A stretch of DNA of 64,000 nt from Heterodontus francisci (taxonomy: Eukaryota), in contig NC_090410.1 of NCBI RefSeq assembly GCF_036365525.1, positions 12,134,062 through 12,198,061 on the forward strand. The letters run 5' to 3'. Each line of letters opens with the position of its first letter. Position 1 is the first letter of the stretch. Under the pieces are notes generated by a model that saw only the letters and a list, made by a program, of their open reading frames with translations, was not told where the DNA came from and searched no databases. The translations under genes and the position numbers were made by a program. Of this stretch, positions 1-64,000 are shown one piece after another.

Positions 1-44
1 TTGGAATGTTTCTCAGACAAAGTGTTACATAAATGTAGGTTTAC

Positions 45-565
45 TAGGGGGTGCCACAGTCTCAGGATATGGGGTCAGCCATTTTAGACTGAGGAGGATA
101 GAAATTTCTTCAAGGGTTTGGAATTTTCTACTCCAGAGGGCGGTGGATGCTCAATTGTTGAGTAATTCAAGAATGAGATCGATAGGATCGTTGGACTCTA
201 AGGGAATCAATGGATATGGGGATTGGGCAGGAAAGTGAAGTTAATGTCAAAGATCAGTCATGAGTTTATTGAATGGTGGAGCAGGCTTGAAGGGGGGACC
301 ATATGGTCTACTCCTGCTCCAATTCTCTATGTTCTTATGAATACAATACTGCAACTGAAGGTCTAACCAGTATTTATTTATTTTTTTTAAGTTTAGCATA
401 ACTACTTTGCTTTTGTACTCTATTGCCTCTATGTAATAAAACCAAGGATCCCATAAGCTTTTTTAAAAACAGCCTTATCAACTTGACCAGCCACCTTCAA
501 AGATTTGTGCTTCTGAACCCCCAGGTCTCTACTCCTACACCCCCTTTAAAATGCTGCCATTTAGT
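45..565. mobile_element. Two degenerate CR1 fragments (+ 3' end ~45-340; - RT piece ~340-565)
   Basis: Similarity to CR1 3' ends elsewhere in the window. Confidence 0.65.
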
Positions 566-1062
566 ACTGTATACCACAGCATGCTTGCCTTCAGTATGAA
601 AATGACCATTAACTACTACTCCCTGCCTCTTATCCAAAGTTGTATCCACCTCCCGACAGCCCCTTTAAATCCATGGTCTTTGCTAACAAGTCATTACATT
701 AAATGCCTTTTAAATCTAATTATGTGACAGACGACAGCACAAGATAGAAGCACATCCATGACCTGCCCTGCAGGAGCAGATGCAAGAACAGCTCTGATCC
801 TAATATAACCATGGCCTCGAACACAATAGAAAACCACAGGGGATGGGAGGAATCTGAAGTCATGGAAACAGCATTTCTCTGCAATGGGTTATGCAGCTGT
901 AAGAATTATACACCGACCGTCATGTCTGCAACCTAGAGTGGAGAGTTGTCCGAGGGGGGGGCGCTGAGGGTTGGAGTTAATTCTGCTTTCAGAACAGGTG
1001 AGGGACAGATGTGCTAGATTTTTTTTAAAAAAGGGATAATAGCAAAATCCTGCAGGTATTGG

Positions 1063-1220
1063 AAAACAGAAAATAATGGAAACCCTCAGTGTGTCAGCCA
1101 ACATCTGTGGAAAGAACGGACAAGTTTGCTTTTCAGGTGTGGAACAGTTTTGAAACGGAGTCCACAGCTGAAACATTAACCTGTCTATACTCTCCACAAA
1201 GGCTGGCTGTGCCAGAGTGC
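1063..1220. repeat. Degenerate inverted-repeat element, possibly Penelope-related
   Basis: AACAGAAAATAATGGAAA...TGTGGAAAGA pairs imperfectly with CTCTCCACA...TTCCAGCATTTTCTG. Confidence 0.5.
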
Positions 1221-1249
1221 ACTTCCAGCATTTTCTGCTGTTGGTTATC

Positions 1250-2495
1250 TCAAAGAAATGTAGAAAATTCTGAAAGGACTTGACAGGGTAGATGCCAAGG
1301 GGCTGTTTCCTCCTGTCTAGAACTAGCGGCTGTTGTCTCAGGATAAAGGATTGACCATTTAGGACTGAGGAGAAATTTCTTCACTCAGGTGGTGTGAGTA
1401 TTTGGAATTCCCTGCCCCAGAGGACATCGGTATATTCAAGAGATCTTTTTTGTGGTATATATCAACGATTTGGACGTAAATGTGGGCATGATCAGATTGT
1501 TTGCAGACGACACAAAGATTGGCTGTGTGGTAGATAGCGAGGATACTGATGGTCTGGTCAGATAGGCAGAAAAGTGGCAAATGGAATTCAACCCGGAGAA
1601 GTGTGAGGTGATGCATTCGGGAGGTCAAACAAGGCAAAGGAATACACGATTAATGGGAAAATACTGGGAGGTGTAGAAGTGAGGGACTTCGGCGTGAGTG
1701 TCCACAGATCCCTGAAGGTAGCAGGACAGGTCAATAAGGTGCTTAAGAAGTCATATGGAATCCTTTCCTTTATTAGCCAAGGTATAGAATGCAAGTGCAG
1801 GGAGGTTATGCTGGAACTGTATAACTCATTAGTTGGGCCACAACTTGAGTACTGTGTGCAGTTCTGGTCACCTCATTACAGAAAGGATGTAATTGCACTA
1901 GAGAGGGTACAGAGGAGATTTACAAGGATGTTGCCGGGACTGGAAAAATGCAGCTATGAGGAAAGACTGGATAGGCTGGGGTTGTTCTCCTTGGAACAGT
2001 GAAGGCTGAGGGGAGATCTGATTGAAATGTACAAGATTATGAGGGGCCTGGATAAAGTGCAGGTGAAGGGTCTATTCACCTTAGTAGAGAGGTCAGTGAC
2101 TAGGAGGCATAGATTTAAAGTGATTGGTAGAAAAATTAGAGGGGAGATCAGGAAAACTTTTTTTCAACCAGAGGGTGGTGGGGGTCTGGAACTCACTACC
2201 TTAAAGGGTAGTTGAGGCAGAAACCCTCAACTCATTCAAAAGGAGTCTGGATATGCACCTCTAGTGTGTAATCTGCAGGGCCATGGACCAAATGCTGGAA
2301 GGTGGGATCGTTTTTCAGCCGACGCAGACACGATGGGCCAAGTGGCCTTTCTGTGCTGTAAACTTTCCATGATTCTCTGATCAAATAGATTTTTGGACAC
2401 TAAGGGAATCAAGGGATAGGGTGGGAAAGTGTAGTTGAGGTAGAAGATCTGCCATGATCTTATTGAACAGGCTCTGATGTCATGTGGTGTATTCC
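1250..2495 (+). mobile_element. CR1 3' fragments (younger RT C-terminal piece ~1446-2380 inside an older 3' end)
   Basis: FADDTK and PQLEYCVQFWSPHYRKDVIALERVQRRFTRMLPG motifs. Confidence 0.9.
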
Positions 2496-2762
2496 TAATG
2501 TTATACTGGTAAAGGTTTGTCCCCCATTCTAGTGAACATACAGGCTACAGGCTGCTTGTTGCAATCCCAACAGTTGCAACTGAGTGCTGTCACTCAACAT
2601 CTACTGTCCGACCTCAAATGGGTAAACTGGTAAATATGGCACCCAGTCTCCTTCAGGATCCTAATCCAATGGTTAAACAAGGTTATTGCAAAATTCTACA
2701 GAAAGAAAGGGGCTATAATGAGCTTTCCAAATCTTTGCTGAATCCCCTGTGCTTCCCATTAC

Positions 2763-2958
2763 CTGAAAATCCAGAATCTTTCTCCGACTCTCCAAGCAAC
2801 ACCCGTTGGTTCTTCCCAACACTTCCCATAGGATTTCTTTTCTCGGCTTGTCCATACCGACCATCTGGCAAATTCTCCAATTTGACCGACACCCTGCTCA
2901 TCCCCTCCTTCAGACCTTTGCTGGAGCCTTTGGCCATGGGCAATTTATCCAGAGACAT
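2763..2958 (-). CDS. CIPC-like (CLOCK-interacting pacemaker family) first coding exon; gene continues beyond the left edge
   Basis: MSLDKLPMAK...LLGESEKDSGFS(D) ends at donor CAG|GTAATG in phase 1; human CIPC has AESDKDSGFSD at the end of its short N-terminal region; tandem acceptors would start the exon at 2964 or 2971. Confidence 0.7.
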
Positions 2959-3139
2959 GTTTCACTGAAGGCTGAAGTATTCAGAATGAAAAGGATTATT
3001 ATTCATTGCATTTGGAATTGGAATGCAAACGACAGCATTTCTAATACATCGAGGCAACGCAATTTAAATCTGCTCATTCGGTCCCTCCATGTATCCTTAG
3101 ACGGACCTGGCATTGTTCTTTTCTTCCCCCTTTCCATCT

Positions 3140-3845
3140 TTTTCGATAAGGATATAAAGGCACTGGAGAAGAGGCAATGAGGTTTACAAGGGCAATGCCA
3201 GAACTGAGAGGTTATAGTCATCAGAAAAGGCTGGGCCTCTAGAAAAGAGAAGGCCGAGAGGTGACCTAATAAAACTTACAAACAGGTTTGTTATGATAGG
3301 TGTAGAGACAATGTTTCCAATTGTGGGGGAGTCCAAAACTAAGGGTCATAAATATAAAAGATATTCACTAATGAGTCCAACAGGGAATTCAAGAGAAATT
3401 TCTTTACCGGAGAACTGTTACACTGTTCACTGCCTGAAGGGGTGGTACAGGCAGAAATCCTCACAGCATTTAAGAAGTATTTCGATGAGCATTTGAAACG
3501 CCATAGCATACAAGGCTACGGGCCAAGTCTGGGAAAATGGGATTAGAATGGATGGGTACTTGATGGTCGACACGTTGGGCCGAAGGGCCTGTTTCTGTGC
3601 TGTATAACTCTATGACTCTCTCTACCTATGACAATTTGGAACATCTCACCACATGGAATAGTTGAGGCAAGTAGCTTGAAGCATTTAAGGGAAAACTAGA
3701 TACGTACAGGAGGGAGAAAGGAACAGAAGGTTATGCTGATAGGGTTAGATGATGGAAGACGGGAGGAAGCTTGCGTGAAGCTTAAACACCGGCATGAACC
3801 AGTTGGGCCAAATGGCCTCTTTCTGTGTTGTACATTCTATGTAAT
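3140..3845 (+). mobile_element. Nested degenerate CR1 3' fragments
   Basis: MFPIVGESKTKGH-like segment and GGGCCGAAGGGCCTGTTTC 3' end. Confidence 0.75.
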
Positions 3846-4714
3846 TATTTGGTCTCCTCGAGCGAGCATGCAGATTAGCGATTTATTCACCGTCCCTGCC
3901 CAGCACTGGTCTACTAGAAAGTGACAAGAGCTCTCCAAAGTGACTGGACGAGGGCCAGCTTTCCACAAACAGCACAACTGGCCAGATGCAGAATGCAATC
4001 TACGGTGAGCATGCTCAAGCAAACCAGTTGGGATTTTATTTTGAAAAAAAAAATAAAGACACTCAAATGGGAAAGATCATAAATTAACTGCATAATTTTT
4101 CACCGGGCATCCGAGTTTCTGTTTCTTCTTGAAATTATAACCGGTAAAGAAGCCTGCATAACACAGGCGAAGCAACATTTAGGCAGTCACCAGCCTCTGC
4201 ATAGAAGCAGCCATTGTGGTTTAATCTGCAATCCACTCAGAGAGCACAGAGAGACTGAATGAAATGTAAAATCTAAATTTAATTTAAAGGGAATCAGAAC
4301 AAAGTGATTTTTAAAAATGCAACCTACAGACAATTTAAATAACAGGCCCCCTGCTATAGCAGTTTCTTCTGCTCAAGGCCCTGCAGGGGGTACATGCTGG
4401 TATTTTTAACCACTCGGTCCCTGCTTTCTCTCAGTAATGGATCAGGGACAAATACAATCCTGGTCTTGAATATTGGTTTCCAATTCTGCATAGAGTTCCT
4501 CCTCTTCCCCCATCCAGACCTGCCGAAGCAGCACAAACTGAACTATGTCCTCCCCGATAAACAGTTCATTAAATTTTTTCTTTAAATAAACTAATCCCAT
4601 ATCGAGTACAGATGCAACATCACCAACAGCCCCCTCCCCAGAACACTTGGCAATTCAGTCCATGTTTACTGGAAACTGCCCACTTACTTAACTCAATTCC
4701 TTATCTCCCACTCC

Positions 4715-7700
4715 ACCCCACATTAACCACGCCAGACCCCCAGCCTTTGCCCACTCCCCCCCACATTAAACCCACCAGCATTAATCCCCCCCAGCTTTTG
4801 CTCCCTCCGTTAACCACTCCAAGCCTTGCCCCCCTCCATTAACGTCACCCACCGCCCCCCCCCCACCCCCAGCAACCCACCCCAGCCTTGGCTGCACCCC
4901 ACCCATTAACCCCCGAGCCTTTGCCCCCCCCCCCCCACCCGCACATTAACACCCCCCCCAGCCTTGGGGCCCCCCTCTCCAAATTAATCCCCCCCCCACA
5001 TTAACCCCGCAGCCTTGCCCCCACTGCACATTTACCCCTCCAAGCCATATCCCCGCACCCCCAGCCTTGTCCCCCATCCACATTAACCATCGCCCCCACC
5101 CTGCACATTAACCTCCCCCCACCCCCCAGCCTTGGACTCCCTCCAGATTAACCACCCCCCAGCCTTGGCCCTCCTCCACATTAAGCAGCCCCCAAGCCTT
5201 GCCCCACCCCTGCACATTAACCCTCCCACAAGCCTTGCCTCCCTGCACATTGGCCCCCCCTCCACATTAAAACCCCCCCAACACAATAACCCCCCTCAGC
5301 CTTGGCCCCCCTGCACATTAACCCCTCCAAGCCTTGCCCCCCCCGCACATTAATCCCCACCCAGCCTTAGCCCCCCTCCCCATTAACCCCTACCCTCCAA
5401 GCCTTGCCACCCCGCCACATTAACCCCCCCCAAGATTTGCACCCCCTCACATTAACCCACCAGCCTTGCACCTGCACATTAACCCCACCCCCCCAACCTT
5501 AGCCCCCCCTCTACATTAATCCCCCATCCAGCCTTGGCCCACCCTCCACATTAAACCCACCCCCCTCCAGCCTTGGCCCCCCTCCACATTAAACCCACAC
5601 CCCCTCCAGCCTTGGCCCCTCTCCACATTAACCCCCCCAAGCCTTGCACCCCTGCACATTAACCCCTCCCCCCCCTCCAGCCTTGCCCCCTTGTACATTA
5701 ACCCCCCCCAGCCTTGGCCCCCCTCCACATTAAACCCAGCCCCCCCAGCCTTGGCCCCCCCCTCCACATTAAACCCCCCACCAGCCTTCGCCCCCCCTCC
5801 ACATTAAACCCCCCACCAGCCTTCGCCCCCCCTCCACACTAACTCCCCCGCCTGCACCCCCGCACATTACCCCCCGCCCCAAGCCTTGCCCCCTTGTACA
5901 TTAAACCCACCCAAGCCTTGTCCCCCTCCACATTAATTCCCCCCCACCCCCCAAGCCTTGGCCCCCCTCCACATTAATTCCCCCCCCCTCCACATTAATT
6001 TCCCCCCCAAAGCTTTGGCCCCCCCGAGCCTTGGCCCCCCTCCACATTAACCCCCCACCCCCCCCAGCCTTGCCCCCTTGTACATTAACATCCCCCAAGC
6101 CTTGTCCCCCCCTCCACATTAATACCCCCCCCCAGCCTTGGGCCCCCTCCACATTAATTCCCCCCCACCAAGCCTTGGCCCCTTGTACATTAATCCCCCC
6201 CAAGCCTTGCACCCCTGCACATTAACCGTCCAGCCTTGGACCCCCTCCAGATTAAACAACCCCAGCCTTGGCCCCCCCCCCCACTCCCCTCCACATTAAG
6301 CAGCCCACGAGCCTTGCCTACCTGCACATTGGCCCCCCCCCCCACACACATTAACCCCCCCAGCGTTGCCCCACTGAAAATTAACCCCCCCAGACCTGCC
6401 CCACTGTACATTAAGCCCCCCCAAGCCATGGCCCCCCAAAAGCCTTATCCCCGCTCCACATTAACCCCCCCCCCCTCCAGCCTTGGCTCCCCCGCACATT
6501 AAACTCCCTCCAGCCTTGCCCCCACCTCCACATTAACCCCACCCCCAGCCCTGCCCTCCTCCACATTAACCCCGCCCCCATCCACATTAATCCCCACCCC
6601 CCAGCCTTGGCCCCCCTCCACATAACCCCACCCCCCCTTCCACTACAGGCTTGGCCCCCCTCCACATTAATTCCCACCAGCTGTGGCTCCCCCTCCACAT
6701 TAAACCCCCTCCAGCCTTGGTCCCCCCCTCCACATTAACCCCCCCCCCCACACACACGGCCCCCCTCAAGATTCTCTCCCCCCCCTAGCCGTGGCTCCCC
6801 CTCCACATTAACCCCCCCCGCACATTAAACCCCCTCCAGCCATTGCCCCCCTCCACATTAACCCCCCCAGCCTTGGCACCCCTCCACATTAACCCTACCC
6901 CCCCGCCACAGGCTTGGCCCCCCCTCCCCCCTCCAGCCATGGCTTCCCCCCCCACATTAACAACCCCCCCACATTAAACCCCCTCCAGCCTTGGCCCCCT
7001 CCTCCACATTAACCCCCCTCCCTATTCAGCCTTGCCCCCCCTCCCCATTAACCCCCCCACCCAGCCTTAACCCCCCCCTATTCAGCCTTGCCCCCCTCCC
7101 CATTAACCCCCCCCCTCAGCCTTGCCCCCCCTCCCACTCAGCCGTGCCCCCCATCCCCATTAACCCCCCCCACTCAGCCTTGCCCCCCCCTCCCCTCCAC
7201 ATTAACCCCCCCACCCAGCCTTGCCCCCCCTCCCCTCCACATTAACCCCCCCACCCTGCCTTGCCCCCCACTCCACAATAACACCCCCACCCAGCCTTGC
7301 CCCCCCCTTCCACATTAAGCCCGCCCACCCAGCCTTGCCCCCCACTTCCACATTAACCTCCCCACCCAGCCTTGCCCCCTCCCTTCCACATTAACCCCCC
7401 CACCCAGCCTTGCCGCCCCTTCCACATTAACCCCCCCACCCAGCCTTGCCGCCCCTTCCACATTAACCCCCCCACCCAGCCTTGCCGCCCCTTCCACATT
7501 AACCCCCCCACCCAGCCTTGCCGCCCCTTCCACATTAACCCCCCCCACCCATGCCCCCCCTTCCACATTAACCCCCCCCACCCAGCCTTGCCCCCCCTTC
7601 CACATTAACCCCCCCCACCCAGCCTTACCCCCTCCCTTCCACATTAACCCCCCCTTCCACATTAACCCCCCCCCTTCCACATTAACCACCCCCACCCAGT

Positions 7701-9692
7701 CTTACCCCCCTTCCACATTAACCCCCCCACCCAGCCTTGCCCCCCATTCCACATTAACCCCCCCACCCAGCCTTGCCCCCCATTCCACATTAACCCCCCC
7801 ACCCAGCCTTGCCCCCCCTTCCACAGTAACCCCCACCCAGCCTTGCCCCCCTTCCACATTAACCCCCCCAAGCCAGCCTTGCCCCCCTTCCACATTAACC
7901 CCCCCAAGCCAGCCTTGCCCCCCTTCCACATGAACCCCCCCCAAGCCAGCCTTGCCCCCCCTTCCACATTAACCCCCCCCAAGCCAGCCTTGCCCCCCCT
8001 TCCACATTAACCCCCCTCAAGCCAGCCTTGCCCCCCCTTCCACATTAACCCCCCCCACCCAGCCTTGCCCCCCCTCCACATTAACCCCCCCACCCAGCCT
8101 TGCCCCCTCCCTTCCACATTAACCCCCCCACCCAGCCTTGCCCCCTCCCTTCCACATTAACCCCCCCACCCAGCCTTGCCCCCTCCCTTCCACATTAACC
8201 CCCCCACCCAGCCTTACCCCCCCTTCCACATTAACCCCCCCCACCCAGCCTTACCCCCACTTCCACATTAACCCCCCCACCCAGCCTTGCCCCCTCCCTT
8301 CCACATTAACCCACCCCCACCCAGCCTTGCCCCCTCCCTTCCACATTAACCCCCCCCACCCAGCCTTACCCCCCCTTCCACATTAACCCCCCCCCACCCA
8401 GCCTTACCCCCCCTTCCACATTAACCCCCTCCACCCAGCCTTACCCCCCCCTTCCACATTAACCCCCTCCACCCAGCCTTACCCCCACTTCCACATTAAC
8501 CCCCTCCACCCAGCCTTACCCCCCCCTTCCACATTAACCCCCCCCACCCAGCCTTACCCCCCCTTCCACATTAACCCCCCCACCCAGCCTTACCCCCCCT
8601 TCCACATTAACCCCCCCACCCAGCCTTACCCCCCCTTCCACATTAACCCCCCCCACCCAGCCTTACCCCCCCCCACTTCCACATTAACCCTCCCTCCCAC
8701 CCACCCAGCCTTGCCCCCCCCACTTCCACATTAACCCTCCCTCCCACCCAGCCTTGCCCCCCCCCACTTCCACATTAACCCTCCCTCCCACCCAGCCTTG
8801 CCCCCCCCCACTTCCACATTAACCCTCCCTTCCACCCAGCCTTGCCCCCCCTTCCACATTAACCACCCCCACCCAGTCTTACCCCCCTTCCACATTAACC
8901 CCCCCACCCAGCCTTGCCCCCTCCCTTCCACATTAACCCCCCCACCCAGCCTTGCCCCCTCCCTTCCACATTAACCTCCCCACCCAGCCTTACCCCCCCT
9001 TCCACATTAACCCCCCCACCCAGCCTTGCCCCCTCCCTTCCACATTAACCCCCCCACCCAGCCTTGCCCCCTCCCTTCCACATTAACCCCCCCCACCCAG
9101 CCTTACCCCCCCTTCCACATTAACCACCCCCACCCAGCCTTACCCCCTCCCTTCCACATTAACCCCCCCCACCCAGCCTTACCCCCCTTCCACATTAACC
9201 ACCCCCACCCAGCCTTACCCCCCCTTCCACATTAACCCCCTCCACCCAGCCTTACCCCCCTACCCAGCCTTACCCCCCTTCCACATTAACCCCCCCCACC
9301 CAGCCTTACCCCCCTTCCACATTAACCCCCCCACCCAGCCTTACCCCCCCTTCCACATTAACCCCCCCCACCCAGCCTTACCCCCCCTTCCACATTAACC
9401 CCCCCACCCAGCCTTACCCCCCCTTCCACATTAACCCCCCCCACCCAGCCTTACCCCCCCTTCCACATTAACCCCCCCCACCCAGCCTTACCCCCCCTTC
9501 CACATTAACCCCCCCACCCAGCCTTACCCCCCCTTCCACATTAACCCCCCCCACCCAGCCTTGCCCCCTCCCTTCCACATTAACCCCCCCACCCAGCCTT
9601 GCCCCCTCCCTTCCACATTAACCCCCCCACCCAGCCTTGGCCCCACCCCGCACATTAAACACTAAACCTTGACCCATTAACCGCCCCCAGCC
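4715..9692. repeat. ~5 kb C-rich minisatellite, unit ~36-38 bp (CCACATTAACCCCCCCACCCAGCCTT(G/A)CCCCCCCTT)
   Basis: Directly visible tandem array, degenerate on the left and homogeneous on the right. Confidence 0.97.
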
Positions 9693-10100
9693 TTTGTCCC
9701 CACTATCCTCGCCATCTGTCAGCGACCGTCGACCGGAGCCGCGAGGCCCAACCCGACCTCAGGCCTTCTCTCCCTCGAACGGCGGTAACACTTCGTTTTT
9801 GTCCCAGATCCCAATAGTAAATCCTGCCCACTCCGGCCACCTACCTCCCGCTGCCGCTCGCTCTATCCTTCGCCTTTCATCCAAACCTGCTGCAAACACC
9901 TCACCCCGCCTCCCTCCGATTGACAACCGCTCGGACCAATGGGAAGCCGGTGCCTTCAGCGTTCCCACCAATGGCAGAGGCGCTGCCCCCCCGCAGCAAG
10001 TGCTTGGCTCTCGTGCTCTGCCTCGTGAGGGCGGTGCGATTGATTGACAGTTTCCATGGCGATAGGACGCACGCGCCCCTCCTCGGGCTCTGCAACGTGA
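9690..10100 (-). promoter_or_regulatory. CpG-rich promoter and probable non-coding first exon (donor GAG|GTAGGT after 9845) of the CIPC-like gene
   Basis: High CpG density; CCAAT at 9936 and 9968; TGATTGACAG at 10041-10050; X-box-like GTTTCCATGGCGAT at 10050-10063; GC boxes. Confidence 0.6.
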
Positions 10101-10895
10101 CCAGGCTGCAAATACAAACAGCAGCAGGGAATGCTGCTTGCAGCCCTAAAGCAGGGGCAGGGAATTGTGCAAAGCTGGACACAGGATATAATGTACACTG
10201 TGTAACACAGGGGCAGAGAAATAATGCAAACTGTGTAACCCAGGGCCAGAGGAATAATGTTAACTGTAACCCAGGGACAGGGCTTAGAGCAAACATGCGA
10301 ATCCGGAGATAGGAGACAGTGCAAACCACAAATTATGACGTGAGCAATAGTGCAAATACTACAATTCGTGGTAAAGCAAAGTGACAACTGGACCTGGGAG
10401 GCAAAGCAAGTCGGAAAGGAAGAATTAACTATAACCGTCACAATGGGTAACAACTGAGCAGGCAGCAGGATGGAAACGTGATGTTTAAGGTGATGACTGT
10501 CGTGTTGGGAGAGTTGCCGTTTAGTACAGCTGCAAGCCAGGATACCGCAGCTCTCAAAGCTTATGGACCTGCTTTAATATTTATGCCTTTCCTTCATCTC
10601 CTTAACCAACTGGGAACAGAATAAAGCTTGATAAGATGCAATCAAATACTGTTGGATATCAAAGGTTATCACTCTGTGCCAGTTATCAGAGAACCACAGG
10701 GCAGAATTCCAGTTCCAGGGAATGTATGTTAAACTATCAATGTGCACAAAGACACAACAGATATAAAACTAATTGTAATTATACAACAGTTATAAGCCAT
10801 CAGTACATTCTAGAGATGTTTTGAAATCCAATTCCTTTTCGGGTTTAAACAATGATTCTCAAAATCTTAAAATTAGCTTGTTTTATTCATTTATT

Positions 10896-11246
10896 TTTTA
10901 TTTATTTAGAGATACAGCACTGACACAGGCCCTTCGGCCCACCGAGTCTGTGCCGACCATCAACCACACATTTATACTAATCCTACACGAATCCCATATT
11001 CCTACCACATCCTCACCTGTCCCTATGTTCCCCTACCACCTACCTATACTAGGGGCAATTTATAATGGCCAATTTACCTACCAACCTGCAAGTCTTTGGC
11101 TGTAGAAGGAAACCGTAGCACCCGGAGGAAACCCACACAGTCACAGGGAGAACTTGCAAACTCCACACAGGCAGTACCCAGAATTGAACCCGGATCCCTG
11201 GAGCTGTGAGGCTGCGGTGCTAACCACTGCGCCACTGTACCGCCCC
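10896..11246 (-). mobile_element. HE1/V-SINE-like tRNA-derived SINE
   Basis: GGGCGGTACAGTGGCGCAGTGGTTAGCACC...GGGTTCAATTC head, GTGTGGAGTTTGCAAGTTCTCC V-domain-like core, CR1-type tail and (TAAA)n. Confidence 0.85.
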
Positions 11247-14138
11247 TAGAATCTTTCTCGCCCCTTTGCCTTCAGGCACTATCTCGGGGAATAGTGCCAG
11301 GGGTCACTGGCTCTCACTGAGACACCGTTACACATGTGCCACCTATCCTCTGGTACCTCACCCAGGTGGCAGTTCTTCATGGCTTAGTCCAGACAGTCAG
11401 TACTAACTAGACTGATACTGAAAGCAGGCGGAATTGATCTGCGAGGGTGCGTGTTTGAAAAATTGAGATGCTTTTTAACCTCAATCAGTCTAGGACTTGG
11501 GGCAGAGTAAATGAAATTCCTCAATGTTCTGGCCAAACGTCACCGGTACCGCTCCGATATCCAGTGTCGGAGGTGCACAGTGAAAAAAAAAACTTCAACA
11601 AAAAACAAATGGGCACAGCTGGGCTTATTCATAAAGCAGGATAAATAAAAATGAACATAAAATAGTGTCTGTAGCACCAGGTCCCGGCATTCTGGTCCAA
11701 CAGTTATAATAACTTGCATTTATGTAGTGCCTTCGATGTAGTAAAATATCCTAAGGTGATTCCCACAAATGTAACACTGAGGCACATAAGGTGACATTAG
11801 AACAGGTGACCCAAAAACTGGATCAGAGGTTTTTTTGAAAGGAGCCTCTGAAGAAGTGGGAGAGGTTTAGGGAGGGAATTCCAGAGCTTAGGGCCAAAAC
11901 GGTTGAAGGCACGGCCACTAATGGTGGAGTGTTGGAAATTCGGGATGTGCAAGAAAGACATTTCAGCAGCTGGACAGGTTATTGTTGCTGCCCTAAAGCC
12001 AGCAACAGGTAGAGTGCACACGTGATGCTTCACTCTTACTCTCATCATACCTTTTAGCAGGATCCCCTCAAACATTTTCCCCCAACTGAGATGACCAGGT
12101 CACCAGCTTAATATCTACGCAACCATTTTTGTTGTGTTTCCTACTTCTTTTATACGACCCCCCTCCCTTTAGTCCCTTAGCACCACCCTCAACATTTCTG
12201 TCACCTCCTTGTCAGTGATTTCACCACCCACCCCCCCCCCCCCCCCCCACCATAGCATTTCCCTGTTTCCCAAAAAATTAACCCTCACTTCTGGTAGAGA
12301 TATAACAGTTTGAAAAGTCAATCCCTCGCTTCTAGGAAGTCGAGGGGGGGAGGGGGAGGGGGGAAAGAGAGAGAGAGAGAGAGTGACGTGCAAGCTTCCT
12401 CTGTGATCCAATAAAAGCTGTGGAACATATCTGCACTGTTTTCATACACTATCACTTTCCCCATTACGCCTTTCAAAGGCCCCAATTGTTTAAGCCACAA
12501 TCCCATTGTGTGCAGTCATCATTTTATTTTTAAAACCATAATAACAGCACCTTATATTCCCGGCCATTACTCAACCTGAAGATCCCCAATTGAGGAATCT
12601 CTCTGCTTTGCCCACGTTTTTTGAATTATCTGCATTGTGCTCACATAGGTTTTTTAAATTTGATAATAACCGATATCTTTCCCCTTATCCCAAGCAATAG
12701 TACCTCTGCTGTATCGCTACTGAACACTATTTCCCTTCACATCTCCTTTATATACATAGAGTAAAGCCTCCTCTATTTAGCCCCAAGAATGCACCTCACC
12801 CGGCACTCAAAATGCGGCCCCTTACTGCACCAATTTGGCACGTGGTTGCATCCTGTGTCCCGTCAGAGGAAGACTCCCAGTTTTTGGGATGCGGAACTCG
12901 TGGAGACTTGTATCCCATCCTTCGGGGCTGGATCTGAACTCCTGATTCCCAGCACACGATTTCTAATCCCCCTGCACCTCCCTACAAGAGAAATTGTCTT
13001 GGCTGTTGTCAAATGCAGTGTCTTTGGTCCTGAAATTAAGAGTTATTATTTCACCCAAATTGAAGTTAGTGATGCACAGGTGTATTTTATTTATTTTTCA
13101 AAAGCATTTTTATTGCATATTTTAAAGAACAGATCGGTCGCGGCGCTGGGCTCACAGTGGTTTGAGTGAGAATGAGATACAGTTGGAAAAATGTCAACAT
13201 CAACTGAATTCTATTGCCCTACATGCAGGACTAGACTAGGGTTGGACTGTGATAAATCCCAGTGATAATCACACTAAGGATCTTCTGCGAGTCAGGACAC
13301 AACACTTCTTTTGGCGAGTTAGGGAATTTCTTTATAGACTAAAGAAACAGGATTGATTGCGGCAGATAACAGACTCTATCTCATATATAGGGGTCAGCAC
13401 ACCTGGAACTTTACCCCAGCCCAGGTCAACGACTAAGGGGAAAAAAAAGTCCCCTCCATTTTTTTTTTTAAAATGTTGTTCAAATGGCACATTTTGCTCA
13501 TGATTTATCACATTTCCTTTTGTGGGATCTTGCTGTGTGCAAATTGGCTGCTGCATTTCCTACTTTACAACAGTGACTACACTTGAAAAGCAATTCATTG
13601 GCTGTAAAGCACTTTGGGGTGTCCTGTGGCAGTGAAAGGCGCCATATAAATGCAAGTTCCTTCCGTTTATTTAAAAAGAGGGAATACTTGTGGATTATTT
13701 GGAATTAAGTTGATCGGAGTTTAAAAATACAGACACACGCAGTCTCTCAACTAGTGCAGCTCACAGAATTTTTTTTTTGACTGGAGTTTAAAAATAGAGA
13801 GCGCTGGGCGGATGGTCTGTGGAACATGGCAATTAGTGAAGAGTCATTCCTGTAAAGCTGCCAGAGGGAACCCTTCTGGGATGAGCTGCCAGCTACTGTT
13901 TGCAGGTAACAGAAGGGATCTGCTCCTTAACAGCCCCCTCCCCTCACCTTCTCAGCGAGCAGATCCCAGTTCACTCAGGCAGCCATACCAGGAAATACAG
14001 GGTTTTCCCCAGGCACAGCAATGTGAAGAAGCGGTCAACATCACTCAGCAATGCCACAGCTCTCCTTTCAATGGTCTCTCCACGGTTCAGTCAGTAGTGG
14101 GCAGCACCCGCAGACCGAGCCTTTCCTCGTCAGGCTGC

Positions 14139-14169
14139 TTAGAGACTCCTCCTTCTTGCTGTGGGGCAT
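14139..14169 (-). CDS. VEGF/PlGF-family exon 7 (terminal, CPTARRRSL*)
   Basis: Long pyrimidine tract-CAG acceptor; resembles PlGF CGDAVPRR / VEGFA CDKPRR; the seven exons total 495 nt = 164 aa + stop. Confidence 0.85.
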
Positions 14170-14757
14170 CTGAAAGAAAGAGAGAGAAGAGGGAAAACCA
14201 TTCTGTTCTGCTCGGAGTCCTGAGGCTTCTGTTACAGAGAAGCCCACCCTGGAACATGAGGACTAGGAGGACACCATTGACCCTCCCGAAGCGTTAGATC
14301 ATGGCTGATCTACACTTCAACTCCACTTTCCTGCCTTTGCTCCATATCCCTCGATACCCTTACCCCACAAAAATCTAATTACCATGGCAGAAAAAAATGA
14401 CAGACCTCTGGCGTGCAGTCCTGGCAGTGCCACCTGCGTTAAGCTGCAAGTCCTAGGATTTGCCAATGCCAAAGGCAGCAGCTGTGCTCATTGGATCAGA
14501 GCTCCTGCTGTCGAAAATGCAAAACGCCAAATTTTAAAAAAGGTCTTAATTTAGTCAAAAGGCAGCGATGGGATTCGTTTAAAGACTCTACACAGAAAGA
14601 AAACTAATAACCCATTTACTGACCACATTATAAACAACAATCATGTATAACGGAAGCAGGCGACTCCTTTTCACCACCCCTACCCCATGAGTATAACAGA
14701 AGCAGGCAATACCTCTCTGCCCCCGCACCAGTACATACACAATGATTATAGACTCAC

Positions 14758-14823
14758 TGGTTAAGCTCAGACATGTCTCCCATCTTTGTGCGCCTCCTCT
14801 GACCTTTCCTCTTGACGTTTCTC
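14758..14823 (-). CDS. VEGF/PlGF-family exon 6, basic heparin-binding cassette
   Basis: ctttcag| RNVKRKGQRRRTKMGDMSELN(Q) |GTGAGT; 66 nt, symmetric phase 2/2, analogous to the PlGF-2 basic exon. Confidence 0.85.
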
Positions 14824-14949
14824 CTGAAAGAACAAATGCGTCTCTTGAGAAAAAGATGGGGAAGGTTCAGGTTTTAAAGAAAGATTTTTGTAGGCGGGTT
14901 TCTTAAGTCCTGGAGTTTGTTGTTCCAGAAGCAGAAATTCTTCCTGTAC

Positions 14950-14979
14950 CTTTCACCTTTCAATCGTTTCCGCCGTGGT
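14950..14979 (-). CDS. VEGF/PlGF-family exon 5
   Basis: (T)n-TAG| (R)PRRKRLKGE(R) |GTACAG; 30 nt as in VEGFA/PGF exon 5. Confidence 0.88.
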
Positions 14980-15009
14980 CTAAAAAAAAAAGAGAGAGAT
15001 ATATTGAGG

Positions 15010-15500
15010 TGATCTTAGATTGATAGTGCAGAATGAGAAAGAGGCCATTCAGCCCATCATACCTGTGTTGGCTCTTTGAAAGAGCTGTCCAATTAGAGCC
15101 ATTCTCCTGCACTTCCTTACAGCTTGCAAATTCAAGTATTGTTCCAATTTCTTTTTACATCACTACTGAATCCGCTTCCACCACCCTTTTGGACAATGCA
15201 TTCCAGATCACAACAGGTCACTGGGTAAATAATTTCTCATCTCCCCTCTGGTTCTTTCGCTAATGACCTTAAATCTGTGCCCTCTGGTTACCGACCCTCC
15301 TGCCAGTGGAAACAGTTTCTCCTTATTTACTCTATCAAAACCCTTCGTGATTTTGAACACCTCCATGAAATCTCCTCATTACCTTCTCTCTTCCAAGGAG
15401 AACAATCTCAGTTTCTCCAGTCACTCCATATAACTGAAGTCCAACGTAACTGGTACCATTCCAGTAAATCTCTTCTGCACCCTCTCCAAGGCCTTCATAA
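15010..15500 (-). mobile_element. Degenerate CR1 3' fragment
   Basis: GGCCATTCAGCCC end motif and RT C-terminal remnants. Confidence 0.7.
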
Positions 15501-16115
15501 ACCAGAATCAGCCTGGTTGCACTGCTATTAAACAGAGTGAAAAGCTCTATCACAGATTCCAGGAAGATCCAGTTCCCCCCACCCCTGGGATCTGTGGATG
15601 TTGAGTTAGTGTTCAGCCACTGCACAGCACTGGGACTACAACTGGCTGCAGTGTTCCTAGGTTGAAGGAGAGGGAAATCAGGTAAGCCGCTGACCACTAT
15701 CCAGTGACTCCTGCCAGAGAGATGTTAGAGGAGGAGCAGTTAGGACTCAGTTGTGATGTCCCATTTGGCTAATTGACCTGCTGACACTCACTCACCAGCT
15801 GCACACAAAGATGGGCCACTTGGGTTAGTTACCAGAGAGAGTCTGTCAGCACTTGGTGGGGAACAGACATGTACCACAGCGCCCAGAGGAAGCCCATACT
15901 CTAGCGTGAGTCAGTGCCCAGATCACCCATAACCCATTAAAAGTCAGTGCCCACGGAACACATAACCCTAGTGAGAGTCAGCGCCCAGGGAAAGTCAACA
16001 TTTAATCTGATACAAGCCCATTTCAGCTGAGGCTCACCACCACCGTCTCAAGGGCAATAAATGTTGGCCTTGCCAGCGATGCCCACATCCCATGAATAAA
16101 AGAGAAAGTTCTTAC

Positions 16116-16195
16116 CGACATTCACAGCTGCTATGCTCGGTAAAGATCTTCTCCTCCTGCCTAGTCACATGTTCCAAAGGTTTTAATTTAATGAC
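16116..16195 (-). CDS. VEGF/PlGF-family exon 4 (loop 3 and CEC)
   Basis: ttcag| VIKLKPLEHVTRQEEKIFTEHSSCEC(R) |GTAAGA; conserved F-x-x-H-x-x-C-E-C; 80 nt. Confidence 0.93.
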
Positions 16196-16464
16196 CTGAA
16201 AAACATATTATTTCAAAATGATTTATCTGAAAACGACAGGTGCTCTTGCATGATTGAGAAAGGCAGATTTCCTCAGTTAACCAAGTACGTCACTCAGTAA
16301 ATACCCCAGGGTCGGCAGTGAACTAACACACTGTCTCCTCACTCCACCCACCCACCCACCCACCCAGGAGTACAATTCTTAATATACCTGCCAAAATTTC
16401 CTCGAAACCTCCTCTCCTCCAAGGATAACAATCCTAGCTTCGCCAATCTCTCCATGTAACTCGA

Positions 16465-19400
16465 GTCATAGAGCACAGAAACAGGCCCTTCGGCCTAATG
16501 CGCTAGCGCCGACCATCAAGCACCCGTCCTAACTAATCCCATTTCCCCACACCTGGCCCATAGCCTTGTATGTTATGGCGTTTCAAGTGCTCATCTAAAT
16601 ATTTCTTGAATGTCATGCGTGTTCCTGCCTCTACCACCCCTAAAGGCAGTGTGTTCCAGATTCCAACCATCCTCTGGGTGAAAAAATTCCTCCCCAACTC
16701 CCCTCTAAACCTCCTACCCCTTACCTTAAATCTATACCCCCTAGTTATTGACCTCTCCGCTAAGGGGAAAAAGTTTCTTCCTATCTATCCTATCAATGCC
16801 CCTCAAATTTTGTATACCTCAATTAGGTCCCACCTCAGCCTTCTCCGCTCCCAAGAAAACAACCCCAGCCTATCTAGTCTCTCTTCATAACTGAAATGCT
16901 CCAACCCAGGCAACATCCTAGTGAATCTCCTCTGCACCCTCTCCATTGCAATCACATCCTTCCTATAGTGTGACCAGAACTGTACACAGTAGTCCAACTG
17001 TGGCCTAACCTGCGTTTTATACAGCTCCATCATAACCTCCCTGCTCTTATATTCTATGCCTCGGCTAATAAAGGCAAGTATCCTATATGCCTTCCGTATG
17101 GAATATACAATGGATGGTAGAACTCTAGGAAGTACTGCTGCCTTCAGTGATCTATGGACAAGCACCCCAAGGTCCCTCTGACCCTCTGTACTCCCTAGGG
17201 TCCTACCATCCATTGGATATTCCATTGCCTTGTTAGACCCCCCCAAAGTGCATCAACTCACACTTCTCAGGATTAAACTCCATTTGCCACTGCTCTGCCC
17301 ATCTTACCAGCCCATCTATTTCGTCCTGTAGTCTAAGGCTTTCCTCCTCACTATTTACGACATCAATTTTCGTGTCGTCTGCGAACTTACTGATTATACC
17401 TCCTATATTCACATCTAAATCATTAATGATTTACAAACAGTAAGGGTCCCAGCACCGATCCCTGCAGTACACCACTGGTCACAGGCTTCCACTTGCAGAA
17501 ATAACCCTCGACGATCACCCTCCACCTCCTGCCACTAAGCCAATTTTGAATCCAATTTGCCAAATTACCTTGGATCCAATCTCCCATGCGGGACCTTATC
17601 AAAAGCCTTACTGAAGTCCATGTAGACTACATCAACTGCTTTACCCTCATCGACACACCTAGTCACCTCCTTGAAAAATTCAATCAAATTTGTTAGACAT
17701 GATCTCCCCTTGACAAAGCCATGCTGACTATCCCTGATTAATCCCTGCCTCTCCAAGTGGAGATTAATCCTGTCATCAGAATTTTTTCCAATAGTTTCCC
17801 TACCACTGGTGTTAGACTCACCGGCCTGTAATTACCTGGTTTATCCCTGCTGCCCTTCTTAAATAATGGTACCACATTCGCTGTCCTCCAATTCTCTGGT
17901 ACCCCTCCTGTGGCCAAAGAGGATCTGAAAATTTGTGTCAGAGCCCCCATTATCTCCTCCCTTACCTCACATAACAGCCTGGGATACATCTCATCTGTGC
18001 CTGGGGATATCCACCTTCAAGCCCGCTAAAACAGCTAGTACTTCCTCCTTTTCAATGCTAATTTGATCAAGTATATCACAATCCCTTTCCCTGATCACTA
18101 CACCTACATCGTTCCTCTCCATAGTGAACACAGATAAAAAGTAATCATTCAAAACCTCATCTATGTCCTCCGGCTCCACACACAGATTGCCTCTTTGATC
18201 CCTAATGGGACCCACTTTTTCCCTGGTTATCCTCTTGCCCCTAACATACTTATAAAACGCCTTGTAATTTTCCTTTATCTTGTCTGCCAGTGATTTTTCA
18301 TGCCCCCTCTTCGCTTTCCTAATTACTTTTTTTTTTAAATACTCCCCTACACTTTCTATACTCCTCTAGGGTCTCCGCTGTTTTCAGCACTCTGAATCTG
18401 CTATACGCCTCCTTTTTTTCCTTATCCAATCCTCTATATCCCTTGATATCTAGGGTTCCCTTGACCTGTTGGTCCTACCCTTCACCTTTACAGGAACATG
18501 CTGCACCTGAACCCTCACAATTTCCCTTTTAAATGATTCCCACTGATCTGATGTAGACTTTCCTTTAAGAAGCTGCTCCCAGTTCACTTTGGCCAGATCC
18601 TGTTTTATTATATTGAAATCGGCCTTCCCCCAATTCGGTACTCTTATTTCCGGACCCTCTATGTCCTTTTCCATAACAATCTTAAATCTTACAGAGTTAT
18701 GGTCACTATCCCCAAAATGCTCCCCCACTGCCACTTCTACCACTTGTCCGGCTTCATTCCCTAGCATTCAGTCCAGTACTGCTCCTCCTCTTGTCGGACT
18801 CTCTATGTGCTGGCTCAAAAAGCTCTCCTGAATGCACTTGAAGAATTCCGCCCCCTTTAAGCTTTTTGCACAAATACTATCCCCTCTAATATACGGGAAG
18901 TTGAAATCCCCTATTATTACCCTATTATTTTTACACCTCTCTGAGATATGCCAACATATCTGCTCCTCTATCTCTCCCTGACTGTTTGGAGGCCTGTAGT
19001 ACACTCCCAACCAAGTGACTGCCCCCTTTTTGTTAAGTTCTACCCATATGGCCTCATTAGAGGAACCTTCTAAGATATCATCCCTCCTTACTGCAGTAAT
19101 TGTCTCTTTAATCAACAGTGCAATGCCCCTATACCCCCTCCCCTATCACGTCTGAAGATTCTATACCCTGGGATATTAAGCTGTCAGTCCTGCCCTTCCA
19201 TCAACCATGTCTCAGTAATAACAATGATATCATATTCCCATGTGTTAATCAACACCCTCAATTCATCTGCCTTACTAGTAAGACTCCTTGTATTAAAATA
19301 GATACAATCCAGCCTCGCATTATTTGCCTGAGCGTTAACAGGTCTACATTTACTCTGACCTCCAGACTGACTTAGCTTCACATTTATATTTGGTTGTACA

Positions 19401-19835
19401 TCACCCCCTACTGTGGTTCCACTCTGTATCCCATCCCCCTGACAAATTAGTTTAAACCCCCCTCCCCCCACCCCAACAGCATTAGCAAACCTCCCAGCAA
19501 GGATGCTGGTCCCGTTCTGGTTCAGGTGCAACCCGTCCATCTTACACAGATCCCACCTTCGCCAGAAACAGGCCCAGTGACCCAAGAATCTAAAGCCCTC
19601 CCTCCTGCACCATCTCTCCAACCATGCATTCATCTGCTCTAACCTCCTATTCATATACTCACTAGCCCGTGGCACTGGAAGAAACCCAGCGATTACAACC
19701 TTTGAGGTCCTACTTTTTAAATCTACTGCCTAGCTCCCTAAATTCTTTTTGCAGGACCTCATCCCTCTTTCTACCTTTCTCATTGGTACCAACGTGGACC
19801 ACGACCTCCGGCTGTGCACCCTCACCCTCCAGAAT
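16465..19835 (-). mobile_element. Degenerate CR1 LINE (ORF1 C-terminal part, endonuclease, RT, 3' end)
   Basis: ORFs with DGLHLN, ITETWL, GDFN, SDHN, NYRPVSL, MDFSKAFDKVPH, YCVQFWS. Confidence 0.93.
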
Positions 19836-20569
19836 GACTGGTACCACTTTAACACCTTAATACGGATCTGTCCGGAGACAGGTCACATTGTTCTTATATG
19901 AAACAAAAAGCATGGTCATAGATTCCAAGTACGTCCAGTTTCCTGCCCTGGCTCCCTAGATGCAGAGTTGGCTCTCAGCCATTGCATAGACTGGGATTAG
20001 AGCTGGCTACAGTGCTCCTGAATTAAGGATGTGGAAAATCAGGTAGCTTCTTCTGACTACTATCCAGTGAAGAACGGGCATCAGAGCAGAGAGAATCCCA
20101 TCCTCATCTCGTGCACACCTTCCAGTTGGACTTGCTGACTGGGATCAGAAGTGGGATAGCTAGCTGATTTTGCTCTGCATCACCCAGGGGACAGACTGTG
20201 GACCCGCAAAGACTGACATGGCCAAGACCAGCTGGCTTGACACTCGTCCCTCTTTGCCTCAGTATTACACCACCTAGTGCACAAATCCACTGAGCCATTG
20301 GGTCTCATGAAAATTCTCCCATTGAAAGTCAAAATGTAACCTCTTGAGGTGAAGGTGCAGAATCCTGCTCTCTCCTTTTTGAGCTGCTGCACTGAATACT
20401 GGTGAACACCAGGAAGCAGAGTGGGGATTGTACCTACAGCAGAAATGTAGCTTCTCCCTCCCCATCCAATGGCTCAGTGGGCAAACAATTGCTCAACAGG
20501 GTTCTGAGCCACACAGGCAAACGGGTGCGTTTCCCTCACATGTAGAGTCACGTTGCGCATTTCCCTCAC

Positions 20570-20766
20570 CTGTATTGTTACGTTGTACATCTCCCGTGCT
20601 GTGCACCGCAGCTTCTCATCCCCACAGCAGCCGGCACATCGCAAGAGAGGAACGCAGGAGGGCTTGAAGATGTACTCAGACTCACTCGGAAACTCTCGGA
20701 CAACATCTACCAGCACCTCAATGGTTCGGCAGTAACTGCGATTCCAAACCTCCTCGAATGGCATCA
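20570..20766 (-). CDS. VEGF/PlGF-family exon 3, PDGF/VEGF cystine-knot domain
   Basis: (V)[65 protein letters not shown] contains the PSCVxxxRCxGCC signature; 197 nt, the size of VEGFA/PGF exon 3; ctcag| and |GTGAGG sites. Confidence 0.97.
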
Positions 20767-21159
20767 CTGAGAGGAACAAGATAAAAGCCAGGAGTAACAG
20801 AGCCACTGGCTTTGTACTCACACAGATTATTCTGAACTGGCAGACAGCGGGACCCCTGGTACTGGTTACAATATCAGAGCTTGCTCTCTATCCTAGTGGT
20901 CAAATGAAAGGCATCCTTGATTGACAAGAGTCCCCTTACAATCTGGTTGGATTCCTGGCGCGCCCGCAGGAGTAGTTCCATTAAAAAAAAAACAAGGACA
21001 AACTCTTGTTACCTCCAGACTTCACCATTCCAGTTCTCTCCTGGCTGGTTTCCCACTTCTCCCCTTCATTAGCTTAATTTCACTTAAAACGCTGCTGCCC
21101 GTCTCCTAACTCACAACCACTCTCACTGAGATTTAGTGGCTCCCGGTCCCCGTATGTCT

Positions 21160-21590
21160 CATACGGACTAGGAGCAGAAGTAGGCCATTCGGCCCCTCGA
21201 GCCTGCTCCGCCATTCAATAAGATCGTGGCTGATCTGTTTGTGTCTCGAATTCCACACTCCCATCTACCCCGATAATCTGTGATTCCCTTGCCTAACAAG
21301 AATCTATCTACCTCCGCCTTAAAAATATTCAATGATCCCGCCGCCACCATCTTCTGGGGCAGAGAGCTCCAAAGTCGCAAGAAAAAATTCTTGTTCTGGC
21401 TTAAAAGGGCGAGCCCTCATTTTAAAACAGTGCCCCCTAGTTCTGGGTCACCCACAAGAGGAAACATCCTTTCCGCATCCATCCTGACAAGACTGTTCAG
21501 GATCTTACAAACTTCAATCAAGTCTCCCCTCACTCTTCTAAACACCAGTGAAAACAAGCCCAGCCTGTACAACCTTTCCTCACAAGACAA
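21160..21590 (-). mobile_element. CR1 3' fragment
   Basis: LWSSLPQKMVAAGSLNIFKAEVDRFL. Confidence 0.8.
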
Positions 21591-23083
21591 CCGGTGTCAG
21601 TTTTAAAATGATCAGTCTTGTGCTCAAAACCCTCCAGGACCTCACCCCTCCTCATCACTAATCTTAGCCCTCCAAGATCTCTGCATTTATCTGATCTGGC
21701 CTCGTTAATCTCCCCTATTGGCGACCAGGCCTTAAGCTGTATAGGCCCCAAGCTCTGGAATTCCCTCCCCAAACCTCCCTCTCGTCCTTTAAGACGCTCT
21801 CATTAAAACCTACCTCTGATTGAAGCTTTTGGTCACCTGTCCTAATGTCTCCTCCTTTGGCTCAGTATCAATCTTTGTCTGTGAAATGCCTTGGGACACT
21901 TTACTGTGATACATTTGTATTTATAATCACGTAGCATCACATTCTGGGGGATGACCCAAGTGCTTCCCAGCCAATTAGAAGTACAGTCACTCGCTATACA
22001 GGAAAGCGCAGCAGCCAACCTTTACACAGCAAGATCCACAAGCAATCAGGTGAACCCGTGAGTGACGCGAGATCCACGTGCTTTCCCGATTACGCGGAAA
22101 CAATCATGGGGCAAAGGTCTGGCCGTGGAGACCCTGTGCATGTCCTTGGGATTTGGGAAGCTCCTTCACTTACCCACTGCATGAGCGGAAAAGGCATCTA
22201 GCAGCGTTCACTCAGCAATTTAACGCTGCACAAATGAGCCCAAGCAAAAGGCAGGAAGACAAGACACAAGAGAAACTGGTGCAAGCCAAAGAGCAGCAAA
22301 CAAGGGCAAAATCGCCCACTGCACTGTCCCTTCCTAAGGGTCAACGGATCGCGTGGTTTCAATAAGAGGCCTTCTATTCACTGCACCATTGCATTAGAAG
22401 GTGATCTCATGCTTCTAAATGCACTGTAGGTGTGGTATATGTAATAGCTGAGCATTTTGCTGTACTGCCCTCTCCATTGGGGAGGTGTAAACTAAAAGTT
22501 CCACAACGGGCTGCCTACAGTAAGACTCACGTTAGATTTACTCATTGAATACACAAAAGAAAGATGGCGATGAGGATGGGATTGAACATTCTTTTAACAT
22601 TTCATTCGAGAGATTATAGTCTGAAGAACATCGTGACACTTTTTTAGAACTCCTAAAGTCGATTTTGAGGACGTTTGAGCAATTTGAAAGTTTGCACTTT
22701 GGGGGTGTCCTGACTGAGATGTAACAGGAGACGATAAATAAAAGTTCATTCTTTATAGATCAACTCCAACTCACTTCTCCATCATTCCCCCCTCTGCCCC
22801 TGTTAAATAGGAGGGGAGGGGTTGTTCTTAGCCTGGGTGCCTTATTGGTGCTTAACTGAGTGACTGAATAGCGAATCCTGTGTGTCTTTTGGGGGGACGG
22901 AGGGGGAAAGAGGCATTTCTGTATTGCTACTCAATTGTACAGCACAGAACGAGGCCATTCAGCCCATTGTGCCTGTGCTGGCTCTGGAGCAGATTTGAGT
23001 TCATTTCACCCTGTGTGTCTTTATCCTGAAATTAATACTTAGTCTCCTGTATAACTGGATGTGTTCAGTTATCTACAGCTTAC

Positions 23084-23105
23084 CTTCTGGCGCGTGTTTG
23101 GACAG
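23084..23105 (-). CDS. VEGF/PlGF-family exon 2 (22-nt micro-exon, LSKHAPE + G)
   Basis: Strong acceptor (T)n-CCAG and donor AAG|GTAAGC; phase 0 in and phase 1 out, exactly bridging exons 1 and 3. Confidence 0.8.
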
Positions 23106-23360
23106 CTGGAAAAAAAAAAGAGAAATTAGGGTTTTTTTTTTTAAAGTCATCCCTCTCTCCATAACCACATGCTCCAACACACAACTCTTAATATGTAAAA
23201 TGCTGTATTGAAAAAATATTGCAATAATTTTCTTTCCACAACTTCGCTACCCATTGGATGAAAGCACCACATTTCCAACTTCCCTCCTTCCTTCATTTTA
23301 AAATTGCACGCCTAGAACTGATGGAGATGGAATGAATGAGATTTGTAGATAGTAGAGACA

Positions 23361-23692
23361 TAGGGTTGCCAACTCTGGTTCATGCATTCCTGGAGATTTC
23401 ATCACATGACTTCCCACCAACAGCCCCTCCCCTACGTTCCCGCCATTGACCACTTGACATGTCAATCCGACAGGGCTCCGCCTTCCCGTTACTGATTGGA
23501 AAGTAAACAGAGTCTTCATTACCCGATGAATCACCCACATAGGCACCAACTTCCATCTTCAATATTTTTAAAATTAACAAAAAAGTCTTATGAAAAACTA
23601 ACCAATTTATTTTAAATTGGCGCCTATAATGTTACTCCCAGGTTTGCTTGAGGCTGTGTATTGGAGATTAATTCTTTGAGTTGGCAACCCTA
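23361..23692. mobile_element. Non-autonomous DNA transposon (MITE) with perfect 15-bp TIRs TAGGGTTGCCAACTC
   Basis: TIRs at 23361-23375 and 23678-23692; the left end recurs at ~48145-48195. Confidence 0.85.
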
Positions 23693-24713
23693 CAATGACT
23701 CTTTGGGAGAGTCTGCCACTCCCTGTATAACTTGCTCTTGGGGGTAGCAGCAACTCAGGGCTGGGTCTCAGGTGTCCAAGAAACTCACAGATCTACACAT
23801 CTTCCTCTGGGGCCTAGTGGGGAAGGAAAGCCTATACAGGGCCTCAAGTCATAACAGCGAGTCTCGCTGATCTACATGCTAAGCATGGGGTTAAAGTTCA
23901 CTCCTTCCAATATTCCCACTGAGGCACTGGGTTCAGTTGAATTCCCGTCTGGTCTTAATTGTTTCTGTGGTTACTGCAGTGGGGATCTGACAAACTGTCA
24001 CATGGAGATGTTCCAAGAAAAAGGACAAAGTGTTCTTGGCAGGAAAACAAAGATTGAGCAGAGCTTTTTCCCAAATCTGTGGAATCTGATCCGTGGTATC
24101 ACGGACATCGATGCAGGGTTGATGTCTTCCTGGAGAGGTTGGGTTGGGGGAAGAGGGAGGAGGAAGAGAGGGTAAAAAGAAAGGGAGGGTGAAAGGGTAA
24201 GACCGACACATCGAGACTAACCACCTTTGAAATACTATTTAAGTCGTGCTGAGTTATCTGCCATTTCTTCTGTATGAAACTTCCCATTGGGGCAGGGACA
24301 GAGCACAGCCCAGCATTAGTTGCTGGAGCCAGCTACAAGACAAGGAGTTTAATTTCCTCTCCAGGCTATTTTTAAGCTGGTTACTGCTTTCACTTTGAAT
24401 TCCTGACGGTGCTATTTTGGCAGTTGGCACTTCATTTTAAATAACGACCCAGAAAGGACAGATAGACCATTAGTTCCTGGGCTTAAGCCCATGTTCTGCA
24501 GTGACCTTGCAATTCCCTGCTGGCGGGGAGGGCTTAGACCTGGGACAGAATTCCGATCATGGAAGAACAGTTGGGAAATCTAAAATCTCCTGTGCATTAC
24601 AGCCGACCTTCGACTGTGTATTAACTGGAGAAAGGGACTAAAATTGCAATTTGATCTTTCCTCATCCAGGCAGGTGCGAGTTGGAGAGTTCCAGGAAAGT
24701 CTCGGTTATCAGC

Positions 24714-25135
24714 TGTGGCTCAGTGGGTAGCACCCTCGCCTCAGAGTCAGAAGGTTACGGGTTCAAGCCCTGCTCTAGTAACACGAGTGCAAAATCTGGG
24801 CTGGCACTCCTGGTGCAGTACTGAGGGAGTGCTGTACTGTCAGAGGTGTTGTCCTTTGACAAGAGATGTTAAACAGATGGCCTGCTCAGGTGAACAACAA
24901 CAACAAAAAAAACCCCTTGGCTACTATTTCATATAAAAAGCAGGGGAGTTTTCCCCGGTGTCCTGTCCAATATTTATCACTAAAACAGATGATCGGGTCA
25001 TTATCATGTTGCTGTTTGTGGGAGCTTGCTGTGCACAAATTGGCTGCCATGTTTCCTGTGACAACACAGAAGGTACTTCATTGGCTGTAAAGCACTTTGG
25101 GGAAACCCCGTGGTTCACATAAAATATTAATGCTT
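24714..25135 (+). mobile_element. DeuSINE (SacSINE1/AmnSINE-like) element
   Basis: GTGGCTCAGTGGG...GGTTCAAGCCC head; AGCAGGGGAGTTTTCCCCGGTGTCCTG core; TGTAAAGCACTTTGGG tail. Confidence 0.75.
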
Positions 25136-25894
25136 CACACGAAGGGGTCTGGATCGCAACACCAAACAGGGGGCGGGGCAAACAGAGGGGGAAAATTGTC
25201 CCACGCCCCTTCCCCTCCACAGCTGAGCTGTCTCAATGAGTCAGGGAGTGGGGGTAATAAATCAGATAATTCATCTGGGGGAGAAAAAGAGGTCAAAGAA
25301 TAGAAAATAATTTTGAGATAGAGGGCAGGAAAGAGGGGAATTGAATGAAGAATGAACTCTTTCATTTCCCCTATCACATGTGGGAACACAAGTGTAATAA
25401 GTAGGAGTTCCAGAATACAGAAGCAAACAGATAGTGAGACACTTGTACAAGCGTCGGCAAGGTTTGAATAGTCAATGGGAAGAGACAGGCTCATTAGCAA
25501 AGGGGAACTGAGCATGTATGGACCTAGATAAGTGGGGGGGGGAGGGGGGGGGCACAGAAATAGATGAGGTAGATGATTCAACGACCTTGGTTTCACCATC
25601 TTCAAGCCGAGGAGGAAGCAGCTGGTGTGAAACTGCACGTAGGCAAGACGTTAAATGTTTGGTGCAGTTGATAAGACTCTTGCCTCCAGGTTGAAAGATT
25701 GTGGGTTCCAGCCCCAATGTCAAGGGTTGTATGCTTAACTCGGGCTGGTTACCCATGCCAAAAGGAGCACAGAGTACTCTCAATGCTTCCGGCATCGGTT
25801 TCTCTCCCTAGCTGCATTCATAACACAACAGCAGCAAGTTCCAGAATGAAAGTTTGTCTGTAACAACGGCAAAGTTTACTGCTCTGAAGAGAAA

Positions 25895-27290
25895 GGACTT
25901 GCATTTATATAGCGGCTCAGGATGTCCCAGAGCGCTTTTACAGCCAGTGAAGTGTAGTCACTGTTGTAATGTAGGCTACATGGCAGCCAATTTGCACACA
26001 GCAAGATCCCACAAACAGCAATAATGACCAGGTAATCTGTTCTCAGTGATATTGGTTGAGGGATAAATATTGGCCAGGACACTGGGAAGAACTCCAGTAG
26101 CGTCATGGGATCTTTTACATCCACCTTCGAGGGCAGGTGGGCCTCGGTTTGATGTCTCATTCGGAAGACGGCACCGCTGACAGTGCGGCACTCCCTCGCT
26201 ACTGCGATGAGGGCGTCAGCCTGGATTTTGTGCCCACAGGTCTTTGGAGTGGGATTTGAACTCTCAACTTCAAGCAAAAAGGGGACAGCGGGAAGGAGCG
26301 AGGGGAGGTTCTTAGACTGCCCTGCTTTTAGCATTATGTACGTAAAGCAACTTCACTGTTCCTCTCGTTTAGATTTAAATCCCTCCTTTGAACACATGGC
26401 ACTTTGCCACAGTGTGTTAACACTTTCATTGCTGAAATACCCTCCTCGTCTTTTATTTTATAAAGAGAAACCCATCAATAACTACATAGAAAGTGAGGCT
26501 CCCGTATCAAGACAGACACAGCGTGCACAGGCACAATATACATGCAGGCATAACACACACAGATAGATGCAGCATCTGTGCAGTGGTAATAGACAGAGTG
26601 TGTTTATACAGCGTACATGCAACCAGTGGAGGCACAGCTGTGCACACAGTCACAGGGGGATTTACTGGCAGACTGCATTGCCTTTGTAATTTGTACCAGT
26701 TGCAAAATATGGTAGGAACAGGCAGATCATTTCAAATCAGTAGAAAATGGAAGGGACTGCTGAGAGTTTAAGTATCTGCTTTCTGATGACTGTATTTTAT
26801 TTATTTTTCTCCCCTGAAGGTGCTGACCTGTCCACGGGGCACCAGTGCATTAGAGAGTCTAGGGGCATTAGTGTGATCTGACTTCATTTATATAGCGCCT
26901 TTGACAACCACAGCATATCCCGAAGCATTTCAGAGCCAATACCTTTAAGTGTAGTCACTGTTGTAATGTTGGCAACCAATTTATGCACAGCAAGCTCCCA
27001 CAAACAGCGATGTGATAATGGCCAGATCATCTGTTTTTGTGAGGTTGATTGAAGGATAGATATTGGTCAGGGCACCAGAGAGAACTCCCCCTGCACTTCT
27101 TTGAAATAGTGCCACGGGATCTTCTACATCCGCCCGAGGGGGAAGACGGGACCTCGGTTTAACGTCTCATCCGAATGACAGCACAGCACTCCTTCAGTAC
27201 TGCACTGCAGTGTCAGCTTTTTGATTTTTGTGCTCAGGTTCAACTTGAACCCACAACTTTCTGACTCCGAGGCTACCCACTGAGGCACAG
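25895..27290 (-). mobile_element. Two antisense DeuSINE-like copies (~25895-26265 and ~26880-27290)
   Basis: Reverse complement of the 24714-25135 family. Confidence 0.72.
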
Positions 27291-28489
27291 CTGGGGGAGC
27301 CTGTAGGGTATTTGACCATCCAAGGCATCACTAGGCTGCACTGTCCTGGTGTCTCCGATGTGCACTTGCAGTTTCCAGCAAAGTGGGGGGGGGGGGGTTT
27401 GTTGGATTTTGCTCAACAGCAGAAAACTGGATGATTTCCCCATCCCTCTCCCAGTCTAATGCAGAACCGCAGCGGAGATTAGTCAACTCACCAGAGTCTG
27501 GACGTGGAATTTCTTGATCTTTCTGATGCGGTTACTCACAGCATTAACTAGCTGAGTGCGGGGAGGCTGGCTGGGCTGCTATTGGTATTGCAGCTCTGCT
27601 GTAATCACTGTTGCCCATAACCTCACAGACGCAGACACGGTGCAGAGATCGTTGCTGTATTACACTACACATTCGCCTTCTGGCAAAGGGAAATCAAGGA
27701 CAGACACCAGAACCAAACATGCAATCACTGCAAGAGCAACAGTAAGAGCATGGCCACTCAACCTCCTGCAACCCTCCGAGATCTCAGCGCCTCTCCAGTT
27801 CTGGCCTCGTGTGCATTTCCGACTTCCAGCATCTCACCACTGTCGGCTGTGCCTTCAGCCGTTCAGGACCCAAGTTCTGAAATTCCGTCCTTAAGCCTTT
27901 CCACCTCTCTACCGTTCTTTAAAACCTGTCCGCTTACGCGGTTCGGTGTCAATTTCTGTCGGCTGATATCCCTGTGAAGTGCCTTGAGACCTTTTATTAT
28001 GTTAAAGGCGCTATATAAATGCCAGTTGTTGTCCTCGACTTGCTCATGTTCGATTGGCACCTTAGTTATACTGCTCGGCTGTGAACCATGACTTGGAGAG
28101 AGCACTCGCACCTCCCTCCCTCCGCCCTGTGCGTTTTAAATTACATCAAGAGCCTCCACTGTTACAAAACATTTCAGTGAGCTTTCCTTCAGTCTCTGTA
28201 GTGCCCCAGCAGTTGCAACCGATTCCTGCGCTCATAAACCACGCTTCTAACATAGCTCTTCTACACCTCAGCTGCTACCGAAAACCCTCATCCACGTCTT
28301 TGTTCGCTCCAGCATTCCAATGTTTCCTGGCCGGCCTTCCGCCCTCACATCCAAAACTCTGCTGCCTGTATCCTAACGCACTCAGTTCCAGTCGCCCACA
28401 CCGTGCGTGCTGACCTACAGTAGCTCCTGGTCCAGCAACGCTTCAAATTTAACTTTCTAAATCCTGTATATAAATCCGTGGTTCCTGGA

Positions 28490-29210
28490 TTGCGGACCTT
28501 AAGTGACGTGGATAGATTGGAGAGGCTGGGGCTGTTCTGCTGGAAGAGACGGTTGAGAGGTGTTCAAAATCATGAAGGGTCTGGACAGAGTAGACAGGGA
28601 GAAACTGTTCCCATTGGCAGAAGGATCCTGAGGACACGGACTTAAGGTGATTGGCAAAGCGACAGCAATATGAAGAAATTTTATTTTATTTTTTTTAAAT
28701 GCAGCATGTGGTTAGGATCTTGAATTCACTGCCCAGTATTTGACCAGAGCGTCTTGCTGGGCCATTTCAGAGGGTATTTAAGAGTCAACCACATTGTGGG
28801 CCTGGAATCACATGTAGGCCAGACCGGGTAAGGATGGCAGATTGACATCAGTGAACCAATCGACAATGGTTTCATGGTCACCATTAATCTAGCTTTTTAA
28901 ATTCCAGATTTATTAATTTATCATCTGCCGTGGTGGGATTCGAACCCATGTCCCCCAGGCACTAGCCTGGGCCTCTGAAGTACAAGCCCAATGACATTAC
29001 CACTTTGCCACCGCCTCCTGTGGTGGAGGCAGCTTCAACTGAGGCCTTCAAAAAAAAAAAAGAACTGGAGAATTATCCGGCGGGGAAAAGTTTGCAGGGC
29101 TACGGGGAAAAGGTGGGGGAGTGGGACTAGGCGAGTTGCGCTTCCAGAGAGCTGGCACGGACACGAGGGGCCAAATGGCCTGCTCAGAGCAGTAACCATT
29201 CTCTGTTATT
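28490..29210 (+). mobile_element. CR1 3' fragment split by an antisense SINE (~28755-29015)
   Basis: GAAACTGTTCCCA and GGGCCAAATGGCC end segments flank a SINE body. Confidence 0.7.
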
Positions 29211-29391
29211 GTAGACACTGTACAGCGCCCAGCCCAAGATGTGCCAGTCAGCCTCTCTGGGCTCTCCCACCCTTGCCCGTTTAAGTGAGGCAGTGACAAG
29301 AGGGGAGATCCACACAAAAGGCCGGCCATCAAAAACCCTTAGCACTGCAGCGTACCACATTTAAATCTAACCCAGATTCCACATTATAAAC

Positions 29392-30125
29392 ACCAGCTCA
29401 GTGGTTCTGTTATTGGACTAGTAATCCAGGGCACTGGACTAGTGCTCTGGAGACACGGGTTCAAATCCCACCATAGCAGCTGGGGAATTTAAACTCAGTT
29501 AATTAAATAAGTCTGGAAGGACATAAGAAACATGGGCAGGAGACGGCCATTCGGCCCCTTGAGCCTGCTCTGCCGTTCAATAAAAATCAAAGCTGATCGT
29601 CTGCCTCAATTCTACTTTCCCACCCGCTCCCCATATCTGCTGATTCTGACACACCACAAATTTATCTCAGCCTTGAATATACTCAATGATGGAGCATCTG
29701 CAGCTCTCTGGGGTAGAGAATTCCAAAGATTCACAACCCTCGGAGTGAAGACATTTCTCACCACAGTCCCATATCCTGAAACTGAGCCCCCCGTGCTCCA
29801 GATTCCCCAGCCAGGGAAAACAACCTCAGTGGAATTTTGTGTGCTTCAATGAGATCAGGTCACAAAAGCTAGAATCAGTCAAAATGAACATGAAACTACA
29901 TAATTGTTGTAAGAACCCATCTGGCTCACGAATGTCCTTTAGGGAAGGCAATCTGCCATCCTTACCCGTTCTGGCCTGCATGCGACTCCAGACCCACAGC
30001 AATGTGGTTGACTTTTAGCTGCTCTCTGAAAAGGCTTAACAAGACACTCAGTTGTCACCACCACCTTCTCAAGGGCAATCAGAGATAGGTAATAAATGCT
30101 GACCTTGGCAGCAACACCCACATCT
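29392..30125 (+). mobile_element. tRNA-like SINE whose 3' tail is shared with the LINE at 45595-47037; interrupted by a CR1 fragment (~29520-29860)
   Basis: A-box-like GCTCAGTGG and B-box GGTTCAAATCCC; tail CACCACCTTCTCAAGGGCAAT...AATAAATGCTG. Confidence 0.7.
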
Positions 30126-30360
30126 GTGGATGCAGGAAAAGGTACTGGAGAAGGTGCAAAGCAGAAATCACAAGATAATACTAGAACTGAGGGGTTATAC
30201 CCATCAGGAAAGGTTGAACAGTCCGGAGCTCCTTCCTCTATCTAAAAATAAGAGAAGGCCGAGGGGCGACCTGATTGAAGACTTTTTAATATGGTAGAAG
30301 TACAGGGGACGTTCTCACTTAGGGGGAACCGAAAACTGGGGCAGCCATAATAATCAGATC

Positions 30361-32576
30361 AAAGAACAAAGAACAAAGAAAATTACAGCACAGGAACAGG
30401 CCCTTCGGCCCTCCAAGCCTACGCCGATCCAAATCCTCTATCTAAACCTGTCGCCCATTTTCTAAGGGTCTGTATCTCTTTGCTTCCTGCCCATTCATGT
30501 GTCTGTCTAGATACATCTTAAAAGACGCTATCGTGCCCGCGTCTACCACCTCCACTGGTAATGCATTCCATGCACCCACCACCCTCTGCATAAAGAACTT
30601 TCCACGCATATCCCCCCTAAACTTTTCCCCTCTCACTTTGAACTCGTGTCCCCTTGTAATTGAATCCCCCACTCTGGGAAAAAGCTTCTTGCTATCCACC
30701 CTGTCTATACCTCTCATGATTTTGTACACCTCAATCAGGTCCCCCCTCAACCTCTGTCTTTCTAATGAAAATAATCCTAATCTACTCAACCTCTCTTCAT
30801 AGCTAGCGCCCTCCATACCAGGCAACATCCTGGTGAACCTCCTCTGCACCCTCTCCAAAGCATCCACATCCTTTTGGTAATGTGGCGACCAGAACTGCAC
30901 GCAGTATTCCAAATGTGGCCGAACCAAAGTCCTATACAACTGTAACATGACCTGCCAACTCTTGTACTCAATACCCCGTCCGATGAAGGAAAGCATGCCG
31001 TATGCCTTCTTGACCACTCTATTGACCTGCGTTGCCACCTTCAGGGAACAATGGACCTGAACACCCAAATCTCTCTGTACATCAATTTTCCCCAGGACTT
31101 TTCCATTTACTGTATAGTTCACTCTTGAATTGGATCTTCCAAAATGCATCACCTCGCATTTGCCCTGATTGAACTCCATCTGCCATTTCTCTGCCCAACT
31201 CTCCAGTCTATCTATATTCTGCTGTATTCTCTGACAGTCCCCTTCACTATCTGCTACTCCACCAATCTTAGTGTCGTCTGCAAACTTATGTATATCACAA
31301 ACAACAGTGGTCCCAGCACGGATCCCTGTGGAACACCACTGGTCACACGTCTCCATTTTGAGAAACTCCCTTCCACTGCTACTCTCTGTCTCCTGTTGCC
31401 CAGCCAGTTCTTTATCCATCTAGCTAGTACACCCTGGACCCATGCGACTTCACTTTCTCCATCAGCCTACCATGGGGAACCTTATCAAACGCCTTACTGA
31501 AGTCCATGTATATGACATCTACAGCCCTTCCCTCATCAATCAACTTTGTCACTTCCTCAAAGAATTCTATTAAGTTGGTAAGACATGACCTTCCCTGCAC
31601 AAAACCATGTTGCCTATCACTGATAAGCCCATTTCCTTCCAAATGGGAATAGATCCTATCCCTCAGTATCTTCTCCAGCAGCTTCCCTACCACTGATGTC
31701 AGGCTCACCGGTCTATAATTACCTGGATTTTCCCTGCTACCCTTCTTAAGCAAGGGGACATTATTAGCAATTCTCCAGTCCTCCGGGACCTCACCCGTGT
31801 TTAAGGATGTTGCAAAGATATCTGTTAAGGCCCCAACTATTTCCTCTCTCGCTTCCCACAGTAACCTGGGATAGATCCCATCCGGACCTTGGGACTTGTC
31901 CACCTTAATGCCTTTTAGAATACCCAACACTTCCTCCCTCCTTATGCTGACTTGACCTAGAGTAATCAAACATCTGTCCCTAACCTCAACATCCGTCATG
32001 TCCCTTTCGTCGGTGAAAGTACTCGTTTAGAATCTCACCCATTTTCTCTGACTCCACGCATAACTTTCCTCCTTTGTCCTTGAGTGGGCCAATCCTTTCT
32101 CTAGTTACCCTCTTGCTCCTTATATATGAATAAAAGGCTTTGGGATTTTCCTTAACCCTGTTTGCTAAAGATATTTCATGACCCCTTTTACCCCTCTTAA
32201 TTCCTCGTTTCAGATTGCGCCTACAATCCCGATATTCTTTCAAAGCTTCGTCTTTCTTCAGCCGCCTAGACCTTATGTGTGCTTCCTTTTTCCTCTTAGC
32301 TAGTCTCACAATTTCACCTGTCATCCATGGTTCCCTAATCTTGCCATTTCTACCCCTCATTTTCACAGGAACATGTCTCTCCTGCACGCTAATCAACCTC
32401 TCTTTAAAAGCCTCCCACATATCAAAAGTGGATTTACCTTCAAACAGCTGCTCCCAATCTACATTCCCCAGCTCCTGCCGAATTTTGGTATAGTTGGCCT
32501 TCCCCCAATTTAGCACTCTTCCTTTAGGACCACTCTCGTCTTTGTCCATGAGTATTCTAAAACTTACGGAAGTTTT
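30361..32576 (-). mobile_element. 5'-truncated CR1 LINE (ORF2 RT region) with (TTCTTTG)n tail and AGATC target-site duplication
   Basis: RT motifs in ORFs 30442-32549; tail AAAGAACAAAGAAC on +; AGATC at 30356-30360 and 32577-32581. Confidence 0.93.
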
Positions 32577-32665
32577 AGATCGTAACTAGTAAATCCAATA
32601 GGGAATTCAGGAGAGACTTTTCTACCCAGAAAGTGGCGAGGACATGGAACTCACTATTACAGAGT

Positions 32666-35600
32666 GATCAGGGAGGGAGACAGAAAGCAGGAAACTACAG
32701 GCCAGTTAGCTTAACGTCTGTCGTAGGGAAAATGTCAGAAGCTATTAAAGAGATTATAAAATGGCACTTAGAAACATTCAAGGTAATCAGGCAGAGTCAG
32801 CCTGGTTTTGTGAAAGGGAAATCATGTTTAAACCAATTTATTGGAGTTCTTTGAAGTAGTAACATGTGCCGTGGATAAAGGGGAACCGGTGGATGTACTG
32901 TACTTAGATTTCCAGAGGTGCCACATCAAAGGTTATTGCACAAAATAAAAGCTCATGGTGTAGGGGGTAACATATTGGCATGGATAGAAGACTGGCTAGC
33001 TAACAGGAAACAGAGAGTAGGCATAAATGGGTCATTTTCTGGTTGGCAGGATGTAATGAGTGGTGTGCCACAGGGATCAGTGCTGGGGCCTCAACTTTTT
33101 ACCATTTCTATCAATGACTTGGATGAAGGGACCGAAGGTATGGTTGCTAAGTTTGCTGATGACAAAGATAGGTAGGAAAGTAACTTGTGAAGAGGACATA
33201 AGGAGGCTACAAAGGGATATAGATAGGTTAAGTGGGTGGGCAAAGATCTGGCAAATGTAGTATAATGTGGGAAAATGTGAAATTGTCCACTTTGGCAGGA
33301 TGAATAAAAAAGAAACATATTATCTAAATGGTGAGAGATTGCAGAGCTGAGATGCAGAAGGATCTGGTGTTCCCGTGCATGAATCACAAACAGTTAGTAT
33401 GCAGGTACAGAAAGTAATTAAGAAGGCTAATAGAATGTCATCCAGGGAGAAGACTCAGAGGGCGGAGTTCCGGATTGGCAAGTATAAAAACTTTACCTCA
33501 GGGATTCGCGGCCGACATCCAGGGAGAAAACTCGGAGGGTGGAGTTTCGGACTGGTAAGTTACCTCGGGTAAAAAAAAACTGAAAAAGTGACGTCACAGG
33601 AAAGCTGTGACCTGATTGGCTGGTAGGGAATCTATACTGAATTTGAAAATAAAACATTGATTAAAACCCTAATTAACTAATTAATTAACTAATTAATTAA
33701 TAAGTAGAGGAGTAACTAAACCGGAGGGAGATTACTGTATTTAGCATTTAATATTTATAGTAGAAATCTAGCACTAGGGACCATATAGTTAATTGTAACT
33801 TAATTTATTAAGGATTTAATAAATATTTAAGTATTTATTTTAAATTAATTTATTAATTAGTGCTAGAAATGTCAGTTAGAGGGGTGAATTGCTTCACCTG
33901 TGAGATGTGGGAGGTCCATGACGCTTCCAGCGTTCCGGATGACTACATCTGCAGGAAGTGTACCCAGTTGCAGCTCCTCACAGACCACATGGATCAGTTG
34001 GAGCAGCAATTGGATGCACTTAGGAGCATGCAGGTGGCAGAAAGCGTCATAGACAGGAGTTTTAGAGAAGTGGTTACACCCAAGGTGCAGGCAGATAGAT
34101 GGGTGACCGCTAGAAGGGGCAGGCAGTCAGTGCAGGAATCCCCTGTGGCTATCCCCTCTCTAACAAGTATACCGTTTTGGATACTGTTGGGGGGGGAAAT
34201 GGCCTATCAGGGGAAAACAACAGCAGCAGCCAGAGCAGTGGCACAACGGCTTGCTCTGTTGTTCAGCAGGGAGGGACAAAGCGCAGAAGAGCAATAGTTA
34301 TAGGGGACTCTATAGTCAGGGGCACAGATAGGCGCTTCTGTGGACATGAAAGAGACTCCAGGAAGGTATGTTGCCTCCCTGGTGCCAGGGTCAAGGATGT
34401 CTCTGAACGGACAGGGGGCATTCTGAAGGGGGATGGTGAACAGCCAGAGGTTGTGGTACACATTGGTACTAAAGACATAGTCAGGAAGAGTGTCGAGGTC
34501 CTGCAGGGGGAGTTCGGGGAGTTCAGGGAGTTAGGTAGAAAGTTAAAAGACAGGACCTCTAGGGTTGTAATCTTGGGATTATTCCCTGTGCCACATGCCA
34601 ATGTGGCTAGAAGTAGGAAGATAGTGCAGATAAACATGTGGCCGAACAGCTGGTGTAGGAGGGAGGGTTTCAGATATCTGGATCATTGGGATCTCTTCAG
34701 GGACAGGTGGGACCTATACAAGAAGGACGGGTTGCATCTAAACTGGAGGGGCACACATATCCTGGCTGCGAGGTTTGCTAGCGTCACGCGGGAGGGTTTA
34801 AACTAGTGTGGCAGGGGGGTGGGAACCAGAGCAGTAGGACAGCAAGTGAAATAACTGAGGGGGAACGAGTAAATAAGGCCAGTAAGACTAAGAGGAAGAG
34901 CAGGCAGGGAGATGTTGCTGAGCACAGCGGGACTGGTGGTCTGAAGTGCATTTGTTTCAATGCGAGAAGTATAACAGGTAAGGCAGATGAACTTAGAGCT
35001 TGGATTAGTACTTGGAACTATGATGTTGTTGCTATTACAGAGACTTGGTTGAGGGAAGGACAGGATTGGCAGCTAAATTATTCCGGGATTCAGAAGCTTC
35101 AGGCGGTATAGAGGGGGATGTAAAAGGGGTGGGGGAGTTGCATTACTGGTTAAGGAGAATATCACAGCTGTACTGCGGGAGGACACCTCGGAGGGGTCAT
35201 GTTGCGAGACAATATGGGTAGAGCTCAGGAATAGGAAAGGTGCTGGGGGTTTACTAAGACTTCCCAACAGCCAGCGGGAGGTAGAGGAGCAGATATGTAG
35301 ACAGATTCTGGTAAGATGTAAAAGCAACAGGGTTGTAGTGGTGGGTGATTTTAACTTCCCCTATATTGACTGGGACTCACTTAGCGCTAGGGGCTTGAAT
35401 GGGGCAGAATTTGTAAGGAGCATCCAGGAGGGCATCTTGAAACATTATGTAGATAGTCCAACTAGGGATGGGGCCTTACTGGACCTGGTATTGGGGAATG
35501 AGCCCGGTCAGGTGGTCGAAGTCTCAGTAGGGGAGCATTTCAGGAACAGTGACCATAATTCCATAAGTTTTAAGGTACTTGTGGATAAGGATAAGAGTAG

Positions 35601-38308
35601 TCCTCGAATGAAGGTGCTAAATTGGGGGAAGGCTAATTATAAAAATATTAGGCAGGAACTGAAGAATTTAGATTGGGGGCGGCTATTTGAGGGTAAATCA
35701 ACATCTGCAATGTGGGAGTCCTTCAAACATCAGTTGATTAGAATCCAGGACCAGCATGTTCCTGTGAGGAAGAAGGATAAGTTTGGCAAGTTTCGGGAAC
35801 CTTGGATAACGAGGGATATTGTGAGCCTCGTCAAAAAGAAAAAGGAAGCATTCGTAAGGGCTGGAAGGCTCGGAACAGACGAAGCCCTTGAGGAATATAA
35901 AGACAGTAGGAAGGAACTTAAGCAAGGAGTCAGGAAGGCTAAAAGGGGTTATGAAAAGTCATTGGCAAACAGGATTAAGGAGAATCCCAAGGCTTTTTAT
36001 ATGTATACAAAGAGCAAGAGGGTAGCCAGGGAAAGGGTTAGCCCACTCAAGGACAGAGAAGGGAATCTATGTGTGGAGCCAGAGGAAATGGGTGAGGTAA
36101 TAAATGAGTACTTTGCATCAGTATTCACCAAAGAGAAGGACTTGGTGGATGATGAGTCTAGGGAAGGGAGTGTAGATAGTCTGGGTCATGTCGTTATCAA
36201 AAAGGAGGAGATATTGGGTGTCTTGCAAAGCATTAAGGTAGATAAGTGCCCAGGGTCTGATGGGATCTACCCCAGAATACTGAGGGAGGCAAGGGAGGAA
36301 ATTGCTGGGGCCTTGACAGCAATTTTTGTATCCTCATTGGCTACAGGTGAGGTCCCAGAGGACTGGAGAATAGCCAATGTTGTTCCTATGTTTAAGAAGG
36401 GTGGCAAGGATAATCCAGGAAATTATAGGCCGGTGAGCCTTATGTCAGTGGTAGGGAAACTATTAGAGAGGATTCTTCGGGACAGGATTTACTCCCATTT
36501 GGAAACAAATGGACTTATTAGCGAGAGACAGCATGGTTTTGTGTCTCACTAATTTGACTGAGTTTTTTGAGGAAGTGACAAAGATGATTGATGAAGGAAG
36601 GGCAGTGGATGTTATTATATGGGCTTCAGTAAAGCCTTTGACAAGGTCCCTCATGGCAGACTGATACAAAAGGTGAAGTCACATGGGATCAGAGGGGAGC
36701 TGGCAAGATGGATACAGAACTGGCTCGGTCATAGAAGACAGAGGGTAGCAGTGGAAGGGTGCTTTTCTGAATGGAGGGATGTGACTAGTGGTGTTCCGCA
36801 GGGATCAGTGCTGGGACCTTTGCTCTTTGTAGTATACATAAATGATTTGGAGGAAAATGTAGCTGGTCTGATTAGTAAGTTTGCGGACGACACAAAGGTT
36901 GGTGGAGTTGCGGATAGTGTTGAGGATTGTCAGAGGATACAGCAGGATATAGATCGGTTGGAGACTTGGGTGGAGAAATGGCAGATGGAGTTTAATCCGG
37001 ACAAATGTGAGGTAATGCATTTTGGAAGATCTAATACAGGTGGGAAGTATACAGTAAATGGAAGAACCCTTAGGAGTATTGACAGGCAGAGAGATCTGGG
37101 CGTACAGGTCCACAGGTCACTGAAAGTGACAATGCATGTGGATAAGGTAGTCAAGAAGGCATACGGCATGCTTGCCTTCATCGGTCGGGGCATAGAGTAT
37201 AAAACTGGCAAGTCATGCTGCAGCTGTACAGAACTTTAGTTAGGCCACACTTAGAATATTGCGTGCAATTCTGGTCGCCACACTACCAGAAGGATGTGGA
37301 GGCTTTGGAGAGGGTACAGAAGAGGTTTACCAGGATGTTGCCCGTTCTGGAGGGCATTAGCTATGAGGAGAGGTTGGATAAACCCGGATTATTTTCACTG
37401 GAACGACGGAGGTGGAGGGGGGACATGATAGAGGTTTACAAAGTTATGAGTAGCATGGACAGAGTGGATAGTCAGAAGCTTTTTCCCCAGGATGGAAGAG
37501 TCAGTTACTAGGGGACATAGGTTTAAGGTGCGAGGGGCAAAGTTTAGAGGGGATGTGCGAGGCAAGTTCTTTACACAGAGGGTGGTGAGTGCCTGGAACT
37601 TGCTGCCAGGGGAGGTGGTGGAGGCAGGTACGATAGCGACGTTTAAGAGGCATCTTGACAAATACATGAATAGGATGGGAATAGAGGGACACGGACCCCG
37701 GAAGTGCAGAAGGTTTTAGTTTAGGCAGGCATCAAGATTGGCGCAGGGTTGGAGGGCCGAATGGCCTGTTCCTGTGCTGTACTGTTCTTTGTTATTTTAT
37801 CGCAAGGGGAATTGAATACAAAAGTAGGGAGTTTATGCTTCAGTTATACAGGGCATTGGTGAGACCACATCTGGAGTACTGTGTACAGTATTGGAATTTA
37901 GAAAAGTAAGAGGTGACTTGATTGAAACATATAAGATTCTGAGGGGTCTTGACAGGGTGGATGTGGAAAGGATGTTTCCCCTTGTGGGAGAATCTAGAAC
38001 TAGGGGTCACTGTTTAAAAATAAGGGGTTGCCCATTTAAGACAGAGATGAGGAAAAAAAAAATTTCTGTCAGAGGATCGAGAGTCTTTGGAATTCTCTTC
38101 CTCAAAAGGCGGAGGAAGCAGAGTCTTTGACTATTTTTAAGGCAGAGGTAGATAAGATTCTTGATGAGCAAGGGGTGAAAGGTTATCGGGTAGGTGGGAA
38201 TGTGGCGTTGAGGTTACAATCAGATCAGCCATGATCTTGTTGAATGGCGCAGCAGGCTCGAGGGGCCGAGTGGCCTACTCCTGCTCCTAATTTGTATGTT
38301 CGTATGTA
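32666..38308 (+). mobile_element. Older CR1 RT fragment split by the 33439-37793 insertion (pieces 32666-33438 and 37794-38308)
   Basis: GCTAATAGAATGT | TATTTTATCGCAAGGGG is contiguous in the related copy near 39700 (- strand). Confidence 0.85.
33439..37793 (+). mobile_element. Near full-length CR1-clade LINE (5'UTR, ORF1 Cys-motif + SGNH esterase, ORF2 APE endonuclease + RT), frameshifted
   Basis: ORF1 CFTCEMW...CRKC and IVIGDSIVRG; ORF2 [48 protein letters not shown]; 3' tail TGTTCTTTGT. Confidence 0.95.
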
Positions 38309-38746
38309 AGGCATTTAAGGGGAAGATAGATAAACACATGAGGGAGAAAGGAATAGAAGGATCTGTTAAAAAGGGCAAGATGAAGAGGAGTGGGAGGAAG
38401 CTCAGGTGGAACCAGTATGCCAGTTGGACGAAATGGTTTCCGTGCTGCACATTACTTATTTCTAATTGTGATGCAACTAAGGATCATTGGCCCTGACAAA
38501 TCAGTGACTAAATTATTAGATAAATGAGTCAGAAGTGACTGGAATATTGTATGTGTGTTTCGTTCCATGTTAACAGCAAACTGGGAATGGATTAAAATCA
38601 CAGAACTCTGCAAAGAAATCGAAAGAGAAATGGCCAGTTAACAATCGTTAACTTGTCTTTGCTCTTCCAGATTCTGTTCGCTTCCCCCATTTGGAATAAA
38701 ACCTCGTTGAACTGATTGTAAATCCCCTCCCAGTGCCAGCACATAC

Positions 38747-38815
38747 CTGACAGATGGGCAAGAGCAGCAGCAGTAGAGCAGCAGCTGGACAGGGCAAAGG
38801 GCCGATCCAACACAT
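38747..38815 (-). CDS. VEGF/PlGF-family growth factor exon 1 (signal peptide)
   Basis: GCG-ATG MCWIGPLPCPAAALLLLLLPICQ |GTATGT; hydrophobic signal peptide, 69 nt, phase 0 as in VEGFA/PGF exon 1; GC boxes just upstream. Confidence 0.75.
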
Positions 38816-38824
38816 CGCCACAGG

Positions 38825-38935
38825 TCCCTAGGGAAGGACGTGCGGGGCGGAGATGGGTAACTCAGGGCGGAGATGGGTAAGGCAAGGCGTCAAATCAAGA
38901 GGATCAAGTGGGGCAAGGACCTGGGGGCGGGGGAG
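38825..38935 (-). promoter_or_regulatory. GC-box-rich proximal promoter / 5'UTR of the VEGF-family gene
   Basis: Three GGGCGG boxes, a duplicated GGGCGGAGATGGGTAA and an ACGTG core at 38838-38842, all just upstream of the ATG. Confidence 0.45.
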
Positions 38936-38963
38936 AAAAAAAAATCAAATCGTAAATTCAGGT

Positions 38964-39093
38964 AGAGAGAGAAAGGAGAGAAAGAGTAGGAGAGAGACAG
39001 AGAGAGAGAGAGAAAGGAGAGAGAGAGAGAGAGAGAAAGAAAGGAGAGAGAGAGAGAAAGGAGAGAAAGGAGAGAAAGGAGAGAATGGAGAGA
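38964..39093. repeat. GA-rich microsatellite abutting the assembly gap
   Basis: (GA)n and GGAGAGAAA units. Confidence 0.9.
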
Positions 39094-39293
39094 NNNNNNN
39101 NNNNNNNNNNNNNNNNNNNNNNNNNNNNNNNNNNNNNNNNNNNNNNNNNNNNNNNNNNNNNNNNNNNNNNNNNNNNNNNNNNNNNNNNNNNNNNNNNNNN
39201 NNNNNNNNNNNNNNNNNNNNNNNNNNNNNNNNNNNNNNNNNNNNNNNNNNNNNNNNNNNNNNNNNNNNNNNNNNNNNNNNNNNNNNNNNNNNN
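39094..39293. other. Assembly gap (200 N)
   Basis: Run of exactly 200 n, probably a fixed-size scaffolding spacer. Confidence 0.99.
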
Positions 39294-40580
39294 TGCTTCC
39301 ACCGCCTTTTGAGGAAGAGAATTCCAAAGACTCTTCATCTCTGTCTTCAATGGGCAACCCCTTATTTTTGAACAGTGACCCCTAGTTCTAGATTCTCCCA
39401 CAAGGGGAAACATCCTTTCCACATCCACCCCCTCAAGACCCCTCAGGATCTTTTTTGTTTCAATCAAGTCATCTTCTAAATTCCAGCGGATACAAGCCTA
39501 GCCTGTCCAATCTTTCCTCGTAAGACTGTCTGCCCATTCAGGTATTAATCCAGTAAACCTTCACTGTACTGCCTCCAACACATTTACATCCTTCCTTAAA
39601 TAAGGAGACCTGTATTGTACACAGTACTCCAGATGTGGTCTCACCAATGTCCTGTAAAGCTGAAGCATAACCTCCCTACTTTTGTTTTCAATTCCCCTCG
39701 CGATAAACAATAACATTCTATTAGCTTTCCTAATTACTTGCTGTACCTGCATACTAACCTTTTGCTATTCATGCACTAGGACCCCCAGATCCCTCTGCAT
39801 ATCAGAGCTCTGAAATCTCTCACCATTTAGATAATATACTTTTTAATCTTTCTGCCAAGTGGTCAATTTCACGCTTTCCTACATTATACTACATTTGCCA
39901 GGTCTTTGCCCACTCACTTAACCTATCTATATCCCTTTGCAGACCCTTATGTCCTCTTCGCAAGTTACTTTCCTACCTATCTTTGTGTCATCAGCAAATT
40001 TAGCAACCATACCTTCGGTCCCTTCATCCAAGTCATTGATATAAATTGTAAAAAGTTGAGGCCCCAGCACAGATCCCTGTGGCACACCACTCGTTACATC
40101 TTGCCAACCAGAAAATGACCCATTTAAGCCTACTCTCTGTTTCCTGTTAGCTGGCCAGTCTTCTATCCATGCCAGACTTGCAGGTTGATAGGTAAATTGC
40201 CCATTAGCAATTGCCCCTAGTATAGGTACGTGATAGGGAAATATAGGGACAGGTGGGGATGTGGTAGGAATATGGGATTAGTGTAGGATTAGTATAAATG
40301 GGTGGTTGATGGTCGGCACAGACTCAGTGGGCCGAAGGGCCTGTTTTCAGTGCTGTATCTCTAAACTAAAAAACTAAACAATATGTTACCCCCTACACCA
40401 TGAGCTTTTATTTTGAACAATAGCCTTTGATGTGGCACCTTATCAAATGCCTTCTGGAAATCTAAGTACAGTACATCCACCGGTACCCCCTTTATCCACA
40501 GTACATGCAACTCCCTTAAAGAACTCCAATAAATTGGTTAAACATGATTTCCCTTTCACAAAACCATGTTGACTCTGCCT
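39294..40580 (-). mobile_element. CR1 RT fragment of the same subfamily as 32666-38308, interrupted by a SINE 3' part at ~40174-40378
   Basis: QHGFVKGKSCLTNLLEFF and RPHLEYCVQ motifs on the - strand. Confidence 0.88.
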
Positions 40581-40584
40581 CTGC

Positions 40585-41430
40585 CTTCCCCCCCTCCCAA
40601 TGATCCCCCTCTCCCTCTCCCAATGAGCCCCCTCCCCTCCCAATGAGCCACTTCCCCCTTCCTTCTCCCAATGAACCCCCTCCCCCTGTCCTCTCTCTCC
40701 CAATGAATCCCCTCCCCCTCTCCTCTCTCCCAATGAATCCTCTCCCCTCTCCTCCCTCTTCCAATGAACTCCCTCTCCCAATGAACCCACTCCCCTCTCC
40801 TCCCCCTCCCAATGAACCCCCTCCCCTCCCTCCACCAGAGAACCCCCTCCCCTCTCCTCCCTCTCCCAATAAACCCCTCTCCTCCCTTTCCCTTTCCTCC
40901 CTCTCCAATGAACCCCCTCCCCGATCCTCCCTTCCCCCTCTCCTTCCCCTCCAAATGAACCCCTCCCCCTCTCCTCGTTCTCCCCATCTCCCAATGAACC
41001 CCCTTCCCCTCTCCTCCCTCTACCCTCCCCCTCCAATGAACCCCCTTCCCCTCCCACCTACTGAACCCCTTCCGACTAAACCTCCTTCCCCTCCCTCTCC
41101 ACCATTGAGCCCGCTTCCATTCCTCCTCAGTGAATGGCCCCCTCCTCACTAAACCCCTTCCCCCAACAGAGTTCCCTTCACCCATCTCCATCCTCATCCT
41201 TTCCCTCCCACTGAAGCCACTTCCTTCTAAACACCCTCCCCTGCTCCTTTACCCCTTCCCCCTCCTTGTCCTCTCCCTTCCACTGAAGCCCTTCCCTACT
41301 AAACACCCTTCCCTTCCCTCTCCCCCAGTGAACACCCCTCTTCCGCATTAACCCCCGTCCCCTTCCCCCACCGCAAAACCCTCCCTCTCCCAGTTAACCT
41401 GTGCCTCCCCAGTGAACCCCTTCCCCAAAT
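40585..41430. repeat. C/T-rich degenerate minisatellite, unit ~28-30 bp (CCAATGAACCCCCTCCCCTCTCCTCCCTCT)
   Basis: Recurring CCAATGAA(C/T)CCC anchors separated by polypyrimidine. Confidence 0.9.
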
Positions 41431-41834
41431 CCCTGCAGCCAGCTGGGAGTGGACTGGGGAGGTGGGGAATGGGGAGGGGGAGAGGAATGGAGAAGGGGTG
41501 GCGGGATGGGCAGTAGAGAAGATGAGGGAAGAACGGGTGGGGACCCTGCAGTCCAGATGGGGGTGGGAGAAACCTGGGACAACTCAAAGCAGAGTTTAGG
41601 CTAGTTGTGGCCCCCTGGCACTGCCCTGACGAGATGAGGTGCTCCAGGTTCAGTCTGGGTTCAGTATCAAGGCCCAACCTCTATTCCCAGGCTTGGCCAC
41701 GCACCCGTTAACAGCAGAATCTGAGCTGCCTCACACCTAAACTCAGAGAATGTTGTTTTTGAATTCCTCTCATGCCTTGGCAGTCGTGCATTCTGCTCTT
41801 CACATTCCACAGTGTGGACAAGCTTATCAACCTC

Positions 41835-42130
41835 GCCCCTCCCTATCTCTGTAACCTACAACCCTCTGAGATCTCTGCATTCCTCCGATTCTGGCCTCTT
41901 GAGCATCCCCGATTTCCATCGCTCCACCATTGGCGGCCGTAAACTCTGGAACTCCCTCCTAAACCTCTCCGCCTCTCTCTCTCTCTCTCTCTCTCCATTA
42001 CAATGCTCCTTAAAACCTACCTCTTTGACCAAGCTTTTGGTCATTGGTCCTTATGTGCTCAGAATTTGCCTGTTAACGCTCTGAGGATGCACCTTGGGGA
42101 TTTTTTATTACAAAAATGCAAGTTGTTGTT
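41835..42130 (+). mobile_element. L2-type LINE 3' end fragment (related copies ~11710-11960 -, 21590-21910 +, 27755-28030 +)
   Basis: GAGATCTCTGCATTCCTC...CTCTGGAACTCCCTCC...AAAACCTACCTCTTTGACCAAGC. Confidence 0.7.
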
Positions 42131-42639
42131 GTTAAAGGGGCACCGCCTTCTGCTGTGCTCTGGTGCCAATCACCCACCCACAGGGCTGAGCCTGGCTCGC
42201 TGTGTGTTTTGACTCTTCATTTGTCTCTTTGTGCCTTTTTATTATCAGTGGGTGGGTGGATTTCCTGTTGTTTTGTGCTGGAGCTTCCCCTGGGGCACTG
42301 ATCCTGATTTGCTATCTGATGATGCGGGTCTGCAGAAAAACACAAAGAGTCTGCTGGCTGGCACCTGGGCAATCACAGAGTCAATCTGGGTCTCACAAAC
42401 ACAGTAAGCACCCCACCCCCCCCCCACCCCCACACACACACACACATACACACACACACACAGCCTTTTGCTCTCAGTGTAGGATTTTACATCCTGCCCT
42501 GTTCTGAGTGCAGATTATTTTGCAAATCAGATTGGTGTTAAATGCCCAAAAGGAGATTGTGGTTCTGTTCTGCCGACAACCAGCAGTTTCTGTGTTTTTT
42601 CTGCTGCCTTGCGTTGTTAAGAGTGACTCATCTCCGAAT

Positions 42640-43540
42640 TACAAGATTCTGGGTTCAAGACGCACTCTCGAGCTCGAGCACAGCAATCTGTGCTGACCCT
42701 CCAGTGCTGCACTGTCAGACGTGCTGTCTTTTGGAAGAGATATTAAATAGGAGCCCCATCTGTCTGCTTGGGAGGATGTGAGAGATCTCACGGCACTATG
42801 TCGAAGAAGAGCAGGGGCGTTCTTCCACCTGTGTCCAGGTCAATATTTAGTCCCTCGATCAATATCACAAAGGAATACAGATTATCATCTTGCTGTTCGT
42901 GGGAGCTTGCTGAACACAGATTGGCTGCTGTGTTTCCTATGTTACAATAGAGACTACACTTCAAAAGTACTTTATTGGTTATAAATGCTTTGAGACAGCT
43001 GGTGGTTGTTCAGTCCCGTAGTGTCGCCCTCCAGCACAGTAACTGCTGGGAATATTGAGGGAGTGCTGCACTGGCGGAGGTGCAGTCTTTCGGGTTCGGA
43101 TGTTAAACCGAGAGCCCCTGTCTACCCTCTTGGATGCATGTAAAAGAACCCGCGGCTGCTATTTTGAAAAAAGCAGGGTGAGTTCTCCCTGGTGTCCTAG
43201 CCGATGCTCATCCCTCAACCAAAATGACTAAAAACAGATTACCTGGTCATTATCACACATTGCTGTTTGTGGGAGCTTGCTGTGCACAAACAGTCTGCCC
43301 CATTACCCACATTACAACAGTGACTACGCTTCAAAAGCACTCATTGGTTTGTAAAGCACTTTGGGAAGATGTGACGGGCGCTATCGAAATGCAACTACTT
43401 AACAACTTGTTGCTGTCAGCTGTATCTCAGTGGGTAATACTCTCACCTCTGAATCAAAAGGTTACAGGTTCAAGTCCCACTTCAGGCACCTAAACACAAA
43501 ACATATGCTAATGCTCCCATGCAGGGCTAAGGGAGTTTTG
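42640..43540 (+). mobile_element. Cluster of tandem DeuSINE-like copies
   Basis: Repeated GTGGGAGCTTGCTG...GACTACAC(G)CTTCAAAAG cores; further partial copies at ~13500-13660, 47070-47410 and 58490-58660. Confidence 0.72.
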
Positions 43541-44504
43541 AAGAACTTGTGCATTTTAGCTGATCCTATACAAGTCTGTATTGAATTTTACACCCATATA
43601 GATTGAGCCAAAGGCTAAAATTTTAAGCTATTTTCTGGCTCTTCTCCTGTACCTGTCCTGCTCTACAACTGGCCTGGTTTGTCATTGTTGTACCTGCACT
43701 GTGTCTAAGACTGGCCTGTCGCACTACACCACCCCTCCTCCCTCCAGTATGCCACCCCAGCTCTGGCAATCTGAACATACGCATTTGGAACAGGAGTAGG
43801 CCACTCGGCCCCTCGAGCCTGCTCCACCATTCAGTAAGATCATGGCTGATCTGATTGTAACCTCAACTCCACATTCCCACCTACCCCCGATAACCTTTTA
43901 CCCCTTTGCTTATCAAGAATCTATCTACCTCTGCCTTCAAAATGTTCAAAGACTCTGCTACCACTGCCTTCCGAGGAAGAGAGTTCCAAAGACTCACGAT
44001 CCTCTGAGAGAAAACATTTCTCCTCATCTCTGTCTCCACTGCATTCCTGTTTGGCTTTGCCCTGTTCTAAGTTTCAGTTGTTATCTCTCAGCGATGCATT
44101 TGTAAACGGGAGAGATTGCGGTGTCAGATCTCATCGACAAACTTCAGTGCACAGATCAGAGACTGGAGAAAGACGAGGGCTGTTAACACGGAGCTAATTC
44201 AGGGGAACGCGCCAGAGACTGAGAACTGGCTAAACAACTCAACAGGACCGCTGAATTCCGCACTTCTCCCAATTTTAACAGGTCCTGAATTCAGCTCCAT
44301 CAGCAGCCCTGGGAGGGGATCCACCACCTCGTGTGGAAGGCAGGGGGAAAAAAAGTATGCGTGAATACAAGTGAGTGAGACAATGTAAGAGAAAGAGAAT
44401 GCAGGTGACTGAGAATGAGTGAGCATGTGTGAGAAATGAAGGCAGACAAAGCTCAAAACACTCATCAGGCCTGTTTCCCGCTCCACAGGCACTGCGGAAA
44501 TTTA

Positions 44505-44862
44505 TTTTATTTATTTTAATTTTATTTATTTATTGATACAGCACTGTAACAGGCCCTTCGGCCCACCGAGTCTGTGCCAACCAACAACCACCCATTTATA
44601 CTAATCCTACATTAATCCCATATTCCCTACCACATCCCCACCATTCTCCTACCACCTACCTACACGAGGGGCAATTTACAATGACCAATTTACCTATCAA
44701 CCTGCAAGTCTTTGGCTGTGGGAGGAAACCGGGGCACCCGGCGGAAAACCCACGAGGTCGCAGGGAGAGCTTGCAAACTCCGCACAGGAAGTACCCAGAA
44801 CCGAACCCGGGTCGCTGGAGCTGTGAGGCTGCGGTGCTAACCACTGCTCCACTGTGCCGCCC
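44505..44862 (-). mobile_element. HE1/V-SINE-like SINE
   Basis: Same family as 10896-11246. Confidence 0.85.
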
Positions 44863-44889
44863 AGAAAGGGGAAAATATTGCATTCAGCT

Positions 44890-45415
44890 CTGGCGCTGTG
44901 TTTTAGGAGGGATGTGAAGCCATTGGAGAGAGTGCGGAGAAGACTCATGAGAATAATTGCAGGGATGAGGAACTTCATTTACAAAGATAGCTTGGAGACG
45001 TTAGGTCTGTTTACATTGGAGAAGAGAAGGCTGAGAGGAGATTGGATAGAGGTGTTCAAAATCATGAAGGGTCTGGATAGAGTAGATAGGGAGAAACTGT
45101 TCCCACTCGTGAAAGGATCAAGAACGAGAGGGCACAGATTTATGGTAATTGGCAAAAGAAGCAATGACGACACGAGGAAAATCTGTTTTACGCAGGGAGC
45201 GGTTAGGATCTGGAATGTGCTGCCTGAGAGTGTGGTGGAGGCAGATGCAACTGAAGCATTCAGAAGGAAATTAGACAGTTATCTGAAAGGGAAGGATGTG
45301 CAGGGTTACAGGCAGATGGCAGTGGGAGTGGCACTAAGTGAATTGCTCACTTGGAGAGGCAGAGCAGACATGATGGGCCGAATGGCCTCCTTCTGAGCTG
45401 TCGCAACTCTGAGAT
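44890..45415 (+). mobile_element. CR1 3' fragment
   Basis: LERVRRRLMRII...LFTLEKRRLRGDWIEVFKIMKG. Confidence 0.85.
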
Positions 45416-45594
45416 TCTGTGAATATTAGTGAGTGAGAATGAGTGAACAAATAAGTGTGTGTATCTGAGTGAGAGTGACTGGGGTTAACTTTGGATGGTA
45501 GTGTACAACAGGTGATATCAAAGCACCCAATTTTGGGTCCTGGGGCTCGCTTGGCGAGCTGCTGAGACTCCCCAGACATCTCACTGGCAAAGAG

Positions 45595-47037
45595 GATTTC
45601 AAATACCTGCAATGTGGAAAATTGCCCAGGTATGTCCTGGACACAAAAAGCAGGACAAGTCCAACCTGGCCAATTACCGCCCCATCAGCCTACTCTCAAT
45701 CATCAGTAAAGTGATGGAAGGTGTCATCAACAGTGCCATCAAGCAGCACTTGCTTAGCAATAACCTGCTCAGTGACGCTCAGTTTGGGTTCCGCCATGGC
45801 CACTCAGCTCCTGACCTCATTACGGCCTTGATTCAAACATGGACAAAAGAGCTGAACTCAAGAGGTGAGGTCAGAGTGACTGCCCTTGACATCAAGGCAG
45901 CATTTGACCGAGTATGGCATCAAGGAGCCCTGGCAAAACTGGAGTCAATGGGAATCAGGGGGAAAACACTCCGCTGGCTGGAGTCATACCTAGCGCAAAG
46001 GAAGATGGTTGTGGTTGTTGGAGGTCAATCATCTGAGCTCCAGGACATCACTGCAGGAGTTCCTCAGGGTAGCGTCCTAGGCCCAACCATCTTCAGCTGC
46101 TTCATCAATGACCTTCCTTCAATCATAAGGTCAGAAGTGCGGATGTTTGCTGATGATTGCATAATGTTCAGCACCATTCGTGACTCCTCAGATACTGAAG
46201 CAGTCCGTGTAGAAATGCAGCAAGACCTGGACAATATCCAGGCTTGGGCTGATAAGTGGCAAGTAACATTCACGCCACACAAGTGACCATCTCCAACAAG
46301 AGAGAATCTAACCATCTCCCCTTGACATTCAATGGCATTACCATTGCTGAATCCCCCACAATCAACATCCTAGGGGCCACTATTGACCAGAAACTGAACT
46401 GGAGTAGCCATATAAATCCCGTGGCTACAAGAGCAGGTCAGAGGCTAGGAATCCTGCGGTGAGTAACTCACCTCCTGACTCCCCAAAGCCTGTCCACCAT
46501 CTACAAGGCACAAGTCAGGAGTGTGATGGAATACTCTCCACTTGCCTGGATGGGTACAGCTCCAACAACACTCAAGAAGATCGACACCATCCAGGACAAA
46601 GCAGCCCGCTTGATTGGCACCCCATCTACAAACATTCACTCCCTCCACCACCGACGCTCAGTGGCAGCAGTGTGTACCATCTACAAGATGCACTGCAGCA
46701 ATGCACCAAGGCTCCTTAGACAGCACCTTCCAAACCCGCGACCTCGACCAACTAGAAGGACAAGGGCAGCAAATGCATGGGAACCCCACCACCTGCAAGT
46801 TCCCCTCCAAGCCACACACCATCCTGACTTGGAACTATATCGCCGTTCCTTCACTGTCGCTGGGTCAAAATCCTGGAACTCCCTTCCCAACAGCACTGTG
46901 GGTGTACCTACCTCACGTGGACTGCAGCGGTTCAAGAAGGCAGCTCCCCACCACCTTCTCAAGGGCAATTAGGGATAGGAAATAAATGCTGGCCTGGCCA
47001 GCAACGCCCACATCCCATGAATGAATAAAAAAAAAAT
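45595..47037 (+). mobile_element. 5'-truncated non-LTR retrotransposon (CR1/L2 superclade, distinct family): RT region with ATGA repeats and A tail
   Basis: [45 protein letters not shown]; ends CCCATGAATGAATAAAAAAAAA. Confidence 0.92.
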
Positions 47038-48229
47038 TCGGGCCACTATGTTACCTGCTGTTTCAGCTACAGCTCAATTGGTATGTCTCTACCCTCTAAG
47101 TCAGTGCTGCACTATGACACTGTATTTTGGATGAGGCCCTGTCTGCCCTGTCAAGTGGAAGTAAAAGATCCCAAGGCGTTATTTTGAAGAGGAGCAGGGG
47201 TGTTCACATTATATTTATTCTTGAACCAATATCACAAAAGAAACCCCCAGATAACCTGGTCATTGTCACATTGCTGTTTGTGGGATTTTCTGTGCGTAAA
47301 TTGGCTGTTGTGCACATTGTAACAATGACTACACTTCAAAAAGTATTTCATTAGCTGTAAAGCTCTTTGTGACGTCCTGAGATTGTGGAAGACGCTATAG
47401 AAATGAAAGACTCTTTCTTTATGGTCCGTTGCTTGGGTCATGTTTTCCTGAATGTAGTCATTTGGGCACATTCAAAGAGGGCCTCAAATAGGTGTTGGAC
47501 CCCCTATTTGCATTTGTCAAAGGCCTAACTTTCTGCCTTTACCAATATGGCCCTTGGCCCTCTTCCTGCACATTATTGGATACTCAGTCACTCGTTTTGC
47601 ACCTGAAAGATGTCTGGGCCACAAGGTCAGGAAAGGTCACGTATGGTTTCTAGTCTGTCCCTTACTTAACTGATTTCAGCCTGATTGCAGTCCGGGATAC
47701 ACTGACAGTGCATTGCGTTAATGGAAGGAATTATGAGCCGGGGTGCGTGGATGTTGGATAATGACAGGACTGGGATCTGTTGTGATGCCCTACCAGAGCC
47801 AAATGTCCTGTCAATAGGCACTGTCCGAACATGAGGAATGACCATTTGGGTGACACCCTTGGAAGCCCCAGTGAGTAGAACCCCCTACCCACTGAGGGAG
47901 ACAGAGGGGATTGTTATTGGGCCTAATGATCAAATGAGGGAAAACAACTTCATATAAGCAGCTTTGTGCAAAATAGTCAATGAGTGATATTCTGCCTCAA
48001 ACAGACTGACAGCTGGGAAAGTGAGCTGTATGCCCATTTGCTGTCACTAGATGGCAGAAGAGGCCAAGTTTAACCAGAGTCCACTGTAAGATACAATGTA
48101 CATGTCACAGCTTTTGTTCATTCACCCAGTAGGGTTATTCATAGTAGGGTTGCCAACTCTGGTTGAAAGTATTCCTGGAGATGTCATCACATGACCTCTT
48201 GTCTCCAAACTCTCTACCCCACACTCCTG

Positions 48230-48700
48230 TAGAGTGTATGCTTTAGCAATGCAAAGCATTGGTTAGACCACAGCGAGGCAGTTCTGGGCACCACACCTTA
48301 GGAGGGATATATTAGCCTTAGAGAGAGTGCAGTTAAAGAGTTAAATTAAGAGGAGAGATTACACAAAACAAGGGTTGTATTCCCTGGAATTTAGAAGGTT
48401 AAGGGGGTGATTTAACAAAGTCTAAGATACAGAACAGATAGGGTAAATAGAGAAACAATTTCCACAGATTTGAGAGTGCAAGACTAGGGGGCCAGACTTT
48501 TCAGGAATGAAATTCAGAAACACTTCTACCCACAAAAGGGTGGTCAGTGTTTGGAATTCTTCTGCAAACAATTAATTGCTAATGTTATAACTGAGATTTC
48601 AGTCATCCAGGAGGTATTACAGGTAGATGCAGTTATGTTGCAGATCAGCTATGCTCTAATTGAATGAGAGAACCATCAAATTTGACTCATCAAATGCCTC
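48230..48700 (+). mobile_element. Highly degenerate CR1 3' fragment
   Basis: Similar to the 62475-63020 copy. Confidence 0.65.
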
Positions 48701-49495
48701 CTCTTGTATCCATGTTGTGTTTTTGGTTACACCAGGAGAAGTGGGGTGGGGGCAAGGAAAGAGAAGGACAGGTCAAGAAAATACAAAAACTCCCCCCACC
48801 CCCACTGAGTCCCAACACTATGTCCCAATCTCCTGGAGCGTCTCTTGCACCCATCCTGATCCAGTCACCCCTCCACCAGCCAGTCTGTCACTCCATTTAA
48901 AATGTGCTGTCTTCCTGGATTATGAGCAGCACCCGGGAGACTCAAGTCCCAATACAGATGCACAACACATTGCCCCAAATACTCCCAGGGCAGGTACAGC
49001 ATGCGTTAGAGTAAATCTCCTTCTACTGGTGCTTCCTTGCTGCATCAGGAAGCCTGTGCACTCCGATTATAGTTGGTGTAGGAACAGATTTGATTGCCCC
49101 AAACTCACGCTGTGTGGGCCCACCACTCACTGTCTCTCTTTTCTCTCTCTCTCTCTCTTCCCCCACCCCCATGTCAGTCTGGACAGGATTTGAATCTAGA
49201 ACCTGGACCCACACCCACTACTGAAATTCTTCCACTTCTGAAGCAAGCCCTTGTGATGTTGGTTCTCATTACCTTGTTAGCTGTTTTATTAATGAGAAAA
49301 ACACCTTTGAAATTAGCATCAATGGTTCCTTTATTAACACATAGTAAAACATTGCAGATTTCATTTCATGCAGGTTATTGATCCAACAAACTCAAATGTC
49401 ACCTTGTAACAGGAGCAAAATATTCATAAATATCAAAATAAATCTCATTTTCACAAAGTGCATAAAACACTGGTGGATATAGGGCATGATAAAGT

Positions 49496-49687
49496 AGAGA
49501 GGGAGACAGAGAGGGAGACAGAGAGGGAGACAGAGAGGGAGACAGAGAGGGAGACAGAGAGGGAGACAGAGAGGGAGACAGAGAGGGAGACAGAGAGGGA
49601 GACAGAGAGGGAGACAGAGAGGGAGACAGAGAGGGAGACAGAGAGGGAGACAGAGAGGGAGACAGAGAGGGAGACAGAGAGGGAGAC
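49496..49687. repeat. (AGAGAGGGAGAC)16 perfect 12-bp repeat
   Basis: Direct inspection. Confidence 0.95.
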
Positions 49688-51215
49688 TCTTGCAACATGA
49701 TTAGAATTACTAAATTGTTCAGGATTGTAATGTGTGGCTCAATAACCAGTTTCACTTAAAAATATGGACTCCTGCCCTCCCCTGCCAGAAACTCTGGAAT
49801 GCATGGGTTGGAGGAGGAGGCAGTTACAGTGAATGTTCTTGACTGAATTGGTTTCTTTATTTCATGCCCAGTTATCCAGCAGGTCCTGCTTGATCCCACC
49901 AATGGCTTCGCTAGAGAGAAGGATCTGATTTCACTAGTCCAATCTCCCAGAGTGGTGACAGGTTTGAGAGCAACAATTAGAGCAAAAAAAAAAGACAATG
50001 CAAGGACACTGATTAGTATCCAACTGCAGGTCCTGATCCCATCCCTTGTGGGAGGCTGCATATAAAAGGTTCAATTACTCTTTTCCCCCTACCCCACGGT
50101 GTTTCCCTCCCAAATAAAGGAGGCAGCTAATTTCCTTCAAAAGGCCTCTGCCAGGGACAGGCAGCTGACCAGATCCCAGACAACTCACTTCCCACAGCAA
50201 GAGCTTAGAATGTAAAATCCATATCCCAACAGTCTGGATAATCTGCCATTCAGGGGCGGATGGTCACAGTGAGCAACCTGCAAACCACTAAAACAAATGT
50301 CTATGGTTTAACTGTTGAGTGAGCTCAGTTCATTTAGATACTGGTAAAGTTAATGGCAACCGTTATAAGAAATGGGAGCATGAGTAGGCCATTCAGCCCA
50401 ATCACACAGCTGATCTCCTTCAATACCATTTCCCCCACACTATCCGTTGATGTTTTTAATGTATCTAGAAATCAGTCGATCTCAATCTTGAACATACTCA
50501 AAGATGGAGCCTCCATAGCCCTTTGGGGCAGAGAATTCTAAAGATTCGCCACCCTCTGAGTGAAGAAATTCCTCCTCAGTCCTTGGGTGATGGAATTGTT
50601 GGACACCCCTCCCAACCAACCAAAAATCTAATTCTTACTCTCAAATCTGCCTTAAAGGCCATTGTAATGCCACAAAATATACACACACCTTTACAGTCAC
50701 AAATCCAGAAACAGATTTCAATATTTTTTCTCAAATAATTACGATAGAATATCCAAAAACCTACCATGAATATAGTCACAGTACAAGACACAGGAACAAA
50801 GAGTTTACAATCTTCTGCAGTAACACAGTCTGAGATCACCCCGTGTCACAGTAAATATCAGATCTCTGTTTGAAATGTTAGCTGGTATCCATGCAGTTTT
50901 TTTTGGACATATTTTTGTAACATTGTTTTTAAAAAGCTTTATGTCCTCAGTAACTAGCGCTTAAAACTAGACACTATTCATAAACTAACACTTGATAAGC
51001 TGTGGCAGTTTGAAGCAAATTGTTCTCACACCAAGACTAAACAGAAAATTTAATTTAAAAAAAAAAATGGAATGGGTCAGTAGTTTCGTATACAAGACTG
51101 CCTGGCACAGAACAAGCTAGTCGTGGACATGTCCCCCTCGGAGAATCTTTTCACAAAACAGTAAGATTTATGATGGCTCCAGACATTTTGCAGTAGGTTC
51201 GGAGTTCAAATCAGG

Positions 51216-51310
51216 TTTATTCTTTTCAAAAGAAAATGCTGCTCATTTATTTGTCCAGAAATTAAAAAAATAAATATTAAAAATATAAAAATATAAAAAC
51301 AAATGCTGCT
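51216..51310 (-). terminator. Candidate fosB poly(A) signal (AATAAA at 51216-51221) preceded by a U/AU-rich element
   Basis: TTTATT on the + strand; long TATTTTTATATTTT run immediately upstream in transcript sense; further AATAAA candidates at 49856 and 49330. Confidence 0.45.
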
Positions 51311-52633
51311 TCAGAGAGGCTGCGAGTCAGCAGGAAGTGCACCATCCTTCGTATGCCAGTCCTGCAGGAGATTCAATGGGAGTGGACAGAAATGGGTATT
51401 TCTTTCTCCCCCCCCCCCCCCACCCCCTGAAGGAAAATGATTGGAACTGTACCAAGAGACACAGACCCATTATGTGCCGTCCCAGGCATGGAATGTGGGT
51501 GGGATTCTGGGCAACAGGCAACATCTCAAGTCTATGTCCTGATCCTGAGCTTCACTAGGGAGAGGAAGGGCAGATAGAACACTGGCTGATTAGGGCTTTT
51601 GGCAAGCAAGCATGGGCTAGGAACTGCCAACCATTCATAAAGTCCACTGTAAAAAGGTCAAGTACATCATAGCAATTTGTGACATTGTTATAATGTGAAA
51701 GTTCATCTGCATTGTACATTATATTAAATATTGATTAAAATAAAATAATTTAAAAAGCGATAAAGCGCTCTGCATTCAGCACAATGCTCAACGGGAGCTG
51801 GGATCAAACCTCCTGCAATGCATCATGCCAGCACAGGAACAAGACAGATACGATTGCTGCCTCAACTTCCACCTCAGGTGGTTCGAAGTCAAACTAAACA
51901 TTTATAGTTTAGGAACTGGTCAGATATTGCAGAGGCGTTCAGCAGATTTAGCAGTACCTCTGTATGGGCAGGTAGGGGTCTTAAAGCACATTGGATATCG
52001 ACACCAGTCTGGACTTGGCTGCAGATGATCAGCAAAAATAAAAGAAGCCACAAAAAGGTGGAGTCAGGGTTGCCAGATACTGGGGTGAAAAAAAAAAATC
52101 AGACTCACTACCACAGTTATAAAGGAGCTGGTGCTCCCTAGCTCTTACTGAATTGATGAAGTGGGTTGTTGCTGCACTAATTGCCCCAGCTCCTTGCCCC
52201 TCCCCCACTTCTATCTACCCATACCTCCACCAGCACCCTTCATATCTCACCCAGGGGCCAATTCTTGAAATGGTCAGCTATTCGCCTGTGGGGGGCATCA
52301 CATACAGGCTCTATTTTCAGGCAAAGCTCTAAATTGTAACAATGCACTGAAAAAGAAACAGATGAGGGCAATAAAAGGCATTCGCCCCCCCCGCAACCCC
52401 CCCCCCCCCACAACCTTGCAGATCTCCAGGGACTAAGTGAAATAGTTCACTACTGCATAAAAGTCAGAAATCTATTAGCCACGTGGCCTTGCCCACGTGC
52501 ATCTTTCTTCCAAATTCAAGAATCTGCAGCAGCTACAGAAAAAAAAAAATGTAACATTAAAACTATTTTTAAAAAAGGAAGGTTCGGCTTAAGAAAAGCT
52601 GAAGTCTAGAGCCACAGGTCTACGCGTGCAGAG

Positions 52634-52805
52634 AGCAATTTTAACTGAAGCGCAGTGGGAAACCCATGGAATCAGATGGGCTGCTGATTCTACACCCCGT
52701 CCAATATTACGCTCCATTGGCGAGTAAAATTGGGCGGGGTGTAAAACTCGCTCTGCACGTCCCTCCCGTCAGTTTCTCGCCAGCTCCAGTTCGGTTAAAA
52801 TTGCT
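52634..52805. mobile_element. Palindromic MITE-like element in the fosB 3'UTR
   Basis: AGCAATTTTAACTGAA...TTCGGTTAAAATTGCT ends; inner arms TACACCCCGTCCAATATTAC / GTAAAATTGGGCGGGGTGTA. Confidence 0.75.
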
Positions 52806-53721
52806 GTCTAAAAAAAAACGTTTCGCGTATTAACTTTAGTGCGAAGGAAAATACCCCCGCCTCAAATAAAGCAAAATATCAACCCGCCCCCCCACAAACC
52901 AAAAAAAGCTTCACTCTTGACAAAATGTCTGGATTCACAGTATGTTAGCGAGAAGGCAGCTGCCTCTGTATCCCAAAGGTTGGAGCAAACCGGTGCAATG
53001 ATCTTGGGAGAATGCGGAAAATCAGACGGGAATCCCGCTCAGATTTGCCACCCGTCACTTAAACAAGGAATCATTTTTAAACCAACATAGTCAGTGTGGT
53101 TTTTGAGTCTTTTTCCACACACTGGGGGGGGGGGGGGGGGGGGGGGGGGAAAAGGAGGGTGTGTATAGCTGGTGTACCGAGCACCCCCAACTTCCCCCAA
53201 ACCCCCTGTTTAATGCGACATTCACAGGGTCTGGGTTGAAGAGCTGAGTACATTCAGGAAGCCTTGGTGTGTAACGTGGCGATTTGAAGAACACACAAAA
53301 CAGGAAACAAATGATAAAGCACGTCGACTGGCTTCACATGCCGAGCCCTGGTCCGGGGTGGGTGGGGGGCTTCGCTTCTCCCTTCTCGGCTGGAGTAGGC
53401 GGGGCTGATCGGCAACGTGGGGCATCACATTTCATCCCCAAAGAAAAAAAAAATCATCCTTTCCTCTCCGCGGGTGGGTGGGGGGAAAGGGGGGGGGAAA
53501 AAAAGAGAAGGGGACAGGTATTTCCAGATTGTAGGAGGGACAAAAATCTTCCCTTTCCTCCCACCAGACTTTTGCCTCCCCTTTCTGTTCTCCCCCTCCC
53601 TCCTGCTCGCAGGTACTGGTCCAGTCGGCCCTCTTGGTATAAAGTAGAAAGCAAAGGGCTGCTTGTGGGTCTGAGAGGTGGGTGCAGTTGGGTTTTAAAG
53701 CAGGTTTTTTTTTGTGTGTGT

Positions 53722-54177
<456 letters not shown>

Positions 54178-54429
54178 CTACCGAGCAAAGGGAGATTGGA
54201 TAAGTACAGAGGAGGAGATAGAGAAAGAGAGATAGAGAAAGAGATAGAGATAGCACCTTCCCGTCCCCTCCCTCCGCCACCCACTGACCCCAGGCAGCCG
54301 CCCCGTCCCCCTCTAGCCCACTCCTGGGCACAGACTGACTGTCACCAGCTGAGTTGCCCTCAGCTCAAAGGGACGACATTATAACCAGACAATACCGTCT
54401 AATTGGCTTCTTCCTCCTTCCCCAAATTA

Positions 54430-54765
<336 letters not shown>

Positions 54766-55184
54766 TCACACATCCACTCCGATAGGCCCTGCTCCCTTGA
54801 CCCTTCCCCTCAATGCATCAACACTGAACCCCTCCCAAAACATCATCATCCCCAGATTTCCACATCCTCACTCAAACCCTGCACCTCTGGCCCAAGCTCA
54901 AATCCAGTCCAGACTCGAGATTAAAAAATCCGAATGAATTTAGTACAGTGTAGAGGAAACCTTATCTGCATCTAACTTTTTTTTGAAAAAGGGAGCCTCA
55001 CTTCAACATTACCTCTCCTAGAATGGTCAATGAGTCAGTAGAGGGAGCTTTACTCTGTATCTAACCCCTTGCTATACCTGTCCTGAGTGTGTTTGATGGA
55101 GACAGTGTAGAGAGAGTTTACTCTTGCTGTTTTGGGCTTCACTGATATTCAACCTGCCTGAGCTGAAATTCACTCCATTCCCAA

Positions 55185-55622
55185 TCATAATCATCATCTT
55201 TGGCCTCCTTGTCTCGAGAGACAATGGGTAAGCACCTGGAGGTGGTCAGTGGTTTGTGAAGCAGCACCTGGAGTGGCTATAAAGGCCAATTCTAGAGTGA
55301 CAGACTCTTCCACAGGTGCTGCAGATAAAATTGGTTGTCGGGGCTGTTACACAGTTGGCTCTCCCCTTGCGCCCGTCTTTTTTTCCTGCCAACTGCGAAG
55401 TCTCTTCGACTCGCCACACTTTAGCCCCGCCTTTATGGCTGCCCGCCAGCTCTGGCGATCGCTGGCAACTGACTCCCACGACTTGTGATCAATGTCACAG
55501 GATTTCATGTCGCGTTTGCAGACGTCTTTAAAGCGGAGACATGGACGGCCGGTGGGTCTGATACCAGTGGCGAGCTCGCTGTACAATGTGTCTTTGGGGA
55601 TCCTGCCATCTTCCATGCGGCT
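55185..55622 (-). mobile_element. RTE-like LINE 3' fragment in fosB intron 2
   Basis: RMEDGRIPKDTLYSEL...GRPCLRFKDVCKRDMK...WESVASDRQSWR, C2H2-like CSTCGRVCHSRIGLYSHSR, (GAT)n-like tail. Confidence 0.85.
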
Positions 55623-55741
55623 ATACCCACATTAATTAAAATATAAAAAACATCTTTGACCTGATGAAATTGACCTTTGCCATGTGAGAGTTTCTGTCAT
55701 GGTTCAGCTCTGTACACAGCACGGTTCACATTCTCACTCAC

Positions 55742-56023
55742 CGTTTCATCTCTGGACCTCCGAGAGCGGCTGGGCCGGGTGGGCTTTGACGGCTCGGCCC
55801 TGCTATAGGAGCACATGCCTGGGGTGGAATAGCTTGTCCCGGGGAGGTTGTATGGATCCATGGTGGGCTGGGGCAGGGCTGGAAGCTGAGCCTGAGACTG
55901 AGATGGAGCCGCTGAGGAAATGATAGTTGGTTGAACCATCCACTGTAGTTCCTGGCTGGTTGTGATGGCAGTCAGGGTTGGCACAAAGGATCCCGGCATC
56001 TCCCCAATGCCCGTAGTACACTC
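55742..56023 (-). CDS. fosb: FosB exon 2 (94 codons)
   Basis: ttccag| [33 protein letters not shown]...[15 protein letters not shown]...RRSRDET |GTGAGT; [10 protein letters not shown] and [10 protein letters not shown] are FosB-type motifs; 282 nt, phase 0/0. Confidence 0.95.
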
Positions 56024-57094
56024 CTGGAATAGATGGGAATGTAGTACATTTAAAAATGGGGCTGGGGGTGTGGACTGGGAATTGGGAAGGCTGAGGACTA
56101 GAGGCAACAAAATGGCCATGGGAATGCAAGAACCTGAACACAGGGCCGGGAGCACAAGACACGTCACTACAAACAAACACTGAAGGTGTTCAGCAGAGGA
56201 TTGAAGGGAGCTGTCCCAGTGATTGTGCTAGGACAAGCTATATGGAGTCATGTCCCCCTTTCCTTTCCCCCCCACCCACCTCCCCTCCCCTCCCAGTTAA
56301 GTCATAAAAACCCATCTGGTTTGCTAATGTCCTTACCCCAGTCTGGCCTACACATGACTCCAGACCCACAGCAATGTGGTTGACTCTCAGTCAGGGCACC
56401 CAGAGTAGGTCAGCAGTCCAAGGGAGGGCAATGTGCAACATAAATACAAGTTTCTATTATGGAACATTTCCTAACAGTTACTATTCCCTCTGGACTCTCT
56501 GCACCCCTCTCCCAATCCCACCGCTTCCATTCGTTCTGCTTGATCCCTTGAACCAAGTCAAGAGATGAGCTACATGGTGCTCCATTGGGATGGACAGGAG
56601 CTGACAACCCCTGGAAGCTTTACAGGGCTATGGGGAAAGAGCAGGGGAGTGGGACTAATTGGATAGCTCTGCCAGAGAGCTGGCACAGGCACAATGGGCC
56701 GAATGGGCTCCCTGAGTTGTAGCATCCGACGACAAGGGAGCCTCATCAAGCTAAAAATCACATTGTTATGGTGTATTCAACTGGCAGGATTCGCCCCCTC
56801 CCCCATTCGGAGCCCAACCCACGCTGCCCTGTCAAGGAAGTTTGCATTTATAGATCACTTTTATCAAGTCCCCCCCCCCCCCAAAAAAAAAACAAGCTTC
56901 ACTTTCACAAGCATTGGCTGGGACATCTGGAAATGGTCCCGGTTATTCTCTGCAAATAATGGTGCAAAACTGCTGAATTCAGCAAGGATTGAGGTTCTAG
57001 GTTGCAAGCCACACGGGGGTAAAGCAGCTGTCACTCAGAGCCCGCCACTTCCATTCGCAAAAAAGCAACAATGCGCGTCCAGGCTGTGGGCGGG

Positions 57095-57260
57095 ACCGAG
57101 AGACCGCGTAGCTGCCTAGCAACGTTCCAAAATAGAACGTCGCCGACGTCAGCACGTCGCACCGACGCGGGGGAGGAAGGGGGCGGGGCGGGCGTGTGCG
57201 TAACGTCACCAGGAGCATTCCAATACGTCAACCTTTACGCACGTAAACCCAGTCTGGGGG
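57095..57260. promoter_or_regulatory. CpG-rich motif cluster in fosB intron 1 (candidate enhancer)
   Basis: Three ACGTCA CRE half-sites, GC box GGGGCGGGGC, X-box-like GCTGCCTAGCAAC, MEF2/CArG-like CCAAAATAGA and near-palindrome TTTACGCACGTAAA within ~160 bp. Confidence 0.55.
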
Positions 57261-57655
57261 CAAACGTGAGGTTTCCAGTCTGCGGGAAATCGGTGCAACT
57301 AATCGCAGAGAAAAAGGAAACCGATACTAATCGATGCCAGGGCTCGGAATGCAGCGCCGGGGACCCATATCGGGTGTGCAACTTGGGTTTCTGATCAATT
57401 ATTTTGCACAATTCCACCCCCCTCCCTTAAAAGAGCAGCCACCGCTTGCACAATTCAGCTAGACATTGCTGCATTTTTTTTTTGTTTCTTTTTGGCAGGG
57501 ATCAATAGACAATTTGCTGCCAGCAATTTCCTCACCTTCGCTGCGGAAATAGTCCCCGGGGATGGAAAGTTGGGGTCTCCCCTCTCACTTTAACTCCAAC
57601 CATCCCAGCACAAGCTACAACACGCAAGTTCCCCCTGGTTCAAACTCCCACTTAC

Positions 57656-57784
57656 CTGGGCTGTGGTGGTCGGGCTGCCCACACTCTGACTGAAGGAATC
57701 CACGGATGACAGGTACTGAGGCTCCGAGGGGGACGAACTGCAGCGGGAAGCCGAGTCAAAGTCGCCTGAGAATCCCTGGTACAT
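57656..57784 (-). CDS. fosb: FosB exon 1 (coding part, 43 codons)
   Basis: MYQGFSGDFDSASRCSSSPSEPQYLSSVDSFSQSVGSPTTTAQ matches the FosB N-terminus (human MFQAFPGDYDSGSRCSSSPSAESQYLSSVDSF); donor CAG|GTAAGT, phase 0. Confidence 0.95.
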
Positions 57785-57961
57785 GTCCTCCCAGTCGGTG
57801 ATGACCCAGGACTTGTCGCCCCTTGAATCCAGTTTCTACTTTGTGAATGAACAGCTGGTAGCCAGAGAAAAAATTAAAAATCCCGTGTGCTGTAGTAGCG
57901 CCTGTCTGCTTCCCTGGTCCACCGCTTTCTTTATGAATGAACCAACTCCTCTGGTTGCTTT

Positions 57962-57989
57962 TTTATACCAACGTAGTCCTCTGACGTCA
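57962..57989 (-). promoter_or_regulatory. fosB core promoter: TATA box (TATAAA, 57962-57967) with a palindromic CRE TGACGTCA (57982-57989) just upstream
   Basis: Exact consensus motifs about 180-205 nt upstream of the ATG; typical immediate-early gene layout. Confidence 0.8.
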
Positions 57990-58196
57990 GGCTCATTAAA
58001 ACAGCACCAAGCCAGATGGCACAAACGGGCAAATTCCACCCGGAATCCCAGACCCAACGACTCAGAAACCACCAGGAGTGAAGCCGGCAAAGCTTGTGCT
58101 GCTAACCGCACGCTCGCAGCGTCTCCACTGTCATTTATTGCGGAGAAAATGCGATAAAATCCCTTCTGCGGACAAGCTCCGCCCATCCGGGATCCC

Positions 58197-58261
58197 TGAC
58201 GTACGTGCCCAAATATGGAACTGTGTAGTTTGCTGTTTACTGGTAACCAAGCAAGACGTCA
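58197..58261. promoter_or_regulatory. fosB serum response element: CArG box CCAAATATGG (58209-58218) with flanking CRE/AP-1-like TGACGT sites
   Basis: Perfect CC(A/T)6GG next to TGACGTAC (58197-58204) and GACGTCA (~58255-58261); an SRE plus adjacent CRE/AP-1-like site is the known Fos/FosB arrangement. Confidence 0.8.
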
Positions 58262-59315
58262 GAGGGAATCCCTCTCTAGACAGTGGCTTGATCACAGAAA
58301 GAGTTTTAAATAGAAATCCAATCTATGGCAGCTTTATTTTTAAAATTGATGCTATAAATTTACCTTTTAAATACTAAAACCTTCGCCCTCGTGCACAATC
58401 CTACAGCATACAGGGTTGAACTGGGAGCAGGTTTAAGCCTCCCGATCCAACTGTTACCCCTAAACCAGCACCGTTCAACAGCATATTTTGTGGTCATTAT
58501 CACAATGTTGTTGTGGGAGCTTGCTGTGCACATACATACTGGTGGCTCCGTTTCTCCACATTCACAACAGTGACTACAACTGCCAAAAAATACCTTAACT
58601 TGGCTGCGAAATTCTTTGGGATATCCCGAGCTCACCAAAAGTGCCGCATAAACAGCAAGTTTCAGCACGAGTTTGAGATATTTCAGCCTAAACTTTTCGA
58701 AATATGAAGATTTCCTGGATAGGTGATTCCACTATGTCCCTGACCCCAGTTCTACAACTCAGACCCCAGGGCTAAAGAAAAGTTTGCCATTTCTCGGTGG
58801 AAATTGTCTCGATCGAAGTCTTGTGTTGAGAACTGAGTGCCACTAATGTCAGCCCTTCCCCCCCCCCCCCCCACCCCCCCCCCCCCCAACCACTTCTCCC
58901 CAAATTGGAATAAGCAATAGCTTGAAGATTTTGCTTGTTTCAGTAAATGTTTGCGGTTTGCAATTGACAGAGAAAGCGATTTCCTTGTTTGTTTTTGAGT
59001 GTGAGAGTGAGCTTGACTCCTGGGCTTCCCCCCTCGCCTTTCCTGAGACACTTGTGTTTACATTCCGAAAATGATCAGTCAGTGCCCTAGCCTTGTGGGA
59101 AAGCGGCCTTGACTGAGACTGGAGCACACACGTGGGCTGCCCGTAAACGCCTGAGCGACTGAGTCTGCGGCGAGTCCTGTTTGCCCAGTCAGTGCGATAC
59201 ATACCCTCAAATGTAAAACGTCACGACCCCTGCACACGGAGAAAGCATCCAACCACTTGGAGCCTGCGGAAATTTTAAACAATTTACCATTATCAATTGA
59301 TTCAGAAATCAATTG

Positions 59316-59657
59316 TTTAGTTTAGTTTAGAGATACAGCACTGAAACAGGCCCTTCGGCCCACCGAGTCTGTGCCGACCATCAACCACCCATTTATACTA
59401 ATCCTACACTAATTCCATGTTCCTACCACATCCCCACTTGTCCCTACATTTCCCTACCACCTACCTATACTAGGGGCAATTTATAATAGCCAATTTACCT
59501 ATCAACCTGCAAGTCTTTGGCATGTGGGAGGAAACCGGAGCACCCGGAGGAAACCCACACAGACACAGGGAGAACTTGTAAACTCCACACAGGCAGTACC
59601 CAGAATTGAACCCGAGTCACTGGAGCTGTGAGGCTGCGGTGCTAACCACTGTGCCAC
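59316..59657 (-). mobile_element. HE1/V-SINE-like SINE
   Basis: Same family as 10896-11246. Confidence 0.85.
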
Positions 59658-61699
59658 CTCAATGATGTCAAGCTTTCCAGACGTACATTTATGTAGCGCC
59701 CTTCAGCACGTCCCAAAGCACTTTACAACCAATTAAAAATGTCTTCACTATTATCATGTAGGAAACTCTGCAGTCAATTGTACACAGCAGGGTTCCACAA
59801 GCAGCAAAATATGAGCCTTGAGACGTAGGAGCGGGAGTAGGCCATTCGGCCCCTCGGACCAATACGATCGTGGCTGATCTCCCTCAGCTTCCTGCACGAT
59901 CCCCATTACTCTGGATTCGCTTCGTATCGCTCTCTGACTCAAATATACTCAAGGACGGAGCATCCACAGCTCTCTGAATCTTGCAGATGAAAATGACCAG
60001 TTCATTTTTTGGGTATCAAGCGATACGGAGCAAAGTGGGAGGAGGGGTAAATCCAGTTGAAGTGTGATCTAGTTGAATGGTGGAGCAGGCCCGAGGGGTT
60101 GAATGGCCTTCCCCACTTCCCTAAGTTCATATAAAGAAATGCAGTGGGGTGGGGCATTACAGAGTAGAATGGGGCAGGATGCAAGAGTCACTGCTAGGCC
60201 TGAAGTGGGCAAAACAACAGTCAACTCCTTTATCTGAAGTTTCGGGAAAATTAAGTTTGAAATATTGTACTAATTAGCTAATATCTCATGTATCTATCCT
60301 GTTACTGTTAAGACATTATCCTCAATTTTATTTCCCTCCTCTGTTAGGGACACCCACCCTCACTGGGTAGGGCTCGGTGGGCACTGTGCATCCTCTAATT
60401 TCTCAACCACGTGGCCGTTCTCATGTGTGAGCTGAGATATTGAGTTTCAATGTGCTATTCCAACATGGAAGGCATCACCTTGCTCCAGGTGTGGTCTTAC
60501 CTGGGCTATGTATATCTGCAGCATGACTTCTAACCTCTTGTATTGTCGTCTTCTAGATATATACAGCCAGCATTCCATTAGCCATTTTGATTATTTTTGT
60601 ACCTAGGAACAGGAATTGGCCATTCAGCCCATCGAGCCTGCCCTGCTATTCAATGGCTGATCATCCACTTCAATGCCTTTTTCCCCACACTATCCCCACA
60701 TCCCTTTGTCATTGGTATTTAGAAATCTGTCAATCTCTGCTTTAAACATACTCAATGACTGAGCTTCCACAGCCCTCTGGGGTAGAGACTTCCAAAGATT
60801 CATAGCCCTCTGAGTCAAGAAATTGCTCCTCATCTCGGTCCTAAGTGGCTTCCCCCTTATTTTGAAATTGTGTCCCCTGGTTCTAGACTCGCTATTTTAA
60901 TAATCAGTGTACATGGCCTCCTAAGTCTCTTTGGATTTCCACTGCCTTGAAGTGGGTGCAAGGAATTTTCACTAGACTGATTCCTGGGATGAGGGGATGG
61001 GCCCATGTGAAGAGATTGTGTAGTCGCGGTGTATATTTCGTAGAATGAGAGACGATCGCATTGAAACATATAAAATCCTTAAAGGGCTGACCCAACCTTG
61101 TCTTCACAAGACGAACGCAAGCACACTGTCCAGCAGCAGACCAGGAGACAGCGATCAGGAGCAGGAAGACTGGCCAATTTCCCAGAGACATCCAGGATAA
61201 TTGTATCAGCTACTGCCACCCTGATTCAGATCTGCAGCAGAGGCTCGGGATGGAACTCAGGAACATAGGAGCAAGAGTAGGCCATTCAGCCTGTCAAGCC
61301 AAACCTGGGCCCTTGATGCTCCATATGACCCAATACTGTGCCATTGTTTGCATCAACTAACACATTAGAGACCTGGAATGAGAGTCTGGGTTCGTCTACC
61401 TCCTCCATGTGACCCACTCGGATTCTTTACCCACCGAGCTATGGGAGAAGCCTGATATATAAATAATAAATGGACAACTGCAAATTTCCAAATACATTTA
61501 TTTTTATTCTGTTGGCTATTTGAGTGTAACACATGAATACTCCAATAATAGCAATGTAGAGTTTAATTCTAGGAACTCTCCAGCTGTCAGTTATCACCAG
61601 ACTTTCTGTCCATTGAACGTTCATACAATTCCATATCTGTTTTGTTTTTGCACTCATCAATGTTGGTGGAAATCTTCACATTAATGGGCAGATTTATTA

Positions 61700-63020
61700 G
61701 GCAGGTCATCTCATTGGTAGGATGTGACCAGTGGCGTCCCACAGGGAAGCCGTGTCGGGGCCTTAACTATTCACTGTATTTATTAATGACTTAGACATGA
61801 TGGTATAAAAGCCACCTATCCAAGTTTGCCAATGACACAAAGATAGGCACCAATGTAAGCAGCAGTTACAAATAGAGACTAACGGATTAAGTGAATGGGT
61901 AAAATTGTGGCAAATGGATTTAAATATTGGTAAGTGCGAGGCTATCCACTTTGCACCTAAAAAAATGATAGATCAGAGTACTCTCTAACTGATGGAAAGC
62001 TAAAAGCAGTGGCTGTCCATGGAGACTCAGGGGTCCACGTACATAGATCATTAAAATGGCATGGATAGGTACAAAAAAAAAATCAAAAAGGTTAACGGAA
62101 TGACCTTTATTTAGAGGGCTAGAATACAAGGGGGTAGAAGTTTTTTTTTATTTATTTAGAGATACAGCACTGAAACAGGCCCTTCGGCCCACCGAGTCTG
62201 TGCCGACCAACAACCACCCATTTATACTAACCCTACACTACCCCCATATTTTCTACCACATCCCCACCATTCTCCTACCACCTACCTACACTAGGGGCAA
62301 TTTACAATGGCCAATTTACCTATCAGCCTGCAAGTCGTTTGGAGGTGGGAGGAAACCAGAGCACCCGGCGAAAACCCACTCAGACACAGGGAGAACTTGC
62401 AAACTCCGCACAGGCAGTACCCAGAATTGAACCCAGGTCGCTGGAGCTGTGAGGCTGCGGTGCTAACCACTGCAGCTATACAAAGCCTTGGTTAGACCAC
62501 ACCTGGAGTACTGGGTTCAGTTCTGGGCACCATTCCTGAGAAAGGATATAATGGCCTTGGAGGGAGTGCAGTGTAGATTTATCAGAATGATACCTGGATT
62601 CCAAGGGTTAAATTACGAGGAGAGATTACACAAATTCGGGTTGTATCCCCTAGAATTTAGAAGATTAAGAGGTGATTGAATCAAAATTTTTAAGAGGAAC
62701 AGATAGGGTAGATAGAGAGAAACTAGGACAAGGGACATAACCTAAAAATTAGAGCCAGGCCTTTCAGGAGTCAAATTAGAAACATGTCCACACACAAAAG
62801 TGTGGTAGAAGTTTGGAATCTCTTCAACAAACTGCAATTGATGCTGGGTCAATTGTTAAGTTGAAATCTGAGATTGATAGATTATTGTTAACCAAAGGTA
62901 TTAAGGAATATGGGACAAGGGAGGGTATCCGGAGTTAGCACACAGAGCAGCCATGGTCTCATTGAATGGCAGAACAGGCTCAAGGGGCTAAAAGGCCTCC
63001 CACTGTTGCTATGCTCATTT
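61700..63020 (+). mobile_element. Degenerate CR1 RT/3' fragment interrupted by an antisense HE1-like SINE
   Basis: VRPHLEYWVQFWAPFLRKDIMALEGVQ; host sequence resumes after 62473. Confidence 0.8.
62145..62473 (-). mobile_element. HE1/V-SINE-like SINE
   Basis: Same family as 10896-11246. Confidence 0.85.
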
Positions 63021-63275
63021 CAGACAACCAGTATCAATATGAAACACAGAGTAAAGCTCCCACTGCACTATTCCGATCAAACACTCCAAAGTATATATAT
63101 TGTATAATAAGTAGTACATTTTGGAATGAAGACTATGGAGAGGCAATATAAAATAACTCATAAAACAGTACAACACAGATGTAGGCCATTCAGCCCATCA
63201 AAGCTGTGCTGGTTCTTTCAAACAGCAATCCAGTTAGTCCTATTTCCCCCACTCTTTCCCCATATAAAAAAAAAC

Positions 63276-64000
63276 AGGGTTAGATACAGAGTATAACTCC
63301 CTCTACACTGTCCCCATCAAACACTCCCAGGGCAGGTACAGCACAGGGTTAGATACAGAGTATAGCTCCCTCTACACTGTCCCCATCAAACACTCACAGG
63401 GCAGGTACAGCACAGGGTTAGATACAGAGTATAGCTCCCTCGACACTGTCCCCATCAAACACTCCCAGGGCAGGTACGGCACAGGGTTAGATACAGAATA
63501 TAGCTCCCTTTACACTGTCCCCATCAAACACTCCCAGGGCAGGTACAGCACAGGGTTAGATACAGAGTATAGCTCCCTTTACACTGTCCCCATCAAACAC
63601 TCCCAGGGCAGGTACAGCACGAAGTTAGATACAGAGTAAAGAAAAAAAAAGAAAAAACAGGGTTAGATACAGAGTAAAGCTCTCTCTACACTGTCCCCAT
63701 CAAACACTCTTAAAAAAAAAAGAAAGAAAAAAAAAAAACGAGATTAGATACAGAGTAAAGCTCCCTTTACACTGTCCCCATCAAACACTCCCAGGACAGG
63801 TACAGCACGAAGTTAGATACAGAGTAAAGAAAAAAAAAAGAAAAAACAGGGTTAGATACAGAGTAAAGCTCTCTCTACACTGTCCCCATCAAACACTCTT
63901 AAAAAAAAAAGAAAGGAAAAAAAAAACGAGATTAGATACAGAGTATAGCTCCCTCGACACTGTCCCCATTAAACACTCCCAGGACAGGTACAGTACGGGG
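63276..64000 (+). repeat. 69-bp tandem repeat (GGGTTAGATACAGAGTA(T/A)AGCTCCCTCTACACTGTCCCCATCAAACACTCCCAGGGCAGGTACAGCACA), runs off the right edge
   Basis: AGATACAGAG recurs at 63282, 63351 and 63420 (period 69). Confidence 0.97.

What the first reader, a model, noticed from the sequence alone, without database searches (positions are those of the whole stretch)
2763..57784. CIPC-like / PlGF-like / fosB co-oriented block mirrors human CIPC-PGF-FOS
Seen: three minus-strand genes within 55 kb. Established: CIPC, PGF and FOS all map to human 14q24.3. The Fos gene here is FosB-type, so the block looks like a retained paralogous segment with two genes that mammals lack at the FOSB locus, including a possible second CIPC-family circadian repressor. 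The CIPC call rests on one short motif plus intron phase.
Basis: partly seen in the sequence, partly recalled or inferred. Interest (0 to 1): 0.7.

Follow-up and report, generated by a model that had tools for sequence, protein, structure and literature searches.

The report
Shark FOSB–VEGF–CIPC ancient duplicate block
A shark keeps, right beside its FosB gene, an old duplicate of a blood-vessel growth-factor gene and of a body-clock repressor gene that mammals seem to have lost, and the growth factor appears to belong to the same lineage that vipers later turned into a venom component.

Summary
The three co-oriented minus-strand genes are real: fosB (324 aa), a 7-exon VEGF (164 aa) and a CIPC-like gene. 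The CIPC-like exon is identical to a horn-shark RefSeq protein with a full CiPC domain (251 bits). Trees split CIPC into two old paralogues. The window gene is in clade B (sharks to lizards and ostrich), while mouse CIPC scores closer to clade A. Clade A sits directly behind true pgf in ray-finned fish. The VEGF is not inside the PGF clade in 4 of 4 maximum-likelihood trees. It forms a sister clade ('X') with coelacanth, axolotl, caecilian, turtle and lizard proteins, and with the python protein that the literature calls non-venom VEGF-F. X and CIPC-B share a chromosome in 11 of 12 other species. Best reading: a duplicated (probably whole-genome) twin of the FOS/PGF/CIPC segment, so the VEGF-F lineage predates the shark–bony fish split instead of being a lepidosaur duplication. 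Caveats: viper toxins join X in only 2 of 4 trees, AU tests reject no rival, and loss in mammals and human gene order rest on recall. The genes are already annotated; the orthology reading is the new part.

The parts
57656..57784 (-). fosB coding exon 1 (ATG 57784)
   Evidence: 95% identical to Mobula 'FosB-like' P0113 residues 1-43
55742..56023 (-). fosB exon 2
54634..54741 (-). fosB exon 3 (basic region)
53722..54177 (-). fosB exon 4 (zipper, C-terminal domain, stop); internal GT donor after 54013 and alternative acceptor at 53813 (deltaFosB-like 199-nt internal intron)
   Evidence: the same splice is in Mobula isoforms P0116/P0117
57967..58218 (-). fosB immediate-early promoter motifs: TATA 57967, CRE TGACGTCA 57982-57989, CArG box 58209-58218
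   Evidence: motif scan, (no shuffle control; function inferred)
38747..38920 (-). VEGF first coding exon: AG acceptor before 38920, ATG 38815, 23-aa hydrophobic signal peptide, phase-0 donor
   Evidence: near-identical signal peptide in Mustelus P0013
23084..23105 (-). VEGF exon 2 (22 nt)
20570..20766 (-). VEGF exon 3 (197 nt, cystine-knot core)
   Evidence: Pfam PDGF 65.3 bits
16116..16195 (-). VEGF exon 4 (80 nt, 27-residue segment as in all clade-X and viper rows)
14950..14979 (-). VEGF exon 5 (30 nt; skipped in some shark isoforms)
14758..14823 (-). VEGF exon 6 (66 nt, basic, heparin-binding-like)
14139..14169 (-). VEGF terminal exon to stop
9501..10100 (-). CpG island with three CCAAT boxes: probable CIPC-like promoter and non-coding first exon (inferred)
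   Evidence: CpG o/e 0.77; CCAAT 9811, 9936, 9968; no canonical CACGTG, 3 non-canonical E-box-like sites in 9700-10700
2763..2958 (-). CIPC-like (clade B) first coding exon, 65 codons + 1 nt, phase-1 donor

Best explanation
The block fosB -> VEGF-X -> CIPC-B is the surviving twin of an ancestral Fos-VEGF-CIPC segment that was duplicated before sharks and bony fishes split, most simply in the vertebrate whole-genome duplications. The other twin gave FOS/PGF/CIPC. VEGF-X is a secreted, disulfide-linked cystine-knot growth factor with a basic tail; by its PlGF-like N-terminal helix it is probably a matrix-bound, VEGFR-1-leaning ligand (inferred). It is the orthologue of the non-venom reptile 'VEGF-F' and probably the gene that vipers co-opted. 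CIPC-B is probably a second repressor that binds the CLOCK exon-19 coiled coil through its conserved C-terminal helix (inferred from homology). Shown: gene anatomy, family membership, two paralogue clades for each gene, same-chromosome pairing. Inferred: whole-genome origin, receptor choice, clock repression, loss in mammals.
For: CIPC tree: A|B split 100/100 over 26 rows; coelacanth, gar and bichirs (Polypterus/Erpetoichthys) each appear on both sides. The mouse CIPC fragment (PDB 5VJI) scores coelacanth A 67.6 vs B 58.1 bits, gar A 68.4 vs B 47.0, window protein 49.9. Five ray-fin gene models fuse a PDGF/VEGF domain to a clade-A CiPC domain; the gar one falls in the PGF clade. VEGF trees: X is one side of a branch at 97/88, 97/89, 94/88 with vipers, 96/94 with vipers. 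X includes Python XP_025024072.1, the non-venom VEGF-F named by Rauniyar et al.. Axolotl has both X (P0271) and true PGF (P0019), on different chromosomes. Caecilian accessions are 11 apart. Manta-ray RefSeq models join FosB exons to X. Viper and python/Sceloporus signal peptides share a YLL-A-LFC core.
Against: AU tests reject neither 'shark gene + PGF' (p 0.25) nor 'viper + VEGF-A/B' (p 0.455; p 0.40). Vipers fell beside VEGF-B at weak support (87/39, 87/40) in 2 of 4 trees. The alignments have only 105-136 columns. The 27-residue exon 4 also occurs in 5 of 16 PGF rows, all teleost. No shark PGF, shark clade-A CIPC or full-length mammalian CIPC was retrieved, so the trees lack them. Pelodiscus X and CIPC-B had different contig lengths. 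Same contig is not adjacency, above all for the 1.5-Gb axolotl arm. The FOS link of the pgf-cipc pair was not checked.
Confidence: 0.78

Rival explanations
1. The shark VEGF and CIPC-like genes are the true PGF and CIPC orthologues, moved next to FOSB by rearrangement.
For: Best PDB hit of the Heptranchias orthologue is PlGF (117.5 vs 111.6 bits for VEGF-A). No second shark PGF or CIPC appeared among 101 and 120 listed hits. AU p 0.25. NCBI names many clade-B proteins plain 'CLOCK-interacting pacemaker'.
Against: Axolotl holds both VEGF types; coelacanth, gar and bichir hold both CIPC types, and the shark genes group with X and B. Mouse CIPC prefers clade A in both within-species pairs. Shark VEGF-A was also missing, so missing hits are weak evidence.
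Confidence: 0.1
2. The paralogon is real, but viper venom VEGF-F arose separately (for example from VEGF-A), so the shark gene is orthologous only to the non-venom reptile 'VEGF-F-like' genes.
For: Vipers join VEGF-B/A. Viper exon 3 is no closer to X (0.49) than to A (0.52). Rauniyar et al. favour a VEGF-A origin (supplement legend).
Against: With signal peptides included, vipers nest in reptile X at 95/96. They share exon-4 length and the signal-peptide core. Viper branch is long (0.7-0.9), so attraction is likely. Almeida et al. 2021 report co-option from a PGF-like gene (recalled; paper not held).
Confidence: 0.15
3. The pair arose by a local segmental duplication in early gnathostomes, not by whole-genome duplication.
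For: The trees date the duplication only to before the shark-bony fish split. [quoted passage not shown]
Against: Three unrelated families are duplicated in parallel and the twins lie on different chromosomes in coelacanth, bichir, axolotl and Hemicordylus. 14q24 and 19q13 as 2R paralogons is recalled.
Confidence: 0.12

Closest known systems
Non-venom lepidosaur VEGF-F (Python XP_025024072.1; Rauniyar et al. 2023, PMC10328876)
   Same: Same clade in 4 of 4 ML trees; 27-residue exon 4; PlGF-like N-terminal helix; basic motif after the last cysteine; same chromosome as CIPC-B in Sceloporus.
   Different: That paper places the origin in the Lepidosauria ancestor and calls shark sequences PlGF. 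Here the clade also holds sharks, rays, chimaera, coelacanth, axolotl, caecilians and a turtle.
Placenta growth factor (PGF/PlGF)
   Same: Sister clade (91/87, 96/88, 95/86, 85/76); best PDB hit; 7 exons; basic exon 6; followed by a CiPC gene in ray-finned fish.
   Different: Separate clade; tetrapod and bichir PGF have a 26-residue exon 4; other chromosome in axolotl and Hemicordylus.
Viper venom VEGF-F (Bothrops Q6J936, apiscin)
   Same: Exon-4 length, signal-peptide core shared with reptile X; nests in X in 2 of 4 trees.
   Different: Long branch, VEGF-A-like exon-3 residues, venom-gland-restricted; nothing suggests that the shark protein is a toxin.
Mammalian CIPC (mouse, PDB 5VJI/5VJX) and fish cipca/cipcb
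   Same: Whole PF15800 domain; KDSGFS, YLPIL-IAPHP and SGLL-ITL blocks; C-terminal helix homologous to the CLOCK-bound fragment (E 3e-12).
   Different: Paralogue clade B with its own NTVEIL / L(L/F)C signature; linked to FOSB; no canonical E-box in the 1 kb scanned.
Mammalian FOSB / deltaFosB
   Same: Zipper 31 of 34 identical; 4 exons; internal exon-4 donor; CArG/CRE promoter.
   Different: Followed by two genes not known at the human locus (recalled); in manta rays the internal donor is modelled as splicing into the VEGF.

Membership tests
CiPC family (PF15800) | Pfam CiPC above gathering score over the whole model | tested here: met
   P0001 251.4 bits, model 1-338 of 338; window exon 100% identical to P0001 1-65
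CiPC family (PF15800) | C-terminal helix homologous to the CLOCK exon-19-binding fragment | tested here: met
   5VJI chain C, residues 347-407, E 3e-12, 49.9 bits; individual contact residues not checked
CiPC family (PF15800) | Binds CLOCK and represses CLOCK-BMAL1 | not testable with these tools
CiPC family (PF15800) | E-box-driven rhythmic expression | tested here: inconclusive
   0 CACGTG and 3 non-canonical sites in 9700-10700; no expression data
CIPC orthologue (mammalian CIPC / fish cipca,b) | Groups with clade A and is the closer match to mouse CIPC | tested here: not met
   A|B split 100/100, window in B; mouse fragment prefers A in 2 of 2 within-species pairs; tree has no outgroup or mammal row
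VEGF/PDGF cystine-knot family | PF00341 with eight conserved cysteines | tested here: met
   75.3 bits, model 1-82; Cys 43, 68, 74, 77, 78, 85, 120, 122
VEGF/PDGF cystine-knot family | N-terminal signal peptide | tested here: met
   Hydrophobicity scan found exon 38815-38747; conserved in other sharks; no dedicated predictor run
PGF orthologue | Falls inside the PGF clade | tested here: not met
   Outside PGF in 4 of 4 ML trees; AU does not reject the alternative, p 0.25
VEGF-F (non-venom, as defined by Rauniyar et al.) | One clade with Python XP_025024072.1 | tested here: met
VEGF-F (viper venom) | One clade with viper venom VEGF-F | tested here: inconclusive
   Yes (94/88; 96/94); no; AU p 0.455 and 0.40 for the rival
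VEGF-F (viper venom) | Same locus (FOSB and CIPC-like neighbours) in vipers | not testable with these tools
   No snake genome held; only the B. insularis position is known
VEGF-F (viper venom) | Venom-gland-restricted expression and permeability/hypotensive activity | not tested
   No expression data; not expected for the shark gene
FosB | bZIP closer to FosB than to c-Fos | tested here: met
   44.9 vs 33.1 bits; ray orthologues named FosB; FOSL1/2 not compared
2R ohnologous paralogon | Parallel duplication of linked families before gnathostome radiation, twins on different chromosomes | tested here: inconclusive
   Met for the VEGF and CIPC pairs; FOS link of the twin and chromosome-scale mapping not tested

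The most novel reading that the evidence does not exclude
FOSB-VEGF-F-CIPC2 is a microsynteny older than the shark-bony fish split. [quoted passage not shown] CIPC2 is an unstudied second CLOCK repressor of non-mammalian vertebrates. In the boldest form, the VEGF is also made by read-through from the immediate-early fosB promoter through the deltaFosB donor: as an in-frame FosB-VEGF fusion in manta rays and as a two-ORF message in horn shark.
Probability: 0.55. Interest if true: 0.72.

Novelty: new member of a known kind. Interest (0 to 1): 0.58.

Why it matters
The most recent family survey found here dates VEGF-F to a lepidosaur duplication and leaves its original function open. If this reading holds, the lineage is as old as jawed vertebrates. 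Its ancestral role could then be tested in axolotl, turtles, lizards or catsharks, and shark and coelacanth 'PlGF' annotations would need renaming. A second CIPC would also matter for clock work outside mammals, where database names hide the paralogy: all lizard CIPC hits placed in the tree were clade B.

Tried and rejected
No whole genome was held, so the downstream CIPC exon and wider synteny could not be read as DNA. Pfam on the lone 65-aa CIPC exon gave nothing; the call rests on the full protein record. No RNA reads were laid on the window: 10 runs were listed (none holding half of the words or more by the tool's tally), and expression, deltaFosB splicing and read-through remain untested. 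Exon-4 length as a unique marker was rejected because 5 of 16 PGF rows share it. The AU test 'chondrichthyan CIPC + clade A' (p 0.364) is uninformative: in an unrooted tree this split is also expected under orthology to B. Accession adjacency is loose: the two adjacent horn-shark genes are about 230 numbers apart and the Sceloporus pair about 1,380, so it was used only as a hint for the caecilian. An in-frame FosB-VEGF fusion in horn shark was rejected: the join stops after 30 codons, just before the VEGF ATG. ESM Atlas only confirmed the families. Earlier findings: none returned. Rows left out of trees: one search used 61 CiPC proteins out of the 120 listed (629 found), one search used 26; VEGF trees used 52, 41, 54 and 36 hand-picked rows out of 140 distinct cores; one search dropped 13 rows's set and added 2 viper rows. 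Almeida et al. 2021 was not held. Ten paper searches returned no paper that describes this block, but most subscription papers are not in the library.

Full report
Observation. The window is from a shark: its CIPC-like exon is 100% identical to a RefSeq protein of Heterodontus francisci and its VEGF exons give RefSeq protein P0110 of that species exactly. Three genes lie head to tail on the minus strand. fosB has four exons (57784-53722, 324 aa). The VEGF has seven coding exons (38815-14139; 69, 22, 197, 80, 30, 66 and 31 nt; 164 aa). The CIPC-like gene has a probable promoter near 9.5-10.1 kb and a first coding exon at 2958-2763. The long ORFs between them that I scanned (3 of 3) are LINE reverse-transcriptase fragments.

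Fos gene. The zipper matches FosB at 31 of 34 residues (44.9 bits) and c-Fos at 23 of 33 (33.1 bits). Ray orthologues are named FosB. FOSL1 and FOSL2 were not compared. TATA, CRE and CArG motifs lie upstream. Exon 4 has an internal GT donor after 54013, at the place of the mammalian deltaFosB donor (recalled); Mobula isoforms use it.

CIPC-like gene. The full protein has the whole CiPC model (251.4 bits) and its C-terminus matches the CLOCK-bound mouse CIPC fragment of PDB 5VJI. A profile search found 629 relatives and listed 120. A quick tree of 61 and a careful tree of 26 give two clades (100/100). Clade A holds ray-finned cipca/cipcb and one coelacanth gene. Clade B holds the window gene and proteins of sharks, rays, coelacanth, bichir, paddlefish, bowfin, gar, axolotl, caecilians, turtles, alligator, ostrich, tuatara and lizards. 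Coelacanth, gar and bichirs have both. No full-length mammalian CIPC was retrieved, so I used the PDB fragment: it prefers A over B in coelacanth (67.6 vs 58.1 bits) and gar (68.4 vs 47.0); the window protein scores 49.9. The window gene is thus a paralogue of mammalian CIPC. No mammalian clade-B protein was among the 120 listed hits, which is only moderate evidence of loss. Zebrafish si:ch211-132b12.7 may be the clade-B gene (recalled; two papers show it moving with clock genes, but I did not see its sequence).

VEGF gene. It has a signal peptide, eight cysteines and a tail with 17 K/R in 41 residues. Relatives came from a named search (101 hits) and from the 150 best of 754 representatives. 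In four ML trees the gene lies outside PGF, in a clade X that is sister to PGF. X holds elasmobranchs, Callorhinchus, Latimeria, Ambystoma, caecilians, Pelodiscus, Varanus, Sceloporus, Gekko and Python XP_025024072.1 (names). Rauniyar et al. cite that python accession as non-venom VEGF-F and date VEGF-F to a Lepidosauria duplication (passages). Viper toxins are unstable. They join VEGF-B weakly in the two larger core-only trees and nest in X in the reduced tree (94/88) and in the tree with signal peptides (96/94; reptile subclade 95/96). AU tests reject neither 'viper + A + B' (p 0.455, 0.40) nor 'shark + PGF' (p 0.25). All 16 X rows and 3 viper rows have a 27-residue exon 4, against 0 of 14 VEGF-A rows and 5 of 16 PGF rows. 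No ray-finned fish, bird or mammal protein was identified in X, though not all unnamed representatives were named.

Synteny, indirect. No animal genome could be read, so I used record metadata. X and CIPC-B have equal contig lengths in Heptranchias, Scyliorhinus torazame, Stegostoma, Mustelus, Pristis, Mobula hypostoma, Hypanus, Narcine, Latimeria, Ambystoma and Sceloporus, and differ in Pelodiscus: 11 of 12. Six of these CIPC-like proteins (the Pelodiscus one included) were assigned by similarity, not by tree. Controls: true PGF lies on another contig than CIPC-B in axolotl, Hemicordylus and Polypterus, and on the same contig as cipca in Erpetoichthys. Five ray-fin gene models fuse a VEGF domain to a downstream clade-A CiPC domain, which implies pgf directly upstream of cipc on one strand, the same order as in the window. 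RefSeq models of two Mobula species join FosB to X, which implies the same FosB-VEGF order in rays. The human order PGF-FOS-CIPC over about 2 Mb and the absence of such genes beside human FOSB are recalled.

How it most likely works. One ancestral Fos-VEGF-CIPC segment was duplicated, probably in 2R. Mammals kept PGF and CIPC on the FOS twin and lost both on the FOSB twin; sharks, coelacanth, amphibians and reptiles kept the FOSB twin. VEGF-X is probably a secreted, heparin-binding, PlGF-like ligand. CIPC-B probably binds CLOCK exon 19 and dampens CLOCK-BMAL1; mouse Cipc knockouts show no period change (table passage), so the effect may be modest. The first coding exon of the VEGF begins with a splice acceptor and I saw no CpG island between it and fosB, so read-through from fosB is possible. 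In horn shark that join would stop after 30 codons. This is untested, and RefSeq read-through models can be minor transcripts.

Literature seen. Abstract, outline and passages: bioRxiv 10.1101/2022.09.19.507521. Passages only: PMC10328876, PMC12758475 (46, 48, one supplement search 50), PMC13030222, PMC10797961, PMC6832531, PMC8975721, PMC6062510 (proposes in general that venom genes stem from one of four 2R copies), PMC12285964, PMC9748118, PMC5397488, bioRxiv 10.1101/008474 (92). Title only: Almeida et al. 2021 PNAS and Hou et al. 2017. I recall that Almeida et al. conclude from genomic context that VEGF-F was co-opted from a PGF-like gene. That paper and its supplement, and the tree figures of Rauniyar et al., could not be seen and may already cover part of this claim.

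Verdict. The genes are annotated in RefSeq under '-like' names; the new part is their orthology and age. Interest 0.58.

Noticed in passing
window 54013 (fosB exon 4) and 38920 (VEGF acceptor); proteins P0007, P0112-P0114, P0120, P0122: Two Mobula species have RefSeq FosB-VEGF in-frame read-through isoforms that use the internal exon-4 donor; in the window the same join would stop after 30 codons, just before the VEGF ATG.
   Followed up: partly
window 53813-54013: A deltaFosB-like 199-nt internal intron in fosB exon 4; its spliced product matches the C-terminus of Mobula isoforms P0116/P0117, so this splice may be as old as jawed vertebrates.
   Followed up: partly
window 38747-38817: The ray signal-peptide N-terminus matches another reading frame of the shark exon than the shark signal peptide does, which suggests a frameshift in the leader between sharks and rays.
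   Followed up: no
P0019, P0291 (PGF clade): Axolotl has a true PGF-clade protein, although Rauniyar et al. report no PlGF in amphibians.
   Followed up: partly
P0137, P0146, P0148, P0152, P0155, P0158, P0164, P0169, P0180, P0182, P0184, P0209: All 12 named lepidosaur CIPC hits put in the tree are clade B, most named plain 'CLOCK-interacting pacemaker'; lepidosaurs may have lost clade A (only 120 of 629 hits were visible).
   Followed up: no
window 5117-9638: A C-rich minisatellite of 33-38-nt units (over 100 copies) fills the probable first intron of the CIPC-like gene, right beside its promoter.
   Followed up: no
P0001 record: The identical CIPC-like protein is recorded on 3 contigs with a distant fourth accession (XP_067881292.1), probably assembly duplicates.
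   Followed up: no
window 30445-31419, 35077-36549, 45516-46283: LINE endonuclease/reverse-transcriptase fragments expand the VEGF introns and the fosB-VEGF spacer.
   Followed up: no
window 56997-57400: CpG-rich stretch in fosB intron 1 with three half-CRE sites, a possible intronic regulatory element.
   Followed up: no
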